Under the pieces are notes generated by a model. The model had not been told where the DNA came from. It made no database searches and saw only the letters and a program-made list of their open reading frames with translations. Positions 1 through 64,000 of a stretch of DNA of 64,000 bases are shown here, one piece after another (within the stretch, counting starts at the first letter, position 1; the number at the start of each line of letters is the position of its first letter). The position numbers were made by a program, and so were the translations under genes. Source of the DNA: a virus. Taxonomy: Duplodnaviria; Caudoviricetes. The stretch lies in IMG/VR virus record IMGVR_UViG_3300029288_000090, positions 62,557 through 126,556 of that record. The stretch is one strand, 5' to 3'.

Positions 1-245
1 AAAGTTTTTCCAGTTCCAATTCCGTGAATAAACCCTACTCTATCTTTTTCAGAAGCAAAGCCAAGAGAAGCATATTGATGTTTTTTAGGGGTAGTCTTTG
101 CAAACATAATAGGAGCTACATCTTGGAACAAATACTCAAGATCTTCTAAAGACAATAGTTTATAATCAAATTGACGGGTCTCAATAGAACGTCGCCTTTG
201 AGAACCCACTTTAACTATCTTTCCATTTCTTTTAATAATACCCAT
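1..245 (-). CDS. SF2 (SNF2-like) helicase, N-terminal part (runs off window)
   Basis: Manual translation from ATG at 245: ...TPKKHQYASLGFASEKDRVGFIHGIGTGKT, a Q-motif-like segment followed by Walker A GTGKT; absent from the ORF track because truncated. Confidence 0.7.
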   Translation of the reverse strand, partial: MGIIKRNGKIVKVGSQRRRSIETRQFDYKLLSLEDLEYLFQDVAPIMFAKTTPKKHQYASLGFASEKDRVGFIHGIGTGKT

Positions 246-256
246 AAAATTTTCTC

Positions 257-658
257 TTATACCTTATATTCTATAAACCATTCATGAACGGCATTATTAT
301 TATAATCAATACTACGGTTGTAGTTAATGTTCGGACGGAGTTGAATTAACTCTACTTTATCCCAAGAGCTAGAATGAAAGTGTTCTCCATCACGATATTT
401 TTTCTCACATTGAGGAATAACACATAAACTTCTTCCATCAGGCAATGTACAAAGAAATATTCTTGGTTCCGCTTCTTTTATTATTATATCTCCTTTCTTA
501 TAGTAAACATTGACGGGAGTACCTAATGTAGGAGGGTGTGCAGGATATTTGACCTCTAGAATTACTTGTGCCCAAGATTTGATTAGTTCCTGATGTTCTG
601 TGGAGAAGGAGAAACTGCTTGGTGTTGTAATAGTCAGTAACACTTCTTTTTTAAGCAT
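257..658 (-). CDS. hypothetical protein
   Basis: 133 aa ORF tightly packed in the leftward operon. Confidence 0.6.
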   Translation of the reverse strand: MLKKEVLLTITTPSSFSFSTEHQELIKSWAQVILEVKYPAHPPTLGTPVNVYYKKGDIIIKEAEPRIFLCTLPDGRSLCVIPQCEKKYRDGEHFHSSSWDKVELIQLRPNINYNRSIDYNNNAVHEWFIEYKV

Positions 659-660
659 AC

Positions 661-1143
661 TTAAGTTCCTTTTCTAAATAATTTTGCATAATACTTTATA
701 TACTCTTGTCCACTATAGTTTTTGATTTCCGCTGCTTGATAAATAATAGAGATATACTCAACCATCTTCTTTACGGTCCACGCGTGGATATATTTTCCAG
801 GTTCTTGAGTTACCTCTTCATTATGAATCCAAAAATCTTTCTCAACAAATCCTTCATACTCTAACTCCCAAACTCTTTTTCTTCGTTTTATCCAGATCCA
901 AACGTTGGGTTCATAAATTCGAGTAGGAAGACGAGCTATAGAAATATGAAACCAATAAGGACATCGACAAATTCTCCCGTCTCCATCTTTATTTGGGCAG
1001 TATTCATTATTGTAGTAATTTACATCTCCTATTTGTAACCCAACCAAAGCCAGACCTTCTGAAAAAGCATTGTATTGAACAAACGTTTCCAGAAGTCGTA
1101 AATCTTTTTTATCTAATAATTGTGTTGGTTTATCGTAACTCAC
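661..1143 (-). CDS. hypothetical protein
   Basis: 160 aa ORF, AAGGAG RBS upstream. Confidence 0.65.
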   Translation of the reverse strand: MSYDKPTQLLDKKDLRLLETFVQYNAFSEGLALVGLQIGDVNYYNNEYCPNKDGDGRICRCPYWFHISIARLPTRIYEPNVWIWIKRRKRVWELEYEGFVEKDFWIHNEEVTQEPGKYIHAWTVKKMVEYISIIYQAAEIKNYSGQEYIKYYAKLFRKGT

Positions 1144-1156
1144 AAATATCTCCTTA

Positions 1157-1372
1157 CTACTTCTCCATAAGTTCTTTCATATCCTTCTTAATCTGTCCGT
1201 TCTCTCTACATAATCTACAAACGTACCACGTCCCATTTTTAGGAGTGTCAAAGCAGAATAGATCTTTAAACTTAACTTCATCATTACAAAAATCACAACT
1301 GGTAAGATGATCATCTGTATGATCTCCAAGAGTCAAAGATCTGAATTTAATCATCCTCTTCCTCCTCTTCAT
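1157..1372 (-). CDS. small zinc-finger protein
   Basis: CDFC...CRLC pairs. Confidence 0.55.
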   Translation of the reverse strand: MKRRKRMIKFRSLTLGDHTDDHLTSCDFCNDEVKFKDLFCFDTPKNGTWYVCRLCRENGQIKKDMKELMEK

Positions 1373-2744
1373 CTCTCTTATCAGAAGGATCTGGAGGAAA
1401 CCAACTGTCTGTACAAACTTGGCCTATGTCCAAATTCTGTTTTATGAAACATCCTCTTCCATCTTGGACGGATCTTCCTCCTATAATCCATGCTCTCATC
1501 TCACTTCTGCTTCTTTGAGTCTCATCTGAAGAGATAGCCAGAGCCAGATCTACGTTAGCTAACTTTCGAATGTCTTCCGCAAAATCAGCTTGATGGAGTT
1601 TTGCTTTGAGAAGAGCCGCTCTGTTGGTTTGACTGACCGTCATGACGGTAATATTTCTTTCGTCTGCTATTCTTTTATGATCAATATAAATTTGATTGAT
1701 GGACTCTCTTCTACTACTGGGAGGAATTGACATAATATCAGCGTAGTCATTGATTAACAAATCTGGAACAAAACTGTAGTATGTTTCCAAATAATTTAAA
1801 TATCTATCTATCTCGTTCATAGTACACGTACCCATAGCGTACTTCTTAATGATTAATCTTCCTCCCATCTTTCTCCAGATCCTTCTAACCTTTTTAACAG
1901 CTTTTAGAGAGTAAGCAGAAGGAGATATAATTTTTTTCTCCTTGATAAGTTCTCCTTTACTTCCCATTTCTTGCACGGTAATTTCTGAAGATTCTCCATC
2001 TCTATTTCCCGTCAATCCTCCCAGATTTCTGTCATATCGTTCTTCTATTTCTTCTATCTCCATTTCATGGCTGATATGAAGAACATTCATTCCTTTAAGA
2101 AGTCCTTGCTTTCCCATATGATTTAAGAACCAACTTTTCCGTCCTTTTAGACCCCCAAGGATACATACAAACCATCCTCTTCTAATGCCTCCTTTAAGAA
2201 GAATGTCTAGTTGATCTATTCCTGTAGGGAGATACACTTCGTCCAAGGTTTTGTTATAGTATGTAGGAACATCAGAGAGGAAGTATTCTAATCCTACGTT
2301 CTCCTTTTCTACCCCTGCTCGAAGAGCTTGGTGCATTAAGGAACGAGCCTCTTCAAATCTCCCTTTTTCAACCATTTTAACAAAATCAACAGCTGCCTCC
2401 TCAAAAGTCCTGGCCCTGACGAAATCAGAAATAGTTTTTATAACATAATCAACATTAGGGGGATCCATTTCAGAAATTCGAGTGACATATGATGTATACA
2501 ACTTTCTGTCTTCTGGATCCTTCTTCTGAATTCTTCTGACCAATTCATCATGGAGATGATTTTCAGGGGCTGCTCCAAATTGATCATAATATTCATAGCA
2601 TACCCTGACAAGGGTTGCTGTTACGTCAGAAGTGAAATATTCATAAGGAACAGAAGTCCTGACTAACTTTAAAAAGTCCGAACTAGTAACTGCCAAATGA
2701 ACAAAGCAATCCTGAATATGTTGATTGATTACTGATTGTGACAT
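1347..2744 (-). CDS. replicative DNA helicase, DnaB/T4 gp41-like
   Basis: LPTGIDQLD..LKGG, P-loop GGLKGRKS, HISHEM, LLINDYAD Walker B, TVSQTNR, AEDIRK. Confidence 0.88.
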   Translation of the reverse strand: MSQSVINQHIQDCFVHLAVTSSDFLKLVRTSVPYEYFTSDVTATLVRVCYEYYDQFGAAPENHLHDELVRRIQKKDPEDRKLYTSYVTRISEMDPPNVDYVIKTISDFVRARTFEEAAVDFVKMVEKGRFEEARSLMHQALRAGVEKENVGLEYFLSDVPTYYNKTLDEVYLPTGIDQLDILLKGGIRRGWFVCILGGLKGRKSWFLNHMGKQGLLKGMNVLHISHEMEIEEIEERYDRNLGGLTGNRDGESSEITVQEMGSKGELIKEKKIISPSAYSLKAVKKVRRIWRKMGGRLIIKKYAMGTCTMNEIDRYLNYLETYYSFVPDLLINDYADIMSIPPSSRRESINQIYIDHKRIADERNITVMTVSQTNRAALLKAKLHQADFAEDIRKLANVDLALAISSDETQRSRSEMRAWIIGGRSVQDGRGCFIKQNLDIGQVCTDSWFPPDPSDKRDEEEEEDD

Positions 2745-2747
2745 AAT

Positions 2748-2864
2748 CTATTTGCCATCTACATTATTTTGGAACTTCTTCCAATCTCTACGACATACTC
2801 CATATCCAAATAAGTATCCGACTGTAAAACAAACACCAGCAAATGTAAGTAGCCATCCTAACAT
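2748..2864 (-). CDS. small membrane protein (38 aa)
   Basis: AAGGAG RBS, MLGWLLTFAGVCFTVGYLFGYGVCRRDWKKFQNNVDGK; below the ORF-track cutoff. Confidence 0.55.
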   Translation of the reverse strand: MLGWLLTFAGVCFTVGYLFGYGVCRRDWKKFQNNVDGK

Positions 2865-3007
2865 ATTATCTCCTTCTACAAGTTGTAGGAACCTTAAAAA
2901 TTATACCCAAAAATCTAAGTACGTCGCTCTGCAGGGTCCCTATCTCTGGAAACGGGTATATTGACAGGGACCAGAGAACAAAACACGTACAGGGCCCGTC
3001 AGTCATT

Positions 3008-3946
3008 TTATCCGATAACTCTTTCATTTAAGTATTGTGGAAAAACAGTTGTCCAAGTCGCTTCTGAACATATACTGGAAGTATACACCAAACGATTTTG
3101 TTGCTTATAAGTAGAATCTAAGGCATCTATCAGAAGTTCTTCATAATCCTTGGGAATGACGTCTCTTTTCTTACAAAAGGAACGGAGCTTCTTTGCAGCT
3201 TTAATAAACTTATTTTGCTCTTTGGAGGAGTTTGCCGTGAACTTTTTCTTGGATCCTACAAATCTATCTCGGAATAATCGATACAATCTCTCAGCTATAT
3301 CCAGAATTTCAGGTTCATCACTTTCCAGATCTGTGGAGTCCATCTCCATTTCTAATCGATCAAATTGAGCCCGCAACTTATTTGTACTTAAAATATTTCT
3401 CCTCCAGAAAAGATCTTGTTGGCACCATTCTATGACTTTAGCTATTGTTTCGGGATCCCGTTTGTCTCTTCGGATCATTCGATCAATGACCAGAGTCCAT
3501 TCCTGAAGATTAGGAGTTCTATAATCTGGCTTGTGTTTTTTGATTAGATTGAGAAGTCCTTCGGCCAGAATATACTCTGTAGAATCGGGTGCAAACTTTT
3601 GAAAAGTCCGCACCCTGGTTTTCCGGCTCACAACTTTTGTAAAAGTTTGGAGGGCAGAAAAGTCCGCCTCATAACTCCCTAAAAGTTCAGACAATATATT
3701 ATATTCTTTTATTAATTTAAATTTATTAATAATATTAATTATATCACAACTTTTAACTGAAAAGTCCGCACCCTTCATTTCCTGATTAGTAGTGAGTTGT
3801 AAGGTCACAGCCTCCACTAAAATTTGAATAGCTATTTTCAGGGTGCAAACTTCTTGAGTCAGGATGCAAACTTTCTGTTGTAAATCTTCCAGGGTGCAAA
3901 CTTTTTCTGGAGTCTCAGGACTGTCTATTTCTGATTCGTTAGGCAT
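3008..3946 (-). CDS. replication initiator/replisome organizer (lambda O-like C-terminal domain)
   Basis: W..VIDRMIRRDKR...I..VIEWCQQD.FWRRNILSTNKLRAQFDRL motif; upstream of the helicase; internal iterons. Confidence 0.75.
   Translation of the reverse strand: MPNESEIDSPETPEKVCTLEDLQQKVCILTQEVCTLKIAIQILVEAVTLQLTTNQEMKGADFSVKSCDIINIINKFKLIKEYNILSELLGSYEADFSALQTFTKVVSRKTRVRTFQKFAPDSTEYILAEGLLNLIKKHKPDYRTPNLQEWTLVIDRMIRRDKRDPETIAKVIEWCQQDLFWRRNILSTNKLRAQFDRLEMEMDSTDLESDEPEILDIAERLYRLFRDRFVGSKKKFTANSSKEQNKFIKAAKKLRSFCKKRDVIPKDYEELLIDALDSTYKQQNRLVYTSSICSEATWTTVFPQYLNERVIG
3587..3906. repeat. iteron cluster and AT-rich tract, putative replication origin inside the initiator gene
   Basis: GG(G/A)TGCAAACTT at 3587, 3841, 3862, 3892; inverted variants AAAAGTCCGC(A/C) at 3602, 3658, 3760; nearly pure A/T tract at about 3693-3745. 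Confidence 0.7.
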
Positions 3947-4114
3947 TTTTTCTTAATTTTATAAGATATTTTTTCTTTTTTGACGTGAATTTGGTTATAG
4001 GTACTGTCTATCATGGTATTTATAAAATATTCGTGCCTTCCCGTTAAATTTATAGAAAAATAAGTATTTTTTTGCTGTTTTCATAAAAATATTCATTTTT
4101 TTGTTTCGTGAGTA

Positions 4115-4132
4115 GTATATATTATTATTGTA
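4115..4132 (+). promoter_or_regulatory. repeated phage promoter-like motif GTATATATTATTATTGTA, copy 1
   Basis: Identical copy at 5033-5050 and a 2-mismatch copy at 16286-16303, all intergenic and upstream of rightward units. Confidence 0.6.
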
Positions 4133-4248
4133 CGTTTTAAGTTATTCTTAGATGAGGTTTTCAAGATGGTTCCTTTGAAAAGTAAATAGAGATAAATAAC
4201 ATTCCGTATATGAAGTAAATTATTTCTTTATGTACGTCAGAATGTTAT

Positions 4249-5017
4249 GAAGCACAACAAGAAGCCTGTAACTCCTAGGTAATTTAGGCCGCAGGCACAT
4301 TTTACGGAGACTGGTTATCTCCTCGGATGGTTGAGATGGACATTAAACTATATACCTGTCTGTTCTTAAGTTGTCCACTAGTGACAACCTTGTTGTGTTC
4401 CCGGGTGGCTCTTACTGAGTCCCCGGGTTGTTTACAATAAGGTATTAAATCAAATGCCTTTTGTTTTAGGCCCACGGATTACATCAATTCGTAGCAGGTT
4501 TAATGCTTTTTAAAATAAGTTCTCGGCGGTGCCAGACTGCGATTACCTCTATGCATCGCCGAGACATTACTGCGGAGTAGAGCAGTTGGTAGCTCGTTTG
4601 GCTCATAACCAAAAGGTCGCTGGTTCAAGTCCAGCCTCCGCTAGTAGCTACGTATCGGACCGGTCAACAGCCGATTGTTGACGGAGCCTCAGAAGCTCAC
4701 GTAGCTATTTGTTCTACTCACGAATTTTGTGGTGTGAGAGTGAGTAGCTTTGATAAGAATGTCAGCAACGGAAGTTGTGGACGGGCTCCGTGTCCAGCTG
4801 AGTAATTACGGAGTAGGTTGTTGATGAATACTAAAATGTTTATCAATGTAAAACGTCAGTCGCACAGCCGCTGTAATCCTTTGAAGCCTGGTATTCTTTC
4901 ATTATAGTTCTCTATCGTGCAACTATGCACAACGTCGCTAGTTTGATAGGATTGCCGGTTGATATTAAGCTGCTAGCACGAAACCGGATGTCAGGAATTA
5001 ACCTGTTAGAGAACTAT
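4249..5017 (+). ncRNA. array of structured non-coding RNA elements flanking the tRNA
   Basis: No ORF of 60 aa or more; consecutive domains closed by 8-12 bp helices with G-U pairs (4249-4400, 4400-4427, 4521-4564, 4644-4708, 4714-4747, 4755-4898, 4904-5017). Confidence 0.55.
4571..4643 (+). tRNA. tRNA-Met(CAT), initiator (fMet) type, CCA not encoded
   Basis: Cloverleaf TGCGGAG/CTCCGCT-A with a 1:72 mismatch, D stem GAGC/GCTC (A11:U24), anticodon arm TTTGG-CTCATAA-CCAAA, T arm GCTGG-TTCAAGT-CCAGC. Confidence 0.93.
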
Positions 5018-5032
5018 TTTTATTTGCAGTCA

Positions 5033-5050
5033 GTATATATTATTATTGTA
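5033..5050 (+). promoter_or_regulatory. repeated phage promoter-like motif, copy 2
   Basis: GTATATATTATTATTGTA ahead of the deazaguanine/replication operon. Confidence 0.6.
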
Positions 5051-5113
5051 AGTCTTTAGTGGAACGTCGGCGTGCTGGGTGCCCAGTACGTCCTCTTGCT
5101 TTTAAAATATTAT

Positions 5114-5326
5114 ATGATACGAACAGTACAAAGTAAAGAATTGTGGAAGGTCCAGTTTTGGGCTTATCCTTCTGGAGGAGGCAGAACTTTTTTAGATACT
5201 GCAGTTGTTCGAGCAGATTCTAAAGAGTCAGCCATAGAAATTTTTAATAGTTACAGAAATCTTAGGACTAGTTCTCCACCAGTAGCTAGTAATGTAAATC
5301 TCTTAGAAGTCATAGAAGACAGTTAA
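5114..5326 (+). CDS. hypothetical protein
   Basis: ORF 5072-5326; ATG at 5114 preferred because the upstream part is a hairpin. Confidence 0.55.
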   Translation: MIRTVQSKELWKVQFWAYPSGGGRTFLDTAVVRADSKESAIEIFNSYRNLRTSSPPVASNVNLLEVIEDS

Positions 5327-5327
5327 T

Positions 5328-5843
5328 ATGATTACTGACTATTCAGAAAAAGAATTATTGATGTTACGATCTTTGGGAATTTCTAATATGCTATTTGAAA
5401 AGTTATCTATTTTGGATACTTACAAAGCAGCTATTGAGCATGTGTTTTTGTATAAAAAGACAGGTGCTGCAGTTGACTCTTTGAGGAGATGTTGGCAGGC
5501 TATATGTATTTGTAGTTTTCCTAGAAACACAGAAGAATTTGACAAGTTAATACAATTAGATTTTGTAGAAGAAGAGAAGGGAGTTACAAAAGTTAGTGAT
5601 AAGCTGTTAGATGAATTCATGGTTTGGATTCATGAAATCATACAATATTCTTATGCTCTTAAGATAGCTTTTCATTGTGATGGATTTCCTTTAAAAGTAG
5701 TTATAGAGAATCATCCGGAAGTTCTTTGCGGTTGTCCAATAGAAGATGAAACAATAGATGCATTCGAAAATCAACCTATTCGTTATATAGGAGATCGATT
5801 AGTATCTAAACTTTTGTGTGGATGTCCGATATTTATATGGTAG
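5328..5843 (+). CDS. hypothetical protein with two LCGCPI motifs
   Basis: 171 aa ORF, translationally coupled to neighbours. Confidence 0.65.
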   Translation: MITDYSEKELLMLRSLGISNMLFEKLSILDTYKAAIEHVFLYKKTGAAVDSLRRCWQAICICSFPRNTEEFDKLIQLDFVEEEKGVTKVSDKLLDEFMVWIHEIIQYSYALKIAFHCDGFPLKVVIENHPEVLCGCPIEDETIDAFENQPIRYIGDRLVSKLLCGCPIFIW

Positions 5844-6592
5844 ACGTATTTAGTATTTACAATTCAATAGATGGAGAGGTAAATGGATTCCATGGAATAG
5901 GGGAACCTACTACGTTTATTCGACTTAAGGGTTGTAATCTTCGGTGTAAGTTTTGTGACACCCAGTATGCTAATCAAGAAGGTGGTTTAGGTGAGTTGAC
6001 CATCGAAGATATTTTGAAGTATCCTTTGCTTAATAAGATTACGATTACGGGAGGAGAACCACTTCTTCAGAAGGATAGTCTTATATCATTATTAGAAAAA
6101 TTACTGATAGATACAAAAGAGCGTGCAGGGAAAAATATTAGTATAGAAACAAATGGCACTATCAGTATAAGAGATTTTGATGAGGATGGTCTTATAATAT
6201 GTTTCAGACGCAGTGATGAAGAATGTATTCCTAGATTACGATTTGTTGTGGATTATAAGTTGAATGCTTGTTTTGAGGAAGAGAACTTTAAGTTAATGAA
6301 TGAATTTGATGTTCTTAAATTTGTAGTTGGATCAGAAGAAGAGTATAAGTTTGCAAAGGAAGTGATTAGGAAACATAGACCAAGATGTTTGGTAGCTTTC
6401 AGTCCAGTTATGAATAAAGAATGGAGATCTATTAGTTTAGAACAAGGACGTAATTTCTATTCTATATTATTTGCCAAACAATTAGCAGAATGGGTAGTCA
6501 GGGATTCTAGCAGTTTACCATGTAGAACAATATTCAGTCTGCAGCTACATAAGGTGTTGTGGCCAGATTGTGATGGAACTAATGAACGCTGA
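5837..6592 (+). CDS. queE: 7-carboxy-7-deazaguanine synthase (radical SAM)
   Basis: SIDGE...GEPTTFIRLKGCNLRCKFCDT, ITITGGEPLLQ, IETNGT, SLQLHKVLW. Confidence 0.9.
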   Translation: MVDVFSIYNSIDGEVNGFHGIGEPTTFIRLKGCNLRCKFCDTQYANQEGGLGELTIEDILKYPLLNKITITGGEPLLQKDSLISLLEKLLIDTKERAGKNISIETNGTISIRDFDEDGLIICFRRSDEECIPRLRFVVDYKLNACFEEENFKLMNEFDVLKFVVGSEEEYKFAKEVIRKHRPRCLVAFSPVMNKEWRSISLEQGRNFYSILFAKQLAEWVVRDSSSLPCRTIFSLQLHKVLWPDCDGTNER

Positions 6593-7088
6593 TAAAGGAG
6601 ATACAGCAATGTCAGAACACGATGATAAATGTGAAGCTTTTGGACTTGATTTTAGTGAAACTGCCAAAGAATGTGAGAAGTGCAAAAATGCATATCCGGA
6701 GGAACATGCGGAATGCAGGATCTTGACGGAACAAAATAGGAAGAAGCAGGAGGAACCTAAATCTTCTCCTCCAAAGGAAGTTGAACCTGAGAAGAAAGAC
6801 AACTCTTCTGAAGAGAAAACTACAAAGGTTTCAGGAAGGAAAAAAGCCTTAAGTGTCAACGTCAAGCAAGTCTGTCGAGATATGATCGCGGGAGGAAAAG
6901 GAAAGGAGGAGATCCTAACAGATATTGCCAATCTTTATAAAGATGCTGGAAAAGAAGAAAAGTATGCACAATCCCGTGCCCGTGCAATTTATAATGACAT
7001 CAGTAAGGAGAAGCAAGGAGATGCCGGAGCAGAAGAAAAAACAGAATCAGATACAAATAATTCAACAGACAATAGTAGTCAGAAGTAG
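6570..7088 (+). CDS. hypothetical protein, N-terminal Cys cluster (likely start 6609)
   Basis: CEAFG...ECEKC...EC followed by a charged linker and a helical domain. Confidence 0.65.
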   Translation: MMELMNADKGDTAMSEHDDKCEAFGLDFSETAKECEKCKNAYPEEHAECRILTEQNRKKQEEPKSSPPKEVEPEKKDNSSEEKTTKVSGRKKALSVNVKQVCRDMIAGGKGKEEILTDIANLYKDAGKEEKYAQSRARAIYNDISKEKQGDAGAEEKTESDTNNSTDNSSQK

Positions 7089-7398
7089 ATTCCAGGCAGT
7101 CCATTCTTGGCCTGGATGTCCTTTTGAAGAAGTTTCGTTTTTAAGGAATCCTCATAGACATGAGTTTCATGTTGAAGCAGAATTTCTTATTGCAGAAGAT
7201 CGGCAGAAGGAATTCTTTATGATCAAGAAGGAACTGAACAATGTTTTGATAGAATTTTATGAAGGAAAAGATCTTGGATCTAAATCCTGTGAAACAATAG
7301 CTTTAGAACTTGCATTTGAGATGTCCGAACGTATAGGAGATGTTGCCAGGATTTCTGTATTTGAAGACGGAGAGAATGGTGCTCATGTCTACTGTTAA
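7021..7398 (+). CDS. dpdL: QueD-like T-fold protein of the DpdL type
   Basis: FLRNPHRHEF fits the LxxxHRHxF signature; KSCE and VFEDGENG; lacks the canonical QueD CxxxHGH. Confidence 0.72.
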   Translation: MPEQKKKQNQIQIIQQTIVVRSRFQAVHSWPGCPFEEVSFLRNPHRHEFHVEAEFLIAEDRQKEFFMIKKELNNVLIEFYEGKDLGSKSCETIALELAFEMSERIGDVARISVFEDGENGAHVYC

Positions 7399-7414
7399 CT
7401 TTTAAAGTAAGGAG

Positions 7415-8317
7415 TTGTATAGAGTGATTCAGCATCAAACGTTGCCTGGACCTTTTCGAGTAGAGTATCCAGAAGTTTATCAACTTGAAGTTTGCTCAGC
7501 TTGTCAACTTCATTGTAAGATGTGCCCACGTGAAAAGTATACGAGAAAAGATCCAAGGAACTTCATAGAGATGTCAGTTGTCAAGAAGTTGATTGCTGAA
7601 GATTCCTTTCGTGGAAGTTATTTTCTAGAGCTCCAAATGGCTGGTGAACCTTTACTTCATCCACATCTTCTAGATGTTGTTAGTGAGATAAAGAAAGCAT
7701 ACCCTAAATTGAAGTTAGGGTTAAGTACTAATGGGATGTTGATTAAGAGACAATTACAAGCTCTTATCCTTTTAGATTACATCACAGTAAGTATTGATTC
7801 CGTAGACGAGTATGAAGACATCCGTACAGGTGGAGATGTACGTGTGCTTAGGGAAGGCATAGGGCTCCTCTTGGACAATCTGGAATTTGAACGAACGGCT
7901 TTGGATTTACAAATTGTAGAATTAGGCGATTGGCAGTATCAGTTAGAAAAAGTTAAATCTATCTACACCAACACACCAATCAACGTTAGGACCGTTCCAG
8001 ATTGTTTTAGGACGGTGTTTGAGAAATCTGATCACTATCCTGTCAAGAGTGAGCCCTGTGTCAACCCATGGTGGTCAGTAAGTATTCAAGCAAATGGGAA
8101 CGTAGTCCCTTGTTGCTTTAGTTTCGGGGATGATCTTATTTACGGTAATGTCAAAGACACTTCTTTGGAGAAAATTTGGAGAACATCCTCTACGCTTGGT
8201 ATTCTTAGAGCATTCCATTCTACTGGAGTAGTACCTGAATTATGTAAGAAGTGTTATATGCGTTCTCCTGCTTTTTTGCATTGGAATATCTTCAGTACGT
8301 CACTGAAGAATAAATAA
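7415..8317 (+). CDS. radical SAM protein with SPASM/twitch domain
   Basis: CQLHCKMC, GEPLLHP, LSTNG; C-terminal PCVNPW..VSIQANGNVVPCC...GNV...LEKIW...CKKC; AAGGAG before a TTG start. Confidence 0.88.
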   Translation: MYRVIQHQTLPGPFRVEYPEVYQLEVCSACQLHCKMCPREKYTRKDPRNFIEMSVVKKLIAEDSFRGSYFLELQMAGEPLLHPHLLDVVSEIKKAYPKLKLGLSTNGMLIKRQLQALILLDYITVSIDSVDEYEDIRTGGDVRVLREGIGLLLDNLEFERTALDLQIVELGDWQYQLEKVKSIYTNTPINVRTVPDCFRTVFEKSDHYPVKSEPCVNPWWSVSIQANGNVVPCCFSFGDDLIYGNVKDTSLEKIWRTSSTLGILRAFHSTGVVPELCKKCYMRSPAFLHWNIFSTSLKNK

Positions 8318-8337
8318 TTTTATGTAAGGAGTCTATT

Positions 8338-8814
8338 ATGAAAAGGTCAAGTCTATGGTGTATTCTGTTTATCTTCAGTATCTGCACCATGTGTGTGCTG
8401 GCAGTTCTTCCGGAATCTGATATTAATCGGGACGGGATCGTCAATCTGGAAGATCATGCGATTATGGCCAACGAATGGTTAGAGACAGGTTCACAGAGTT
8501 CTGCAGAATTTCGTCCCATTTGTAAAGCAGGAAAATATACAGGAGATGGATATGTATTCCATCCTATAGAGCTTGGGATATATCCTGTCCATGTTGTTAT
8601 TCGATCCAGTGAGCAAGCGGAAGGAAGAACTGGTGTTGAAATGATTAACATCGCTCCCTCTGCAGGGGTGGATAATATTAAATGGAACCAATCTAGTTCC
8701 ACTATTAGAGATGATTGTGGATTTTATGCCACTGGATTTTTTGTTGAAGGAGACGCAGCTCCTGTTAATAAAGCAGGAGTAGAATACTTTTATGTGGTAT
8801 ATGGATACAAATGA
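8338..8814 (+). CDS. secreted/membrane protein with a dockerin-like EF-hand motif
   Basis: Hydrophobic signal peptide; SDINRDGIVNLEDHAIMANEWL; then GKYTGDG..IELGIYP.VVI module. Confidence 0.65.
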   Translation: MKRSSLWCILFIFSICTMCVLAVLPESDINRDGIVNLEDHAIMANEWLETGSQSSAEFRPICKAGKYTGDGYVFHPIELGIYPVHVVIRSSEQAEGRTGVEMINIAPSAGVDNIKWNQSSSTIRDDCGFYATGFFVEGDAAPVNKAGVEYFYVVYGYK

Positions 8815-9104
8815 CAAAGAAAAAACAATCTAATCCAGATCCTCCAAAGGGAAAGAGACCCAAACCTCCTCCAGGTCCTCCACGTATAGTATCTCCTAGT
8901 AGATGGTATATTGCTATGAATATGAAAAAACGGATGGACGTAGATTTTTTTGGTTCTCGAATGCCTATTTCTTTTCCGGAAGGATGGGTAGGTGTTCTTC
9001 CAGTATACTCTTCCTTAGATGTTTTACAAGAACAAGAAGGAGATAACTGTCCGTTCACTTTGATTACGGAAGGTAAAAAAGATGATTTACGTCGTTCCGA
9101 TTGA
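8811..9104 (+). CDS. hypothetical protein, proline-rich N-terminus
   Basis: 97 aa ORF with an ATGA overlap. Confidence 0.55.
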   Translation: MTKKKQSNPDPPKGKRPKPPPGPPRIVSPSRWYIAMNMKKRMDVDFFGSRMPISFPEGWVGVLPVYSSLDVLQEQEGDNCPFTLITEGKKDDLRRSD

Positions 9105-10098
9105 ACCATTAGAAGAAAGATACTCCAGTCAGTGGAGAGAATGGTTCTATAGATTTTTTACTACTAAGAATGTTTCTCATACGTTTATAGACGGAATTCC
9201 TTTGACATCTACAATTGAAAGAGGAGCTTTTTTAGATGTTTGTGGAACTAATTACTATAAAGCATCACAATTGATGCAAATTTGTAAGTTAGTTCATGAA
9301 GGATCTATTAAGGAAGATGACATATTTCTATTTATGGACCTTTGGTTTCCTGGATTAGAAATGTTAGCTTATATGAAGTACGCTTTGGATCTTAAGTTTA
9401 GGATTACAGGGATGCTTCATGCAGGAACATATGACGAAAATGATTTTCTGACAAAGCATAATATGGGTATTTGGGGAAAACCATTGGAGGAGTCTTGGTT
9501 CACTTTTGTGAATGCAATATTTGTAGCAACGAAGTACCATAAAAGATTGTTGGAGGACGCCCGACAATGTTTTTCAAATTCTATTTACGTTACAGGATTT
9601 CCTATTTATCCTGATTTTGTTTCTAGAAATTTTAAGAAAGAAAATATCATTATTTTTCCACATCGTTTAGACAGAGAAAAGAGACCTGATAAGTTTGATA
9701 AGCTTAAATATGCTTTACAATGTAAATATCCAAATTGGCAATTTATTAAGAGTAAGGAAGTTTGTAAGACTAAGCATGAGTACTATAATCTTTTGGAAAG
9801 GGCTAAGGTAGCAATCTCTTTTGCAGAGCAGGAGACATGGGGTATAGCTATGCAGGAGGCATTATTCTGTGGATGTATTCCTATTGTTCCTGATCGATTG
9901 AGTTATGAAGAAATGTATCCAAAATGTTTTAGGTATTATAATTTTAGTACATCCACAAATAGTGCTGTTTCTCTTGTAGAATGGGCAATGAAAGAGTACG
10001 ATATCATTAAACGTACATCGTGGGAAACAACTAAAGACGAGTTGGAAATGAAGGGAAGAAATGCTCTAGATTCTATTTTCTATCATCTCTTGAGATAA
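9082..10098 (+). CDS. glycosyltransferase (GT-B, GT4-like)
   Basis: IIFPHRLDREKRPD, YYNLLERAKVAISFAEQETWGIAMQEA..CGCIPIVPD.LSY.E. Confidence 0.88.
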   Translation: MIYVVPIEPLEERYSSQWREWFYRFFTTKNVSHTFIDGIPLTSTIERGAFLDVCGTNYYKASQLMQICKLVHEGSIKEDDIFLFMDLWFPGLEMLAYMKYALDLKFRITGMLHAGTYDENDFLTKHNMGIWGKPLEESWFTFVNAIFVATKYHKRLLEDARQCFSNSIYVTGFPIYPDFVSRNFKKENIIIFPHRLDREKRPDKFDKLKYALQCKYPNWQFIKSKEVCKTKHEYYNLLERAKVAISFAEQETWGIAMQEALFCGCIPIVPDRLSYEEMYPKCFRYYNFSTSTNSAVSLVEWAMKEYDIIKRTSWETTKDELEMKGRNALDSIFYHLLR

Positions 10099-10110
10099 GG
10101 AGAGAGTTAC

Positions 10111-11265
10111 GTGATTTCTGGTGTTCAACGAATATACATGGCTAATATGTTGACGTCTGGTTCAGTCAAGGATCGGGAACATTTTCTTTCTGTTTTAATG
10201 AAGGGGGAGATGCATACTTTAGAGACATATTGGAAGACAAATGCTGTTAAGAAGCTTTTGGATGAGAACCCAAAGTTAGTCATATTCTTGGATTCTGGAG
10301 CTCACAGTTTATTGAATGTTCATGCCAGGAACCAAGCAGAAGAGGAAGGTCAGGAGAAGTCAGATCATATTGAAGTTGATTTAGATGACTTTTATGAATT
10401 AGATACCAATACTAGAGTATTTCATTCTGCAAAGAAGTTTTGGATGCAACATACTAAAGTGACCAAATTTGCCGGTATGAAGAGTGGGGCCTCCAAACTT
10501 ATGAAGTCCTTTGACTTTGCTGATAAGAAAGAGGTAAAGGATTATTTAAATACTTATATAGAGTTTTGTCATAAGTATAAAACACAATGTGATCCTTATG
10601 TCAATTTGGATATTATTTTTAATCCAGAGAAGACATGGGAGAATCAAAAGTATATGGAGTCCCATGGACTTCAACCTCTTCCTGTTTTTCATTTTGGAGA
10701 AGATTTTAAATGGTTAGATAAGTATGTTGATAATTATCCTTATATAGGTATATCAGGATTAGGTTCGGATATTCAGAAGAAATCGTATTTTCAATCCTTT
10801 GGGGATAAAGTATTTAAACGATTAAGTCAATCTAAACAGATGATTAAGGTGCATGGATTTGCAGCCACATCTTTTGACTTAATAAAGCGATATCCTTGGT
10901 ATAGTATAGATTCAACTACATGGATTAAGCATGCAGCATACGGATCCGTTATGGTTCCTCCATATGAAAATGCAACAGGAAATTTTCTATATGCTGCTAT
11001 ACCTACAATTGTTCGTGTGAGTAGTCGAATCAACGTCAAGCAGACTAGAACTAAGAAGGGAGGATCATTCAGAGATACATTTACAGGGAAGGAACTGGAG
11101 ACCATTCTTCATTACTTCGAGGTTGCAGGAGTAGAAGAAGGTAAGCTTTCTGAAAGTCTTTTTGAAAGATGTAAGGCTAATCTTCATTATTATAAACAAC
11201 TTCAAAGGATAGGTGTTCAGGTTGATGAAGACGTTTATCTAAATAGTTCTAAGAGTTTCTTTTGA
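10111..11265 (+). CDS. dpdA: DNA guanine transglycosylase (TGT-like DpdA)
   Basis: IFLDSGAHS, NLDII, PLPVFHFGE, YIGISGL, KVHGFA, RYPWYSIDSTTW; located in a cluster with queE. Confidence 0.85.
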   Translation: MISGVQRIYMANMLTSGSVKDREHFLSVLMKGEMHTLETYWKTNAVKKLLDENPKLVIFLDSGAHSLLNVHARNQAEEEGQEKSDHIEVDLDDFYELDTNTRVFHSAKKFWMQHTKVTKFAGMKSGASKLMKSFDFADKKEVKDYLNTYIEFCHKYKTQCDPYVNLDIIFNPEKTWENQKYMESHGLQPLPVFHFGEDFKWLDKYVDNYPYIGISGLGSDIQKKSYFQSFGDKVFKRLSQSKQMIKVHGFAATSFDLIKRYPWYSIDSTTWIKHAAYGSVMVPPYENATGNFLYAAIPTIVRVSSRINVKQTRTKKGGSFRDTFTGKELETILHYFEVAGVEEGKLSESLFERCKANLHYYKQLQRIGVQVDEDVYLNSSKSFF

Positions 11266-11275
11266 GGTGTAATGT

Positions 11276-11635
11276 ATGGACTTTACTAAATTGACTAATT
11301 TAGGTCAGACTATTCAAGTTAAAGGGATTAGAACGCCTATATCTCATTATGATTTTGATCCTGCTGAAGTTGTTGTAACAATAGTAGTGGAGCTTCAAGA
11401 GAACTATGAAAAGGAGAAAGTTCCCTGCCTCCATATTGTTGAAGGTGGAGTTACAGGATATGAGTCTTTTTATATTAAAAAAGATAGTATTAAACGTCTT
11501 GAAGGCCAAGAATGGACTGCTTGTATGGGAACAAGAGGACGGCGGGATGTGTTAGCTATTCCATGGACTAGCATGAAACAGGTGTACAATTTTTACAATT
11601 TATGGAGTTTATTAGATAATGTCAATCAAGCGTAA
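11276..11635 (+). CDS. hypothetical protein
   Basis: 119 aa ORF with GAGGTG RBS. Confidence 0.6.
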   Translation: MDFTKLTNLGQTIQVKGIRTPISHYDFDPAEVVVTIVVELQENYEKEKVPCLHIVEGGVTGYESFYIKKDSIKRLEGQEWTACMGTRGRRDVLAIPWTSMKQVYNFYNLWSLLDNVNQA

Positions 11636-12659
11636 GAAACTTATTGAGGACCTTCAAGTTGTAGCTAATTCTTTGGGAACAAGTGGATTTATTCTTGCCT
11701 TCCAATGTTTTCATATTAAGCACAATGTTTTGTTTGCTACTGATGGTGCAACTTCTATCAAAAAAACACTGGAGTATGATACGGGAGTCGATTGTTCTAT
11801 TTTTGGGATGGCTTTTCTGACAACCTTGCAGAATATAAAGAATGAGGATATAACCCTGGAACAAGAAAACAATAAACTTATTCTTGTGGCTGAAAAGATA
11901 GAAGGCGAATTTACAATTGTTTCTGAAGCTAAAGGAGTTAAAATTCCTTCCTATACTCCACAGGAATCAGTAGATATGTTATTTGAAGAAGGGTTTATGA
12001 AGGCTTTGGGAGAATGTAAGTTTGCAGCTTCTCGAGATGAAACGCAAGGTTCATTGTGTGGTGTATATGTTGATGAAAAATATGTTTACGCAACAGATCG
12101 TTTTCAGATTATGCGTCATACTATTGGCTATGATTGTGAGACAAAGGGAATGATTTTCCCGATCAAACTCATTGAAATTCTTGAGAAGGTTTGGACTAAG
12201 GATAGTACTATTCGGGTTGTGAAGGGGGATACTATTCTTGTTTTTGTAGATTCTAGTACAGTTTTGGAGGGATGTACACTTTCTGGCAAATTTCCTTTAG
12301 TTGCTGAACAATTTGTTGATTTTGGTGATCTTTGTGCAGTAGGATTTGATAGAACAAGTCTTAAGGAAGTTATCGAAAGACATATTGTTTTTCAAAAGGG
12401 AGTTTTGGATATAGACCGTTCCACAACTATAGAGTTGGAGGGAGTCAAAGCTTACTTACAAACAGTAGATCCAAATGTAGGGAGTTTAGTTGAGGAGGTT
12501 GATATTATACAATCCTTTAATGACTTAGTCAGTTTTAAGATCAACCCTGTTTTCTTAAAAATGGCTATCAAAGAAGGAAGTGAATTGTTCTTCAGTCCTT
12601 CCAATGAGTTAATTTTAATCCGTTCTAAAAACTTTGAATATCTAGCAAAGATTCGATAA
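11619..12659 (+). CDS. dnaN: DNA polymerase III beta subunit-like sliding clamp
   Basis: LFATDG, FAASRDET...LCGVYV...ATDRFQ, GKFP, FKINPVFL; 346 aa. Confidence 0.85.
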   Translation: MSIKRKKLIEDLQVVANSLGTSGFILAFQCFHIKHNVLFATDGATSIKKTLEYDTGVDCSIFGMAFLTTLQNIKNEDITLEQENNKLILVAEKIEGEFTIVSEAKGVKIPSYTPQESVDMLFEEGFMKALGECKFAASRDETQGSLCGVYVDEKYVYATDRFQIMRHTIGYDCETKGMIFPIKLIEILEKVWTKDSTIRVVKGDTILVFVDSSTVLEGCTLSGKFPLVAEQFVDFGDLCAVGFDRTSLKEVIERHIVFQKGVLDIDRSTTIELEGVKAYLQTVDPNVGSLVEEVDIIQSFNDLVSFKINPVFLKMAIKEGSELFFSPSNELILIRSKNFEYLAKIR

Positions 12660-12660
12660 G

Positions 12661-15600
12661 ATGGCACAAAAAGCTTTTTTTGTAGACGAAAGAGAACTCC
12701 TAGCTATTGAGCAGGAGAAACAAAAACAAGAGAAGAAGAAATTATCTAAATCTTCTAGGACCTCCAAAAAGAAGATATATAACTGCTCTACTTGCGGATT
12801 AGATAAAACCTGTCGCAGTCCTGATATGCAAAGATATGGAAAATGTAGAGCAGGAATTATGTTTGTTGGTATAGCTCCTGGAGCTGAAGAAGATAAAAAC
12901 GATATTCCTTTTGTAGGACCTTCTGGAGAATTCTTACGTCAGACATTAGTAGATTTAAATATAGATTTAGATGAGGATTGTTCAAGAACTAATATTGTTC
13001 GCTGTAAACTTCCAAAGAATAGAAATCCTAAAAGGGACGAAATCCTGAGCTGTCAATCCAAACTGATTCAAGATATAGAAGAAGTCCGTCCAAGATTGAT
13101 TATAACGTTGGGAAAAGAACCTACAAACGTTTTGTTTAGATATTTGGGAAAAGGAACTCCAGGACTTGGTTTGACACATGGATTAGTTTTTCCTATTCAA
13201 AAATGGAAGTGTTGGTTATCTAGTACGTTTCATCCAGCAGCTATCTTGAGAGAAAGAGATGGTCGTCATCAGAAGGTAGTAGGAAGAGATAAAATATTTG
13301 CCTTTGATATAGATGATGCTATATTTTATTCTGAAAGAGAGTTTCCAAAGATTTTAAGTAGGGAAGGATGTATCCTTGTTCCAGATTCAGAAAGATGTAT
13401 AGAAGTTTTGGAAAGGATGTCTCAGTCGAAAGATCCTGTTTCGTTCGATTATGAATGTACCTGTATTTCGGCTTTTGATAAAGATGCTAGGCTACTAACG
13501 GTAGGTGTCAGTAATGATCCGGAAATAGGGTATTGTATTCCTATTGGAATGAATAGATGGAATGAAGTAGAAGTAGCTCACGTTTACCTGGCTTTGCGTA
13601 AATTTTTAGCCAGTGATGCTCCAAAAGTTGTTCAGAACTACAATATGGAGGAGCTTTGGAGTAGGATTCATGTAGGGCAGGGTATGAATAATTTATGCTG
13701 TGATACTATGGTAGCTCATCATGTTGTTTACTGTAGAAAGAAAACAGCAGATTTGGATTTTCAAGTTGGGCTTTTAACGGGAGATGACTACAAGGGAATG
13801 GTAAATACTAAAAGAATGTCAGAGGAACCTATTGAGAAAATAGGAATATATAATCCTTTAGATTCCAGATACACACTTCTTTCCTACAGAACTAATATAA
13901 AGAAGATGGATAGTGGACTTCGTGAATTCAATGATCTTCTGACCAGGGGTGTTGTTACTATGGCTAATCTAAAAGAACGAGGAGTCAGAATAGATCAACG
14001 CTTGCTAAATACGTTAAAGGATAATGCACAGGACGAAGTAAAAGAACTATCAGATTCTCTTATGCTTTGTAAAGCATGCAGGAAGTATGAAAAAGAAACT
14101 GGAAGTGCTTTAAACGTTCGTTCGGGGGATCAATTAGCAAAGCTCTTATTTACGATCTATGGAGATAAATCTATAAAGACAACAAGCGGAGGAAAACCTT
14201 GTACGGATGCAGAAGTTATTGAGAAGCTTTATGCTAAAACGAAAAAGGAGGAGATTCGAACTTTTCTGAAGATTCTTATAGATCTTAAAAAGGTGCAAAG
14301 TTTTTCTGATAAGATAGATAATTTTAGGAAACATATTTGTTCTGATGGGAAGATCCATCCTTCATTTCATTTGGATGTCGCAGAGACATACAGGAGTTGT
14401 ATTGCTGAAGGAACTAATATAGAAGTAGTTAGAGATGTTAATAGATATCCTAAAGGTATTCCTATAGAACATGTTAAAGAAGGAGATTATGTTTATTGCT
14501 ATAATAGTAATTTAGATGTCTGTATTAAAAAAGTTTTATGGGCAGGAAAAACAGGTCATAAAGAAATTATTCGTCTTCATTGGGAATCTTCTAGAGGAAC
14601 AAAAGGTTATTTAGACGTAACACCAGAACACAAAGTTAGATTAGTAGACGGAACTTATCTAGAAGCTAAGTATTTGAACAATAGAAATGTAAGAAGTGGT
14701 AAACAAAATAAGCACGTTCCAGGAGTCCAGGTTCTATCACTTGGGCGAATGGGAGATAATGTTGTACAAACTGGTAAGCATTTTGGTTTGTTGGATCATC
14801 GTCTTGTGTATGAAAATGTAAACAATACTATTTTACCCAAACATATGGTTATCCATCATATTGACGGTAATCATTATAATAACGTACCTTCTAATCTTAT
14901 AGCAAAGGCTAGAAGTGATCATTCACTATTACATTGTACTTTTAATGAAGAGAGTAGAAAGAAAGCGTTATCTAATAGAAGAAAAAATGTCGAATTAGGT
15001 TTAACTAAATTAGGAAGAACTGGCGAAGAAAACGGGAATTGGATTTCGTTTTCTAAATTTTCTTTCTTGCGATTACTTGCTGAACATTCTGGAAAAGTAA
15101 CGTCTATTGATTTAGAACATGGAACTATACAATCTAAAGCGAAACTTTTTTCTATAAATCTTAAAAATGTTAAGGATAGATACACAAAGGAGGGTTACTA
15201 TATCTCTTTGGGTAAATTAAAGGGATTATATACTAAAGGACATGACTATGCTTGTCATGTTCTTCGTGTCAATCCTTATAAATTGCGTAGATTGTATGAA
15301 CAAAGAGATTTAGAATGGAATACTCCTAGGAAGTGGGCAAATCAATATGGAACGTTTAGTGTTAATAATCACAAAATTGTTGACGTTGAGATCTTGAATA
15401 CTTCTGTCAATGTTTACGATATAGAAGTTGAGGGGGAACATAATTTTATAGCAAATGAAATATGTGTACATAACTCATCTTCAGATCCTAATTTTCAAAA
15501 CGTTCCTAAACACGATGATCTTCTTAAACTAATCAGGGAGTGCATTATTCCGAGTCCGGGTAATGTATTCTTGGAGGTTGATTATGACGGATTAGAGGTT

Positions 15601-16263
15601 CGTGGAATAGCAATGAACTCCAATGACAGAACTCTAATCAATGAGATTAAAGGAGGAGACTCTTCTGATACACATCGTTTATGGGCATCTAAGATTTTTG
15701 AGGTTCCATTTGCAAAGGTAGATAAGGAGCAACGATTTTTAGGAAAGAACAAGTTTGTATTTCCTTCTTTTTACGGAGCACAGCCGTTTTCCATTGCTAA
15801 TTCTCTGAAGATGGAGGAGGCATATATTAAAGGGAAATGGGATGAATTTTGGAGACTTTACAAAGACGTCAAGAAATGGCAAGATAACGTCAGAGCGTTT
15901 TACGAAGAGTATGGGTATATAAGAGGTTTATCAGGATATAGGAGATTTGGACCGCTTTCTGTAGAACAGCTATATAATACGCCAGTTCAAGGAATTTCAT
16001 TCCATCTTGCATTAGATGCTTTAATTAGAATAGATGGGATGTTAATAGGAAAGTTAAGACGGCAAGGACTTAGGGCTGTTCCTATTGTTCAAGTTCATGA
16101 TAGTATTCTCTTTGATTGTCCTATCAATGAGATCCAAGAGGTTGTAGGAGTTGTCTCTGAAATTATGAAATCCAAACGGTTTGAATGGCAATTAGACGTT
16201 CCTCTTAGTGTCAGTTGGGAAAAAGGAGAGGATTGGCTGAATATGAAAAAACTTGTAGTATAA
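12661..16263 (+). CDS. polA: family A DNA polymerase with N-terminal uracil-DNA glycosylase (family 4-like) domain, 3'-5' exonuclease and an intein
   Basis: UDG: CSTC..C, IMFVGIAPG.EED...PFVGPSG, TNIVRC, TFHPAA. Exonuclease: FDYEC. Polymerase: SSSDPNFQN, DYDGLEVR, R..GK..F..FYG, VHDSI. Confidence 0.93.
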   Translation: MAQKAFFVDERELLAIEQEKQKQEKKKLSKSSRTSKKKIYNCSTCGLDKTCRSPDMQRYGKCRAGIMFVGIAPGAEEDKNDIPFVGPSGEFLRQTLVDLNIDLDEDCSRTNIVRCKLPKNRNPKRDEILSCQSKLIQDIEEVRPRLIITLGKEPTNVLFRYLGKGTPGLGLTHGLVFPIQKWKCWLSSTFHPAAILRERDGRHQKVVGRDKIFAFDIDDAIFYSEREFPKILSREGCILVPDSERCIEVLERMSQSKDPVSFDYECTCISAFDKDARLLTVGVSNDPEIGYCIPIGMNRWNEVEVAHVYLALRKFLASDAPKVVQNYNMEELWSRIHVGQGMNNLCCDTMVAHHVVYCRKKTADLDFQVGLLTGDDYKGMVNTKRMSEEPIEKIGIYNPLDSRYTLLSYRTNIKKMDSGLREFNDLLTRGVVTMANLKERGVRIDQRLLNTLKDNAQDEVKELSDSLMLCKACRKYEKETGSALNVRSGDQLAKLLFTIYGDKSIKTTSGGKPCTDAEVIEKLYAKTKKEEIRTFLKILIDLKKVQSFSDKIDNFRKHICSDGKIHPSFHLDVAETYRSCIAEGTNIEVVRDVNRYPKGIPIEHVKEGDYVYCYNSNLDVCIKKVLWAGKTGHKEIIRLHWESSRGTKGYLDVTPEHKVRLVDGTYLEAKYLNNRNVRSGKQNKHVPGVQVLSLGRMGDNVVQTGKHFGLLDHRLVYENVNNTILPKHMVIHHIDGNHYNNVPSNLIAKARSDHSLLHCTFNEESRKKALSNRRKNVELGLTKLGRTGEENGNWISFSKFSFLRLLAEHSGKVTSIDLEHGTIQSKAKLFSINLKNVKDRYTKEGYYISLGKLKGLYTKGHDYACHVLRVNPYKLRRLYEQRDLEWNTPRKWANQYGTFSVNNHKIVDVEILNTSVNVYDIEVEGEHNFIANEICVHNSSSDPNFQNVPKHDDLLKLIRECIIPSPGNVFLEVDYDGLEVRGIAMNSNDRTLINEIKGGDSSDTHRLWASKIFEVPFAKVDKEQRFLGKNKFVFPSFYGAQPFSIANSLKMEEAYIKGKWDEFWRLYKDVKKWQDNVRAFYEEYGYIRGLSGYRRFGPLSVEQLYNTPVQGISFHLALDALIRIDGMLIGKLRRQGLRAVPIVQVHDSILFDCPINEIQEVVGVVSEIMKSKRFEWQLDVPLSVSWEKGEDWLNMKKLVV
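14398..15474 (+). mobile_element. intein (359 aa) with HNH homing endonuclease in polA
   Basis: Begins CIAEGT, block B VTPEHKV, HNH HRLVYE..IHHIDGNHYNNVPSNL, ends VYDIEVEGEHNFIANEICVHN/S; removal restores TYRSSSSDPNFQN. Confidence 0.93.
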
Positions 16264-16285
16264 ATTAAAATTTTAAGAAGGTTTT

Positions 16286-16303
16286 GTATATATTATTTAT
16301 GTA
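16286..16303 (+). promoter_or_regulatory. repeated phage promoter-like motif, copy 3
   Basis: GTATATATTATTTATGTA in the polA-dnaX intergenic gap. Confidence 0.5.
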
Positions 16304-16368
16304 CAATTAGGAGTATATTGGTGAATAGAAAAGAATTGTTAAAATTTATGGAGGAGTGATTAAATCTA

Positions 16369-17310
16369 ATGTTGTATCAGAAGATTCGACCAACAGAACT
16401 AAAAGATATATGTGGTAATGATGCTACAGTAGCTTCTATCACAGATATGTTGGAGCAATCTCCTTCCAACCGTCCACATTCTTTTCTTTTGTGTGGTCCA
16501 AGTGGATGTGGAAAAACAACACTAGCCAGGATCATGGCTGTTAAAATGGGATGTGAGGAATTAGGGATTGAAGAGTTAAATGCAGCTAATACACGTGGTA
16601 TTGATTCAATCCGTCTTATTGCTCAGAATGCAGCAATCAAACCCCTTACAGGGAAAGCCAAGTGTTATATACTGGATGAGAGTCATCAGTTAACCAGTGC
16701 AGCTCAGCAAGCATTACTCAAAGTTATTGAAGATGTTCCTGAACATTGCTACTTTTTCTTCTGCACAACAGAACCGCAGAATCTAATTAAGACAATTAAG
16801 AATCGGTGTACAACCTATCAGGTAGAATTTTTGGGGAGAAAAGGAATTGTTAAAATTCTTCAATCTGCTTTGGAGAAAATAGAAGCAACTAAACCTTTGG
16901 ATCATTTGGAGGCTATTGCAGCTGTTTGTGAGGGATCTCCAAGAGCAGCTTTGGTTTTACTAGAACAAATTCTTTTTATAGAAGATGAAGAAACAATTAT
17001 TGAAATTCTATCTCGAGGGACAAAGGAAGATAGTAATGTTTGGGAGTTGGTTAATCTTCTTTGCTCTGCTCCCAAAAATAGAAAAAAGAAGTTTAAGAGA
17101 GCTTTAGAAATTCATAAAACGTTGGACGCAGATTCTGAACAAGTAAGACGAACTATTTTATCATGTTTGTTGCAGAAATTAGAGAGTTGTGATGTAGAGG
17201 AAGATACAAGAGATTACGTTGAGTTAATTAAAATTTTTAGTCAATCTACGTACTATGGAGGTAAAGCACAATTAGGGGGAGAAATTGTGCAAGCCTGTTT
17301 TGTGGAATAA
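16369..17310 (+). CDS. dnaX: clamp loader, DNA Pol III gamma/tau-like AAA+ ATPase
   Basis: LYQKIRP, GPSGCGKTTLAR, ELNAANTRGID, ILDESHQL, FCTTEP, TIKNRC, GSPRAAL. Confidence 0.88.
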   Translation: MLYQKIRPTELKDICGNDATVASITDMLEQSPSNRPHSFLLCGPSGCGKTTLARIMAVKMGCEELGIEELNAANTRGIDSIRLIAQNAAIKPLTGKAKCYILDESHQLTSAAQQALLKVIEDVPEHCYFFFCTTEPQNLIKTIKNRCTTYQVEFLGRKGIVKILQSALEKIEATKPLDHLEAIAAVCEGSPRAALVLLEQILFIEDEETIIEILSRGTKEDSNVWELVNLLCSAPKNRKKKFKRALEIHKTLDADSEQVRRTILSCLLQKLESCDVEEDTRDYVELIKIFSQSTYYGGKAQLGGEIVQACFVE

Positions 17311-17315
17311 ATTAT

Positions 17316-17498
17316 ATGAATCTTTCTACGGATACTATTTTTATTTACTTATGTATAGGTGTTGTAGGTATACTCACGTGTACCGTTTTATCATATTATA
17401 TCGTTAAAGCTGTTATATTGGCTTACTATGAAGTCAAACTATTTTACACACAGAAGTTGAAGGAGATTTCAAATGGTAGACAGAAGAAAAGCGATTGA
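17316..17498 (+). CDS. small membrane protein
   Basis: 60 aa with one hydrophobic helix. Confidence 0.55.
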   Translation: MNLSTDTIFIYLCIGVVGILTCTVLSYYIVKAVILAYYEVKLFYTQKLKEISNGRQKKSD

Positions 17499-18609
17499 TG
17501 ACGAACATCGTGAATCACAACAAAGAGGGCGAGCAGCATATACTTACGTCAAGGTCAATGAATTGGATAGAATGGGAATAGAACAGTATAAAGCCATTCC
17601 AGGAGAAAATTTTATTGCTGTTGTTTGTAATCCTGATCAAAAAGGATTTTTTGGAAAAAAAGTTGTTGTACATAACAATATAGGTGTTGACAACAAGGTA
17701 TTTATTTGTCCAAAAGGAACGTATGGAAAAGAATGTCCTATTTGTGAAGAAATTATGCATATGAAGAAAGACGGAGAAGATCAGGAGTTGATTGACGATC
17801 TTCGTCCTAGCACACGATATTTATTCTTTGTTATCGATTTTAAGAGTCAGTCTACTGAAGAGAAAGGAGTTCAGTGGTTTGATGCCTCTTCTGGTATTAA
17901 GGATGAGATTGTATCCTTGTGTCATAATAAGAGAACAGGGGATAGTTTCGATATCTCTGATCCTAAAGAAGGGAAGACAGTTTGTTTTGAGCGAACAGGA
18001 ACACGATTGAAGACCAGATATAAAGGATTTGAGTTGGAGGGAAGGGATCCTATAGATGAAGAAATGTTGCTAGATCTTCCGTTGTTTGAAGAGATTCTTC
18101 AAGATGTTACTTATGAACAGATTGAGAAAGAGTTCTTTGGAACTACTACACGTTCTCGGGACGAAGACCGTGGTTCACGCAGAGTAAGAGGGGAAGAAGA
18201 TAAGGGAGATAGAGGTTCACGCAGAGTAAGAGGAAATGATGATGAAGGAGATAGAGGTTCCCGAAGGGGAAGAGAAGACGAAAATGAGGATACTGGTTCA
18301 CGTCGTGGGAGAAGTGGAGATGATGAAGGGGGCCGTAGTTCCCGAAGAGATAGAGAAAATAATGAAGATGCTAGCTCCCGGCGTCGGGGAAGAGAAGATA
18401 ATGGAGAAGATAATTCTCGCCGTCGAGGGAGAGAGGATGATAGAAGTTCATCAGAAAACGACGAAAAAAAAGACGAACCATCTGATAAAAAGGATGAACC
18501 TCAAGGAGAAAAGAAATCGGATGGAGATTCTAAAGATGAAGCTCCTTTAAGTGAAAGAGTAAAGCGAAGACAACGTATGAGAGAACAGGAAGGACAAAAT
18601 GATAAGTAA
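17473..18609 (+). CDS. single-stranded DNA-binding protein, T4 gp32-like, with a repetitive charged tail
   Basis: H...ICPK..G.ECPICE, RYLFFVID, DISDPKEG, RTGT...TRY; sits before uvsY-like and recA genes. Confidence 0.75.
   Translation: MVDRRKAIDDEHRESQQRGRAAYTYVKVNELDRMGIEQYKAIPGENFIAVVCNPDQKGFFGKKVVVHNNIGVDNKVFICPKGTYGKECPICEEIMHMKKDGEDQELIDDLRPSTRYLFFVIDFKSQSTEEKGVQWFDASSGIKDEIVSLCHNKRTGDSFDISDPKEGKTVCFERTGTRLKTRYKGFELEGRDPIDEEMLLDLPLFEEILQDVTYEQIEKEFFGTTTRSRDEDRGSRRVRGEEDKGDRGSRRVRGNDDEGDRGSRRGREDENEDTGSRRGRSGDDEGGRSSRRDRENNEDASSRRRGREDNGEDNSRRRGREDDRSSSENDEKKDEPSDKKDEPQGEKKSDGDSKDEAPLSERVKRRQRMREQEGQNDK
18157..18450 (+). repeat. degenerate 39-42 bp coding tandem repeat (about 7 units of DRGSRRxR)
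   Basis: GGTTCACGCAGAGTAAGAGG occurs twice 42 bp apart, followed by more diverged units. Confidence 0.8.
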
Positions 18610-19147
18610 GGAACAGGCTCACGAACTTATAGCTAGTATAAAGTCACGACTTCGGATCAATGAGAATGATCTCACTCGAGAATGTGTTCTCCAACCTCTT
18701 CTCTTTGAAGAGATTAGTTCAGCAGCTGCTTCTGCACGATCTGATGTCAATCGAACAAAAGAAGAATTAGAAAATCTTCACTCCAAGTTAGATTTAACCA
18801 TTAGAGACTCCCCTGAAAATTTTGGTATTTCAGGGAGAGTTACGGAAAATGCTATTTCCAATGTTATTGTCAATAGTAAGACATACCGTGAAGCTAAAGA
18901 TTTATACCTAGACGCTATGGAGGTATCAGGAGCTCTGGAGAGTATGTTGAGAACAGTTGAGCAGAGAAAGTCTATGCTGAGAGATTTGGTTCAATTGTTT
19001 ATATTCCAATACTACAGTTCTGAAAATACAAAGCCTGTTTCTTCCAGGGAAGTCAAGAATGCTGACGAAGAAAAAATAGGAGAAGTTAGGGATAGGAATA
19101 GAAGGAGACGAACCAGTTTAAATGAAGGAGATTCCGATGACAAATAG
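18599..19147 (+). CDS. recombination mediator, UvsY-like
   Basis: L.INENDL..E...QP, TENAI...I, EQRKSMLRDLV; between the SSB and recA genes. Confidence 0.65.
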   Translation: MISKEQAHELIASIKSRLRINENDLTRECVLQPLLFEEISSAAASARSDVNRTKEELENLHSKLDLTIRDSPENFGISGRVTENAISNVIVNSKTYREAKDLYLDAMEVSGALESMLRTVEQRKSMLRDLVQLFIFQYYSSENTKPVSSREVKNADEEKIGEVRDRNRRRRTSLNEGDSDDK

Positions 19148-19442
19148 AGTACGACATCTTTCAGATGACAGACCGAAGGAACAAAGGGAACAATCTCTGG
19201 CAGATAAGTTGTTTGGGGAACAAGAAGTTGAATATTCCTCTCTTTTGTCTGCTATTCAAACTCTTACTCGCAGATTAAGCGTTGTTAGTACTCAATAGGT
19301 AGCTGTTAATGCAACACCTGAAGTTAGAGAAGAAAGACCTTGTGAGTTTTCTGTATTTCTACAAAAAGTAGCAAATCATACTGATGCTATTCATAACCTT
19401 ACAGAAGAAGTAAGGGATATAATAAAACGTTTGGAAATTTAA
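19137..19442 (+). pseudogene. 101-codon reading frame interrupted by one in-frame TAG (19296-19298)
   Basis: AAGGAG RBS and ATG at 19137; frame stays open after the TAG to TAA at 19442, with 3 nt before recA. Confidence 0.6.
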
Positions 19443-19445
19443 GCT

Positions 19446-20540
19446 ATGGAAGAAAGAACACAACGAAGACGTCGAGGAGAACTTCTTGACGAAGCGAAAG
19501 AAGCTGCAGAAGAATTAGCCGTAGAAGATCTTCCTCCAGTCCAAGGATGGATCAGTACAGGGTGTACATTGTTAGATATAGCCATTGCTGATTCTTTTCC
19601 AGGGGGTCTTCCTCTGGGAAGAACCATACAAACTTTTGGAGCAGGATCTACTTGTAAGACAGTTCTTGGTATGCTTATATTAGGACAGATTCAACGGATG
19701 GGAGGAGTTGCTTTTCTAGCAGATACTGAATATACTTTTGATCCTAAATGGGCACAGTTATTCGGATTAGATTGTAATAATATAGATACCTGGCGATATG
19801 GATATTGGTGGAAGAAATGTGATCCTGTTGAACAGCCTACTACAATAGAAGAGTTATTTGATGTATATTTCTATAAGATAGTAGAATTAGATGATCCTCG
19901 ACCTAAACTTATTGTTGTGGATAGTCTGACATCTTTACCTACTGAGATAGAAGCTAAAGATGATATGGCAGATGGAACTTATGGAACCTCTCGAGCTAAG
20001 CAGATAGGAAAAGGATTTAGAAAGTACCTATCCAAATTTGCAAAGTCCAATACTTCTGTATTTTTTATCGATCAGACCAGAGATAATGTAGGAGTTACTT
20101 TTGGTCCAAAAGAAACTGTATCAGGAGGTAGAGCTCTTGAATTTTATTCTACTGTTAGAATTTATTTAAAGCATGCTGAGAGTGTTAAGAACAAGAGGAA
20201 GCAAGAGATAGGGATATGGGTTGATTTTCGAATTGTCAAGAATAAGATTGCTTCTCCATTTAAGAAAAGTAGCTTCAGGATTATTTGGGATTATGGATTG
20301 GATGATATAGCCAGTAACGTTGAATTCCTTAAGTTATATCAAGATGAAGGAGGAGATGAAGATGATTCCAAAAATAGAAAATCTCCAAGGGTTGAGTTTG
20401 ACGATAAGAAATTTTATGTAGGAGATTTAATTAAACATATAGAAGAAAATGGTTTAGAAGAGAAGCTCCGAAAAGAAGTATGGAGATGTTGGAAAGAGTA
20501 CCATAAAACAGAAGATAGAAAACCAAGGATATGGCAATAA
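19446..20540 (+). CDS. recA: RecA/UvsX recombinase
   Basis: ISTGCTLLD...GGLPLGR, GAGSTCKT, DTEYTFD, LIVVDSL, IDQTRDNVG, SGGRALEFYSTVRI, KNKIASPF. Confidence 0.93.
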   Translation: MEERTQRRRRGELLDEAKEAAEELAVEDLPPVQGWISTGCTLLDIAIADSFPGGLPLGRTIQTFGAGSTCKTVLGMLILGQIQRMGGVAFLADTEYTFDPKWAQLFGLDCNNIDTWRYGYWWKKCDPVEQPTTIEELFDVYFYKIVELDDPRPKLIVVDSLTSLPTEIEAKDDMADGTYGTSRAKQIGKGFRKYLSKFAKSNTSVFFIDQTRDNVGVTFGPKETVSGGRALEFYSTVRIYLKHAESVKNKRKQEIGIWVDFRIVKNKIASPFKKSSFRIIWDYGLDDIASNVEFLKLYQDEGGDEDDSKNRKSPRVEFDDKKFYVGDLIKHIEENGLEEKLRKEVWRCWKEYHKTEDRKPRIWQ

Positions 20541-20686
20541 ATTATAAAGTAGAGAAGGTGCCCAGATGCTATACGTGTTATTATTATGAACGTATAACTC
20601 CAAGAGGTTGGTGTAGTATAAAAAAGAGAAAAGTTAAAAGAAGATGCAAACTATACAAGAATGCCAGGAAAAATGCAACTAAGTAA
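20531..20686 (+). CDS. small basic Cys-containing protein (51 aa)
   Basis: Manual translation MAINYKVEKVPRCYTCYYY...WC...C; fills the operon gap. Confidence 0.45.
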   Translation: MAINYKVEKVPRCYTCYYYERITPRGWCSIKKRKVKRRCKLYKNARKNATK

Positions 20687-20831
20687 TGAAGCTAGATTAG
20701 TTTTTTGCACTATAGTTCTTTTTATGCTTTTTGTTATTTTTTTATTTTTTATGATGCATTTTATGTTTAGGAAGTTGGAGAAACAATGGAGAAGTAATCT
20801 TGAAAGGTTTGAGAAGGAATGTGATATATGA
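20673..20831 (+). CDS. small membrane protein (52 aa)
   Basis: Manual translation MQLSNEARLVFCTIVLFMLFVIFLFFMMHF...; ATGA overlap with the next gene. Confidence 0.5.
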   Translation: MQLSNEARLVFCTIVLFMLFVIFLFFMMHFMFRKLEKQWRSNLERFEKECDI

Positions 20832-21577
20832 AAGATTTTATAGGAATAGATTTATCTCTTAACCATTTTGGAATAGCTTTCAGAAATGGTGCTAGTAGTA
20901 CACATATATCACTTGGCTATAGTTCTAGCAAAAGAAAGTTTATAAAAAATATTCCAGGAGTCTATGTTTTTACTAGTGTTAGTAAAAAGAAGGGAGAAGA
21001 TGACGATAGTTTTCAGGCAAGAAGGAGAGAACAAGTATTTAGTACAATAACTTACTTTCTTGAACATAGGGAATCTTCTTCATCAGAATGGTTTGTAGGA
21101 TTGGAAGATTATGCATACACAACAAGAACTAATTCTAGTCATCAGTTGGCAGAATTGGTGGGAACTGTCAAACATTATCTTTGGAGTAAAGGGTATCAAT
21201 TACTTCTTATAGACCCTGCTTCTTTAAAATTATGGGCAACAGGAAAAGGAAACGCCTATAAAAAGAACATGATAGAATCGGCTAAAAAGTTAATGACGGG
21301 AATACTGCCAAAAGTAACTATATTAGATGATCTAACTCTTTCAGAGGAAAGAAAAGTAAATCGTTCTTATACTGGAACTGTTGTAGATCTTGACGGTCCT
21401 ATAACAGATATGGCAGATGCAATCAATTTATCTTATTTGGTAAGTCAAAAGGTATATTTAGATAGAAAGATATTATCCTTTGCAGACCTTCCTGAACATC
21501 AGAAGAAGGTATATACAAAAGTAACTAAGAGTAATCCAGTACGATTATTGGATCTTCCGTTTATTTACGAAGGATGA
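20828..21577 (+). CDS. ruvC: RuvC-like Holliday junction resolvase
   Basis: FIGIDLSL, GLEDYAY, LAELVG, LKLWATGKGNA.K, DMADA. Confidence 0.82.
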   Translation: MKDFIGIDLSLNHFGIAFRNGASSTHISLGYSSSKRKFIKNIPGVYVFTSVSKKKGEDDDSFQARRREQVFSTITYFLEHRESSSSEWFVGLEDYAYTTRTNSSHQLAELVGTVKHYLWSKGYQLLLIDPASLKLWATGKGNAYKKNMIESAKKLMTGILPKVTILDDLTLSEERKVNRSYTGTVVDLDGPITDMADAINLSYLVSQKVYLDRKILSFADLPEHQKKVYTKVTKSNPVRLLDLPFIYEG

Positions 21578-22731
21578 GAACATTATTAGAGGATTTGCTT
21601 ATGTTATTATCACTTCTGATAAGAAACTTCCAATCACATGAGGAAAGTTTTGTTGAATTCTCTCCTGGTGTTACTTTAATTACTGGAACATCTAATCACG
21701 GGAAAACAGCTATTCTAAGAGCTTTGAATTGGATTATCAATAATAGACCTCTTGGAGATAGTTTTATTCGTCATGATCAAGAATGTTGTGATATTATTCT
21801 GGCTACAGATAAAGGATCTGTCAGAAGACTTCGATCTAAACGGGAGAACTTATATATTGTAGGCCCCAGTGAAAGTATTAGTTTTGATCCTAAAGTTTTA
21901 AATGAGTCATGTATTCAATTTACAGCTATGGGATCGGACGTTCCCAAAGAGGTTAATGATCGATTAAGGATTTCTCCTATAAATGTACAACAACAGTTAG
22001 ATCCTTATTTTCTTGTACTAGATAGTCCAGGAAGAGTGGGATCTTATTTCAATAGTATAATTCATTTAGATGAAGTTGAGGATGTTATTGATGAACTAAC
22101 CAAACGGTCTCGATCAGAAGCGAATAAGATTAAAGATCTTAAAGAGGAAGAAAAGAAGGTAGATGAGTATATAGTTTTTTATGAGAAATTGGACCTTGAT
22201 AAGTTTGAAAAGTTATTAGATAGATATGATCGTGCAAGAGATCTTACAGCTACCAAAAAGAAGGAGATTTTAGAATTTAACAAATTAATCAGAGAATTAA
22301 AGGAGATAGAAAGTACTTTGGTGGAACTTCCTGATATAACATCAGTTTTAGAAAAGTCCAAAGTTATACCGTTGGAGATAGAAGTTATAAAGAAGTCTTT
22401 AGTTCATCTACAAGGATTGGTAGAAGATTATAACAGATTAAATCATTCAGTTCTTTCATTATCTTCAGATAGCTTTTCTTCTATAGAGAAGGCTGAACCC
22501 TTGGGTAAAGAGATAAGCACTTTAGATAAGTCTTTGGATGATCTCTTCGGTCTCATTGAAAAATTTAAGAAAATTGAAGAAACTTCTAAAGAGCTTGCCT
22601 GTGAAATTGGCAAAGCTTCAAAACTTAAACAGTCTTTTTTAGAACAGTTAACCGTATGTCCTTATTGTGAAACAAATTTAAGTGAGGAACATAAGAGGAT
22701 TTTGTTGGATAAGGAGAAGGTGAATGTCTGA
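21574..22731 (+). CDS. sbcC: SbcC/Rad50/gp46 ATPase, N-terminal half ending at the zinc hook
   Basis: IRNFQSH, GTSNHGKTAILRAL, Q-loop QQQLD, coiled coil, CPYC. Confidence 0.85.
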   Translation: MRTLLEDLLMLLSLLIRNFQSHEESFVEFSPGVTLITGTSNHGKTAILRALNWIINNRPLGDSFIRHDQECCDIILATDKGSVRRLRSKRENLYIVGPSESISFDPKVLNESCIQFTAMGSDVPKEVNDRLRISPINVQQQLDPYFLVLDSPGRVGSYFNSIIHLDEVEDVIDELTKRSRSEANKIKDLKEEEKKVDEYIVFYEKLDLDKFEKLLDRYDRARDLTATKKKEILEFNKLIRELKEIESTLVELPDITSVLEKSKVIPLEIEVIKKSLVHLQGLVEDYNRLNHSVLSLSSDSFSSIEKAEPLGKEISTLDKSLDDLFGLIEKFKKIEETSKELACEIGKASKLKQSFLEQLTVCPYCETNLSEEHKRILLDKEKVNV

Positions 22732-22915
22732 GTTTCTTTCAGAAGAGGATAGTCAGAATCTACGGAATATGGTAGACGAATTATTATCTGCAGATGAGGG
22801 ACTTTTGGATAAAGAGATAACATTTTTAGACTCTATTAAAACAGAATGGGAAGGAAACCTGACAGAAAGACAAGGAAGTTGGATAGAGAAAATTTATAAG
22901 AGGATTTTTAAATGA
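22724..22915 (+). CDS. hypothetical protein
   Basis: 63 aa, E..FLDS......LTERQ..W...I pattern. Confidence 0.6.
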   Translation: MSEFLSEEDSQNLRNMVDELLSADEGLLDKEITFLDSIKTEWEGNLTERQGSWIEKIYKRIFK

Positions 22916-23844
22916 GGCTTTTACTTTTAGGCGACACACATTTTGAAGAACGAGGTCCAGATCGTAGAAAGGACGATTACTTTTTAACACAGTTATGTAA
23001 ATTGAAGCAGATATTTAGTATTTACGGAGAAGAGAAGTGTGATGCTATTCTTCAAGTAGGGGATTTCTTTAACAGTCCATACGTTTCTAATTATGTTAAA
23101 TCTAACTTAATTACAGATTTGAAACATTGGGGAAATATAATGTACTGTATTTTTGGTCAGCATGATATATTCGGGCATGCCTGGCAAACTTTTGAAAGGA
23201 GTCCACTTGCAGTTTTGGAAGCCGCAGCAGTTCTTAAAGTAGTTAGAGATCCTTGTACTAGAATTGAAGGGAAAAGTGGTGATTGTGTTTATGTTTATGG
23301 AGCTTGCTTTGGATGTGAGGTTCCAAAAGTAGAATCTGAACATACTTTTAATATACTTTTAGTTCATGATATGATAGGAGATAGAGAATTATATCCAGGA
23401 CAGGAGTTAAAAGGTCCGCGAGATTACCTTAGAAAGTATCCTAATTATGACTTGATTGTTTGTGGGGACTACCATTATACATTCAAAGATTCACATCAGG
23501 GAAGAATTATTTGTAATCCTGGATGTTTAATGAGGAAAACCATAGGAGAGTTTGACCTTCAACATAAACCGGGAGTCTTTATTTTTGATACGGATAGTAA
23601 GGATTTGAAGTGGATTTTATTAGATGTTGAACCAGTGGAAGATGTTTTTGATTTTACAAAAACAGAATCAATAAAAGAAGATTCTTCTAAAGTTGTTGAG
23701 TTTATAGAAAAGTTGCGGGCAAATAATGAGGATAGAGCTGCATGGAGAGAAGCGTTAAGAGTTGTTTTGGAGGAGAAAAAAGTTTGTTCCAGAGTTAGAA
23801 CGTTGTTAGACAGCGTTATTGCGTATACATTGGAGAACAAGTGA
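22912..23844 (+). CDS. sbcD: SbcD/Mre11/gp47 metallophosphoesterase nuclease
   Basis: GDTH, GDFF, GQHD, VHD, GDYH, NPGCL. Confidence 0.9.
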   Translation: MRLLLLGDTHFEERGPDRRKDDYFLTQLCKLKQIFSIYGEEKCDAILQVGDFFNSPYVSNYVKSNLITDLKHWGNIMYCIFGQHDIFGHAWQTFERSPLAVLEAAAVLKVVRDPCTRIEGKSGDCVYVYGACFGCEVPKVESEHTFNILLVHDMIGDRELYPGQELKGPRDYLRKYPNYDLIVCGDYHYTFKDSHQGRIICNPGCLMRKTIGEFDLQHKPGVFIFDTDSKDLKWILLDVEPVEDVFDFTKTESIKEDSSKVVEFIEKLRANNEDRAAWREALRVVLEEKKVCSRVRTLLDSVIAYTLENK

Positions 23845-23845
23845 T

Positions 23846-24100
23846 ATGTCAGATACAAGCAAAATCGTAGATAGTTTAAAGCGAACGGCTAATAAGCTTC
23901 AAGATCTCAAGGAGAGACAAAGTACGTTGAAAGGAAGAAAAGATTCCATTCTGGAACAGTTAAAGGAGCGTTTTTCTGTTAGTTCTGTGGAAGAAGCGGA
24001 AAAACTTCTTAAGGAAAAAGAGAGTGAACTAGTCCGAAAAGAAGAAGAGGCTCAACAACTTGCGGATGATATGCAGGAAATTATGGATAAGGTAGTATAA
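23846..24100 (+). CDS. coiled-coil protein (possible middle segment of the split SbcC)
   Basis: All-helical heptad sequence between sbcD and the SbcC C-half. Confidence 0.6.
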   Translation: MSDTSKIVDSLKRTANKLQDLKERQSTLKGRKDSILEQLKERFSVSSVEEAEKLLKEKESELVRKEEEAQQLADDMQEIMDKVV

Positions 24101-24103
24101 CTT

Positions 24104-24706
24104 ATGAGTAAGTTTTCAGATTTTCTAGCTGTATCAAAGGATAGATTGTCAAATTATAGGAAAAGGAAGAAGGATCTTCAGGAAAGCCTTGTTGAGGGGG
24201 AGCAGATGTTCAACGATATTCTTGAGTGTCGGGATATTATGAACATAGTGGGGTCTGTTTGTCAGGAACAGACTAAGAATGTAGTAGAAGATCTTGTTTC
24301 CGAAGCACTTAAAGTTGTATTTGGAGAAACTCATTCTTTTGAGATGGAGTCTAAAATAGTTCGGAATCAGCCAGAAATCTACATGTATGTAGTTAGAAAT
24401 GGTGTTCGTTACAATCTTCGTGAGGAGTTAGGTGGAGGCGTAGCTGATCTTGTTTCTTTTGTACTAAGGATTGTTCTTTGGTCCATTACTACTCCACGTT
24501 CAGCTAATATTATGATTTTGGATGAACCAGGAAAGTTTATTTCCAAAGATCTTCAATCTGCCTTTGGTGATATTATAAAAGAGTTGAGTACTATGTTGGG
24601 GATTCAGTTTATCATAGTCAGTCACGAACAGGAGTTAATAGCCACTGCTGATGTTACCTATGAAGTAGCATTAGAAGGAGATATTAGCCATGTTACAAGG
24701 ATCTAA
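24104..24706 (+). CDS. sbcC: SbcC/Rad50 ATPase, C-terminal half
   Basis: Signature LGGGVAD, Walker B MILDEP, H-loop IVSH. Confidence 0.85.
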   Translation: MSKFSDFLAVSKDRLSNYRKRKKDLQESLVEGEQMFNDILECRDIMNIVGSVCQEQTKNVVEDLVSEALKVVFGETHSFEMESKIVRNQPEIYMYVVRNGVRYNLREELGGGVADLVSFVLRIVLWSITTPRSANIMILDEPGKFISKDLQSAFGDIIKELSTMLGIQFIIVSHEQELIATADVTYEVALEGDISHVTRI

Positions 24707-25262
24707 AACTTGGATTATTCAACCTCTCATAGATGGATCTACATTAGATTGTGGATTAAAGTTACTTGCAGATAGCATTAAAGAAAAACTAACGGAAAAG
24801 AACATTTTTCTTCCTATACTCAAGGGAGGAGCTTTTGTAGCTCACGAACTTTTCCATAGATTTCCTCTAAAAGAATCTGATAAAATTGGATATATAGGAG
24901 TTCGTAGCTACCTAGAAGGGGAGATTAGTTCTGGGGCTGACATATTTGTATACAATGAACTATTTTTGAAAGAAGAAGATTTTGAAGATGCTACTGTTTT
25001 TGTTATAGACGATGTCTGTGAAACAGGAAGGACTTTACTAACTATACGAAGAATGTTGTTAGAAAAATTTAAGTGTAAGAATATAATTACTATAGCCCTT
25101 GTTAATAAGAATGATACAATTAGGAAAGTTGAAGTTGGGGAAGGTCCTGATATGTTTGGATTTGGTTATAATGGAGGACGTTTTCTAGTAGGGTGTGGAA
25201 TGGATTTTAAGGAGATGTATAGAGGACTTCCTTTTATAGGTCATTTGGTTTTAGGAGAATGA
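24690..25262 (+). CDS. purine phosphoribosyltransferase (HPRT-like)
   Basis: ILKGG, VRSY, PRPP loop VIDDVCETGRTL, FLVGCGMD...YRGLP. Confidence 0.85.
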   Translation: MLQGSKTWIIQPLIDGSTLDCGLKLLADSIKEKLTEKNIFLPILKGGAFVAHELFHRFPLKESDKIGYIGVRSYLEGEISSGADIFVYNELFLKEEDFEDATVFVIDDVCETGRTLLTIRRMLLEKFKCKNIITIALVNKNDTIRKVEVGEGPDMFGFGYNGGRFLVGCGMDFKEMYRGLPFIGHLVLGE

Positions 25263-25263
25263 T

Positions 25264-25701
25264 ATGATTGTTACAAAAACTTATTCAGTAGATTATGCTC
25301 ATCGATTAAAGGATCATCCAGGAAAATGTAAAAATCTTCATGGACATACTGGAGTTTTTACGATTACTTTTAGTGGTTCAGTTAAAGAAGATGGGATGAT
25401 CATTGATTTTGGCACCTTTGGTTGGCTTGAGAAGTTAGTAGGTTTGTTTGACCATACTATTCTTCTTCAAGAAGGCGATCCTATACTGGACTTGTTATTT
25501 CCTGAAGATAAGGGAGAATTTTTTGATCTTAACTTTGTTAGTTTCAAAAATCCTCCGACAGCAGAAGTAATAGTGGAAGATCTTGTTACTCTTATTGAGA
25601 ATGATGGTATTTATTCCTCTATGGATAGAAATGCTTTAAGGCTCGTTCGTATTGATTTTGCAGAAACTCCTGGAAATGTTGTTAGTTGGATTAAGGAGTA
25701 A
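25264..25701 (+). CDS. queD: 6-carboxy-5,6,7,8-tetrahydropterin synthase
   Basis: AHRL..HPGKCKNLHGHT, GMIIDFG, FDH, PTAE, ETP. Confidence 0.9.
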   Translation: MIVTKTYSVDYAHRLKDHPGKCKNLHGHTGVFTITFSGSVKEDGMIIDFGTFGWLEKLVGLFDHTILLQEGDPILDLLFPEDKGEFFDLNFVSFKNPPTAEVIVEDLVTLIENDGIYSSMDRNALRLVRIDFAETPGNVVSWIKE

Positions 25702-25705
25702 AATT

Positions 25706-26134
25706 ATGGAACCTATAGTAAGTCCCTGGATTGTATATTTGGTTGGGAATTGTGATAGTATATCTATTATAACTTACATTCCTTTTATATGCTGTTGTTT
25801 AATTTTATTTGTCTTGCTCGTAAATTACGTTATCTCTTCTGATAGTGGCTCTCGTGAAAGTGAAGAGAAGGCTCACTTATTGCTTAAAAAGAAGTATAAA
25901 CTTTTATGTATTTTAGGGTCCGTGTTTTTTGTATTAGCTCTACTTGTTCCTGGAAAAAAGACTGTTATAGGAATGTTAGTTGCACAAGAGGTTACTATAG
26001 ATAGAGTAGCTGCAGGAAAAGAACTTGTAGAGGAAGTTAGACAACAGATAAAGAAGGACACTTTGGATATTATTCAGTCTATTAAAGAAGAACGTTTTGT
26101 AGTAGTAGATAAAACAGAAAAGTCAAAGGAGTAA
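25706..26134 (+). CDS. membrane protein
   Basis: Two hydrophobic helices, LVPGKKTV; AAGGAG RBS. Confidence 0.65.
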   Translation: MEPIVSPWIVYLVGNCDSISIITYIPFICCCLILFVLLVNYVISSDSGSRESEEKAHLLLKKKYKLLCILGSVFFVLALLVPGKKTVIGMLVAQEVTIDRVAAGKELVEEVRQQIKKDTLDIIQSIKEERFVVVDKTEKSKE

Positions 26135-26596
26135 TTGTCGATGATATGTTCCATGTGCGGTGCTGAAGTTATTATTAAAAGTTCAGGCTCATGCACTAAT
26201 TGGTATGAACCAGTGAATTCTTTATTAGATGCAGAGTATCATAATATTCCGTTTTACTGTGATACTTGTGGAGCTATAAGATCTCCTTTTAAGGCTATTA
26301 GGGATATAGCCTTTATTTTTCCTTTCTCTGAACAAACTACTTATGGAGAAGGAATAGTACAGATTCCAGATAGCTACCAGAAGTTTTATAAGAAAGGAAA
26401 GGGAGTGTTACTTTCGATAGGACCTGGCTATTATACTTCTAAAGGGTTTAGATCAGTTAATCAGGATCTTAACGTGGGATGTGTGGTTAAGTTTGATTCT
26501 TCAGTTCCTTGGGTTCTTCCAGTGATAGGTACGGATGGAAAAGAATATCCAATTGTTGTATGTGGTGAAAAGGATATTTGGTGGATTGAAGGATAG
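26135..26596 (+). CDS. groES: GroES-like co-chaperonin with N-terminal CxxC motifs
   Basis: KAIRD.AFI, GIVQIPD, GVLLSIGPG, LNVG..V.F, G.EY.IV..EKDI. Confidence 0.65.
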   Translation: MSMICSMCGAEVIIKSSGSCTNWYEPVNSLLDAEYHNIPFYCDTCGAIRSPFKAIRDIAFIFPFSEQTTYGEGIVQIPDSYQKFYKKGKGVLLSIGPGYYTSKGFRSVNQDLNVGCVVKFDSSVPWVLPVIGTDGKEYPIVVCGEKDIWWIEG

Positions 26597-26604
26597 GAGT
26601 AGAT

Positions 26605-26802
26605 ATGCATATTAAGACTATAGATGAGCAAGCTGGAATTTATGAAGTTCACTTGAATCCAGTAGAGGAGCAATATCTTCGAGGATGTTTCCCTGGAGAT
26701 AATATCCCTGTGCGTATTGGAAATGCTTTGAGATCCAAACCTAGTGCTAGTAGTGATGGAGAAATAATTTTAGATCCTAATATGATACTAACATATGAAT
26801 AA
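26605..26802 (+). CDS. hypothetical protein
   Basis: 65 aa, AGGAG RBS. Confidence 0.55.
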   Translation: MHIKTIDEQAGIYEVHLNPVEEQYLRGCFPGDNIPVRIGNALRSKPSASSDGEIILDPNMILTYE

Positions 26803-26804
26803 CT

Positions 26805-27461
26805 ATGCCAACTGGAATTGAACAATTTAAAGCTATGGAGAGGTTCCGTCTGTGCTATTTGAAGCACAGGGGAAATGTTTTATCTACTTGTGAAGAACTG
26901 GGATGGCCTATAGAAGTAGGAAGATCCTATGCCAATAAAGTTAAAGGTCGAGTAGAGAGAGACGTTGCATTCGGTGTTTCACAATCTATTATGATGCAAC
27001 TTCTCATAGGGTATGAGAGTAGGGTAGGGCATCTTCAAGAACTTTTAAACAGGTTAGATGGGACTAACAAATTGATAGTTTCAAAATGTTGTTACTATCC
27101 TATTTTTCTTAAGAAGGAGAGAAGAGAGCCTCTTCCTCATTGTACTAATTGTAATAAAAAATGTGAAACCAAAATAGTAGGTTTGCCTGTTGTTTACGAT
27201 CTTATATTTCGAACAGTTGGACAACTTCAGGATGAAGACAGAGCTATTGTAGAGTTTGCCAAGAAGATGGGTTACGTCAATCCAGATGCTCCTCCTACAT
27301 CTATAGTTAGAAATAATGTTTTAGTTGTAGATGGGAATAGAAAGCAGCTTCCTCTCGATCAAGGATTTGTTCAAGATGTAGAACGATTGCCTCCTATGGA
27401 ACGAGAGAAACTCCGAAAACGTCTGGAGGAGCATATAAAAGGAGGGGAAGGAAATGGCTAA
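26805..27461 (+). CDS. putative terminase small subunit (HTH plus Zn finger)
   Basis: HTH-like GNVLSTCEELGW; CC...CTNC; overlaps the terL start. Confidence 0.5.
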   Translation: MPTGIEQFKAMERFRLCYLKHRGNVLSTCEELGWPIEVGRSYANKVKGRVERDVAFGVSQSIMMQLLIGYESRVGHLQELLNRLDGTNKLIVSKCCYYPIFLKKERREPLPHCTNCNKKCETKIVGLPVVYDLIFRTVGQLQDEDRAIVEFAKKMGYVNPDAPPTSIVRNNVLVVDGNRKQLPLDQGFVQDVERLPPMEREKLRKRLEEHIKGGEGNG

Positions 27462-29409
27462 AAATGTAATTTCCTATTTAGACTACTTATATGAGAAAGA
27501 TTACAAAGAACGTCCAGTAGATATAGAAACATTTATATGTGATAATAAATTTTTGGGTCAGTCAACAAATGGAGGAAAAGCTATTTATGATATTTGGAAA
27601 ACGGAATTAGGTACAATCTTAAATGAAGACAGTCGAACATTGATAGTTCTTACTGGGGCGATTGGAACAGGAAAAACTACAGCAGCATATATAGGGATGG
27701 CTTACACACTTCATAAACTATTATGCTTAAAGAACGCTTGGAGATTTTTTGACCTTTCTGATGCCAATAAGATGGCAGTTACTTTTTTTAATCTGACTAA
27801 GGATTTAGGGAAGTCTCGTGGATTTGGTTTACTTCAATCATTTATGTTCAAGTCTCCTTGGTTCATAGATAAGTCTAGTAGTGTAACAGGAAAAGTTTTT
27901 CCAATTGTTAACTTCCCTTTGTTTGAATATGTTTTAGCTTCTCCTTATAGCAAAGGTTTTGGTACAGTTGGACTCAACGTCATTACAGCAGTGATGGACG
28001 AAGTTGATGATCCAAATGAATCTGTAAAGCAAAAGCAGAGAGTGCTCAAAGCCTATGATGCTACTGCCCGACGTTTTGAATCACGATTTGTTATCAACGG
28101 TGAGAGTCTGGGACGATTTTGGCTTGTTGCCTCCAAACAAGAAGAATTGTCTTTCTTGAACGTTTTCATTAAGCAGATGAAAGGATCCAATAGGGTTTAC
28201 GTTGTAGATATAGCAATCTGGGATGCTAAACCTTCTACAAATTATTGTGGTAAGAAATTTGCTGTCAAAATAGGAGATGCTTATACACCACCTAAAATTC
28301 TAACGGATAAGGAAGCAGTTCAAGCTTCTTCTGAAGGTGCAACTATAAAATGGATTCCCATTGAATATAGGGATGATTTTGAGAGAGACATAGTAGGAGC
28401 TCTTCGGGATATTGCAGGAGTTAGCGTTGATGCATCCAGAAAAGGAAAGTTATTTAATTCTGAAAAACTTCTTCTACAATGTTATGATGAGACAAAGGTC
28501 TCTCCTATTTCTACAAATGTTATAAACACTGGGCTTAAAGACCAAAAAGATTATATTACGTATTTTGATCTGACTAAATTACGATCTCCTTTGAATGTTC
28601 CACGGTACATTCACGAAGATATAGCCTTTTCAGGGGATGGAGATTGTGTTGGATTAGGATGTTCTCATGTTAAAGAATGGAGAAAGGTTCCGATCCAAAA
28701 AGCTGACGGATCTTTCACTGAAAAAAGAGTGAAGGTTGTAGAGACAGATTTTACAATTCGCTTTAAAGCTCCTCCTGGAGATCAGGTTCCTGCATTCAAA
28801 GTTCGTAAGTTGATTTTGGATTTACGAAGTAGAGGACTTAATATTAAGAAGTTCACAGCAGATTTAGTTTTGGCTTCTACTGATACTGCACAGATTTTAG
28901 GAGATGCTGGAATTACGTGTGAATACCTTTCTTTAGATCGTACTCCACAGGCGTATCTTGAGTTTAGAAATGTAGTTCTTGAGAATCGATGGATTAGTGG
29001 TTTGAATGCATATCTTCATATTGAACTCAAGAATTTGGAGTATGACGAAAAAGAAGGGAAAGTTGATCATCCTGATAAGTTTGTTGAAATAGAAGTTGCC
29101 AAGGATGGAGATGTTCAAGAGTTAGTTATGGATGGGAGTAAGGATATGGCTGACGGTACAGTGGGGTCCGTTGTCTCTGCATTGTGGGAAGGGGTTACGC
29201 CTCCAAATGTCAAGGAGATGGAGAAAATTCTTGGTAAGGTAGCCCCTTCTCCTGGAAAAATGGATACTATGCAAAAGTTAATGAATGATCTTACAGGAAT
29301 TGCATTAGCTAAAGAAATTCCAACAGTTAATAAGGAGAGAGTTATTAGTGATGATAAGAAACGATTTCAAGGAATGCTTAAAAAATTAGGGAGGCCCAGT
29401 AGATTCTAA
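27454..29409 (+). CDS. terL: terminase large subunit
   Basis: Walker A GAIGTGKT, Walker B VMDEVD, nuclease HEDIAFSGD, KVDHP, SKDMADG. Confidence 0.88.
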   Translation: MAKNVISYLDYLYEKDYKERPVDIETFICDNKFLGQSTNGGKAIYDIWKTELGTILNEDSRTLIVLTGAIGTGKTTAAYIGMAYTLHKLLCLKNAWRFFDLSDANKMAVTFFNLTKDLGKSRGFGLLQSFMFKSPWFIDKSSSVTGKVFPIVNFPLFEYVLASPYSKGFGTVGLNVITAVMDEVDDPNESVKQKQRVLKAYDATARRFESRFVINGESLGRFWLVASKQEELSFLNVFIKQMKGSNRVYVVDIAIWDAKPSTNYCGKKFAVKIGDAYTPPKILTDKEAVQASSEGATIKWIPIEYRDDFERDIVGALRDIAGVSVDASRKGKLFNSEKLLLQCYDETKVSPISTNVINTGLKDQKDYITYFDLTKLRSPLNVPRYIHEDIAFSGDGDCVGLGCSHVKEWRKVPIQKADGSFTEKRVKVVETDFTIRFKAPPGDQVPAFKVRKLILDLRSRGLNIKKFTADLVLASTDTAQILGDAGITCEYLSLDRTPQAYLEFRNVVLENRWISGLNAYLHIELKNLEYDEKEGKVDHPDKFVEIEVAKDGDVQELVMDGSKDMADGTVGSVVSALWEGVTPPNVKEMEKILGKVAPSPGKMDTMQKLMNDLTGIALAKEIPTVNKERVISDDKKRFQGMLKKLGRPSRF

Positions 29410-29410
29410 T

Positions 29411-29785
29411 ATGAAATCACTTCAAGACTTTTTTATAGATGCTTGGAGGTGGACTTGTAAGCTTCCTCCAATAGAAGTAGGAAATCATCCTTCTTTTGAA
29501 TCATTGCAAGTGACTGAGTGGGATTCTTTATTTGAGCAGTTGATGAGGAATCGCCTAATTATGGGTTCCTTTCGTTATGAGTTATTTTCTGATCCTACCC
29601 CTTTTAATTATGATATTGTTGGGGATAATATCAGACGTCTTCGTTTGTATGAAGAGGACGGAAATTTGGAACATTTAGTAGACGTAGCTAATTTGTGTAT
29701 GAAAGAATTTCATAAAGGACGACACCCTAAACGTCATTTTAAGAGCTCTGATGACGGGATTCATGTACCAAGATCACATATATGA
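29411..29785 (+). CDS. hypothetical protein, possible all-alpha NTP pyrophosphohydrolase-like
   Basis: MG.FRY...LYEEDGNLEHLVDVANLC. Confidence 0.45.
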   Translation: MKSLQDFFIDAWRWTCKLPPIEVGNHPSFESLQVTEWDSLFEQLMRNRLIMGSFRYELFSDPTPFNYDIVGDNIRRLRLYEEDGNLEHLVDVANLCMKEFHKGRHPKRHFKSSDDGIHVPRSHI

Positions 29786-29807
29786 TTTGTAGCACGTACA
29801 GTGTCAC

Positions 29808-30032
29808 GTGGAGTGTTTTTCGAGTATTGCAATGACTAATCCAGATGTAAACCAATATTGGAAATATCATATTGAAGAGGATCCTAATTCTCCTCTAATG
29901 TACAAAGTAGTCCGTGGAGAAACTATTTTTGCAAAATGTAGAGATAGAAAAGTTGCAAATATTATTTTGAGCTATTATATCAATAATGAATCTAAAGAAG
30001 TAGACGGAAATACAAAATTACCATATGAATAG
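29808..30032 (+). CDS. hypothetical protein
   Basis: 74 aa ORF in the operon. Confidence 0.5.
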   Translation: MECFSSIAMTNPDVNQYWKYHIEEDPNSPLMYKVVRGETIFAKCRDRKVANIILSYYINNESKEVDGNTKLPYE

Positions 30033-30041
30033 GAGAATGAA

Positions 30042-30707
30042 ATGATTCTTATAAAACCGTCTGTTTGTTATTTAGCAGGAACAAATCTTCCTCTTGAGTT
30101 AATAGAACAGGCTGGAAGAACTTGCTACAAATCTGAAGATAAGATAACTCCAGAATCCAATCAGAATTTCGTTAAAAAGTTGTTAGAGAGAGGGCATGAA
30201 GCAGTTATTGAACACGCATCTATGACCTATAGAGTAGTTTGTGATAGAGGAGTTACGCATGAGATAGTTCGTCATAGACTATTTTCCTATTGTCAAGAGA
30301 GTACAAGGTATTGCAACTATTCAGGAGGAGTTACGTTTATTATACCTCCTTGGTGTGGATGTATAGAGGAAGGAGAGTATTCTAAAGACAATTATGGATC
30401 TTATCATTGCTCTGATAAACTTCAAGAAGAGGATGTATGGTTTGTTCTTATGAACAAGGCGGAGAGTTCATATAAGGTATTGATAAATGCTGGTTGGTCT
30501 CCACAGCAAGCTCGATCAGTTCTTCCTAATTCTTTAAAGACAGAAATAGTCATGACAGCTAACTTACGGGAATGGAGACACTTCTTTAAGATGAGAACAT
30601 CCAAATCTGCTCATCCTCAGATGCGTGAAGTTGCTTTTATGATCCTTAAAGATGCAGTACAAAGAGTTCCTATTTTATTTGACGAGTATCTTGCAAATGA
30701 ATGCTAA
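30042..30707 (+). CDS. thyX: flavin-dependent thymidylate synthase
   Basis: AGRTCYKS, GHEAVIEH, HEIVRHRLFSYCQESTRY, ARSVLPN, NLREWRHF. Confidence 0.95.
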   Translation: MILIKPSVCYLAGTNLPLELIEQAGRTCYKSEDKITPESNQNFVKKLLERGHEAVIEHASMTYRVVCDRGVTHEIVRHRLFSYCQESTRYCNYSGGVTFIIPPWCGCIEEGEYSKDNYGSYHCSDKLQEEDVWFVLMNKAESSYKVLINAGWSPQQARSVLPNSLKTEIVMTANLREWRHFFKMRTSKSAHPQMREVAFMILKDAVQRVPILFDEYLANEC

Positions 30708-31533
30708 TGATATCCTACAACTATTAAGGGTTAGGCATAACGGGGATGTATTCATTCCTGAATGCAATGCTAACTATGCTAGGATAGATGCATGGGCTAT
30801 GAAAAAGTCTTGGTCTCATCCTTTACTAACTGGGTATGAGATTAAGGTTAATCGATCAGACTTTTTAAATGATAAGAAGTGGACTGCATATCTTCCTTAT
30901 TGTAATGAACTTTACTTTGCTTGTCCTACTCACTTAATAGAAGTAAATGAAGTGCCCGAAAATTGTGGGCTTCTTTGGACTTCAAAAACAGGGACTAGAT
31001 TATATACAAAGAAGAAAGCTCCTTATAGAAAAGTAACTATTCCTGAAACGTTTTGGAGAAGTATTCTTTTTTCAAGGGTAAAGATCATTTCTGAAATATC
31101 AAATAAACATGGAGAGAAAGAATTTTGGAAAGAGTGGTTAGAAGAAAGGGAATTAGATCATAGGTTTGGTTATCATGTTTCTTTATCCATTAGAAAAAGA
31201 GTAGAAGAAGAGATAGAAAAAGTTCAAAGAGAAAATAGGATTCTTCAAAATCAAATAGAAACCTTTGAAGAGATTAAGAAGATTTTAGTTGAATTAGGTT
31301 TGGAGGGTTGTAGTAGTTGGAAACTGCATCGTCAGGTATCAGATAAAGTCAAGGAGTTTAGGAGAGGATATACAGACGATTTGATAAGAAGAGGAGAATC
31401 TCTACAAATATATTTAAAATCCTTTCTGGAAGAAGTGAAAAGATTAGAACAACTTGGAAAAGATGTAGACGATGGATCAACAACACAAGAAGAAGATGGA
31501 CAGGGTCAACAATTGCCAACAACTTCAGAATGA
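30697..31533 (+). CDS. MmcB-like PD-(D/E)XK nuclease-fold protein
   Basis: RIDAWA, GYEIKVNRSDFLND.KW..YL.YCNELYF..P, GLL. Confidence 0.7.
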   Translation: MNANDILQLLRVRHNGDVFIPECNANYARIDAWAMKKSWSHPLLTGYEIKVNRSDFLNDKKWTAYLPYCNELYFACPTHLIEVNEVPENCGLLWTSKTGTRLYTKKKAPYRKVTIPETFWRSILFSRVKIISEISNKHGEKEFWKEWLEERELDHRFGYHVSLSIRKRVEEEIEKVQRENRILQNQIETFEEIKKILVELGLEGCSSWKLHRQVSDKVKEFRRGYTDDLIRRGESLQIYLKSFLEEVKRLEQLGKDVDDGSTTQEEDGQGQQLPTTSE

Positions 31534-31792
31534 TTTAGACGAAGCAATTAGAGCAGTTATTGAAAAGCATAAACCAACTTATTCTGAATTGTTTTTTGCT
31601 CTTCTTTCTGTTCATAGGAGTTGGGCAGATATGATGTTGGAGGATGAAAACGATGGCATTATGGTTTGTCCAGTACAAGAAATTTCTGGAGATCTCGAAA
31701 GAGATAAGAAATTTTACGATAATTTGAAGAAGGAATTTGATTTGAGCAATACTATAACTCCACTAAGAAGAAGGAGATTTTTCAATGAGTAA
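31472..31792 (+). CDS. hypothetical protein
   Basis: 106 aa ORF. Confidence 0.55.
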   Translation: MDQQHKKKMDRVNNCQQLQNDLDEAIRAVIEKHKPTYSELFFALLSVHRSWADMMLEDENDGIMVCPVQEISGDLERDKKFYDNLKKEFDLSNTITPLRRRRFFNE

Positions 31793-32093
31793 TACGTTTA
31801 AAATATATGCCCTTATTTTTATTTTTGCATTTTTAGGAAGTTGGTTATGTATATTTATAGTAAATCTTTTAGAGGTAAAGGATAAATGTAATCCAGATTG
31901 TATAGTAAAAGACTACATATATAGTACTCCTTGTGAAGCCAAACAGGAAGTTCCTCTGGATCAATTTACTATAAGAAGTAAGCAAGATTTAGACTGTCTA
32001 ACTTCTATTCTATTAGTTAGACATGAACCAACTCAAGTATCATATGTCGTACTAACTCACCCACGTGGTGTTGCTATTACAAAAGCAGAATAG
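31785..32093 (+). CDS. membrane-anchored protein
   Basis: N-terminal transmembrane helix. Confidence 0.6.
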   Translation: MSNTFKIYALIFIFAFLGSWLCIFIVNLLEVKDKCNPDCIVKDYIYSTPCEAKQEVPLDQFTIRSKQDLDCLTSILLVRHEPTQVSYVVLTHPRGVAITKAE

Positions 32094-32111
32094 TCATATA
32101 AGGAGATACCC

Positions 32112-32288
32112 ATGATTAAATATCTAATTTTGTTGCTGTTTTGTATCTTATGTATAGGATGTGGATCAGCTGTTGTTGTCAATGACGGTCCCAAATCTGA
32201 TGAGACCATGCAAGAGAAGGAAGAAGGGCCTACGACAACGTGGACTATTACTGTGGAACCTAATACAACTCAAGGTTGTAGAAAGTGA
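32112..32288 (+). CDS. small putative lipoprotein (58 aa)
   Basis: AAGGAG RBS; MIKYLILLLFCILCIG/CGS lipobox-like; missing from the ORF track. Confidence 0.6.
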   Translation: MIKYLILLLFCILCIGCGSAVVVNDGPKSDETMQEKEEGPTTTWTITVEPNTTQGCRK

Positions 32289-33106
32289 GACATTTTATGA
32301 ATAAATATTTTACACATGGTTTTCTACTTCTTTTGGGAATAGCTATTGGAATTTTAGGAGCAAACTATCTGGAGATTCATAAACCTGTTCCAGAAGAAGT
32401 CAAGGTTGCTAATGAGATCTCACAGGTCGTCAATGGAGTCAGTGAATTGGTTCAAGATTCTGGAACAAAAGTAACTATTACACGGACAGTCACAGAAGGG
32501 AAGAAGGAAACAAACAATTCAGTAACATCATCTACAGGAAAATCTGATAATCACTTCTTCCGTCTCTTTGGTCCAGATCGAGGAGCTAACGATGCAGGAT
32601 CAGGAGTTCAGCCACTGACTACAAATGGAACCTCAGTAGGTGGGAGTAGAAATTGGGGTGTTTTGGAGAGAATATGGAGTTGGGTTGTCAATTGGATTTG
32701 GACAATCAGTGTAGTTTCTGTTTTGTTTTTCTTAGCATTGGGTGTTATGTTCTTTATTCCTGCGACCAGTACCATAGCTGCAACTATCTTTCAATGGATA
32801 ATGTCTGTTATTCCTGTTTTGGGGACAATAATATCCAGTATATTCTCGAAGATAACTTTGGGGAAACATACAACAGCTAGTTCGGAGATAGTCACTGGAA
32901 TAGACGAATTTAAGGATGCTGTTGCAGATGAAGATTTTATAACAGCAACAGACATAACATTTACTTCAACAGACAATTTAACGGATAAGGCCACTGCACT
33001 GACTGTCAAGATCAGAAAAAGAGTCAGGGAGTTGTTGAAGTTAGCTTGTAATAATAGTCAGGATAAAACCACAAGAGAGTACGTCAGTTCCGTTCAAGGA
33101 AGTTAG
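32285..33106 (+). CDS. multi-pass membrane protein
   Basis: N-terminal TM helix plus two C-proximal hydrophobic helices. Confidence 0.7.
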   Translation: MRHFMNKYFTHGFLLLLGIAIGILGANYLEIHKPVPEEVKVANEISQVVNGVSELVQDSGTKVTITRTVTEGKKETNNSVTSSTGKSDNHFFRLFGPDRGANDAGSGVQPLTTNGTSVGGSRNWGVLERIWSWVVNWIWTISVVSVLFFLALGVMFFIPATSTIAATIFQWIMSVIPVLGTIISSIFSKITLGKHTTASSEIVTGIDEFKDAVADEDFITATDITFTSTDNLTDKATALTVKIRKRVRELLKLACNNSQDKTTREYVSSVQGS

Positions 33107-33108
33107 AA

Positions 33109-33384
33109 ATGACTGTATATGTAGATCCGTTGCGTACTTGCTTAAAGAACAAAAATTGGAGATCTACCAGTTCTTGCCATCTTTTTGCTGATACTACTGA
33201 AGAACTACATACGTTTGCCAAACGATTAGGCTTGAAGGCAGAATGGTTTCAGCCTATTAGTAGTTATTCTCATTATGATTTAACAGAAAACAAGAGGAGA
33301 AAGGCAGTTCAGTTAGGGGCTGTTGAAGATGATGGACGTATATTGATGGAGAAAATTCGTGGGAAAAGAAAGAAAACTACTTGA
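33109..33384 (+). CDS. DUF4031-like protein
   Basis: TVYVD, CHLFADT.EELH.FA..LGLK.EWFQ, HYDLT...R..AV.LGA. Confidence 0.85.
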   Translation: MTVYVDPLRTCLKNKNWRSTSSCHLFADTTEELHTFAKRLGLKAEWFQPISSYSHYDLTENKRRKAVQLGAVEDDGRILMEKIRGKRKKTT

Positions 33385-34012
33385 AGGTATTACAATAGCA
33401 GTTGATTTTGATGGAACCGTCGTTTGTATGGATTATCCATACTTGGGTGAGCCAGTTCCTATGGCCTTTGAGTACCTAAGACGGTTTAAGGAAGAAGGAG
33501 CTCAGTTAATATTGTGGACTATGCGTTCTACAAATACTTCAAATGGGGATGTTTTGACTCCTGCTCTTGATTTTTGTAAAGCCAACGGAGTTGTTTTTAA
33601 CCAGGTTAATGAGAATAAAGAACAACATCGCTGGACAGATTCTCCAAAGGCCTATGCAACATATTACGTTGATGATCAGGCAATAGGATGTCCACTATCT
33701 AATGATGTAGATAAAAATGGGAGAAGATATGTCAATTGGAGTAGAGTAGGCCCATTGATTCTTGGGATTTTAGTCGTAGGTGGAGTAGAACTTCCAAGAA
33801 TCTGTCCTTCTTTCTGTCCGGAGAGGGGAAAACCTTTTGACCAAGGGAACTTGTGTTGTCGTTGTCCTCTATTTAACTGTGTTGGTGATGTTATTTTGGA
33901 CTGCAATTCTTATAGGATTGATTGGGCGTTAGCTTGGAGGAAGTGGTTTGATAATCACTGTCAAGGTTATCCTGATCTTCCTTTGGAAAAAGAAAATGTT
34001 GTTAACGGCTAA
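33359..34012 (+). CDS. HAD-superfamily hydrolase with a Cys-rich C-terminal extension
   Basis: IAVDFDGT, LILWTMR, PKAYATYYVDD. Confidence 0.82.
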   Translation: MGKERKLLEGITIAVDFDGTVVCMDYPYLGEPVPMAFEYLRRFKEEGAQLILWTMRSTNTSNGDVLTPALDFCKANGVVFNQVNENKEQHRWTDSPKAYATYYVDDQAIGCPLSNDVDKNGRRYVNWSRVGPLILGILVVGGVELPRICPSFCPERGKPFDQGNLCCRCPLFNCVGDVILDCNSYRIDWALAWRKWFDNHCQGYPDLPLEKENVVNG

Positions 34013-34313
34013 ACTTCTACTATTTTTGAATCCTGATTCCGTCAGTATTATTGATCTTGCTCAGTATGTGTACGGGGATTCTTCTATTATCTCCCGTTAT
34101 AAGACACAAAATATACTGAGCATCCTTAAAAGAAATCATTGGCTAATACAAGGGCCTGGTCATATCTTAAGTGAAAAACATTTTCAGGTTGTCTGTGAGA
34201 ATAAAAAGATTATAATGAATTGGCCAAGGAATCACAGATTAACTCCTCGTTCAGTTCGCCGGGCTGCTTCAGAGCAGCATAATATATGTAGATTAAATCA
34301 TACTTCTATTTAG
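33996..34313 (+). CDS. possible winged-helix protein
   Basis: VSIIDLAQYVYG...TQNILSILKR. Confidence 0.45.
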   Translation: MLLTAKLLLFLNPDSVSIIDLAQYVYGDSSIISRYKTQNILSILKRNHWLIQGPGHILSEKHFQVVCENKKIIMNWPRNHRLTPRSVRRAASEQHNICRLNHTSI

Positions 34314-34322
34314 GAACTTCTT

Positions 34323-34562
34323 GTGTCACTTCAAGATAAGTATGAAGTAGAAATCAGAAAAGTACAAAAAGAAAAGTACATCTGGTTAGTTGTTTCAGGG
34401 CATCGTCAGATCCGAGTTTGGTCCAAAGGATACGGAAAACAAGGAGTATGTGAAAAAGCAGCTTTACGATTCACTTCTGATTTTCAAATAAAATGTATCA
34501 GAAGAATAGATGGAGAGCCATCTATAGTGTTATATAATCCTTTTTTACACAAGGAGTCTTAG
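34323..34562 (+). CDS. hypothetical protein, weakly YegP/DUF1508-like
   Basis: EIRK...YIWLV..G..I..S.GY....CEKA. Confidence 0.45.
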   Translation: MSLQDKYEVEIRKVQKEKYIWLVVSGHRQIRVWSKGYGKQGVCEKAALRFTSDFQIKCIRRIDGEPSIVLYNPFLHKES

Positions 34563-34563
34563 T

Positions 34564-34872
34564 ATGATGACTTATGATGCACAGTTAGTATTTAAGAATC
34601 AGGAAGGTGAAGTCGTTTTCAGAAACGAACTTTTCCAGGGCGACGTGAGTGAGAAGGACGAAGCTGCTGTTGAGCAGATTTTGGGTAATATCCAACTTCC
34701 TCAGCAAGAAGAAGGTTCATTGACTGGTGAGCTTGTTATCACCAAAACCATTATTTTAAGCAAGCAGTCTGGAAAAATGGATCTGACGGAAGCTTTGGCT
34801 GTTGAGGAGCAGGGAATTCAGGCTATGAAGTCTCTTCATCAGTACACCAAAACGAAACATGGAATTTCCTAA
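34564..34872 (+). CDS. hypothetical protein
   Basis: 102 aa ORF followed by a hairpin terminator. Confidence 0.65.
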   Translation: MMTYDAQLVFKNQEGEVVFRNELFQGDVSEKDEAAVEQILGNIQLPQQEEGSLTGELVITKTIILSKQSGKMDLTEALAVEEQGIQAMKSLHQYTKTKHGIS

Positions 34873-34888
34873 GTAGATATCGGTGCCT

Positions 34889-34946
34889 CCCGAACGGCTT
34901 CCTTTTTGCCTATGATTCTACTCCTGGGAAGTCCGTTCGGGTTTTA
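34889..34946 (+). terminator. intrinsic terminator-like hairpin
   Basis: CCCGAACGG-CTTCC ... GGAAG-T-CCGTTCGGG followed by TTTTA. Confidence 0.6.
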
Positions 34947-34973
34947 TTCTATTCATCTTGAGAGGTTTCTACT

Positions 34974-35609
34974 TTGGACGATCTTAGGAGACAGGTAATT
35001 TGGGAATTAGCTCTTAAGTACAAGTCTTCTAATGATTCTACTATTTTTCAACTAATTTTAAAAAGATTAGATAAACTTCTTTTATGTACTATCAAAGCTT
35101 TAAGGAGGTACAGGAGACATCTACGGTCTATAAATACACATGATTTATATCATTGCTGTGTTTTGGGAGTTTATTCTGCACTTCTTGACTTTCAAAAAGG
35201 GATGTCTTCCGAGGATTTGGAGAAGTTAATTTTTAGGCATGTTCAGTCTCAAATTCAATTATACTATCCTCATAGAACTCGAGAACTTCTCCTTGCTGAT
35301 CTTCCAGAAAGATTAGTTGAGGATGTCAAAGTTTTTGAAGAACACGATAGTAGAGTCCTTAGCTTCTTCAGACGGATGATAGAGGAAAAGGTTATAACCA
35401 GGCAAGATTTTATTATAATCGTACGAAAAGCACTGGATGGAGTTACTTACGTTAATCTTGGAAAGGAGTTAGGAATGGGTACCTCAGTAGCAAGAAGAAG
35501 AGTCTTAAAGATTTTGGAGAAGATCCGTGAATATAACGAAGAGTTGATGGAGAAGAATGATGAAGGGTACTTACGTCCAAGATGGGAACGTCCTTTAGAT
35601 GATGATTAA
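34974..35609 (+). CDS. sigma70-family RNA polymerase sigma factor (phage encoded)
   Basis: Region 2-like DLYHCCVLGVYSALLDF; region 4 HTH GVTYVNLGKELGMGTSVARRRVLKILEKIR. Confidence 0.7.
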   Translation: MDDLRRQVIWELALKYKSSNDSTIFQLILKRLDKLLLCTIKALRRYRRHLRSINTHDLYHCCVLGVYSALLDFQKGMSSEDLEKLIFRHVQSQIQLYYPHRTRELLLADLPERLVEDVKVFEEHDSRVLSFFRRMIEEKVITRQDFIIIVRKALDGVTYVNLGKELGMGTSVARRRVLKILEKIREYNEELMEKNDEGYLRPRWERPLDDD

Positions 35610-35971
35610 GTCTTATCTTTATCAACTAAAATATGAACTGAACGAGTACATCCTTCTCCCTCCAATTTTTTCCATATAGTAGATAGGTAATCATCTACAG
35701 AATCGTCAAAGAAAGGATTTTTGATTGGTTTTTTGTATGAAGGTATGTAGAATTCAAAAATTTCTAAACTACCTATTGAAGTAAGTTGTACTTCTATAGA
35801 TCTTTCTGATCTATTAGTATATAGTACCATCTTTTTTGGAATTACCCCAAATATAAGAATCAAATAAGTTTTACACAAAACAATTTCATTTTTTGATATC
35901 TTTGTATTTGAATCAACATAGTACATTTCTTCTCCATCTTCACTCTCTAAAATGAAGGTATCTAAAATCAT
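35606..35971 (-). CDS. hypothetical protein (paralog A)
   Basis: MILDTFILES...FGVIPKKMVL...FYIPS...DSVDDYL.TIWKKL, shared with 37299-37761. Confidence 0.7.
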   Translation of the reverse strand: MILDTFILESEDGEEMYYVDSNTKISKNEIVLCKTYLILIFGVIPKKMVLYTNRSERSIEVQLTSIGSLEIFEFYIPSYKKPIKNPFFDDSVDDYLSTIWKKLEGEGCTRSVHILVDKDKT

Positions 35972-36021
35972 AGAAATTCCTTTCTAATAAGCAATAAGTT
36001 TTGGTCTCTTTTTATTCATTT

Positions 36022-36246
36022 CTATACTTTCAGTTCGGGCCAAAAATCGTCTGTTTTCCGTACATATTTTGGGAGTCTTTGTATTTTCTCCATCTCTATC
36101 TTATCACAGGATGAAACAGTAAAGTGTTCGCACGAGGGTGAATCTGTTAAACACTGACATAAAGAAACTACAGATTCAGTATAAGTACAAGCTTCATGGA
36201 TTTCTTCCATAGGATTTATCCATGTAATAATAATTAGACAATTCAT
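36022..36246 (-). CDS. hypothetical protein
   Basis: 74 aa, GGAG RBS. Confidence 0.55.
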   Translation of the reverse strand: MNCLIIITWINPMEEIHEACTYTESVVSLCQCLTDSPSCEHFTVSSCDKIEMEKIQRLPKYVRKTDDFWPELKV

Positions 36247-36303
36247 TTTTTATTCTCCATGATCTAATATTTTACCATTAGGTCATCCTTCGGAATTAGC
36301 TAA

Positions 36304-36594
36304 TCATGGTCTATATACTCCATCACCAGAGTTTAATGATTCCTTTACAGAGTCCGGCAAATCGCACCGATGGCATTCAACAGCGGAAATTCCTTCTTGT
36401 AGTTGCATCAACGCCAACTGATATATGGGATGATCCTTCAACTGAGGATTCATCTTAGGCATTGTATCCCGAAAGTTAATTTCTGCATGCCTTAACATTT
36501 CAATTGCTTGGTTCATTTCGTCTGTCCTTTCACCCACGCCCGACGCATGGCGAGCAGGAAACATTGTATTTTCTGTTGGTTTGTTGCTTGCCAT
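36304..36594 (-). CDS. hypothetical protein
   Basis: Ends with LPDSVKESLNSGDGVYRP, a common small phage protein C-terminus. Confidence 0.6.
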   Translation of the reverse strand: MASNKPTENTMFPARHASGVGERTDEMNQAIEMLRHAEINFRDTMPKMNPQLKDHPIYQLALMQLQEGISAVECHRCDLPDSVKESLNSGDGVYRP

Positions 36595-36950
36595 GCAAAC
36601 CAGCCATCTATCATTTCGTCGTCCATGCTAATCATATCACCGCCCAATAGTCTTCTGGCCACCGGACGTAAATAAAATCTATTTTCCATGCCGTGCCACG
36701 ACTGTTTCATTCCCTCCCACACTATGGCGAGTGGGGGAAGAGGGCACCTGTGTTCTCTCGCACTCGATCTGCTGTATAACCACGTGTGGCACATAGCGCA
36801 ATGCCATTGTTGTATGTCCTTATAAAATGCCAGCGTACTCTGTGGAGTCTGCATCCCCGTCAGCCACTTCTCGAACGAAGGCTTGTCCATTGGAGCATTG
36901 AGGATTTCCTTCTCGGTACATAGTTCCCAGTTGATCTTTAGATCCATCAT
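36513..36950 (-). CDS. hypothetical protein with a CxxC..HxC motif
   Basis: 145 aa ORF, GGAGG RBS. Confidence 0.6.
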   Translation of the reverse strand: MMDLKINWELCTEKEILNAPMDKPSFEKWLTGMQTPQSTLAFYKDIQQWHCAMCHTWLYSRSSAREHRCPLPPLAIVWEGMKQSWHGMENRFYLRPVARRLLGGDMISMDDEMIDGWFAWQATNQQKIQCFLLAMRRAWVKGQTK

Positions 36951-37125
36951 ACACAGTCCTCCATCAGATAATCCGGCACTCTATCTATATCGGAAAACTC
37001 TCCACATGTTTTACACATAAAACCAACCCATAACTTGTCATCGTTCCGCCATGTTATAGTATACCCTCGCTGCCAATGCAGAAGATGAGCAATTTTGTGA
37101 ATCAATCGTTTCGTTTCTTCACCTT

Positions 37126-37302
37126 CTACACAGCAACAGAATATTTGTCTAGCAACTCTCCACTAAAACACCCTAGATACCTCCAACGTTTTAATTTCCA
37201 CCCGCTTGAACAACTAGCATCCCCATTGCCTCCTCGTTTACATTCACAACAAGCGACTTGCAACATACCACGAGAATCTTTTTTACTGTATTTTGGTTTC
37301 AT
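37126..37302 (-). CDS. small Cys-rich protein (58 aa)
   Basis: Manual translation MKPKYSKKDSRGMLQVACCECKRGGNGDASCSSGW...GCFSGELL; ATGA overlap. Confidence 0.55.
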   Translation of the reverse strand: MKPKYSKKDSRGMLQVACCECKRGGNGDASCSSGWKLKRWRYLGCFSGELLDKYSVAV

Positions 37303-37761
37303 TTCTTCACCAGTCTTTCTCTTTTTTTCTTTATCGTCAAATACTTTTTTATAAACTTTTCAGCATCTTCATCTATTAGTACAAAGATATGACAAGTCCT
37401 CCCTGTTTTACTTAACTTTTTCCATATAGTTACTAAATAGTCGTCTACTGTATCACTAAACATATTATAGTCTATTGCCTTTATTTTTTTGTTTGAAGGA
37501 ACATAAAATGTAAACATGTCTATGCCGGAAGAAATTCTTCTTAAGCAAACCTTTTTTGACTTTTTTGCATTGTTAGTCAAAAGTACCATCTTTTTTGGAA
37601 TCACTCCGAATACCTGAGTTAAAAACCTCCTCACAAAGGAATATGAACTCATCTTTAGATGTATTTTCTGAACAAGAAAAGTTTGGTACAACTCGAGTAT
37701 ACGACCTATAGTCTCCTAGGTATTGAGTTTTTGAATCTAATATAAAAGTATCTAGGATCAT
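37299..37761 (-). pseudogene. paralog B of 35606-35971, split by a +1 frameshift near 37632
   Basis: The N-part (MILDTFILDSK..SKDEFIFLC) and C-part (RFLTQVFGVIPKKMVL..) lie in different frames but align end to end with paralog A. Confidence 0.7.
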
Positions 37762-37772
37762 ACTGGTTCTCC

Positions 37773-37979
37773 TTACTTCTTTATATGCTTATTAGTATGA
37801 GGGACTCCACCTTGCTGGATATACTCTTCTTGTGTAAGTGTACGGATAGCTCCGGATTTTTTAGCACATTCATAGGAGCAATAGTACCAAAACGGCCTAC
37901 ATAAACGTGCCATAGACTCATCTATCCAATTCCTACATCCTTTAGCATGGCATCTCATAGTTATTCTCATGCGTCCCAT
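37773..37979 (-). CDS. small zinc-binding protein
   Basis: CHAKGC...YYCSYEC. Confidence 0.55.
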   Translation of the reverse strand: MGRMRITMRCHAKGCRNWIDESMARLCRPFWYYCSYECAKKSGAIRTLTQEEYIQQGGVPHTNKHIKK

Positions 37980-37981
37980 TT

Positions 37982-38248
37982 TTACTTCTCCTGCAACTGT
38001 TTTTTATACTTTTTGGGTACTTTTATGGAAGTAACGTGATCAGCCAAATCAGAGAAGAACTCAGGAAGTTTTCCGTCTTTAACATAGCCCCATACTTTTC
38101 CTCCTGCCAAAAAGGACTCTCTGACAAGAGCAACATCATGTTTATCTTCTATATCATCCCAAATATGAGGATTATCAGAATGATCTATATCCAGTATTTC
38201 ATCATCTTCTGATAAGTATTCACAAACCCATTCATATGTAATGGACAT
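37982..38248 (-). CDS. hypothetical early protein
   Basis: 88 aa, AGGAG RBS, first gene after the sigma70 promoter. Confidence 0.65.
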   Translation of the reverse strand: MSITYEWVCEYLSEDDEILDIDHSDNPHIWDDIEDKHDVALVRESFLAGGKVWGYVKDGKLPEFFSDLADHVTSIKVPKKYKKQLQEK

Positions 38249-38305
38249 TTATCATTTTTCTCCTGTATAAGAACTTGTAATAAGTAGTATTTTAACCATA
38301 TCCTT

Positions 38306-38334
38306 ATTATAACCTATAATTTTATAAAAATCAA
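38306..38334 (-). promoter_or_regulatory. sigma70-type promoter TTGATT-N17-TATAAT
   Basis: Minus strand -35 at 38334-38329 and -10 at 38311-38306, ahead of the leftward small-gene cluster. Confidence 0.75.
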
Positions 38335-38496
38335 GGACATTTTCTTAAATACCTCTTTTATAACTCTTTATTTTATAAGCATTTATAAAATATGTACTTT
38401 TTAAAGGCATACTAAAACAACCTTTTCCCCTTGTTTATTAAATGAAAAAGGAGAGGATAAATGGGGTATACGTATGTCTAAGGAGACGGTGTAAAT

Positions 38497-40218
38497 ATGG
38501 CAAATAAGTTGATGCAGCTGCTGAGAAAAGTATTTCCGTCTCCGGCTACGATGACCCCGCAAGCTGTAGAAGATATAGCCAATTCTACTCCCAAAGAATT
38601 AAATGATAAGCAGAAGTCAGTCTTAGCCAAGTTTGGACAGTTTAGTTCAGACTTGACTGATCTGATGATGAAAAGCACCATGATTAACTTTGAGAGGATT
38701 ATGGTATATAGGGAGCTTGATCGGAGTTTAATGCATTGGATGGTAGGATCTGCTGCAGAGTTATATGCTGATTATGTTACTACTTATGATAAGATCAGAG
38801 GAGCTACGGTTTGGATCACTTCTGAAAATAAGAAGTATGAGACTGAACTAAATAATCTTCTTCAACAGATCAATATTGAAGAGAAGATCTATGATTGGAC
38901 TTATACTACTGGAGTCTATGGAGATCTCTTTGTTAAGCCAGAAGCCATTCCAGGAATGGGTATCATAGGAGTCAATGATGATGAACATCCTATGAATATC
39001 AGTAGGTTGGATAAGAATGTTCTTTTAGGGTTCTACAGGACTCCTATTCCAACTGGTGGATCTGCTGCAGTAGAATCAGATCTTCTTCCTCCTTGGGAAT
39101 ATATTCATTTTAGGATATTAGGGAGTAGAAAGAGGAGATCGGTTCATGGGGATCCTTTATTCAGTCAATTTAGTTCTGTACACTTCTTAAGTTCCGATAA
39201 CAGACAAATGAGTTCTAAGTATGGCACTAGTCTTTTGGTAAACGCCTTGACTCCTTATAAGCGATTGAGGATGGCCGAAGATAGTTTACTTATGGCACGA
39301 GCCACAAGAGGAGTTGAGAAGTACATTTATAAACTAAAAGTAGATGAAGGGAATATAGAAGCTGTTGACTCCATTCTCGATCAGTATGTAGGACTTCTGA
39401 AAAAGGCACGAGCCATAGATACCAGAAATTCTTCTCCTTATTTTGATCAACAGATGCAGTTGATGTCTGTTATGGAGGACATCATCCTTCCTGTATGGGG
39501 AGATGTCAATGATCTTGATATTGAGAAAATAGGAGGAGATGTCAATGTTCGATGGATAGTAGATGTTGAAGAATTAAGGAACCAGCTGGCTTCTTCATTA
39601 CGAACTCCTTTATCTTTATTGGGAGGATATGTTCAGGAGTCAACAGGAGCATTAGGAGCAACATCTCTTGAGAAGTTGGATATAAGATTTGCCAGGAGTA
39701 GTAGACGACTTCAAAGGGCAGTCATAGAAGGGATTACTAGATTGTGTCAGGTTCATCTCTCTTATTTAGGATTGGATCCTGATACAAAACTATTTAAGGT
39801 AAATATGCCCGAAACTTCTACTGCAGAAGAGCAAGATATAGTTGAAACATTGTCTTCTTCTGTAGATGCCATAGCCAAGTTCATGGATATGTTAAATACG
39901 ATGGAGGGCGTTAACTTTGATAAAGAAGGAATAGTGTCTTTTCTATCCAATAAGATCCTTAAGATAGGAGACTTCCATATAGAGGATTATGTCAAAGAAG
40001 GTGGAGAACTCCTGACTGAAGCCAAGAAAGGAATGATAGAGACCGCTGTGGAATATATCTCCAGATCCGCCATTGGAGGGGTTGGAGGAAAATATCTATC
40101 CATGTTTGCTTCTAACGGAGATTTCCGGGCGTACACCTATAAGGATAGGATGATGTGGGAATCCTGTTTTAAAGATAAGAAAGTCAAGACCAAGTTTGAA
40201 AATGTTAGCAGTAATTGA
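38497..40218 (+). CDS. portal protein, T4 gp20-like
   Basis: YGDLF, EYIHFR, YGTSLL..A...YKRLRMAEDSLLMARATR, IYKLKV, DIRFAR...RLQ. Confidence 0.88.
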   Translation: MANKLMQLLRKVFPSPATMTPQAVEDIANSTPKELNDKQKSVLAKFGQFSSDLTDLMMKSTMINFERIMVYRELDRSLMHWMVGSAAELYADYVTTYDKIRGATVWITSENKKYETELNNLLQQINIEEKIYDWTYTTGVYGDLFVKPEAIPGMGIIGVNDDEHPMNISRLDKNVLLGFYRTPIPTGGSAAVESDLLPPWEYIHFRILGSRKRRSVHGDPLFSQFSSVHFLSSDNRQMSSKYGTSLLVNALTPYKRLRMAEDSLLMARATRGVEKYIYKLKVDEGNIEAVDSILDQYVGLLKKARAIDTRNSSPYFDQQMQLMSVMEDIILPVWGDVNDLDIEKIGGDVNVRWIVDVEELRNQLASSLRTPLSLLGGYVQESTGALGATSLEKLDIRFARSSRRLQRAVIEGITRLCQVHLSYLGLDPDTKLFKVNMPETSTAEEQDIVETLSSSVDAIAKFMDMLNTMEGVNFDKEGIVSFLSNKILKIGDFHIEDYVKEGGELLTEAKKGMIETAVEYISRSAIGGVGGKYLSMFASNGDFRAYTYKDRMMWESCFKDKKVKTKFENVSSN

Positions 40219-40275
40219 TTTACATTCTCTTCTTCATGTCCTAGGGGCGGTTAACCCTTCCCGCCCTTGGGACTA

Positions 40276-40575
40276 TTTATGAAAAAAGAATCAACAAAAA
40301 GTATAGCAGGAAATGTATTCCATTTAATGATGGAGGATACAGCCTTCGACGAAAGAAGTAAAGAACTTATGGTACGAGCTTTATTAGACGGAGTTATTCC
40401 AAAGACGTTTCCATCATGTAAAACTATGATTCGTGAATTGATGAAGTTGAAAGAGTGTATTTCGACAGTGACATCTTGTGTTTCATATCTGGATAATGAA
40501 GATAGTTCTATGTTGATTCAATTGTTTTACTTAAGATTCATTTTAGCTAAAAAGGCACTTAGCAATGGAAAATGA
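40276..40575 (+). CDS. hypothetical protein
   Basis: ORF 40267-40575; start uncertain, ATG near 40279. Confidence 0.5.
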   Translation, partial: FMKKESTKSIAGNVFHLMMEDTAFDERSKELMVRALLDGVIPKTFPSCKTMIRELMKLKECISTVTSCVSYLDNEDSSMLIQLFYLRFILAKKALSNGK

Positions 40576-40975
40576 AGTCCCTAAAAGTATCAGGGATGAA
40601 GTGATTAGGAGGACGTTGGGTAAAAAATCTCCTTCTCCTGTCAGTCAGTATCCTCGACGTCAGTGTACTCATTGTAGTGAAAGAGTCTCTTCTGAATTTA
40701 ATTTCTGCCCTCATTGTGGCAATCCCTGTACGATAAATTCAGGTAACGAAGGCAAAGATATCAGGGAAGATAAACAAACATCGTACGAACCCGTTCAGGG
40801 CAAAGGAACAGGGAATAGTTTACTGGATCCCCTCAACCGAGTTCTTCAGCTAAAAGAAACTACTGAGGAAGAAGAGATTAAGGTCAGTGATGACTTTCGA
40901 CGTTCCGTTGTTGAGCAGAAAGATAACAGGATGTTGTTTAGTATTTTGGGAGCTGTACACAAGATACAACATTAG
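40565..40975 (+). CDS. zinc-ribbon protein
   Basis: CTHC...FCPHCG. Confidence 0.7.
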   Translation: MENEVPKSIRDEVIRRTLGKKSPSPVSQYPRRQCTHCSERVSSEFNFCPHCGNPCTINSGNEGKDIREDKQTSYEPVQGKGTGNSLLDPLNRVLQLKETTEEEEIKVSDDFRRSVVEQKDNRMLFSILGAVHKIQH

Positions 40976-40976
40976 T

Positions 40977-41414
40977 ATGATAAAGAAAGTATACGAAGCA
41001 TTGAAGCCAGGGGATTTAGTAGAATGCCCCAGAGCTAATCAAAAAGGACATATCGTAGACATCCAGTATCCTGATGAGGGTGAACCTATCTACAGGGTTC
41101 AGTACTCCAATGGGAAGACTGAATGGTTAGAACGATCTATGTTAGTCAAGATAGGGCAAGGGAAGAAAACTGCTGTAGAGAATCAGACGTTACTGGCCAC
41201 ATTAGTTGAGTCATTAAAAGGCAAATCCGTTTATAAAACTCTGAAGGCGTTGTCAGAGGGAAAAGTTGAGGACAGTGCCGTGGCCCTCAAAGGATTATTT
41301 AGCCTTGGGACTCATGTGGCTATCGAAGTAGAGCATGGGCGTAAGGAGTATAGAACTCTACTTCCTTTTGTTGTTGAGAAGATTAATCATATATTGGAGA
41401 ACAGTTATGAATAA
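40977..41414 (+). CDS. head-region protein with an SH3/KOW-like domain
   Basis: LKPGDLV......GHIVDI......YRVQY.NG..EW; ATG at 40977. Confidence 0.6.
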   Translation: MIKKVYEALKPGDLVECPRANQKGHIVDIQYPDEGEPIYRVQYSNGKTEWLERSMLVKIGQGKKTAVENQTLLATLVESLKGKSVYKTLKALSEGKVEDSAVALKGLFSLGTHVAIEVEHGRKEYRTLLPFVVEKINHILENSYE

Positions 41415-42279
41415 TTTTGATATTATTTTAAATTATATTCGGAGTAAGATCGAAGAGTCTACTATCCGAGAAGAAGCAGGTGAGGATCCCTTTGAGCTAT
41501 ATGATGACGAAACCTCCAAGAGGAACAAAGCCTTGGCTACTTCTGAGATCAAAAAGATCCTCAATGGGTTTATTCAGAAGATGAAAGGGATTGTTGGCCC
41601 ATTAGATGATAAATCTATAAAAGAAGTTGTGGATACATTTTACAGTGTTCTCCATGTTTACAGTGGAGAACCTATTTCTCCAGAGAATTATGAGAATATT
41701 AAACTAAAAATTGAAGATGAGGCCAAAGGAAAGCTAGTTACTCTCATCTCTTCTACCTCTAAGAAACTGAATAGATATAAGAAGTATGGTGTAGGAGATA
41801 CAGCTACTGATGAAGCCATTGCTACATATATCAAGCGTAGACTTCAGGGAAGTGGCATGGAGGAGTCAGTGAATGAAGAAGAGGAAGATATGGATATGGG
41901 AGAAGATGGGATTCCTGCTGAGGAGATGCCAGGGAAAGATGATGAAGATGAGTTATTAGATACAGAAGAAGATGTATCCTATTCAGATTACTTACTTTCC
42001 AGACGTTTTAATCGGAAACTGTATGATAGGATGAAGGAGAAGTTACAAAAGTTTGTTGCTGATAATAAGAAGGAGATTCCTGGTTTACGAATTGAGATAA
42101 GTATGTCTGCTAAATATCAAACTCCTAATCTTATTGTTAAGGCAGATAGTAATGAGGTACTTTCTAATAAAATAGGTTTGGTTGATGATGCTATTGAAGA
42201 GATACTAGATGATATAGGATTTACTTTTCGTGGGGGAGAAGAAAGAAGTTGGGGATATACAATTGATTTTGAGGACTAA
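41407..42279 (+). CDS. acidic head-region protein
   Basis: ATG at 41407 with GGAG RBS; modular, with IEES/MEES/VNEE junctions. Confidence 0.65.
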   Translation: MNNFDIILNYIRSKIEESTIREEAGEDPFELYDDETSKRNKALATSEIKKILNGFIQKMKGIVGPLDDKSIKEVVDTFYSVLHVYSGEPISPENYENIKLKIEDEAKGKLVTLISSTSKKLNRYKKYGVGDTATDEAIATYIKRRLQGSGMEESVNEEEEDMDMGEDGIPAEEMPGKDDEDELLDTEEDVSYSDYLLSRRFNRKLYDRMKEKLQKFVADNKKEIPGLRIEISMSAKYQTPNLIVKADSNEVLSNKIGLVDDAIEEILDDIGFTFRGGEERSWGYTIDFED

Positions 42280-42308
42280 CAAATCTAACCGCACCTCTGG
42301 AGATTAAC

Positions 42309-42539
42309 ATGCTTACTGAACTACTTACACATACTATTCCTCCTAAATGCCAACAAGTCAAAGAAGCTGACTCTAAAAAAGGTGAAGACGAATGGCAGGC
42401 GGAGAAGGTTTTAAACTATATTGAGGACCTACTGTCTCGGGCTGGTAAAGAAGACTTAGTAGTAGCCCGAGAAGGGACTGAGCTTCTCCTGAAAGCCCAA
42501 GGAAAAGTATTCAGAGTCTCTGTGGAAAAGGTGATGTAG
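42309..42539 (+). CDS. hypothetical head-region protein
   Basis: 76 aa, GGAG RBS. Confidence 0.6.
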   Translation: MLTELLTHTIPPKCQQVKEADSKKGEDEWQAEKVLNYIEDLLSRAGKEDLVVAREGTELLLKAQGKVFRVSVEKVM

Positions 42540-42542
42540 AAT

Positions 42543-43028
42543 ATGTTTCAACAGTTGTTAGAAGATATCAGAAGTAAGTTGTATAGAGGAATGGAGATAG
42601 ATCCGGAGCTTGACGAAGGGATGTTAGATCAGTTAAATAGTATTAAAGGAATCACTGTTAAATCTGTATGTTTTGGACATCCAGAAGGTACTCGATCTTC
42701 TATGAAAGCTGGAGATAGCTCATATGCTGGAATAGCCTTTACTGATACTACTTCTAAAGATCCTACAGTAGTTTACGATAAGTGGAGAGACCTTCCAGGA
42801 GATGTCAATGTATTTGCTTGGGGTGGGCCTCATGGGAATTGGGTTGTCTGGAAAAATGGAGAACACAGAAATTCCGATATTTTTCCTTCTGATCCTTCTT
42901 CTTATCCAATTGATAGGGTAAGTATTTCTGTAGATGCTAATTTTAAGACATCGGAACAAAATGTTGAAGAAGTGAAGAACTGGTTCAATCAGTTAATACA
43001 GGCTATGGATTACAAGCAGAAGATGTAG
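42543..43028 (+). CDS. putative internal head protein (MFxxLL leader; xCxGH motif)
   Basis: MFQQLLEDIRS; IDPEL...LN.I.GI...SVCFGHP. Confidence 0.6.
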   Translation: MFQQLLEDIRSKLYRGMEIDPELDEGMLDQLNSIKGITVKSVCFGHPEGTRSSMKAGDSSYAGIAFTDTTSKDPTVVYDKWRDLPGDVNVFAWGGPHGNWVVWKNGEHRNSDIFPSDPSSYPIDRVSISVDANFKTSEQNVEEVKNWFNQLIQAMDYKQKM

Positions 43029-43048
43029 ATGTGTTGAGAGGCAATATA

Positions 43049-43429
43049 ATGTTTCAATCACTACTTCAATCAGTTAAAGAGTTTATGAATGTAGAGCAAC
43101 ATCCTGAACAGGTTGTAGAAGTAATTCATCTTAATACATTAGAAAAGATAAAGATGTTGGGACATTTTTATGGGTGGGATATAGATAAAGATACAGATGT
43201 TAAAATAGAAGGACCTCATCCTGATTCATTAGTAGGATGCTACATAGAAACTACTGATCCTGATGAACCTGTTGGAGGGTTAAGGAAAGGTCCAATTATT
43301 AAACTTATAAATTTTATGTTCAATGCAACATCTACTCCTCGTCGTGTTCGAATTTGGACTAAGACTATGAGGGGATGGAGGGATGATGTTGGACATATGT
43401 TTGTGGATATAAATGATATTATGGATTAG
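43049..43429 (+). CDS. putative internal head protein (MFxxLL leader)
   Basis: ATG at 43049 gives MFQSLLQSVKE; GAGG RBS. Confidence 0.6.
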   Translation: MFQSLLQSVKEFMNVEQHPEQVVEVIHLNTLEKIKMLGHFYGWDIDKDTDVKIEGPHPDSLVGCYIETTDPDEPVGGLRKGPIIKLINFMFNATSTPRRVRIWTKTMRGWRDDVGHMFVDINDIMD

Positions 43430-43437
43430 GTGCTATT

Positions 43438-43659
43438 ATGTTTAATGAGCTTTTGGAAGACATAAGAGATAAAATGTCTCCAAAGCCTTATAGGATATTT
43501 CGTGATACTTTTGATCGAACTACTATGAAAGCCAAGGCTTTGGATTCTGAAGATAGACAAGTGGACGTTTATGGAACTTATGCGTGGGCTCCTCAATTGA
43601 CTTGGTATGATGAGACCAATAAAGAATGGATTGAAAATTGGGAATGGGATCATATCTAG
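43438..43659 (+). CDS. putative internal head protein (MFxxLL leader)
   Basis: MFNELLEDIRD. Confidence 0.6.
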   Translation: MFNELLEDIRDKMSPKPYRIFRDTFDRTTMKAKALDSEDRQVDVYGTYAWAPQLTWYDETNKEWIENWEWDHI

Positions 43660-43668
43660 GAGAATAAT

Positions 43669-44274
43669 ATGACCAGATTTGGAAGTTTATACGGAAAAAT
43701 ACGGGAAGCTGTTGAAGTTACTCCCCCCGAATATGTGGGAGAAGAAGATACAGGAAATGATTTTAATCAGGAGATGATCCGTGATCTACATTTAGTTCCT
43801 CCTAAAAAGAAACGTCAGGATTATGATCCAGAGCAGTTAGATATCGGGTCATCTGTAGAAGAGGAGCATACCTCCGATCCAGAATTAGCGGCAATTATTG
43901 CAGCTAATCATTTAGATGAAATTCCTGATTACTATACTCGTCTAAAGGAAATGGAGGAGGAGGCCAAAGGAGAAAAAGGCGGAGATTTAGATTTAGAAGC
44001 AGAAGAAGGTCCGTCCCTGGAGGATGAAGAAGAGAAAGCCAAGCCAATGCAGAACATGGAGGGAGTAGTTGAAGAGAGTAGATCTAATGAATCTAATGGT
44101 TTTGAGAAAGAACGTAATAGGGCACAGGGAGAAAGAAATAGAAGGAAATCGATGTTAGCTCTTCGTGGAATTACAGGAGAGGAAGCTGATAAAATTATTA
44201 AAAACTATTCCTCTTCTGAATTTGACAGGTTTATAAAAAAGCATCCTATGCGAAAGAAAGATAATGAAGAATAG
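43669..44274 (+). CDS. DUF5661-like head-region protein
   Basis: QLDIGSSVEEEHT.DPELA..IA..HLDEIPDYYTRL. Confidence 0.7.
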   Translation: MTRFGSLYGKIREAVEVTPPEYVGEEDTGNDFNQEMIRDLHLVPPKKKRQDYDPEQLDIGSSVEEEHTSDPELAAIIAANHLDEIPDYYTRLKEMEEEAKGEKGGDLDLEAEEGPSLEDEEEKAKPMQNMEGVVEESRSNESNGFEKERNRAQGERNRRKSMLALRGITGEEADKIIKNYSSSEFDRFIKKHPMRKKDNEE

Positions 44275-44303
44275 AAAGCCAAGCTAATGCAGAACATGTA
44301 GGG
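44024..44303 (+). repeat. 40 bp direct repeat (44024-44063 and 44264-44303), 3 mismatches
   Basis: ATGAAGAAGAGAAAGCCAAGCCAATGCAGAACATGGAGGG versus ATGAAGAATAGAAAGCCAAGCTAATGCAGAACATGTAGGG. Confidence 0.85.
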
Positions 44304-44376
44304 CGTCAAGGAAAATTAGTCTATGTGTTCTTCTTTTAGCTGTTTTTTGATTTGGTTGGGAATAAGGAGACATAAT

Positions 44377-44598
44377 ATGTATTATATAGGATTGTTTGAA
44401 GCGAAAGACGGACCACGATGGCGTCTTATGCATAAAAATGGGAACATCCTTTCTACTTCAGAATCGTACAGTAATTTGAAGGAAAGAGAGGATACTGTTG
44501 TCAATCTGGCTATTTCTCATAAATTCGAGATTCGGAATATGGATACTGGAAAGCAGATGACGATTTCTGAAGGAAGAATCGTTGAATTGGTTGAATAG
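44377..44598 (+). CDS. YegP/DUF1508-family protein
   Basis: LFEAKDG.RWRL..KNGNILSTSESYSN; AAGGAG RBS before ATG 44377. Confidence 0.75.
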   Translation: MYYIGLFEAKDGPRWRLMHKNGNILSTSESYSNLKEREDTVVNLAISHKFEIRNMDTGKQMTISEGRIVELVE

Positions 44599-44637
44599 GA
44601 ATAAGGTTTTTGGTTTACATACAAGGAGAATTATATT

Positions 44638-45312
44638 ATGATAAACCCCAATGCAATTATGGAAAACGTAGCTCGCAATGTTGAACGACCTTACGTTGTA
44701 AGAGTACTCAAGTATGGAAATCGTGTTTTCAACGTTGAGGAGTCAAAGTACTATTTGGACAAAAAGATCGCCTTGGACGAGGCCAAGAAGATTAAGCCTC
44801 CCGTCAACTGTTTTGTTGAAGTTAGAGAAAAGAATAATGAATCTTTTGTTGATGATAAGTGCGTTATCTGGCGGTCAGACAAAGTCGTCGAATCTGGAAG
44901 CAAAGGTGATTACGGTTTGAATCCAGATACTTCCTCTGGCGGACCCGAGGAAAGTGACAATCCCAAAGAGATCAAGCATGAGGCTGGAAACACTGGAAAG
45001 TTGAAGCCAGAGAAAACTCCCAATCCTGGAGATAAACTTCCAGAAGGAAAGGCAGATGAAGCAGCCAAGAAGGACAACAAGTCAGGAAAATCTCCAAAGA
45101 CTGCTACGGCTAAGCTCCCTTTGAAGCAAGAAAAGACTCCTAATCAAGGGACGTTGGAAGCCAAGAAGAAAGACGATAAGAAGAAGGATGATAAGAAAGG
45201 TAAGAAGATGGCCAAAGAAGGACGTGTTCCATCATCTCCTACAGGCGATGCAGAAGGGACACTTATCAAGGATCTGACGGAGGGAGAAGGAGATGATGAA
45301 GAGGGCGGTTAG
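44638..45312 (+). CDS. charged low-complexity head-region protein; may continue in the -1 frame to 45488
   Basis: 224 aa, Lys/Glu rich; the frame 45309-45488 continues the acidic sequence. Confidence 0.65.
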   Translation: MINPNAIMENVARNVERPYVVRVLKYGNRVFNVEESKYYLDKKIALDEAKKIKPPVNCFVEVREKNNESFVDDKCVIWRSDKVVESGSKGDYGLNPDTSSGGPEESDNPKEIKHEAGNTGKLKPEKTPNPGDKLPEGKADEAAKKDNKSGKSPKTATAKLPLKQEKTPNQGTLEAKKKDDKKKDDKKGKKMAKEGRVPSSPTGDAEGTLIKDLTEGEGDDEEGG

Positions 45313-45498
45313 GTGAGGATCTTGAATATCAATATCCTGAAATGGAAAGTGATTTGATGGAGTTTAGAAATATCATCTCCAGAATAGTCAAACGGATAAA
45401 AGAATCAGGTCGTGGGGAGGATATGAACATAGGCGAATTCTTTGGTGAAGAACTTAACGAGATTCTTGAAAGTTTAGAAGTATTCTAAGGATTAGCTT

Positions 45499-45849
45499 AT
45501 GCCTTTCGAAGATATAGAATTGTCAGGAGTAGGTCCTGTTCACCATGCTCGTATCCCAATCACTGATGGATCAGTAGTTACATTGGTAGAGGGTGAAGAG
45601 AATTTACGAGTATGGATATGGAGGATGGAGATTAGTAGTAATGTTGCTTCCAAGTTTACTCTCCGTTCGGGAAACAAACCCATTTTTGATATGCATGCTG
45701 GACAAAAATGGGGTCATGTAGATGGATCAGAAGCTCGGTCTCCAAGATACGTTACAGATGTTGGAGATTCTTTTACGGTCCAATCCAGCCAATCTTCAGT
45801 AGATGCCAACGTATACTTACAATGGCAGATGAAGGGGCCAGAAGCCTAA
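45499..45849 (+). CDS. putative structural beta-sandwich protein
   Basis: 116 aa, beta-strand-like pattern. Confidence 0.55.
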   Translation: MPFEDIELSGVGPVHHARIPITDGSVVTLVEGEENLRVWIWRMEISSNVASKFTLRSGNKPIFDMHAGQKWGHVDGSEARSPRYVTDVGDSFTVQSSQSSVDANVYLQWQMKGPEA

Positions 45850-45914
45850 TGTGTAATTCTCACTGTGTGCTATGATGTTAGGAACTAAAAGTCATCTAAT
45901 TGTAAGGACAAGAA

Positions 45915-46229
45915 ATGAAAAGCTCAGACGAAGTTTTGATATGGATTGTTGGGCTGCTTATTGTTGCCAGTATTACCTGGTTAGTCAAGGAGGTTCTAGC
46001 TTTGCGTAATGATTTAACTAAACTCCAGACAGAAACACAACTTCAAATAAAACAGATAACACAAAATTGTGCTCGACATCAACATTGGGCAGAAGGTATT
46101 CAAAAAAGTATGGGACGGATGGACAGGAATCTCATCCGTCTATGCTCCAAGCAAGAGGTTGAATTTGAATCTCCTTCTGATGAAGATAATTCTACTCCTA
46201 ATATTGGTGGCGAAGAGCATGAAGGTTAG
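45915..46229 (+). CDS. single-TM coiled-coil protein (holin-like position and shape)
   Basis: N-terminal TM helix, then coiled coil. Confidence 0.5.
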   Translation: MKSSDEVLIWIVGLLIVASITWLVKEVLALRNDLTKLQTETQLQIKQITQNCARHQHWAEGIQKSMGRMDRNLIRLCSKQEVEFESPSDEDNSTPNIGGEEHEG

Positions 46230-46232
46230 TGT

Positions 46233-49200
46233 ATGCTAATTAAAAGAGCTCTAGCATCCTTCTCCTATGATACCACTCAGTTTGATTTGGTGAGTGGAAA
46301 GCTCCATTTAATGCATTTTCATGTTGAAGACACCCAACGAACTTGTGTGGGAGTTAATACAGAAGATGGATCAGGTGAGTATGATACCCTTGTTGGGTAC
46401 AATGCTGGTCATTTGTCTACTGGAGGATATAATGTTTTAATAGGAAACCAAGCTGGGGAAAATATAACAACTGGTTTGGCAAATACAGTTGTAGGAACAT
46501 GGAGTTTACAGAATAATCTTACTTCTAATTTCAATACGGCACTTGGATACTATTCGTTAGTTACTTGTGTTGGAGCAACTAATACAGCTGTTGGGGCTTT
46601 CTCATGTAGTTTGTTGACCACTGGCTTTGAGAATGTAGGAGTAGGGTACTATGCTCTTCAGAGAGTTGCTCAAGGTTATTACAATATGGCGCTAGGATCC
46701 GGAGCACTTCGGAATATGGCTCCTCCTCAACGGGTTATAACTGCGTTTGCTGATTTAGGAGGAGGGCAGACACAAGTCACAACTTCTACTTCTCATAGTT
46801 TGACTACGGGAGATTACGTATATATTTCAGGAACTACTCATTATGACGGATGGTATACATTAGTCAGTGGTTCAGGAACTACTTTTGTTATAACAAAAGC
46901 GTTTGCAGGAGACGATGCAGCAGGTTACGTTATTAAAGATACAGAAGCAAGTAAAAATGTGGCAGTAGGTTCTGGGGCTGGACGAGATTGTGGTACAGGT
47001 GGACATAATGTATTTATAGGATTTCAGGCAGGGTGTCTGGCCAATAACTTAGTAAAATGTGTTTACATAGGATACCAAGCAGGATTCAATATAGATAGAA
47101 GTTATACACTGGCTATTGACATTTCGGATACAGCTGATCCTTTGATTTATGGGGAATTTGACAATAGGTTAGTTCTAATCAATGGAGATTTTACTGTTAC
47201 TGAACAATGCACAGCATCTTATTTTGAATCAGTAGTAGTAACAGGAACACAACCTTATGCCTGCACTTCTACTACTTTGAATACAAATCTAAATGCTGAT
47301 CTTTGGGATGGGTATCATGCATTTATGGGAGATACGGAAGAGCCAACTGGCTTTACATCTACAGGATATGCAGCAACTACACTTTCTTTTGTGGATGCAA
47401 CAAGAGTATTTACAATTACTGGAGACCATGACGTTTGGATTGAGGGAGTCAAATACTCCAAGTCAACGGATGATATAACTATAGACGATAGTACAGGACT
47501 TCACTTTGTTTACTATGATAGTTCAGGTGTGCTAAGTCAGAGCACTACTTTTCCTGGATGGAATTCTTGTACTATAGCGTTTATTTATTACAATACAACT
47601 ACTGATAAAGGAATCATAGGGAATGAACGTCATGGAATAGTCATGGATTCAGCTACTCATACCTATCTCCATGAAACAGTAGGGACAAGGTTTGAAAGTG
47701 GATTTGCTACATCTTTTACGGATACTACTTTTTCATCAGATGCCGGAATTATTTGGGATGAGGATCTTGAGCATGATATAGATGCTCAGACAAATTGTTA
47801 TGTATTTTATAAGAATGGGTCTGCAGATTATGAATGGGATGGTCCAGGGAGTTTATACTATAAATTAAACGGAGCAACATTACGGTATAATAACGGAAAT
47901 AATTTAGCAGATGTTCCTGTTGCTAATTATGTAGCTTACTGGATGTTTGCAACAAACGATCCTGATACCCCTATAACATTTTTAATGGGACAAAGAGTAG
48001 ATGTCACCTTAGCAAATGCAAGATCAAATAATACGTACACTTCACTTAGTTTTGGAGTTCTTCCCTACAAAGAGATGAAACTTCTATTTCGTGTACTCTT
48101 GCAGAATTTAGGAGGAACTGCAACTTACATCGAAACGCAAGATTATAGATCCGTCTCTAATCTCCCTGCAGGAACATACGTAGCTACTTCTCACAGTACT
48201 TTAACTGGACTAAATTGGGCATCTGCTGGACATACGTTTGATACAAATTTAAATTTAGGATCTTATGGACTAATCACCGGAAGTATTACAGCATCCTCTG
48301 GGAATTTAAGTTTAAGTGCAACAAGTGGTTATGTTTACTTGGCTTCAGATATTCTGACTGATAGATGGTTAAGTTACGTTGGCAACTTGTTTTTAGGAAT
48401 AGGAGCTGCTGGAGCAGGGACATTAGAAAATACTTTTGGTCCAGAAGGATATGAGAATACAGGTTTAGGATATAATACTTTATATAATATTACTACTGGT
48501 TCTTTTAATATGGCAGTGGGGACTTCTTCTTTATACAATCTTCTAACCGGATCATACAATGTAGGACTAGGAAGAAGATCTTTATACACTCTGACATATG
48601 CGAATTACAATACAGGAATAGGAGCTGAAACTTTATACTCCTTAACAACTGGGAATTACAATACGGCAATTGGATATCAGTGCCTTTATTCTAATGTAAC
48701 AGGAACTACAAATGTAGGTATAGGACCACAAGCTGGTTATAGTTGTATAGGATCAGGAAATGTTTTTGTAGGATATCAGGCAGGATACAGTGAGACTGGA
48801 AGTAATACATTATATATTTCTAACTCCAATACAGTAGATCCCTTGATATATGGAGAGTTTGATAATGGTTTGGTTGTTATCAATGGAGATCTCTCTATAA
48901 CTGAACAATGTACAGCATCTTACTACTATTCTGATGTTGAGCAAGGAACTTCCCCTTATAGTTGTGTATCAACAACTTTGAATGTTAACTTAAATGCAGA
49001 TCTTTGGGACGGACAACATCTTCCTACTGTAGAATCAGCTTCGTCTGGAATGTACTTGACTAATGATGGAAGTACGTTATCTTGGGTAGATATCAATTAT
49101 GAAAATCCTTTGACTTTTGATTATCCTTTATCCAGAACAGGAAATGTAGTCAGTTTTGGATATAATACTACAAATCTTCAACTTACATCCAATCAACTCA

Positions 49201-49952
49201 ATACGATTCAAGACATAGCAACAACTTCTACCCCTCAATTTTCTTTGTTAGGGGTAGGGATTGCCGCTCAAACAGGAACACAGACAGCCGGAATTTACTG
49301 TTACAGCACTTCTAACGCAGCTCCACTTTCCTTGATCGGAGTCAATGTAGCTGTAAATAGTACAAGAGGCGGTGGTAATCAATTCAATTTGTATGGTTTG
49401 AATTTCCAAGCGTTTTATACTCCTACTGGGGCAACAGCAAATAGAGCCTGTACAACTATGGTAGGATGTAGAGGAACAGTTACGTGTACAAACGAATCTG
49501 GAAGTTCCTATAATTCTACTGTAACAACAGCTTATGGTATGTTGGGAGGAGTTTCTTCTGAAAAGCCCTTATCTGGAACTGGAGCTGTCACTGTAACTAC
49601 AGCCTATGCTTACTATGCTGCATCATGTGCTGTTGTCAATGGAGCTACGATAGGAACGTCATATGCATTTTTTGATGCTGGACAGATAGGTGCTTCTACT
49701 AATTGGGGGTTAGGAATAAACACAGCAAATAGTTATATCAGTGGTAGTTTATCTATTGGAAAGAATACAGCTCCAACACAAGCTTTGGATGTTGTTGGAT
49801 CTATAGAAGCGTCAGTAGGATATAGGTGTGGAGGAACAGCACCTGTAGCAGATGGAACTTACACAGTAGGAGCTCCATTGACTGGAGGAGGATCAAACGG
49901 AACAATTACAACAAAAGGGGGTATTATAACAGCAGTTACGCAAGCCACATAA
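46233..49952 (+). CDS. tail fibre/adhesin-like protein with NTAxG 14-residue repeats
   Basis: 1239 aa, Gly/Thr/Asn rich; N(T/V)A(L/V)G..(A/S)L repeats; duplicated DPLIYGEFDN..NLNADLWDG block; ends ITTKGGIITAVT. Confidence 0.75.
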   Translation: MLIKRALASFSYDTTQFDLVSGKLHLMHFHVEDTQRTCVGVNTEDGSGEYDTLVGYNAGHLSTGGYNVLIGNQAGENITTGLANTVVGTWSLQNNLTSNFNTALGYYSLVTCVGATNTAVGAFSCSLLTTGFENVGVGYYALQRVAQGYYNMALGSGALRNMAPPQRVITAFADLGGGQTQVTTSTSHSLTTGDYVYISGTTHYDGWYTLVSGSGTTFVITKAFAGDDAAGYVIKDTEASKNVAVGSGAGRDCGTGGHNVFIGFQAGCLANNLVKCVYIGYQAGFNIDRSYTLAIDISDTADPLIYGEFDNRLVLINGDFTVTEQCTASYFESVVVTGTQPYACTSTTLNTNLNADLWDGYHAFMGDTEEPTGFTSTGYAATTLSFVDATRVFTITGDHDVWIEGVKYSKSTDDITIDDSTGLHFVYYDSSGVLSQSTTFPGWNSCTIAFIYYNTTTDKGIIGNERHGIVMDSATHTYLHETVGTRFESGFATSFTDTTFSSDAGIIWDEDLEHDIDAQTNCYVFYKNGSADYEWDGPGSLYYKLNGATLRYNNGNNLADVPVANYVAYWMFATNDPDTPITFLMGQRVDVTLANARSNNTYTSLSFGVLPYKEMKLLFRVLLQNLGGTATYIETQDYRSVSNLPAGTYVATSHSTLTGLNWASAGHTFDTNLNLGSYGLITGSITASSGNLSLSATSGYVYLASDILTDRWLSYVGNLFLGIGAAGAGTLENTFGPEGYENTGLGYNTLYNITTGSFNMAVGTSSLYNLLTGSYNVGLGRRSLYTLTYANYNTGIGAETLYSLTTGNYNTAIGYQCLYSNVTGTTNVGIGPQAGYSCIGSGNVFVGYQAGYSETGSNTLYISNSNTVDPLIYGEFDNGLVVINGDLSITEQCTASYYYSDVEQGTSPYSCVSTTLNVNLNADLWDGQHLPTVESASSGMYLTNDGSTLSWVDINYENPLTFDYPLSRTGNVVSFGYNTTNLQLTSNQLNTIQDIATTSTPQFSLLGVGIAAQTGTQTAGIYCYSTSNAAPLSLIGVNVAVNSTRGGGNQFNLYGLNFQAFYTPTGATANRACTTMVGCRGTVTCTNESGSSYNSTVTTAYGMLGGVSSEKPLSGTGAVTVTTAYAYYAASCAVVNGATIGTSYAFFDAGQIGASTNWGLGINTANSYISGSLSIGKNTAPTQALDVVGSIEASVGYRCGGTAPVADGTYTVGAPLTGGGSNGTITTKGGIITAVTQAT

Positions 49953-49965
49953 CAAGGAGTTTAGT

Positions 49966-50304
49966 ATGAAGATTACATTTGCAGAAAGAATTTCAATTAC
50001 CCATTTGTTTCCAGCAAAAGCAAACTTGACTACTATGCGTTTAGTCAGTGATATAACCAGGAGAGTAAGTTTCAGTGAAGAAGAAAAAGAGAAGTATGGA
50101 ATTGTCTTTCATCCAGATGGAAGAGTAGAATGGACCAATGGAATAGACTCTGAAGGAGGGAAGAAAGAATTCACCATTGAGTTTAACAAGCCTGAAATAC
50201 AATTCCTCAAGGATCGTGTTCAGGTATTGGATTCTGAAGGAGCAATTACAATGGTTCTATTGGACCTTTGTGAAAGAATTAAGCAAGAAGAGTTAAAAGA
50301 TTAG
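49966..50304 (+). CDS. putative tail fibre chaperone
   Basis: 112 aa helical protein directly after the fibre gene. Confidence 0.45.
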   Translation: MKITFAERISITHLFPAKANLTTMRLVSDITRRVSFSEEEKEKYGIVFHPDGRVEWTNGIDSEGGKKEFTIEFNKPEIQFLKDRVQVLDSEGAITMVLLDLCERIKQEELKD

Positions 50305-50305
50305 T

Positions 50306-50665
50306 ATGGCGAAGTTAGGATACAGACATACTGAAACAGGGGTTACATTATACGTAATTCTTACGGATGCTAACGATTCTCATATGAAAAGTTCTGATAG
50401 TACTTTCGTTTCATATGTTGCAGCTAATTGGGGCGATTATGATTTGCCTATGTCTGAATCAGACAGCTATTTGTATGAGTATACGATGCCATCCATTTCT
50501 GATGGAGAGTACACTGCGGAAATATTTTTGCAGGATGGAGCAAGTCCATCTTTAACTGATACAAAAGTTGGAGAACAATCCTTTAGTTGGAAGGATAATG
50601 ATTTCTTTAACTTGACAGACGTATCTGGTGGAACAGGAGATACATCCAATATAGGAAGTTGGTAA
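50306..50665 (+). CDS. putative structural protein
   Basis: 119 aa, acidic and beta rich. Confidence 0.5.
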   Translation: MAKLGYRHTETGVTLYVILTDANDSHMKSSDSTFVSYVAANWGDYDLPMSESDSYLYEYTMPSISDGEYTAEIFLQDGASPSLTDTKVGEQSFSWKDNDFFNLTDVSGGTGDTSNIGSW

Positions 50666-50666
50666 A

Positions 50667-52952
50667 ATGAATAATGATTTAATGAATCATATTGTTAGAA
50701 ATTCAAATGCACTTAACGAACAAGTGTCTCTTAATGCCGGAATGTCTGATGCTGGTAAGGCAGAGGCATCCAAAAGTATGCTAGACGCTATGGCTATACG
50801 TTCCGGACTTTCAGAAAAGAGGAAGCCACAATTTGTCTCTTTTATGTTGGAGAGGTATAAACCAGGCTCATTCAATAGCCAATTGGCTTACGAATGGGCT
50901 TGTCGTTTCCGTTCAAGAGAAGAGTGGGATTTTGCTGATGATGACAGCAAAAAAGTTCTAGAGAAGTTATATCCAGAGTTGTACAAGATAAAGGAAAATA
51001 AAGAGCAAGACCCACTTGAATATAAAGAAGAGCCTTTTACAGAGGAAGAACCTTTTGAAGAAGAGAAAGTATTTCCGTCTGAAGAAGAAGAAGGAGAGGA
51101 GATGCAAAACTTGAGAAGGAAGTTGGGGCAAAGAAACGGAGAACTCCCTGAATGTAAGGTAGAAGAACGATATTGGCTTAAACGGATAGAGTTGGCGTGG
51201 TATGAAAAGTATCAGGAAATGTATGATGAAAAGTTGGATAAGCCAGAAACTATTGAGACACTTAAGCAACTTCTTCGTGCCTCATTGTCTAAGTTTATGG
51301 ATAGTATTTCGCCATATGAAGAAGAGATGAGAGACGAGATTGAGGACATTATTGGAGAAATTGATACAATTGGTGATGTAGAAGATTTTAATAATGTTAT
51401 GGAACAACTATACGATTTTGGTGATTTGAATGATGTATGGATAGATATATCTGAAAACAAGCAGTTGAAGGAGAATGTAACCGATATGGAAGATATGCGT
51501 AAGCGGATTATGGAGCTATCCCAATCTGACGGAGTCCTTCTTTCAGATATACATAAAAATTATATTTCAACAGATGTACCAGGAGAATTAGATGAAACCA
51601 AACAAAACGTACAGGATTTTCTGGCCGAAGCCACGGAAGAACAGCTCAAAGAAATCTGGTCAAAATTTGTCCACTATGGATCCGAGTTTGATGAAAACAA
51701 AAGTTGTGGACAAAGACGAAATAGTAGGAAGAGTGGAAAGAAAAACGAACGAAAGAGTATTGGAAAAATGAATGAGAAAATCTCAATAGATCTTACCCGT
51801 TTAGAAGAGATTAAAGACGAGTTAAAAGATCTAACAGATGAGGCTGATAATATATTACGTTCAGTTGGAAAAGGTTTGACGTACACTAGGGCAAGGAGTT
51901 ATTGGTTGGGACATATCCGTGGAGCCTTAGAAAAAGAAAAGGGTAGTATTTCTAGTATGGTTACTATGCAAGATACAATTGACGAGTTAAGAGAGGAAAT
52001 GGAATTAGAAGATGTAGGTATGACAGAAGATCTTAATACAGCAGAGGATTCTGCTGCATTTGGTGGATTGGATAGTATGCGGACGGATCCTAATGAATCA
52101 AAAGTCAATGAACAAGATGAACCCTCTAAAATAACAAAAAAGAAACCATGGGAAAAAGAGCCTGAAGTTAAGATGTCAGAAGAACCCAGTCCAGAGGAGA
52201 CTCCCGTAGATGATGAAGGGATTCCACCAGAAGAAGGAGAAGAGACCCCTCCAGAAAATGAAGAAGGGATGGAAGGTGAAGTTCCTCCTGAAGAAGAAGT
52301 TCCTCCTCCTCCAGAACCAGGAATTAAAACAGGAGCAGAAGAATTAAACCATGAACCAGCAGCAGCGAAAGAGCCTGAAGAAGTTCGTGTTGAGAAAGAA
52401 TATATAGGAAGTAAGGGAGATGACTTTTTTTACATCACACAAGCAACTTCTGATACTGGAGAACCCAATGATTTAATTATTCAAAACGCCGTAGGAGAAG
52501 AAGTATTTTCAGCAGTTAAGCATGATTTGGATCCAACAGATGTTCCTGGTTTCATCCTTTCAGCTATTAAAGAAGTAGATATGGACGAAATAGCTACTGA
52601 ATTAGTAGATAGATATATTGTACCTTCCATTGAGAAAAGGTCAGAAGAAGAAACTGAAGAAGAGATAGCTCAGGAGGAGGAGCCTTTTGAGATGGGAGCT
52701 GAAGAGTTAGGAGCTCCTAAGAAGAAGTATGAAGGATTAGTGGATTACGAAGGGAAAACATATTCCTATTCTATTGTAGAACATGACGATAAATGTATGT
52801 TATGTTTAGGTGGAAGAGATTTTTCTTTTGACAAGGACACTATTTCCTTGTATGAATCAGACGGAGAAGTTAAGGATATCTGCTTAGACATACTTAAGTT
52901 ATTAGAATCGAAAGAAATTTCCAATCTCAAACTTTTTGAAAGACAGGAGTAA
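50667..52952 (+). CDS. large acidic modular head protein (prohead core/internal polyprotein)
   Basis: 761 aa, very Glu rich, immediately upstream of the prohead protease. Confidence 0.65.
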   Translation: MNNDLMNHIVRNSNALNEQVSLNAGMSDAGKAEASKSMLDAMAIRSGLSEKRKPQFVSFMLERYKPGSFNSQLAYEWACRFRSREEWDFADDDSKKVLEKLYPELYKIKENKEQDPLEYKEEPFTEEEPFEEEKVFPSEEEEGEEMQNLRRKLGQRNGELPECKVEERYWLKRIELAWYEKYQEMYDEKLDKPETIETLKQLLRASLSKFMDSISPYEEEMRDEIEDIIGEIDTIGDVEDFNNVMEQLYDFGDLNDVWIDISENKQLKENVTDMEDMRKRIMELSQSDGVLLSDIHKNYISTDVPGELDETKQNVQDFLAEATEEQLKEIWSKFVHYGSEFDENKSCGQRRNSRKSGKKNERKSIGKMNEKISIDLTRLEEIKDELKDLTDEADNILRSVGKGLTYTRARSYWLGHIRGALEKEKGSISSMVTMQDTIDELREEMELEDVGMTEDLNTAEDSAAFGGLDSMRTDPNESKVNEQDEPSKITKKKPWEKEPEVKMSEEPSPEETPVDDEGIPPEEGEETPPENEEGMEGEVPPEEEVPPPPEPGIKTGAEELNHEPAAAKEPEEVRVEKEYIGSKGDDFFYITQATSDTGEPNDLIIQNAVGEEVFSAVKHDLDPTDVPGFILSAIKEVDMDEIATELVDRYIVPSIEKRSEEETEEEIAQEEEPFEMGAEELGAPKKKYEGLVDYEGKTYSYSIVEHDDKCMLCLGGRDFSFDKDTISLYESDGEVKDICLDILKLLESKEISNLKLFERQE

Positions 52953-52957
52953 CTCTG

Positions 52958-55900
52958 ATGGTTACTACATCAATCCCCAAAGGCGACAGAGAGAAGGTTT
53001 TTGAGAAGTATCAAGTAGTAGAAACTCAGGACCTTCCTCCACGTGTGCTGTGTAGAGTCGTATATCCCATATGCAATATTGGTCAATTAAACGCTAACAA
53101 CCGGATGTATGAAAGAGATGTCTGGGATAAGGTTATTTCTGATCCTAACGTTTCAGAAAAGTTGAATAACAGATGTCTTTATGGGGATGCCGAACATCCC
53201 AAAGAGTCTCAAAGTCGTCTGGAACGAACTGCACATGTCGTCAATAAGATGTGGATAGACGAAGATACTAATAGAGTTATGCAGGAAATGGACGTCTTAG
53301 ACACTCCTTACGGACGGATTATAGATACATTGCTGGAGTCCGGGTGTGGGGTAGGTGTCAGTACTCGAGCAGAAGGAGAGTTAGAGGAGGCATTAGATGA
53401 AGCTGGAAATAAGTTCTATCGAGTACTTCCGGAAGCATATCGGTATATTACTACTGACTTTACAGCAGATCCAAGTACTTCCAATCCTTATCCGGAAGAA
53501 GTTCAAAGAGCTATGGTAGAATCAATTAATAAAGATCAAAAGGAGATGGACAAGGAGTTTGCGGTAGCTATTTTGGAATCCTTGCAAGTTGACTCTGCTA
53601 AATCGCTATGTGAATCTATTAAGGGAGAAGGCAAGAAAGATCTTTCAGAGAAGAAAATAACTTCTGTGAGATTGGATGAATCTATTAAAGGAAAGTCTGA
53701 TCCTGCATTTACCAAATGTTTATTAGCTTTTATAGATGAGAAATGGTCAGAAACACGGGAAAAAGATTTTGTCAAATTGATGAATGAATATAGAGAACAC
53801 TTCAAAGTGGCTCCTAAAGAAGCTATAATTAGCTATTTGGGACGGTTATGGAAGACAAACGAAAAATCTATACAACCTTTTGTCAGTGAGAAGTTTGCTT
53901 CTGATTATAAAGCACTTATGTCAGAAGAAATAGGACATGACGATGAATTAGATGATGAAGAAGTAGAAAGAGGTGAAGCTGCTGAGGAGTATAATGCTGA
54001 CGGTTCTCCAGTTGTAGCTGTTAAAGAGGAACCTGAAGGAGATATGGAGGGTGAGTTGAATGGAGGTGCCTCCAAACCGTCTACTATGGAGGGAGAACCC
54101 GTTATGGGAGAACCTCCAATTCCTGGTATAGGGGATATAGATCCAAATGTAACGGGACTGGAAATGGGCCTGGACTTCCCTACCAGTGCATTAATGATTC
54201 CCACGCCTATAATAGATCCACGGACAGCTTCTGTTAAGGAATTAGCCAATAGATTTGGATATTTGGATTGGATGACAGATTCAGGAAATGATACTTCCTC
54301 TCCATATTTGAAACAATTGGAGAAGGAGAGATTGGATCTTCTGGACGAACTATCCTATCGCTGGAATCGAACAATGCAGGAGTCCAAGGATAAAGATCAG
54401 AAGATAGACTTCCGGATAGATGAATCCAATGTTTTGACTGGTGAAGATGTATCTTATGGAAAGTCAGTGGTTCGCTTCTTGTGTCAAGGTTGGGATGGGA
54501 ATGCTGAAAAGAAATTGACATCTACAATACTTGAAAACAAAGAACGGATATTGTCTTCGTCCAAAGCAGAAACGAAAGATTATTTAGGAAGAGTGTGGGA
54601 GTCCAATTCTTCTGAATTGATTAATAACGCTTCTGATGAATTTGTTGACGAACTTCTGGAGTTGATTAATAGTCCAGATTTGGATGAGACTGAAGAGATT
54701 AAGAAGATGTATCAATCAGCAGGAATCAAAGCTCCCAAGGGAAAAGGAATTCACACAAAGAAGTTTCATCGTATGGCAGTAGATGTCATGAAGGGATACA
54801 AGAAAGGCGGATTGACTGACAAGGAACGTCAGATTGCCTATGCTACAGCAATGAAGAAGCTTGGTCCGGAAAAAGCTGTCAAGGCAGGACACAGACATTC
54901 CAAGAATGAGAGTATAACTGAATTGATTTATGAAAATTATTGGAGTTTAGTTGATTTCCTTTCTGGAAAGAAATCATCTGCTCCTAAGGTCAAAGAAAAG
55001 GAAGAAACTCCAAAAAAACGTCCTTTGAATCAGAGAACAGAAGCTGATATTATTGCAGGAAGGTTGGAGGAGAAGAAGGTTAATGAAGAAGATGAACATT
55101 ATAATGATATGGAGGGTGATGTTAATGAAGGAACGTATAGATTCACTGTAAACAACTTACATGTTGAAATAGTGGACGAGAACAAGAGGTATACTTATGA
55201 GGATATAGAACATGCTTTGGGAGTATTTATTGAATATGGAGAAGCTGATGTTACAAAACAGTTTCCTAATTTATTTGTCAGCGTAGATGCTGATTATATC
55301 TATGATTTAGAAGAAGGAAAGACAAAGAAGAAGGGTAAAAAAGTCAACGATTCTATAGATTTAGTAATCAAAGAGGCTTCTATTCGTGCTGAACGGGATA
55401 AGGCTTTGGAGATTATTGAAGATCTTAACAGTAAGATAAAAGGTTTGGAAGGAAGAGGGAGTCTTGAATCTAAAATCTTGCTAGCCAAACTAAAAGCAAC
55501 GACAAGTGAATTAACTGAAAAATGTGATGATATGTTGGAGAAGTATAATGCTTTGAAGTTGCGGCTAAAAGAAACATTCGGAGAACTTAAAATTGCACGA
55601 GCCAAGACCGATACATTAGTCAGTGAATTGGATAAGATTAAGCAAGATAAAGATGCCATGGATCAGACTATAGTCAGTCTGGAGTCTGATTATAGAACTA
55701 AACTGGAACAGTTGGAGGCAGAGAGAACAGAGGAACGGAAAAATTTATTAGAGAACTATGTACGTGCTGTTCTTAGTGACTCATTTGATCTACTCCCTGA
55801 ACGAACACGAGCACTTCTCGTTGAAAGTAAAACAGTGGAGCAGATAGATGAACGGTTAACTTCTATCAGACAGACGTTGCGTGAGGATGCACTTCATTCT

Positions 55901-56026
55901 TCTAGCCGTATTTCTGAAAATGTTGTTACAGTTGTTCAATCTACAATAGATCCAATGAGATCTAAGATTGCACATGGCGTTGATTTAGCTTGTACAGGTA
56001 TTTTAGGTAATAGGAGTGCTAAATAA
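52958..56026 (+). CDS. prohead protease (T4 gp21-like) fused to inserted modules and a C-terminal scaffold coiled coil
   Basis: NANNRMY, YGDAEHP, LDTPYGRII..L...G..GVSTRAEG, DFTADPS; C-terminal long coiled coil; abuts the capsid gene. Confidence 0.85.
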   Translation: MVTTSIPKGDREKVFEKYQVVETQDLPPRVLCRVVYPICNIGQLNANNRMYERDVWDKVISDPNVSEKLNNRCLYGDAEHPKESQSRLERTAHVVNKMWIDEDTNRVMQEMDVLDTPYGRIIDTLLESGCGVGVSTRAEGELEEALDEAGNKFYRVLPEAYRYITTDFTADPSTSNPYPEEVQRAMVESINKDQKEMDKEFAVAILESLQVDSAKSLCESIKGEGKKDLSEKKITSVRLDESIKGKSDPAFTKCLLAFIDEKWSETREKDFVKLMNEYREHFKVAPKEAIISYLGRLWKTNEKSIQPFVSEKFASDYKALMSEEIGHDDELDDEEVERGEAAEEYNADGSPVVAVKEEPEGDMEGELNGGASKPSTMEGEPVMGEPPIPGIGDIDPNVTGLEMGLDFPTSALMIPTPIIDPRTASVKELANRFGYLDWMTDSGNDTSSPYLKQLEKERLDLLDELSYRWNRTMQESKDKDQKIDFRIDESNVLTGEDVSYGKSVVRFLCQGWDGNAEKKLTSTILENKERILSSSKAETKDYLGRVWESNSSELINNASDEFVDELLELINSPDLDETEEIKKMYQSAGIKAPKGKGIHTKKFHRMAVDVMKGYKKGGLTDKERQIAYATAMKKLGPEKAVKAGHRHSKNESITELIYENYWSLVDFLSGKKSSAPKVKEKEETPKKRPLNQRTEADIIAGRLEEKKVNEEDEHYNDMEGDVNEGTYRFTVNNLHVEIVDENKRYTYEDIEHALGVFIEYGEADVTKQFPNLFVSVDADYIYDLEEGKTKKKGKKVNDSIDLVIKEASIRAERDKALEIIEDLNSKIKGLEGRGSLESKILLAKLKATTSELTEKCDDMLEKYNALKLRLKETFGELKIARAKTDTLVSELDKIKQDKDAMDQTIVSLESDYRTKLEQLEAERTEERKNLLENYVRAVLSDSFDLLPERTRALLVESKTVEQIDERLTSIRQTLREDALHSSSRISENVVTVVQSTIDPMRSKIAHGVDLACTGILGNRSAK

Positions 56027-57498
56027 TGAATTTGAAGGTTGCTATAGAAGAGCGTATGCGTGATATTACAGAGAAGCGTAAAAGGCTTGTTCTGCAGTGG
56101 GATCCGTACATCAGCGCGGTTAATGAATGGATGCAAGGTAACGGGGGTGGTTCATTAACTGATTTCGATAAGCAGAATATGGCGCAGTGCCTTGAGAACG
56201 CATTGATCGAAACTGGGCTTCGTGGAAACCGCCGTCTGTTGCAAGAAGCGACTACGGGAGACGCCATTCAGTTTATGGCGATTCAGCTTCCAGTGATTGC
56301 AGCGTTGATTCCCAGTTTGGTATTGAACAAGGTTGCCATTGTTCAGGCATTGGACAGACGTCAAGGTGCTGTGTTTTATCTTGACGCTTTGTACGGGACG
56401 ACCAAGGGATCTATCACTGCGGGAGACAGTATGATTAACGCCCAGACTGGTCATGACAGAACCAGGGCTGGTCGTCGATATGCTGTTACTACGGTTGAGA
56501 ACGAAACGTTGGCAGATGACAGTCTGGTATCCAACACCATCACTGGCTCGTTGGATTATCGTCCGATGCTGGGAACGGTTCAAATTACGCACGGAAGTGA
56601 GATTATTACTGATAAGGAGAATCCTGGCCAGTTGATCTCAGAAACTACCAGCAATCCTTGCGGATGGGTCAAGGTAGATGGAACATTCAGTGTGACATTA
56701 AATGCCACTCCTACAAGTGGTGGAAATGTTACAGTGAACTATTGCTACTATTACGATACTGCAGATAGTGGGAGTAGTCTTGTTCCAGAAGTGAACATCC
56801 AATTGCGTGCAGAAATGTTAACGGCTCAGGACTTCCCACTTCAGGCGAAGTATTCCGTTGGTTCCAGTATTGATCTCGAGAAAGCTCATGGACTGATCTT
56901 GGAAGACGAGATCATCAAATTCCTTGGCGGTGAGATCAAGTTTGAAGTTGATCAGTATGGGTTGGATCAGATCTATACTGCGGCAACTGGATCGAATGCT
57001 GCGACGGGAACAGGAACATGGACAGCGGTTCCTGGTTCGGGACAAGAATGGCTTTGGAAGAAGTACGAATTTCTGGATAGGATTGAGTACGGATCCAATA
57101 ACATCTACAGTAAGACGTTGCGTGCATTTTGCAACTTTATAGTTGCTTCAAACAATGTAGCACGTATTATTCGTCAGATGGGTGATCATTTCAAACCTGC
57201 TCCAGGACTAGACAAGCAGGTCCCAACAGGGCCAATTGAACTTGGTACTTTGGACGGACGTTTAGTTATTCAGGATCCGTTCTTGACAGCGGATAGGTAC
57301 GTTCTTGGTTTTCGCGGTGACAACTATTTGTTCGCCGGGGCTGTGTACGCTCCTTATATCCCGTTGTTCAGTACGCCAACACTGGTTACAGCAGATCTCA
57401 TGGCTCAGAAGGGCTTTATGAGTTCAGCAGGATTTAAGGTAACCAATGAAGGTATGTTTACGTATGGAGACGTTGACATGAGTGGTTTGTCAACGTAA
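56026..57498 (+). CDS. major capsid protein, T4 gp23-like
   Basis: LENA....LLQEATT, VQAL....G.VFYL, L.AKYS....DL...HGL..E, GTLDGR..V..DPF, YAPYIPL. Confidence 0.92.
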   Translation: MNLKVAIEERMRDITEKRKRLVLQWDPYISAVNEWMQGNGGGSLTDFDKQNMAQCLENALIETGLRGNRRLLQEATTGDAIQFMAIQLPVIAALIPSLVLNKVAIVQALDRRQGAVFYLDALYGTTKGSITAGDSMINAQTGHDRTRAGRRYAVTTVENETLADDSLVSNTITGSLDYRPMLGTVQITHGSEIITDKENPGQLISETTSNPCGWVKVDGTFSVTLNATPTSGGNVTVNYCYYYDTADSGSSLVPEVNIQLRAEMLTAQDFPLQAKYSVGSSIDLEKAHGLILEDEIIKFLGGEIKFEVDQYGLDQIYTAATGSNAATGTGTWTAVPGSGQEWLWKKYEFLDRIEYGSNNIYSKTLRAFCNFIVASNNVARIIRQMGDHFKPAPGLDKQVPTGPIELGTLDGRLVIQDPFLTADRYVLGFRGDNYLFAGAVYAPYIPLFSTPTLVTADLMAQKGFMSSAGFKVTNEGMFTYGDVDMSGLST

Positions 57499-57544
57499 TA
57501 GTTTGCGCGTCTTGTTGGTGGCAAGGCGTGTAGGTGCTGTTCGT

Positions 57545-57588
57545 GGGGCGGGAGTTGTTGCATTCTCCCGCCCTTTAAATCTTTTAGA
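57545..57588 (+). terminator. intrinsic terminator after the capsid gene
   Basis: GGGCGGGAG ... CTCCCGCCC followed by TTTAAATCTTTT. Confidence 0.7.
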
Positions 57589-57606
57589 TCAGGTGGAGAC
57601 GTTATT

Positions 57607-58026
57607 ATGGAAAACAAAAAGAAACCAGTCAGTCGGGTTATTCGTTCTTTACAAACAGGAGGGATCAAAACAACTTTAGGTTGTTACTCCGTGGAGAAGA
57701 ATGAAATCCTTACCATAACATGTGGATCGGAAGAAGAGTTTGCACGACTTCTAAAGATAAGAAGTTTTGTGCCTGCTTCAGAAGAAGAACTTCTGGCTTG
57801 GGTGAATCGAGATATTCCGGTTATTGAAGATGAATTTCCTTCAGATCCTCCATATGAAGAGGCATTGATTCCTGAAGATGAATTCTGCTCCGATGGAACT
57901 TCTTTTGAAGGAGATGTTGAAGAAGGTACTAATAAAGTCCCCGCTGAGGGAAATGAGTTAGTTTCTGAAAGTAAGACACTCAAAGAAGATAGTATCAAAC
58001 CGAGTCGGAGACGTGGGCAAGGATAA
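57607..58026 (+). CDS. hypothetical protein
   Basis: 139 aa with an acidic tail. Confidence 0.6.
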   Translation: MENKKKPVSRVIRSLQTGGIKTTLGCYSVEKNEILTITCGSEEEFARLLKIRSFVPASEEELLAWVNRDIPVIEDEFPSDPPYEEALIPEDEFCSDGTSFEGDVEEGTNKVPAEGNELVSESKTLKEDSIKPSRRRGQG

Positions 58027-58032
58027 TAGACT

Positions 58033-59463
58033 ATGGCAAGGTTACTTAATTCAGGAAGTACATCCTTTAGTTCAGTAGATCTGACTGCATCTATGGACGT
58101 CGATCTAATCTCTTATACTTGTCTGAAGAGTGTTCTTTTAGATATTCGAGCAGATCTTGGAACATCTAGTTATCCATTAGATACTTCTGCTTCTGTTATT
58201 ACTGTTTCTGCTTGGATAACGAGAACAAATGGAGAAGAGGTAGAAGTATTTTCTGAAGAAGTAACCAAAGCGTCTGGTGAAATACAACTTCCTTATAATT
58301 TCTATAAGAAGATCCTTGTATTAGCAGGAGAGGTTATTACGGTAACTGCCAGTAGTAGTAACCCCTCCGACGTTTCTGTAGCAGGAGAAGTTTATATATT
58401 TGGGAGAAACGTAACTTACTCTTCTGTTGCATTTACACAAGTTGATTTAACTACTTTAGTTGAGCTTGGATCGTATACAGCAGATCATGTATTTGAAACA
58501 TTTGTTAGAGTTGATGTTGGAACGTCAACATATAGTTTAGATTCAGGAGATTCAGAATTTACTATTTCTGGAGATATTACAGGTGGTGAAGGTATTGAAT
58601 CTTCTGGCTATAGTGCCTCTATCTCAAAGTCAAGTGGGATAACTCGTTTTATCTATATGTTTGATGATGCAGTAAATCTAAACGAGAATGATATATTTTC
58701 CATAAAACTTCTTTCAGACGATCCGTCAGATGTAGCGGTTTCTGGAGTTGTTTACTTTGCTCTCCTCAGCACAACAACTAGATCTTCTATATTGGATTGG
58801 ATTAAGACTGAATTCCAACCATTGGTACTAGCAACTCCAGATGATACAATTTATCAGCAGATAGATAATGCTATAACTTATTGGAACACACATTCAGGAT
58901 ATAAGGTTAGTGCTGTTGTTTCCGCAACTCGGGGAGAACATAGAGTTCAAATGGATGCTCAGTTTAAAACTGTAGTACAAGTTTGGCCTACACAAAATAC
59001 GGAGTGGATTTTAAACGATCATCCAATGTGGTCTTTATTAGGAATAACAATATTAGATAATGTTACGACTGATTTGATTATAATGTCGGAGGCCTTTAAA
59101 AATTACAGGCAGTATGTAGGGACTAATTTTAGTTGGACATGGGAAAGAAGTACAGATCCAGCCGTAGGCGGTTATTTATATTATGAGAATATTCCTTCTC
59201 AAAACGACGCTTTGTATGTTATTGGAACAAAAAGAATTACAGATAATGAAGATATAGAAGATGATTATATTTTAAACTGGTTAAGATACTATTCATTGTC
59301 TTTAGTCAGAATGATCGAAGGAAACACCTTGAGAAAATCCAATATTATTAACATCAGAAATGATGGGCAGGAACAGTTAGATCAAGGGAAAGAGGAGAAG
59401 AAAGAACTTCAGGTTGCATTGAACAAAGAGGCACGATGGGTTGCTTTAGCTAAGAGATTTTAG
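58033..59463 (+). CDS. neck/head-completion protein (gp13-like C-terminal domain) with two tandem N-terminal beta domains
   Basis: QQIDNAITYW, WLRYYSLSLV...EG..LRK....NDG......G.EEK.EL; duplicated VDLT/PSDV.V.G.VY blocks. Confidence 0.65.
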   Translation: MARLLNSGSTSFSSVDLTASMDVDLISYTCLKSVLLDIRADLGTSSYPLDTSASVITVSAWITRTNGEEVEVFSEEVTKASGEIQLPYNFYKKILVLAGEVITVTASSSNPSDVSVAGEVYIFGRNVTYSSVAFTQVDLTTLVELGSYTADHVFETFVRVDVGTSTYSLDSGDSEFTISGDITGGEGIESSGYSASISKSSGITRFIYMFDDAVNLNENDIFSIKLLSDDPSDVAVSGVVYFALLSTTTRSSILDWIKTEFQPLVLATPDDTIYQQIDNAITYWNTHSGYKVSAVVSATRGEHRVQMDAQFKTVVQVWPTQNTEWILNDHPMWSLLGITILDNVTTDLIIMSEAFKNYRQYVGTNFSWTWERSTDPAVGGYLYYENIPSQNDALYVIGTKRITDNEDIEDDYILNWLRYYSLSLVRMIEGNTLRKSNIINIRNDGQEQLDQGKEEKKELQVALNKEARWVALAKRF

Positions 59464-59464
59464 T

Positions 59465-60040
59465 ATGTTTATGAGTTTACTACAACATATACAAGAAGCG
59501 GTCAGTAATGATGAAAAGTACGAATTTTTTATTGAACGTACAAATAATCATATTCGATTGGTTCAAGAGGCTGCTGAAAAGATAGTGAGTGCTTATCCTG
59601 AATTAGGGGCACTTGTGTTTCAGGTGGATAGTCATGATGCCAGTAAGTTTGAAGATCCAGAATTAACTCCTTATATTGAGTTGACTTGGAAGAAGAAGTT
59701 AGAGAAAGAAGAAGAAGATTATAAAACAGATGACCGGGCGATTCATGATGCAACTTTACATCATATTAAGAATAACAGGCACCATCCTGAATTTCATTTA
59801 GAAGATAAATCTAAAGCCAATTTAGATTCTACTAATAGAGATAAATCTATTTCTGTTGTGGATGCTAGTAATATGTCAGACACAGATGTAGCTGAAATGG
59901 TTGCTGATTGGCAAGCTATGTCTGAAGAGTTAGGAACGAATACAGCTCGCGAATGGTATGATAAAGTAAAAGATGTGCGTTGGCATTTTTCTGATCATCA
60001 AAACGAATTGATAGATAAACTTCTTAAGGTGTTTGAGTGA
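59465..60040 (+). CDS. DUF5662/HD-like metal-dependent hydrolase with MFxxLL leader
   Basis: H...V, HDASKF, HH...NRHHPEF, EMVADW.AMS. Confidence 0.7.
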   Translation: MFMSLLQHIQEAVSNDEKYEFFIERTNNHIRLVQEAAEKIVSAYPELGALVFQVDSHDASKFEDPELTPYIELTWKKKLEKEEEDYKTDDRAIHDATLHHIKNNRHHPEFHLEDKSKANLDSTNRDKSISVVDASNMSDTDVAEMVADWQAMSEELGTNTAREWYDKVKDVRWHFSDHQNELIDKLLKVFE

Positions 60041-60825
60041 TGTTCCAACAACTTCTAAAACATATCCGTGAGAAATCTGTTCATGATAGGTGGGTGTGTT
60101 TCGATTTTGATGGCGTATGTTCTCAATATCATGATAATTTTGAGGAGGATGTATTTGGGGATCCTATTCCTGGAGTTGCTGAAGCAGTTAAGATTATTCG
60201 TGAGGAGGGATTGAAGGCAGTTCTATTTACTGCCAGAAAAGTAACTCCAAAGTTAAAAGAATGGTTAGAGGAAAATGGGTTTGAATTTGATACAATCAAT
60301 GATACTTCTCACAATCCTCCTTCAGCCAGTAAGGAAAAGCCAGTAGCAGAACTTTACGTGGATGATAGAGGATATAGATTTGACCAAAACAATCCAGAAC
60401 AATCCATTCAGGAATTGTTTTCTTTACTAGATATAAATGAAAATCTTACAGATTATGCGAAAGAAGAATTGGATAAAGCTGGATTGTTTGATAAAGATTC
60501 TGATTATGGAGGCATGTTGGGTGATGCTGTCATGGAACTAATGACTGTGTTTAGTAAGCAAGATCATTCCGGATTTTCAGCACAATGTGCAAGTGAACTA
60601 TTTACGAGATTAGCAAATTGTAAGCCTTTGAGTCCACTTACTGATGATCCTGAAGAATGGATGGAGGTAACTGATTTTGATAATTCTGGAAAATCAGTTC
60701 ACCAAAGCAAACGGGATCCTATGTGTTTTAGCAATGATGGAGGAAAGACATATTATAATGTAGATGATGCAAAAAGAAAGAAACATAAATCGGAATCTTA
60801 TAAGAAGAAGGAAAATGCTGCCTAA
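60040..60825 (+). CDS. HAD hydrolase fused to a second phage domain, with MFxxLL leader
   Basis: CFDFDGV, LFTAR, KP.AELYVDD; second domain YAKEEL...VFSKQ.HSGFSA..KPL.PLT. Confidence 0.78.
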   Translation: MFQQLLKHIREKSVHDRWVCFDFDGVCSQYHDNFEEDVFGDPIPGVAEAVKIIREEGLKAVLFTARKVTPKLKEWLEENGFEFDTINDTSHNPPSASKEKPVAELYVDDRGYRFDQNNPEQSIQELFSLLDINENLTDYAKEELDKAGLFDKDSDYGGMLGDAVMELMTVFSKQDHSGFSAQCASELFTRLANCKPLSPLTDDPEEWMEVTDFDNSGKSVHQSKRDPMCFSNDGGKTYYNVDDAKRKKHKSESYKKKENAA

Positions 60826-62128
60826 TAAGCTTTTACATTTGAATGAAGCGACAATAGGGGACATAAAAAGAAAACAGGGTTCTATTACCCGTTTATTTCC
60901 TACTTTTCCTGATAGAGTAAGAAATGTTCAGAAGAATGGAGGAGTAAAAACTTCGGCATACTTGACAGCTATGGATCCAGACGTCTGGAGATTTAAAATA
61001 GCTTCTGGAACATCTGTAGGAAAAACGTATCAGATTTTAGTCAAGTTCCTGAATATGAAGGGTTGGATTAAGTTAGCTGTAGGAGATAAACGATATTGGA
61101 AGCCAGGGACAACAAATGTTGATCTAACTAAGCTAGCTAATTTGATATTAAATAAAGCAGATGTCAAATTAGTTTGCTCCTGCCCTGCATTTCAATATTG
61201 GGGCCCAGCTTATATTTTGAGTTTAGCAAAATACAAAGCTAAATACGGAGATCAAGAGAGACGTCCTCCCAGGATTAGAAATCCACGTCAGTACGGAGCT
61301 GTGTGTAAACACACTCATTTACTTCTTAAGGAACTTCCAGAGATGACCAAAAAGTTTGTGGACTTTCTGGAAGGCTATTATTTAGATGATATTGAAAGTA
61401 TGAAGAAGAAAGGTGTTCAAAAGACTCTCCAGAAGAAAGTAGCTGATAGGGATAAGGAAGCAAAACGTTCTATAGTTAAGTGGCAAGCAGCAAAGAAAAA
61501 GAAGGAGGAGATGGGAGAAGCCAAGAAGTATGATGATTGGACAGATCGTGTTATTCAATATTTTGGGACTACAGACGATTGGAACAAAGCAGGATTTCTA
61601 ACAGCTAAAGGTGAATTGATAAACTTATCCAAAATTGGGAGAGACAGAGCTTACGCCCATGAAGTTGTGGGGGAATTTGCGTATGATGATTTGAAGAAAA
61701 GTGTACGATTCCGATCAGATTTAATAGAGAACTTTTTAGAGTTGGGAAATATTAGACTAGATGCTGAACATCCTTTTATTGATTTGGTTAAGGAACCTAC
61801 AAAAGAACAGTATAGTAAGCTAGAACAATATTTAGATTATATAGGAGATAGATGGGATATTATTGATTTAAGTACGAAAGATAACTACTTTGAAGCCTTT
61901 CCAAAAGAGAATGTTATAAAGTTTTTAAAGGATTATTTTTGTGGAAGAATAGGTACCTCCCCTTCTGATCTTGCTAAGTATCATAATGTAGAAGAAACTA
62001 CTACTGGAGATGCAATAGCTTTTCAGCCTTCTCATTTTGGAGCTCCAGTTAAAGGAAATTTTAACTATTTACGAACTAAAAGAAGTAAACGGAAAGTGAA
62101 ACCAATTCATGTCAAATATCCAGACTGA
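60815..62128 (+). CDS. SWIM zinc-finger modular protein
   Basis: CSCPAFQYWG...CKH; further module AGFLTAKGELINLS...H. Confidence 0.7.
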   Translation: MLPNKLLHLNEATIGDIKRKQGSITRLFPTFPDRVRNVQKNGGVKTSAYLTAMDPDVWRFKIASGTSVGKTYQILVKFLNMKGWIKLAVGDKRYWKPGTTNVDLTKLANLILNKADVKLVCSCPAFQYWGPAYILSLAKYKAKYGDQERRPPRIRNPRQYGAVCKHTHLLLKELPEMTKKFVDFLEGYYLDDIESMKKKGVQKTLQKKVADRDKEAKRSIVKWQAAKKKKEEMGEAKKYDDWTDRVIQYFGTTDDWNKAGFLTAKGELINLSKIGRDRAYAHEVVGEFAYDDLKKSVRFRSDLIENFLELGNIRLDAEHPFIDLVKEPTKEQYSKLEQYLDYIGDRWDIIDLSTKDNYFEAFPKENVIKFLKDYFCGRIGTSPSDLAKYHNVEETTTGDAIAFQPSHFGAPVKGNFNYLRTKRSKRKVKPIHVKYPD

Positions 62129-62738
62129 ATTAGTAGAGTTATTGAGTCAAGATCCTTTTAAGTCTTTGACTGAAAATGCAATGAGTTGGATAAAACTCTT
62201 TGGAGTTCGTTCTTATCTGACGCCTACAACTGTTGCTATTCCTATTCTTCCTTCTGTAAAACGTTCCAGTAGAATCTTAACTCTCTCTAGAGCTATTGAC
62301 GTTTTAGTTAATCTAAAGAAGTACAAAAAAGTAAAACAGGATATCCTGAAGCAGATAGTCAGTACGAAAGATACGGATTTGCTTCTTTCTAATTTAAGAA
62401 ATGTTAAGTTTCTTTATGGGGTTACAATTTTAAGTGTTACAGAAGGTATTGAGGTTACTTATAATGTTTTGGTTACTAACAAGCTTAACCCCTTTGAACA
62501 AGTTATTGTAAAGGATGAAGAACTTTGTGATCAGATAGAAGAACTTCGTTTTTGTAAAATGCAAAGAAATGTTTGCTATCCTAAACACGATGTATTTTCT
62601 GTTGATTTTTTCTATACTCTGAAAAGCATTCTTATAGGAAAGTATGAAGAAGTACAAAATAAGGAATCAAAAAATGAATCCGATCTTAGAAGCAAAAGAC
62701 GTATCCGTTTATCAGCGTCTAATACAGATGTTAGGTGA
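62109..62738 (+). CDS. hypothetical protein
   Basis: 209 aa ORF in the operon. Confidence 0.55.
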   Translation: MSNIQTELVELLSQDPFKSLTENAMSWIKLFGVRSYLTPTTVAIPILPSVKRSSRILTLSRAIDVLVNLKKYKKVKQDILKQIVSTKDTDLLLSNLRNVKFLYGVTILSVTEGIEVTYNVLVTNKLNPFEQVIVKDEELCDQIEELRFCKMQRNVCYPKHDVFSVDFFYTLKSILIGKYEEVQNKESKNESDLRSKRRIRLSASNTDVR

Positions 62739-63105
62739 TTATTCTAAGAATTTTGCCTATACTGGAGTAGATAAGTTATTCAAGAAGGCTGTGGATACTG
62801 GAAAGAAAATCATTCCGTCAGATAAGAATGCGTTAAAAATATTAGATACTATTCTCCGAGGAGAGACTTCTTCCGGAGTAGTTCAGAAACTACTCAATAC
62901 TCGGTTTTCTGATCTTCCTATAGAAGTTCGTCCTATAACCAAATCAGGAAAAGGGAAAGAAGTTGCATTTTGGATGGTTAAAGAGAGAATGGGAGACAAG
63001 GTTAAAGATCTTATTGATTTTGATGATGAAGGAAAAGGGCACTGGGTGGACGTCAACGGAAAAACAGCTACGTTGATAGATATGGAGACAAAGAAAGATA
63101 AATAA
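62674..63105 (+). CDS. hypothetical head-region protein
   Basis: ATG at 62674, MNPILEAK. Confidence 0.6.
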   Translation: MNPILEAKDVSVYQRLIQMLGDYSKNFAYTGVDKLFKKAVDTGKKIIPSDKNALKILDTILRGETSSGVVQKLLNTRFSDLPIEVRPITKSGKGKEVAFWMVKERMGDKVKDLIDFDDEGKGHWVDVNGKTATLIDMETKKDK

Positions 63106-63116
63106 GGAGATGTCCG

Positions 63117-64000
63117 ATGGGCATTGACATAACTAAACTGATGACTTTCGTTCAGGATACGATAAAGCAAGCAGATAAAAAAGTCCCCATTCCTGAAAAG
63201 AAAATAGTTCAAGAATCAAGAATACTTCTGGAAGATCTCAATGAAGGAGAAACATCTATTCTTCCTACAGATAGAGAAGTCTTCGCTTTCAATTTTATAG
63301 GGAACGGACAGGAACTTTTGGGACATGTACAAAATAATTTGGATACCATGGAGTTAAACAGAGAAGATGTTCCAAGGGAAGGGGCCAAGATATTTATTGA
63401 AGGAGAAACTACTTTTAAGGGTGATAAGGTTCAGGTAGCATCAGTATGGTTAGGGAATGCACCATCTAACAAACATCATTTATTGATCTATGATAGAAAT
63501 CCTCAATCTCAATGGGAAAATAAAGTAGAAGAGGAGGAAACAGTACTAGAAAACGTTGTCTGTCAATGTAAAGAATGTGGAGAAGTATTGGAGAACGTTA
63601 GTGAGTGTACTTGTGGGTGTAAAGAGTTAGAGCAGATTTATCCTATTCCGGAAGGGAAGGAAATTAAAGAAGAGGAAAAGTCAGGTTCGTACTCTGTAAA
63701 AGACAAGGAGGGAAATGTATATGCAACTAATTTGACATTTCAAGAAGCACACGATTTTGTTCAAGATGCAAAAACACAAGTAAAACAGAAAGGTGGATTT
63801 GTTATAACTTCTGAATCCATTTCAGAAGCTTATGATACAATAACTCCTTCAACAAATACAGTGGGGATGGAGAAGGATGTAAGAAAAGTAGTTGCCAAAG
63901 GAATTACTGACAAACAAGATGCAGAAAATGTTGCTCGTTCCAAAAGAGGTAAGGTAGTTTCCGATGAGGACGATCCGAAAAAGTTTATGGTGGTTGTTGG
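63117..64000 (+). CDS. acidic modular protein with a Zn ribbon, partial (runs off window)
   Basis: AAGGAG RBS, ATG at 63117, open to the window end; CKECG...CTCGC. Confidence 0.7.
   Translation, partial: MGIDITKLMTFVQDTIKQADKKVPIPEKKIVQESRILLEDLNEGETSILPTDREVFAFNFIGNGQELLGHVQNNLDTMELNREDVPREGAKIFIEGETTFKGDKVQVASVWLGNAPSNKHHLLIYDRNPQSQWENKVEEEETVLENVVCQCKECGEVLENVSECTCGCKELEQIYPIPEGKEIKEEEKSGSYSVKDKEGNVYATNLTFQEAHDFVQDAKTQVKQKGGFVITSESISEAYDTITPSTNTVGMEKDVRKVVAKGITDKQDAENVARSKRGKVVSDEDDPKKFMVVV

Follow-up and report, generated by a model that had tools for sequence, protein, structure and literature searches.

A QueC-less phage 7-deazaguanine DNA modification cluster with a glycosyltransferase and a sugar-type radical SAM enzyme points to a sugar-bearing guanine

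Introduction

Among the closest described relatives of the locus analysed here is the dDG system of Cellulophaga phage phiST, in which FolE, QueD, QueE, DpdL and the transglycosylase DpdA3 yield plain dDG (Cui et al, 2023; PMC10516641). Like the locus in our window (the whole 64,000-nt stretch of DNA analysed, taken from the complete 126.6-kb genome of an uncultured phage), the phiST system is QueC-less, terminates at 7-carboxy-7-deazaguanine (CDG), includes a DpdL with the LxxxHRHxF motif, has a MazG-like gene nearby and sits beside replication genes. Unlike it, phiST has neither a glycosyltransferase (GT) nor a second radical SAM enzyme, and uses DpdA3 where the window encodes a DpdA1-like enzyme. 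Since DpdL suffices there for unadorned dDG in the absence of a GT, DpdL clusters do not require a sugar.

The DpdA1 systems of Escherichia phages CAjan and 9g (Queuovirinae) share FolE, QueD and QueE with the window, and CAjan has the same gene order of DpdA, small ORF, sliding clamp and family A polymerase. In published descriptions both phages encode QueC, with preQ0 as the inserted base, or G+ in the case of 9g. Neither was among the phage records matching our GT, DpdL or twitch radical SAM queries. The GT family of the window was found beside DpdA, DpdL and QueE in Acidovorax phage ACP17, Pseudomonas phage PA5oct, Xanthomonas phage X1 and Synechococcus phage BUCT-ZZ01 (23–33% identity), which differ from the window in that their transglycosylase is DpdA2-like and extended at the C-terminus, and in having no twitch radical SAM enzyme. 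A QueC search covering three of these phages found none in ACP17 or PA5oct and only a sub-threshold match in X1.

Two further systems are related in concept. The T4 alpha- and beta-glucosyltransferases, which act on 5-hydroxymethylcytosine, are GT-B phage enzymes whose transfer of a sugar to a modified base in DNA counters restriction, as proposed here; however, their base is a pyrimidine, its hydroxyl handle is made at the nucleotide level, and they have no sequence relation to the window GT beyond the fold. In eukaryotic tRNA, QTMAN/GTDC1 and QTGAL likewise decorate a 7-deazaguanine derivative in nucleic acid, but their target is the cyclopentenediol of queuosine, whereas the phage has no preQ1 or queuine route; no QTMAN_N domain was detectable in the window GT.

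Results

A CDG-terminated pathway in a complete phage genome

All of the genes named in the initial annotation of the window (queE, a QueD paralogue, a second radical SAM gene, a GT-B glycosyltransferase gene and dpdA) were found in one tightly packed, co-directional block at 5816–11265, with the canonical queD downstream as described (Table 1). The start given for the block, 5837, is an internal ATG of QueE, and three further ORFs lie among the named genes. The last ~65 aa of the charged ORF recur in small ORFs immediately upstream of DpdL in related loci L005 and L006 (blastp, 41–43% identity over 51–66 aa). The other two had no homologue in any related locus or cluster, and the one with the hydrophobic segment is a lineage-specific insert, probably outside the pathway.

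Table 1 Features of the modification locus and associated genes (window positions unless stated).
Feature	Position	Strand	Evidence
QueE (7-carboxy-7-deazaguanine synthase, radical SAM)	5816–6592	+	phrog_2076 9.7e-30; TIGR04349 3.9e-35; PF04055 1.5e-11
Charged 172-aa ORF	6570–7088	+	no Pfam or PHROG match
DpdL-type QueD paralogue (T-fold)	7021–7398	+	FLRNPHRHEF; phrog_17812 3.6e-15; Pfam PTPS only 2.7e-4
Twitch-type radical SAM enzyme, BtrN-like	7415–8317	+	PF04055 2.1e-12; PF13186 (SPASM) 1.7e-12
158-aa ORF, N-terminal hydrophobic segment, weak dockerin-like repeat	8338–8814	+	PF00404 0.0076, below cut-off
97-aa Pro/Lys-rich ORF, lineage-specific	8811–9104	+	no family match
GT-B (GT4-like) glycosyltransferase, virus-specific	9082–10098	+	PF00534 8.9e-07, 29.0 bits (cut-off 26.4)
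DpdA (DNA guanine transglycosylase, DpdA1-like)	10111–11265	+	phrog_887 4.2e-44
HGPRT-like phosphoribosyltransferase	24690–25262	+	1 nt upstream of queD; TIGR01203 2.3e-21; PF00156 1.2e-14
Canonical QueD (CPH4 synthase)	25264–25701	+	PF01242 1.9e-20; TIGR03367 8.1e-17; CKNLHGH motif
FolE fused to HNH domain	genome 57992–59164, just outside window	-	

It had also been noted that queC, queF and folE are absent from the window. This holds, and a search of the complete genome recovered FolE beyond the window but QueC and QueF nowhere. Together, FolE, QueD and QueE can be predicted to make CDG and, as there is neither QueC nor QueF, the pathway ends at this compound, in agreement with the QueC-less reading first proposed. 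No ThyA-type hydroxymethylase was found in the genome, which encodes ThyX, so there is no rival acceptor pathway. A homologue of the phosphoribosyltransferase (PRT) recurs in clusters of this kind (32 of 80 GT loci), and phage BUCT-ZZ01 has an XGPRT annotation between queE and queD. Elsewhere the genome has a second large cluster for sugar tailoring, which includes GTs of its own, so the sugar genes of this phage are not all DNA-related.

DpdL and DpdA

The QueD paralogue, whose ATG is preceded by an AAGGAG site, has LxxxHRHxF instead of CxxxHGH. This is the published DpdL signature (Cui et al, 2023; PMC10516641), with which its assignment as DpdL agrees. Orthologues 30–48% identical adjoin the GT in loci L002–L007, and the DpdL matches tabulated in GT loci all have HRH, nearly all within LxxxHRHxF. 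DpdL-type proteins are proposed to decarboxylate CDG to 7-deazaguanine.

DpdA is 32% identical to CAjan DpdA. Residues D61, D167, H194, K246, H248 and D267 are invariant. It is a catalytically intact TGT-family enzyme, predicted to exchange G in DNA for a deazaguanine base. The DSGAHS motif noted earlier was confirmed at residues 61–66, where CAjan, the one QueC-type DpdA1 compared, has DSGAFS; an insert of ~65 aa follows the motif. The histidine is not unique to this phage, as its clade carries H or P at this position; the variant is at most a reasonable hint of altered specificity.

The glycosyltransferase and the second radical SAM enzyme

The GT family occurs in at least 586 IMG/VR loci, and its Atlas clusters are 85–100% viral. 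Its donor motif E251-x7-E259 (EX7E) is intact and invariant, and across 105 sequences 22 acceptor-domain and 20 donor-domain positions are conserved at ≥95%, the acceptor domain being unusually conserved and rich in aromatic residues. With a median net charge of -7 the family is acidic, unlike a typical DNA-binding enzyme. The GT might just as well modify the free base ahead of the DpdA exchange.

The second radical SAM enzyme had been described as carrying a SPASM domain. The PF13186 match stands, but besides CxxxCxxC the enzyme has only five C-terminal cysteines, four of which align with the single auxiliary 4Fe-4S cluster of BtrN, so that "twitch (BtrN-like)" is more exact. Its family profile matches BtrN (butirosin 2-deoxy-scyllo-inosamine dehydrogenase) best in the PDB, at 1.7e-18, with anSME next at 4.9e-9. 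In AF2 models, the radical SAM enzyme (pLDDT 92.6) gave Z 18.8 to BtrN and 17.4–17.5 to DesII and BlsE, with SpeY also among its neighbours, and the GT (pLDDT 92) has a GT-B fold with Z 26.1 to BshA and Z 19 to T4 AGT; these matches to the twitch and GT4 folds are generic, at 10–22% identity, and fold alone is no proof of function. BtrN, DesII, BlsE and SpeY, small radical SAM enzymes with CxxxCxxC like that of the window, act on sugars or cyclitols according to their PDB titles and the literature. BtrN itself is only ~22% identical, and its context is entirely different from a phage DNA modification cluster.

Neighbourhood of the GT and radical SAM genes

Among 100 non-duplicate GT loci, as scored with home-built HMMs and longest-ORF calls in 8–10 kb flanks, 90 had DpdA, 91 had DpdL and 85 had both; the GT was directly beside dpdA in 41, and it often overlaps the dpdA coding sequence. 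The linkage persists in phages BCSR5 and BUCT-ZZ01, at only 23–26% GT identity, and among metagenomic phages whose polymerases differ. It holds in PolA and PolB phages alike and whether the transglycosylase is DpdA1-like or DpdA2-like. Alphaproteobacterial chromosomes carry islands in which the GT, a DpdA2-like enzyme and a divergent YhhQ/Vut_1-like transporter occur together; in some of these DpdL was not detected in the flanks, and in minimal GT-DpdA islands FolE, QueD, QueE and PRT were not found in the flanks searched. The twitch radical SAM enzyme is almost confined to such clusters: 24 of the 26 IMG/VR loci with a homologue have GT, DpdL and DpdA. Where the window has this enzyme, sister clusters encode an AprD4-like radical SAM enzyme (16 loci, with dpdL on one side and the GT on the other) or sugar oxidoreductases. 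Their contents include Gfo/Idh/MocA and Zn-ADH oxidoreductases, an additional GT, a HIT protein and one resembling cytidylyltransferases.

In relatives, then, both genes do co-occur with dpdA, and these counts, in agreement with the initial annotation, strongly support the prediction that neither enzyme, GT or second radical SAM, is a chance neighbour and that both are part of the deazaguanine pathway. A literature search found no paper linking a GT to DpdA or DpdL.

Discussion

A GT and a sugar-type radical SAM enzyme alongside this pathway point to a sugar-bearing modified guanine that is so far undescribed. We put at about 0.5 the probability that the DNA contains a glycosylated 7-deazaguanine whose sugar is tailored in a lineage-specific way. 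The GT linkage, the carbohydrate-type enzymes of sister clusters and the proximity of the radical SAM family to BtrN were counted in favour of glycosylation. Against it, neither 7-deazaguanine nor CDG has a hydroxyl that a GT4 enzyme would evidently use, so the linkage would need to be unusual (a C7/C8 C-glycoside, an N2 N-glycoside or an acyl glycoside). The GT-free dDG system of phiST, the acidity of the GT family, the generic nature of the fold matches and the second sugar-tailoring cluster of the genome were also counted against it.

The same missing acceptor on DG suits a different outcome, in which the final base is plain dDG or dCDG and the two extra enzymes help to make or deliver it, leaving no sugar in DNA; a CDG glycosyl-ester or adduct could transiently enable decarboxylation, or the radical SAM enzyme could be the real decarboxylase. 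DpdL's role in this step is only a proposal, E. coli with ACP17 dpdL and dpdA alone gave no dDG (PMC10516641), and BlsE, a structural neighbour (Z 17.4), is a radical SAM decarboxylase. Nevertheless, we consider this outcome unlikely: phiST attains ~100% dDG with neither enzyme, a second radical SAM enzyme is missing from many GT clusters (those of ACP17 and PA5oct among them), GT and DpdA persist in some alphaproteobacterial islands whose flanks yielded no DpdL, and the oxidoreductases and second GT of sister clusters are easier to reconcile with a glycan that is retained than with a transient one.

It is distinctly improbable that the GT has as its substrate a non-DNA small molecule from this pathway and is linked to DNA modification only metabolically. 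The substrate might be a pterin intermediate, as for the cyanobacterial tetrahydrobiopterin (BH4) glucosyltransferase, or a deazapurine nucleotide that the HGPRT-like enzyme would supply, for which TubE and ToyH in tubercidin and toyocamycin biosynthesis are precedents. Foldseek places BH4 glucosyltransferases high among the matches of the GT (9v0l at rank 2, 5zes at rank 38), but dozens of other GT4 enzymes match at least as well. DpdL has a T-fold that binds pterins or purines, the recurrent PRT sometimes lies between dpdL and the GT (L032, L036), and the acidity of the GT family would also fit; yet its tightest and most persistent partner, even in minimal bacterial islands, is DpdA, a DNA enzyme that would be superfluous under a nucleotide-level route.

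Finally, that the two genes serve some unrelated end, such as virion or host-surface glycosylation, and are neighbours by chance or shared early expression is hardly credible: phages often carry GTs for other uses, this one has its second sugar-tailoring cluster, and two lineage-specific ORFs, one with the hydrophobic segment, separate radical SAM from GT, but this reading suits the neighbourhood data poorly, given DpdA/DpdL co-occurrence in 85–91% of loci across PolA and PolB phages, two DpdA subfamilies and GT identities down to 23%, the 24/26 count for the radical SAM enzyme, and the clear separation from the family of more remote GT4 proteins with other gene neighbourhoods (PhiXhv-15, Desulfobulbaceae).

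For a glycosylated 7-deazaguanine, the GT would move a sugar from a nucleotide sugar onto the 7-deazaguanine core, whether on the free base, for later insertion by DpdA much as the eukaryotic TGT inserts the bulky base queuine, or on DNA as soon as the exchange is made. The BtrN-like enzyme may then oxidise or otherwise tailor the sugar or the nucleotide-sugar donor, and guanine set free by DpdA is probably salvaged through the HGPRT-like enzyme beside queD, to GMP and on to GTP, the pathway precursor. PA5oct DNA carries a G modification and resists cleavage at several G-containing restriction sites (PMC12191111). In this QueC-less phage pathway, swapping guanine in DNA for a carbohydrate-carrying 7-deazaguanine would shield the genome of the phage against nucleases, restriction enzymes included.

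Gene content and genomic setting of the modification block

The source record is a complete 126,556-bp IMG/VR phage genome with direct terminal repeats, of which the window spans bases 62557-126556; only a metagenomic contig represents this phage. Every gene that the initial annotation had named (QueE, a QueD paralogue, a second radical SAM enzyme, a glycosyltransferase (GT), DpdA and a canonical QueD) was found in the window (see the table). It had also stated that queC, queF and folE are not visible there, and this extended to the whole genome for QueC and QueF, so the pathway would stop at 7-carboxy-7-deazaguanine (CDG), the end point proposed at the outset. FolE is present just outside the window, ~3.4 kb upstream and on the opposite strand. 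FolE, QueD and QueE, the deazaguanine synthesis genes required by a DpdA-type system, are all co-encoded with DpdA. The FolE fusion also gave a weak match to a Ros/MucR zinc finger, and the adjoining MazG/PRA-PH-like pyrophosphohydrolase gene overlaps the start of the FolE gene, as in the cluster of Cellulophaga phage phiST.

Features of the modification block and its surroundings (window positions unless marked as genome; scores are E-values unless given in bits)
Feature	Position	Strand	Evidence or remarks
tRNA-Met (CAT)	4571-4643		
QueE	5816-6592	+	phrog_2076 9.7e-30; TIGR04349 3.9e-35
Further ORF a	6570-7088	+	No gene named here in the initial annotation
DpdL (QueD paralogue)	7021-7398	+	FLRNPHRHEF; best start is the ATG at 7021, preceded by an AAGGAG site
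Radical SAM enzyme	7415-8317	+	PF04055 2.1e-12; PF13186 1.7e-12
Further ORF b	8338-8814	+	No gene named here in the initial annotation
Further ORF c	8811-9104	+	No gene named here in the initial annotation
GT	9082-10098	+	PF00534, 29.0 bits vs cut-off 26.4
DpdA	10111-11265	+	phrog_887 4.2e-44; DSGAHS is residues 61-66
Family A DNA polymerase (UDG-PolA)	12661-16263	+	N-terminal UDG domain; intein carrying an HNH endonuclease
HGPRT-like phosphoribosyltransferase	24690-25262		Ends 1 nt before queD
Canonical QueD	25264-25701	+	1.9e-20; CKNLHGH
FolE	genome 57992-59164 (L001:1489-2661)	-	8.1e-60; N-terminal HNH endonuclease domain fused
Sugar-tailoring cluster	genome 18-42 kb (L126, L127), e.g. genome 23745-24479, 31240-31938, 38322-39038	+	

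Three further ORFs lie within the block; because ORFs b and c had no counterpart in any related cluster compared, we treat them as probable lineage-specific inserts. No match to the block was obtained by megablast against a set of 50,697 phage records. The block heads a long plus-strand replication module (DpdA, a small ORF, sliding clamp, UDG-PolA, clamp loader, gp32-like protein and RecA), and directly upstream of it the tRNA-Met gene lies in a ~1.1-kb gap between divergent gene blocks. A recent report describes UDG-PolA fusions from phages with T-modified genomes (PMC13697223). Unlike what would be expected from those fusions, this genome has ThyX and no hydroxymethylase.

DpdL and DpdA

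The QueD paralogue reads LRNPHRHEF, with LxxxHRHxF in place of CxxxHGH, and has a weak match to the PTPS family (2.7e-4, Pfam). LxxxHRHxF is the signature by which DpdL is defined, and DpdL is proposed to be a CDG decarboxylase, a proposal whose activity is unproven in the literature (Cui et al, 2023; PMC10516641). Here the protein accompanies FolE, QueD, QueE and DpdA without QueC, which is the occurrence pattern of DpdL; motif and context together uphold the original DpdL-type call. The signature recurs in nearly all DpdL hits tabulated from GT loci, and the few exceptions retain the HRH core. In two phages that have no GT, Vibrio phage Bakedbeans (L008:5185-6366) and Chryseobacterium phage MA9V-3 (L009:5449-6333), the DpdL domain forms the C-terminal portion of a larger protein (290-390 aa), fused to an extra N-terminal domain.

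DpdA is predicted to be an intact DNA transglycosylase of the TGT superfamily. In an alignment with the DpdA of phage CAjan, which is 32% identical to the DpdA1-like enzyme of the window, D61 (DSG motif) and D267 (S-x-D-S) are invariant and the catalytic Asp residues are kept. The gene order DpdA-x-clamp-polymerase is common to both phages, with the sliding clamp gene downstream of dpdA. Our DpdA terminates in SKSFF (window 11245-11265), CAjan DpdA in MELF, and several relatives in peptides of the GFGL, GFFEI or DFFEL type; these C-terminal peptides and the clamp gene order would be compatible with clamp binding. The GT partners two transglycosylase lineages, the DpdA1-like one seen here and a DpdA2-like one in Acidovorax phage ACP17 and Pseudomonas phage PA5oct. 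The latter enzyme has a C-terminal extension and shares 34% identity with the Vibrio nt-1/VH7D enzymes over its first 255 residues.

A GT4-like glycosyltransferase family

An AF2 model of the GT, built on 33 homologues (pLDDT 92), has a two-Rossmann GT-B fold and is nearest to retaining GT4 enzymes. Its best match was BshA (Z 26.1, rmsd 2.9 Å over 305 residues), followed by sucrose-phosphate synthase, PglA and PimA, and Foldseek concurred. About 30 GT4 enzymes matched with Z > 20, and T4 alpha-glucosyltransferase (AGT) came mid-list (Z 19); structural neighbours of this model, like those of the radical SAM model below, share 10-22% identity. E251 and E259 of the EX7E motif are invariant in the 33 sequences, as are the phosphate-binding residues R195 and K200; in 105 sequences E251 and E259 are at least 95% conserved. 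Across the 105 family members, positions conserved at 95% or above number 22 in the N-terminal acceptor domain, many of them aromatic, and 20 in the donor domain. As the acceptor domain is as conserved as the donor domain, this argues for one common acceptor across the family. The family is acidic (median net charge -7) and falls in ESM Atlas clusters that are 85-100% viral.

Two acceptor classes or family assignments were considered and rejected. T4-type DNA glucosyltransferases act on 5-hydroxymethylpyrimidines and their phages encode a dNMP hydroxymethylase, whereas this genome has no PF00303 homologue; with ThyX present and no ThyA-type hydroxymethylase, hmC and hmU were discarded as acceptors. 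For QTMAN (GTDC1), neither a genome-wide search for the N-terminal domain QTMAN_N (PF12038) nor the Pfam scan gave a match to that domain at E <= 10, so family membership was rejected and QTMAN was retained only as a conceptual analogy.

Linkage of the GT to DpdA and DpdL

The co-occurrence of the GT and radical SAM genes with dpdA in relatives had been suggested as a check, and we ran it. Three sources gave 100 non-duplicate GT loci: the 80 top-scoring loci among the 586 or more that a profile scan of IMG/VR recovered with the GT, 26 loci found with the radical SAM enzyme, and earlier loci. DpdA was present in 90/100, DpdL in 91 and both in 85, and the GT directly adjoined dpdA in 41, counted within 8-10 kb flanks using HMMs built for this analysis and longest-ORF calls. 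Loci missing a partner were mostly truncated contigs. GT, DpdL and DpdA were all present in 24 of the 26 radical SAM loci, where the radical SAM gene usually abuts the GT gene; the QueE and twitch radical SAM HMMs cross-hit, and were separated only by a length cut of at least 280 aa. Single-sequence IMG/VR scans with the GT or the radical SAM enzyme found nothing, and these loci were recovered only with profiles.

The GT has 848 homologues in the protein database and was found by tblastn in 23 cultured phage records. In ACP17 the genes run FolE-x-DpdA-GT-DpdL-QueE, and their stops and starts overlap; the arrangement is DpdA-GT-DpdL...QueE in the jumbo phage PA5oct and GT-DpdA-DpdL-QueE in Xanthomonas phage X1. 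The same module is kept in Burkholderia phage BCSR5 and Synechococcus phage BUCT-ZZ01, at GT identities of 26% and 23%, respectively. QueC was found in neither ACP17 nor PA5oct, and X1 gave only a sub-threshold PP-loop match elsewhere in its genome. Three long metagenomic contigs with differing polymerases (PolB or UDG-PolA) carry QueD-QueE-FolE-...-rSAM-GT, where rSAM is a radical SAM enzyme, with a DpdA or candidate DpdA close downstream. Several independent lines of sequence evidence thus indicate that the GT belongs to the deazaguanine pathway. More distant GT4 relatives fell outside the family, namely a PhiXhv-15-type GT (next to GlmS and BshB-like genes) and profile hits in Desulfobulbaceae, which have other contexts or no deazaguanine genes; we treat these as the likely family boundary.

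The GT family profile also found the GT together with a DpdA2-like gene on alphaproteobacterial chromosomes, mostly of isolates: Methylobacterium (L133-L135), Devosia (L136), Pelagibacterium (L137), Ochrobactrum (L139) and Azospirillum (L144). In the Devosia, Pelagibacterium and Ochrobactrum loci, a divergent YhhQ/Vut_1-like membrane protein, whose scores straddle the family cut-off, is encoded between the two genes, and the Devosia locus has a serine recombinase nearby. The Methylobacterium loci also carry DpdL; the searched flanks of the other islands contained no DpdL, and none contained biosynthesis genes, so the pairing of GT and DpdA is retained in their absence. These loci look like minimal, mobile, GT-linked islands for deazaguanine DNA modification.

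The radical SAM enzyme

The CxxxCxxC cysteines of the radical SAM enzyme (C27/C31/C34) are invariant. It had been described as carrying a SPASM domain; the radical SAM assignment and the PF13186 (SPASM) match stood, and a seven-Cys SPASM domain with two auxiliary clusters did not, as only five C-terminal cysteines are conserved (C212, C230, C231, C274 and C277) despite that match. In PDB searches with the family profile, BtrN scored 1.7e-18, with the cluster cysteines aligned, far ahead of the next best, anSME (4.9e-9). The AF2 model (pLDDT 92.6) was likewise closest to BtrN (Z 18.8), with SuiB, ChlB, anSME, SkfB, DesII and BlsE at Z 17-18. The cysteine count, the BtrN profile match and the model mark it as a small twitch-type (BtrN type) enzyme with one auxiliary 4Fe-4S cluster and no peptide-recognition domain.

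BtrN, its nearest characterised relative, oxidises a cyclitol C-H, and several of the other structural neighbours of the model (DesII, BlsE and SpeY) are sugar-tailoring enzymes. By analogy with these relatives, and with the sugar-type enzymes of sister clusters in other phages, the radical SAM enzyme may oxidise or tailor a sugar or cyclitol C-H. Its family is compact, at about 75 close homologues. The nearest relative is encoded on an 8.1-kb MAG contig arranged as QueE-DpdL-rSAM-gap-GT, and the GT of that contig is 69% identical to ours. No cultured phage carrying the twitch enzyme was found in a search of phage records.

Accessory enzymes of sister clusters

In the closest IMG/VR relatives of the GT, the slot between dpdL and the GT gene holds a different radical SAM enzyme of ~450 aa with an N-terminal Rossmann-like domain (16 loci); the sugar diol-dehydratase AprD4 is among the best PDB and NCBIfam matches of this enzyme. 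In one of these loci, L011, the AprD4-like gene is split by an intein (L011:5102-7324), a hint that it matters to those phages. Other lineages carry, within the span of the core genes, Gfo/Idh/MocA and Zn-ADH oxidoreductases, a second GT (locus L037), a small cytidylyltransferase-like protein or a HIT protein. A constant core with variable carbohydrate-type accessories is the pattern to be expected of a modification that bears a glycan and is tailored differently from lineage to lineage.

Among the 80 top-scoring GT loci (out of at least 586), 32 have a homologue of the HGPRT-like phosphoribosyltransferase encoded next to queD, in some cases located between dpdL and the GT gene; the BUCT-ZZ01 homologue is annotated as XGPRT. 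The simplest role of this enzyme would be to salvage the guanine freed by DpdA, back to GTP; alternatively, by analogy with TubE/ToyH, it may be a deazapurine phosphoribosyltransferase.

The large sugar-tailoring cluster outside the window encodes three SDRs of GDP-mannose-dehydratase/epimerase type, an RmlC-like epimerase, a TPP-dependent E1 with a transketolase-like subunit, a B12-binding radical SAM enzyme, an FkbM methyltransferase, cupins, a GT-A, a GT2 and an MptE-like protein. No NTP_transferase was found in the genome. This cluster could supply the GT next to dpdA with an unusual donor sugar; alternatively, its enzymes could glycosylate virions.

Discussion

A predicted CDG pathway without QueC, DpdL, an apparently intact DpdA and GT4-type enzyme, and a twitch radical SAM enzyme are all genomically coupled in this phage. 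We consider it about an even bet (probability roughly 0.5) that the GT transfers a sugar to the deazaguanine core, before or after the exchange by DpdA, and that the radical SAM enzyme then modifies the transferred sugar or its donor. The main weakness of this reading is chemical. As neither 7-deazaguanine nor CDG has a hydroxyl, the sugar would need to be attached as a C-glycoside (at the electron-rich C7/C8), as an N2 N-glycoside or as an acyl glycoside, and we know of no precedent in DNA for any of these. To our knowledge, eight 7-deazaguanine bases are known in DNA, none of them sugar-bearing, and sugar-decorated DNA bases have so far been only pyrimidines (5hmC, 5hmU and 5-hydroxycytosine).

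The GT and radical SAM enzyme might instead act as helpers that leave no sugar in the DNA, which we consider unlikely; the carbohydrate-type accessories of sister clusters would fit a sugar-bearing product. It is less likely still that the GT acts on a pterin or nucleotide intermediate. BH4-glucosyltransferase-like glycosylation of a pterin was considered as a specific case and kept as a minor rival, but the structural matches to BH4-glucosyltransferase do not stand out among GT4 enzymes. That the two enzymes serve an unrelated glycosylation is highly improbable, given how regularly they occur with DpdA and DpdL. We assign the rest of the probability to no particular reading.

With slightly less confidence than in sugar transfer by this phage, and tentatively, we propose that a family of sugar-bearing 7-deazaguanines occurs in the DNA of many environmental phages, of cultured phages such as PA5oct and ACP17, and of some alphaproteobacterial islands, made by a dedicated, virus-specific GT coupled to DpdA, possibly through an unusual C- or N-glycosidic link to the deazapurine core, with BtrN-like and AprD4-like radical SAM enzymes and oxidoreductases diversifying the sugar. 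Our literature search, whose coverage was incomplete and left most subscription journals outside, found nothing relevant that links a GT or radical SAM enzyme to DpdA or DpdL. phiST, with DpdL and DpdA3 and no GT, has 7-deazaguanine in its DNA at ~100% replacement, and the word 'glycosyl' is absent from the main text of that study (Cui et al, 2023; PMC10516641). A modified G has been inferred in PA5oct DNA, in a paper that does not give its identity (PMC12191111).

Because cultured carriers exist, sugar transfer to the deazaguanine is directly testable. If true, DNA would gain its first known glycosylated purine-type base and a new chemical class of modification, resting on a conserved GT that is linked to DpdA across at least 586 contigs of viruses. 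It would explain the failed reconstitution of the ACP17 DpdL/DpdA pair and offer a candidate identity for the G modification of PA5oct, a therapy-relevant jumbo phage. The enzymes themselves, a GT that acts on the base or on DNA and radical SAM enzymes that tailor sugars, would be new, and the modification would be relevant to how phages evade restriction, CRISPR and type IV defence and to artefacts in phage genome sequencing.

What the first reader, a model, noticed from the sequence alone, without database searches (positions are those of the whole stretch)
42543..60075. Shared N-terminal leader on unrelated head-region proteins: a candidate capsid-targeting (cargo addressing) system
Seen: five otherwise unrelated ORFs begin with the same amphipathic peptide: 42543 MFQQLLEDIRS, 43049 MFQSLLQSVKE, 43438 MFNELLEDIRD, 59465 MFMSLLQHIQE, 60040 MFQQLLKHIRE. 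The consensus is MFxxLLxx(I/V)(R/K/Q)(E/D/S). Looser versions start 43669 (MTRFGSLYGKIREA), 41407 (MNNFDIILNYIRSKIEES) and 42309 (MLTELL). The Leu-Leu codons differ between copies (TTGTTA, CTACTT, CTTTTG, TTACTA, CTTCTA), so the peptide is conserved rather than the DNA. All five lie in the virion module; I saw no MFxxLL start among the 1-38 kb genes. Known: T4 internal proteins carry a roughly 10 aa capsid-targeting sequence ending in Glu that the gp21 protease removes. Inference: this phage has its own distinct address tag that loads a swappable set of payload proteins into the prohead for injection into the host.
Basis: partly seen in the sequence, partly recalled or inferred. Interest (0 to 1): 0.85.

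Follow-up and report, generated by a model that had tools for sequence, protein, structure and literature searches.

The report
Capsid-loading tag on phage head-region proteins
An uncultured phage distantly related to T4 puts the same 11-residue starting peptide on at least five unrelated proteins encoded among its head genes, most likely as a T4-style "load me into the capsid" tag that its head protease cuts off; one tagged protein carries a domain known to block a bacterial immune system.

Summary
In the complete 126.5-kb phage genome, MFxxLLxx[IVL][RKQ][EDS] occurs only at the five reported gene starts, plus one 24-codon antisense ORF. All five genes lie in the head module. Their remaining sequences are unrelated, and the codons differ.

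The phage has a T4-type portal, a gp23-family capsid protein and a gp21-family (Peptidase_S77) prohead protease. Each leader is a strongly amphipathic helix containing hydrophobic-x-Glu. The same motif sits where the capsid protein aligns with the T4 gp23 maturation cut.

Five relatives carry their own variants on other unrelated head-module ORFs, for example MSKFQELHKVVKE, MKKLLESLLEQD…, MxFxEIFxKVNE and MxxLLxxLxE. Two cargo domains, DUF5662 (HD-like) and Tad3, occur elsewhere without a leader or with other lineage-specific leaders, so the leader is an add-on.

Best reading (about 0.7): a diverged T4-type capsid-targeting sequence loading variable cargo, probably counter-defence proteins. 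Packaging, cleavage and injection are untested.

This is a new variant of a known kind. This scan has already noted similar leaders in several other T4-like uncultured phages.

The parts
42543..43028 (+). Leader-bearing cargo gene 1 (161 aa; leader MFQQLLEDIRS = 42543-42575). No relative found; function unknown.
   Evidence: No Pfam, PHROG or PADLOC hit. Only itself among 5.8 billion proteins.
43049..43429 (+). Leader-bearing cargo gene 2 (126 aa; leader MFQSLLQSVKE = 43049-43081).
   Evidence: Single distant homologue P0123, 37% identical overall with a nearly identical leader MFQSLLQSIRE, which also supports ATG 43049 as the start.
43438..43659 (+). Leader-bearing cargo gene 3 (73 aa; leader MFNELLEDIRD = 43438-43470).
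59465..60040 (+). Leader-bearing cargo gene 4 (191 aa; leader MFMSLLQHIQE = 59465-59497). DUF5662 domain, probably an HD-superfamily hydrolase.
   Evidence: Pfam DUF5662, E 3.4e-29, covers residues 20-188 only, so the leader lies outside the domain. AF2 model has pLDDT 93 overall but 52 for residues 1-10. Nearest folds are HD-GYP and PgpH phosphodiesterases, Z 8.5/8.3. Invariant H29, H57-D58, H100, H106-H107, D148.
60040..60825 (+). Leader-bearing cargo gene 5 (261 aa; leader MFQQLLKHIRE = 60040-60072). HAD-like phosphatase domain fused to a Tad3-family domain (residues 135-256).
   Evidence: Pfam Tad3 PF25185, E 7.7e-34, 116.5 bits against a cut-off of 27. HAD-like N-terminal half by PHROG 1238/415 and PDB 2obb. 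Its start overlaps the stop of 59465 (TGATG).
41407..42279 (+). Probable sixth member (290 aa; MNNFDIILNYIRS, leader core shifted by two residues).
   Evidence: Same register as G001's MSKFQELHKVVKE and MNKFQGIHQAVKNE. GGAG ribosome-binding site upstream.
43669..44274 (+). Probable seventh member (201 aa; MTRFGSLYGKIRE). Contains DUF5661.
   Evidence: In relative G004 the DUF5661 piece lies inside a 923-aa protein.
52958..56026 (+). Prohead protease (gp21/Peptidase_S77 domain, about residues 37-224) fused to a roughly 800-residue Glu-rich C-terminal part. This part is the presumed scaffold/core and docking partner of the leaders.
   Evidence: Pfam PF03420, 34 bits (cut-off 27); PHROG 207, E 2e-29. 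Aligns with T4 gp21 across the ...HP and GVS[ST]R motifs. 42 [LIV]-x-E sites, 4.1 per 100 aa against a genome mean of 1.9.
56026..57498 (+). Major capsid protein (gp23 family). Predicted maturation cut after ALIE62 (nt 56209-56211).
   Evidence: Pfam Gp23, E 1.5e-35. The T4 gp23 site L-T-E65|A aligns with ENAL[IVL]E|[TG]G, conserved in G000, G001, G003 and G005.
38497..40218 (+). Portal protein; marks the upstream border of the head module.
   Evidence: PHROG 213/1497, E 4e-27.

Best explanation
The MFxxLLxx[IV]x[E] peptide is this phage lineage's version of the T4 capsid-targeting sequence (CTS).

Proposed mechanism: the leader is a short amphipathic N-terminal helix. It docks the protein onto the scaffolding core while the prohead assembles; here the core is probably the long C-terminal part of the 1022-residue protease fusion. 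The gp21-type protease then removes the leader by cutting after the Glu of a hydrophobic-x-Glu site. The remaining protein stays inside the head and leaves with the DNA at infection.

The tagged set is variable: three proteins with no or almost no known relatives, an HD-like hydrolase (DUF5662) and a HAD-phosphatase/Tad3-family fusion. It most likely serves early take-over or counter-defence.

Shown here: the shared leader, its restriction to head-module genes, its conservation under purifying selection, its modular add-on nature, the T4-type protease and capsid genes, and the matching site in the capsid protein.

Inferred, not shown: binding to the core, cleavage, presence in virions and injection.
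For: (1) The leader is non-random and sits only at N-termini.

(2) All members lie in the head operon, tightly coupled to head genes.

(3) The phage has a Peptidase_S77 protease that aligns with T4 gp21 across the His and Ser motifs, a gp23-family capsid protein and a T4-like portal.

(4) Every leader holds [LIV]-x-E within residues 5-11. The capsid protein has ALIE62|TG exactly where T4 gp23 is cut (L-T-E65).

(5) T4 propeptides read from NC_000866 are the same kind of peptide: gp24 MAKINELLRE, gp67 MEGLIEAIKS, Alt MELITELFDE, and the internal-protein CTS MKTYQEFIAE (PMC8442874). The hydrophobic moment of the five leaders falls in the 86th-100th percentile of this genome's N-termini, and the T4 peptides in the 76th-93rd.

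(6) Relatives have lineage-specific variants on other unrelated head-module ORFs: 6 in G001; about 20 of 63 ORFs in G002 start MKKLLE; 4 in G003; at least 4 in G005.

(7) The leader is more conserved than the cargo.

(8) The leader is an add-on. Pfam DUF5662 and Tad3 start after it. 54 of 120 Tad3-family proteins start directly at the domain. DUF5662 proteins carry at least three leader classes, or none.

(9) The leader is floppy in the AF2 model.

(10) The 42543-43659 cassette is replaced by other genes in the closest relative, as at the T-even internal-protein loci (PMC3012670).
Against: There is no experimental evidence of packaging or cleavage, and the phage is uncultured.

Two leaders end in Ser or Asp rather than Glu, so their cut would have to be at L-L-E (residues 5-7) or further downstream.

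The cargo proteins are acidic (pI 4.7-5.3), whereas T4 IPI-III are highly basic.

The leader has no sequence identity to the T4 CTS, and the hydrophobic residues sit in a different register.

A leaderless-looking HAD paralogue in the early region of G001 starts MKMLLDKNI, a faint resemblance outside the head module.

G005's Tad3 N-terminus (MYNLLTRIQE) aligns with the HAD-Tad3 linker of the fusion, so it may not be a true leader.
Confidence: 0.7

Rival explanations
1. The leader marks head-assembly (core or scaffold) proteins that are taken into the prohead but then degraded or expelled, like T4 gp67, gp68 and gp22. On this reading they are not injected cargo.
For: The members at 41407-44274 lie between portal and protease, where T4 has gp67 and gp68. 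T4 gp67 starts MEGLIEAIKS, close to MFQQLLEDIRS. The proteins are acidic like core proteins.
Against: Two members are folded enzymes or binding domains (HD-like, HAD, Tad3) with no obvious assembly role. The cassette is not conserved even in an 82%-identical-capsid relative, which is unlike essential core proteins. [LIV]-x-E density in 42543, 43049 and 59465 is at genome average.
Confidence: 0.15
2. The leader is a recognition peptide for another shared partner, such as a modifying enzyme (as this scan proposed for an RB43 tag linked to a radical-SAM enzyme), a chaperone or a membrane. It would then have nothing to do with the capsid.
For: The genome has an extra radical-SAM enzyme.
Against: That radical-SAM gene has no homologue in the complete relative G001, which has six leader ORFs. 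The leader has no Cys, Ser or Thr core to modify. All members sit in head operons, and the leader carries the motif found at the capsid protein's predicted cut.
Confidence: 0.08
3. The conservation acts on DNA or RNA rather than on the peptide, as a recombination handle for cassette exchange or a translation-initiation element.
For: The genes are exchanged as cassettes. The first codons are A/T-rich.
Against: Nucleotide identity is only 16-23/33, with different synonymous Leu and Arg codons, while the hydrophobic i, i+3, i+4, i+7 spacing is kept. Relatives keep the peptide pattern with different residues.
Confidence: 0.04

Closest known systems
Phage T4 capsid-targeting sequence (CTS) on internal proteins IPI, IPII, IPIII and Alt, and the N-terminal propeptides of gp24 and gp67, removed by the gp21 prohead protease (Mullaney & Black 1996, as cited in PMC5694885; PMC3012670; PMC8442874)
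   Same: A short (about 10-residue) amphipathic N-terminal peptide shared by otherwise unrelated proteins. It contains hydrophobic-x-Glu. The phage has a gp21-family protease, a gp23-family capsid protein and a T4-like portal. The cargo set varies between relatives. One cargo carries an anti-defence domain, as T4 IPI* is an anti-restriction protein.
   Different: The sequence and register differ (MFxxLLxxIxE against MKTYQEFIAE). The cargo is acidic rather than basic. The cargo genes sit inside the head operon, whereas the T4 ip genes lie elsewhere. The protease is fused to a roughly 800-residue presumed scaffold. The cargo includes enzymes (HD-like, HAD). Nothing has been tested experimentally.
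Long N-terminal propeptides of head and ejection proteins of giant phages phiKZ, 201phi2-1 and SPN3US, cut at [SAG]-x-E by a gp21-like protease (PMC5694885)
   Same: A gp21-family protease cutting after Glu. N-terminal propeptides are thought to target proteins into the prohead. SPN3US paralogues gp53 and gp54 share an identical 15-residue N-terminus.
   Different: Those propeptides are mostly over 100 residues long, the residue at P3 is small (A/S/G) rather than aliphatic, and the shared N-terminus there is on paralogues, not on unrelated proteins.
Phage P1 DarB N-terminal capsid-targeting signal (PMC9024508)
   Same: An N-terminal signal (30 residues) sufficient to load an anti-restriction protein into the capsid.
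   Different: A different phage type, no shared leader family across many cargo proteins, and no gp21-type processing.

Membership tests
T4-type CTS / gp21-processed head-internal proteins | Genome encodes a gp21-family (Peptidase_S77) prohead protease | tested here: met
   Pfam PF03420, 34 bits against a cut-off of 27. PHROG 207, E 2e-29. Alignment with T4 gp21 keeps the ...HP and GVS[ST]R motifs.
T4-type CTS / gp21-processed head-internal proteins | gp23-family major capsid protein and T4-like portal | tested here: met
   Pfam Gp23, E 1.5e-35. Portal PHROG 213/1497.
T4-type CTS / gp21-processed head-internal proteins | A 10-20-residue N-terminal peptide shared by otherwise unrelated proteins | tested here: met
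T4-type CTS / gp21-processed head-internal proteins | Peptide ends in the protease's cleavage motif (aliphatic-x-Glu) | tested here: met
   I-R-E, I-Q-E and V-K-E at residues 9-11 in three leaders; L-L-E at residues 5-7 in the other two. The same motif occurs at the capsid-protein position aligned with the T4 gp23 E65 cut. This is sequence-level evidence only.
T4-type CTS / gp21-processed head-internal proteins | Sequence similarity to the T4 CTS MKTYQEFIAE | tested here: not met
   No alignable identity beyond Met1 and the terminal Glu. The hydrophobic residues sit in a different register (PMC8442874).
T4-type CTS / gp21-processed head-internal proteins | Leader is necessary and sufficient for encapsidation, is cleaved off, and the cargo is present in virions and ejected | not testable with these tools
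   Needs virion proteomics or reporter fusions; the phage is uncultured.
Tad3 (PF25185, type I Thoeris inhibitor) | Match to the family profile above the curated threshold | tested here: met
   116.5 bits against a cut-off of 27, profile positions 2-117 of 119, residues 135-256 of the 60040 protein. The direct match to the solved Tad3 chain 9b7d_B is weak (E 0.23).
Tad3 (PF25185, type I Thoeris inhibitor) | Binds ThsB and blocks its active site | not testable with these tools
   Function is known only for the characterised member (PMC13728456).
HD-superfamily phosphohydrolases (for DUF5662 at 59465) | HD fold with H...HD...H...D metal ligands | tested here: inconclusive
   Invariant H29, H57-D58, H100, H106-H107 and D148 in 69 sequences. 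The best structural matches are HD-GYP and PgpH at Z 8.5/8.3, within the range that helical proteins can reach by chance. Foldseek found nothing significant.
   G000's extra radical-SAM gene has no homologue in the complete relative G001, which has six leader ORFs.

The most novel reading that the evidence does not exclude
The leader is a readable 'address code' that differs between phage lineages and can be swapped on the same cargo. DUF5662 carries at least three leader classes, and Tad3 occurs with and without a leader. In this clade the code would load inhibitors of nucleotide-signalling immunity into the capsid: a Tad3-family ThsB binder, an HD-like enzyme whose fold resembles cyclic-dinucleotide phosphodiesterases, and a HAD phosphatase. 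These would arrive with the DNA, before any phage gene is expressed. That would be the first case of capsid-delivered anti-Thoeris or anti-CBASS proteins. It would also offer a way to predict injected proteomes from sequence alone.
Probability: 0.3. Interest if true: 0.75.

Novelty: new variant of a known kind. Interest (0 to 1): 0.55.

Why it matters
If the leader is a capsid address, any ORF in this phage clade that starts with it can be read as a virion-packaged and probably injected protein. That would turn a set of proteins with no known relatives into a defined functional class.

It also suggests that a Thoeris inhibitor domain, normally a leaderless early gene, has here been moved into the particle. 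Delivery with the DNA would solve the timing problem of countering defences that fire before phage genes are expressed.

The same cargo domain carrying different lineage-specific leaders is a natural swap experiment. It could guide engineering of protein delivery by non-model phages, as the T4 CTS has for T4.

Tried and rejected
- Megablast of the region against 50,697 phage records found no match, so there are no close cultured relatives. The capsid protein is at most 28% identical to Listeria LIS04, Bacillus SP-15/HSE3 and Maribacter Molly.
- PHROG, Pfam and PADLOC gave nothing for the three small cargo proteins. The protein atlas gave no usable function for 42543.
- A loose DNA pattern for the leader in the relatives was no more frequent than its control. 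The peptide-level scan was needed instead.
- The T4 late promoter TATAAATA is not enriched in the window: 6 found against 6.2 expected. This gives no evidence on timing of expression.
- Foldseek of the DUF5662 model against the PDB found nothing significant. Only the wide VIA search pointed to HD domains.
- Pfam on the head-like ORFs of the unrelated contig L065 did not identify its protease or capsid type.
- The radical-SAM partner hypothesis was rejected for lack of co-occurrence.
- Chance was rejected. DNA-level conservation was rejected.
Full report
**What is there.** The window is the second half of a complete 126,556-bp viral contig with direct terminal repeats. The five reported starts and peptides are exact. 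A six-frame search of the whole genome finds MFxxLLxx[IVL][RKQ][EDS] six times. Five hits are the reported ORF starts; the sixth is a 24-codon antisense ORF inside the gene at 58033-59463. No other real ORF starts with MFxxLL.

In an all-against-all comparison of residues 2-12 of about 180 ORFs, the six best of 16,110 pairs are all among these five genes. The seventh is a pair of true paralogues. A looser form of the motif occurs internally at 7.3e-5 per residue, so about 0.04 N-terminal hits are expected per genome; five are seen.

The sequences after the leader are unrelated by BLASTP. The 33-nt leader DNA is 16-23/33 identical, with different Leu and Arg codons. 42309 does not fit.

**Context.** The genes lie in a head operon:
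- portal at 38497-40218;
- a 1022-residue protein at 52958-56026 whose N-terminal part is a Peptidase_S77 (T4 gp21) protease;
- a gp23-family major capsid protein at 56026-57498.

The protease aligns with T4 gp21, read from NC_000866, across the His- and Ser-containing motifs. Its C-terminal roughly 800 residues are Glu-rich. They hold 42 [LIV]-x-E sites, twice the genome density, as expected of a scaffold that is cut to pieces.

The capsid protein has ENALIE62|TG at the position that aligns with the T4 gp23 site L-T-E65|A. This motif is conserved in four of six relatives.

Cultured phages are only distant relatives, at 28% capsid-protein identity or less.

**The leader compared with T4.** According to the literature:
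- T4 head-internal proteins carry 10-20-residue N-terminal capsid-targeting sequences that gp21 removes by cutting after Glu (PMC5694885);
- the internal-protein CTS is MKTYQEFIAE (PMC8442874);
- T-even internal proteins are a diverse set of defence-countering proteins sharing only the CTS (PMC3012670).

From the T4 record I read gp24 MAKINELLRE, gp67 MEGLIEAIKS, gp22 MLKEQLIAE and Alt MELITELFDE.

The five leaders here are the same kind of object. They are strongly amphipathic helices, with a hydrophobic moment in the 86th-100th percentile of this genome's N-termini (T4 peptides: 76th-93rd). Each contains [LIV]-x-E: I-R-E, I-Q-E or V-K-E at residues 9-11, or L-L-E at residues 5-7. They are not alignable with the T4 CTS, and the register of hydrophobic residues differs.

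**Relatives.** Five related IMG/VR contigs were found through the capsid protein (82% to 43% identity) and read in full. Each has its own leader family on unrelated head-module ORFs.

| Relative | Leaders seen |
|---|---|
| G001 | MFQELLTFVQQE (orthologue of 60040), MFSSLLSHIRE, MFSKILEFVKD, MSKFQDLHKSVKE, MSKFQELHKVVKE, MNKFQGIHQAVKNE |
| G002 | About 20 of 63 ORFs start MKKLLE; eleven share MKKLLESLLEQDIFKPPTEEEL, some followed by weak LRR-like sequence |
| G003 | Four consecutive ORFs: MSFEEIYEKVEE, MEFGDIFEKVNE, YFDEIFDKVNE, MFHGLFERLSE |
| G005 | MKDLLERLFE, MKTLLQTLSE, (M)RELLTTLME |

All variants end in aliphatic-x-Glu.

The three genes at 42543-43659 have no homologue in any of the five relatives, although the flanking genes are conserved, so this is a variable cassette. 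42543 has no relative among 5.8 billion proteins. 43049 has one homologue in 1.8 billion representatives. It is 37% identical overall but 10/11 identical in the leader, so selection acts on the leader itself.

**The leader is an add-on.**
- The Pfam domains start after it: DUF5662 at residue 20, Tad3 at residue 135.
- In the AF2 model of the 59465 protein (pLDDT 93), residues 1-10 have pLDDT 52.
- Among 120 DUF5662 homologues, at least 48 carry this clade's type of leader, 22 carry MKIIKTxxYIKI, 13 carry M(N/S)WYK, and a few start directly at the domain.
- In one unrelated viral contig, the MKIIxT and NWYK[KR]AQ peptides each head several unrelated neighbouring ORFs.
- Among 120 Tad3-family hits, 54 start directly at the domain with no leader. 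Leader-like N-termini occur only on extended or fused forms.

**Cargo.**
- The 60040 protein is a HAD-like phosphatase fused to a Tad3-family domain (116.5 bits). Tad3 is a homodimer that binds ThsB of type I Thoeris and blocks its active site (PMC13728456).
- The 59465 protein has invariant H/HD/H/HH/D residues. Its closest folds are HD-GYP and PgpH cyclic-dinucleotide phosphodiesterases (Z 8.5 and 8.3). This is suggestive but within the range helical proteins can reach by chance.
- All five proteins are acidic (pI 4.7-5.3), unlike the basic T4 internal proteins.

**Rivals.**
- A role as degradable core proteins cannot be excluded for the members between portal and protease. It fits poorly for folded enzymes and for a cassette that is not conserved.
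The extra radical-SAM gene is absent from G001, which has six leader ORFs.
- A DNA or RNA signal is contradicted by the synonymous divergence.

**Verdict.** This is a diverged T4-type capsid-targeting leader with variable, probably counter-defence, cargo (confidence about 0.7). Packaging, cleavage and injection remain untested.

The principle has been known since the 1990s, and this scan has noted comparable leaders in several other uncultured T4-like phages. What this case adds:
- a new leader class;
- its lineage-specific variants;
- leader swapping on the same cargo domains;
- a Tad3-family domain placed behind a capsid address.

Noticed in passing
window 58091-58165 (-): A 24-codon antisense ORF inside the conserved gene 58033-59463 starts MFQDLLEYLKE, a full match to the leader motif. 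About 0.007 such matches are expected by chance in six frames. It is not conserved in relative G001. Unexplained; possibly chance.
   Followed up: partly
L065:7311-15623 (IMG/VR contig 3300033144_008177): An unrelated viral contig has two other leader families on unrelated neighbouring ORFs. MKII[KE]TxK[YF]xK heads a DUF5662 protein, a 146-aa ORF and a 120-aa ORF. NWYK[KR]AQ heads a 72-aa ORF, a 157-aa ORF and a 775-aa WYL-domain protein. The type of head protease in this contig was not identified.
   Followed up: partly
L044-L046 (G002, 49.7-kb fragment): About 20 of 63 ORFs start MKKLLE. Eleven share a 22-residue leader MKKLLESLLEQDIFKPPTEEEL followed by a paralogous part with the motif NGKLNPDGSYDFD and weak leucine-rich-repeat matches. 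This is a large expansion of tagged paralogues between portal and protease.
   Followed up: partly
G001 27007-29643; G005 42308-45043 and 29554-32910: The portal genes of G001 and G005 carry an insertion of about 280-310 residues relative to this window's portal. The G005 capsid gene is split into two ORFs with extra sequence between them. This suggests inteins or homing-endonuclease insertions in head genes.
   Followed up: no
window 59465-60040: DUF5662 is probably an HD-superfamily metal-dependent hydrolase. It has invariant H29, HD57-58, H100, HH106-107 and D148, and its nearest folds are cyclic-di-GMP and cyclic-di-AMP phosphodiesterases.
   Followed up: partly
G004 90629-95756 (L056): In relative G004 the DUF5662 and DUF5661 modules are embedded in adjacent proteins of 648 and 923 residues rather than being separate leader-tagged genes. 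This may be a polyprotein form of the same cargo.
   Followed up: no
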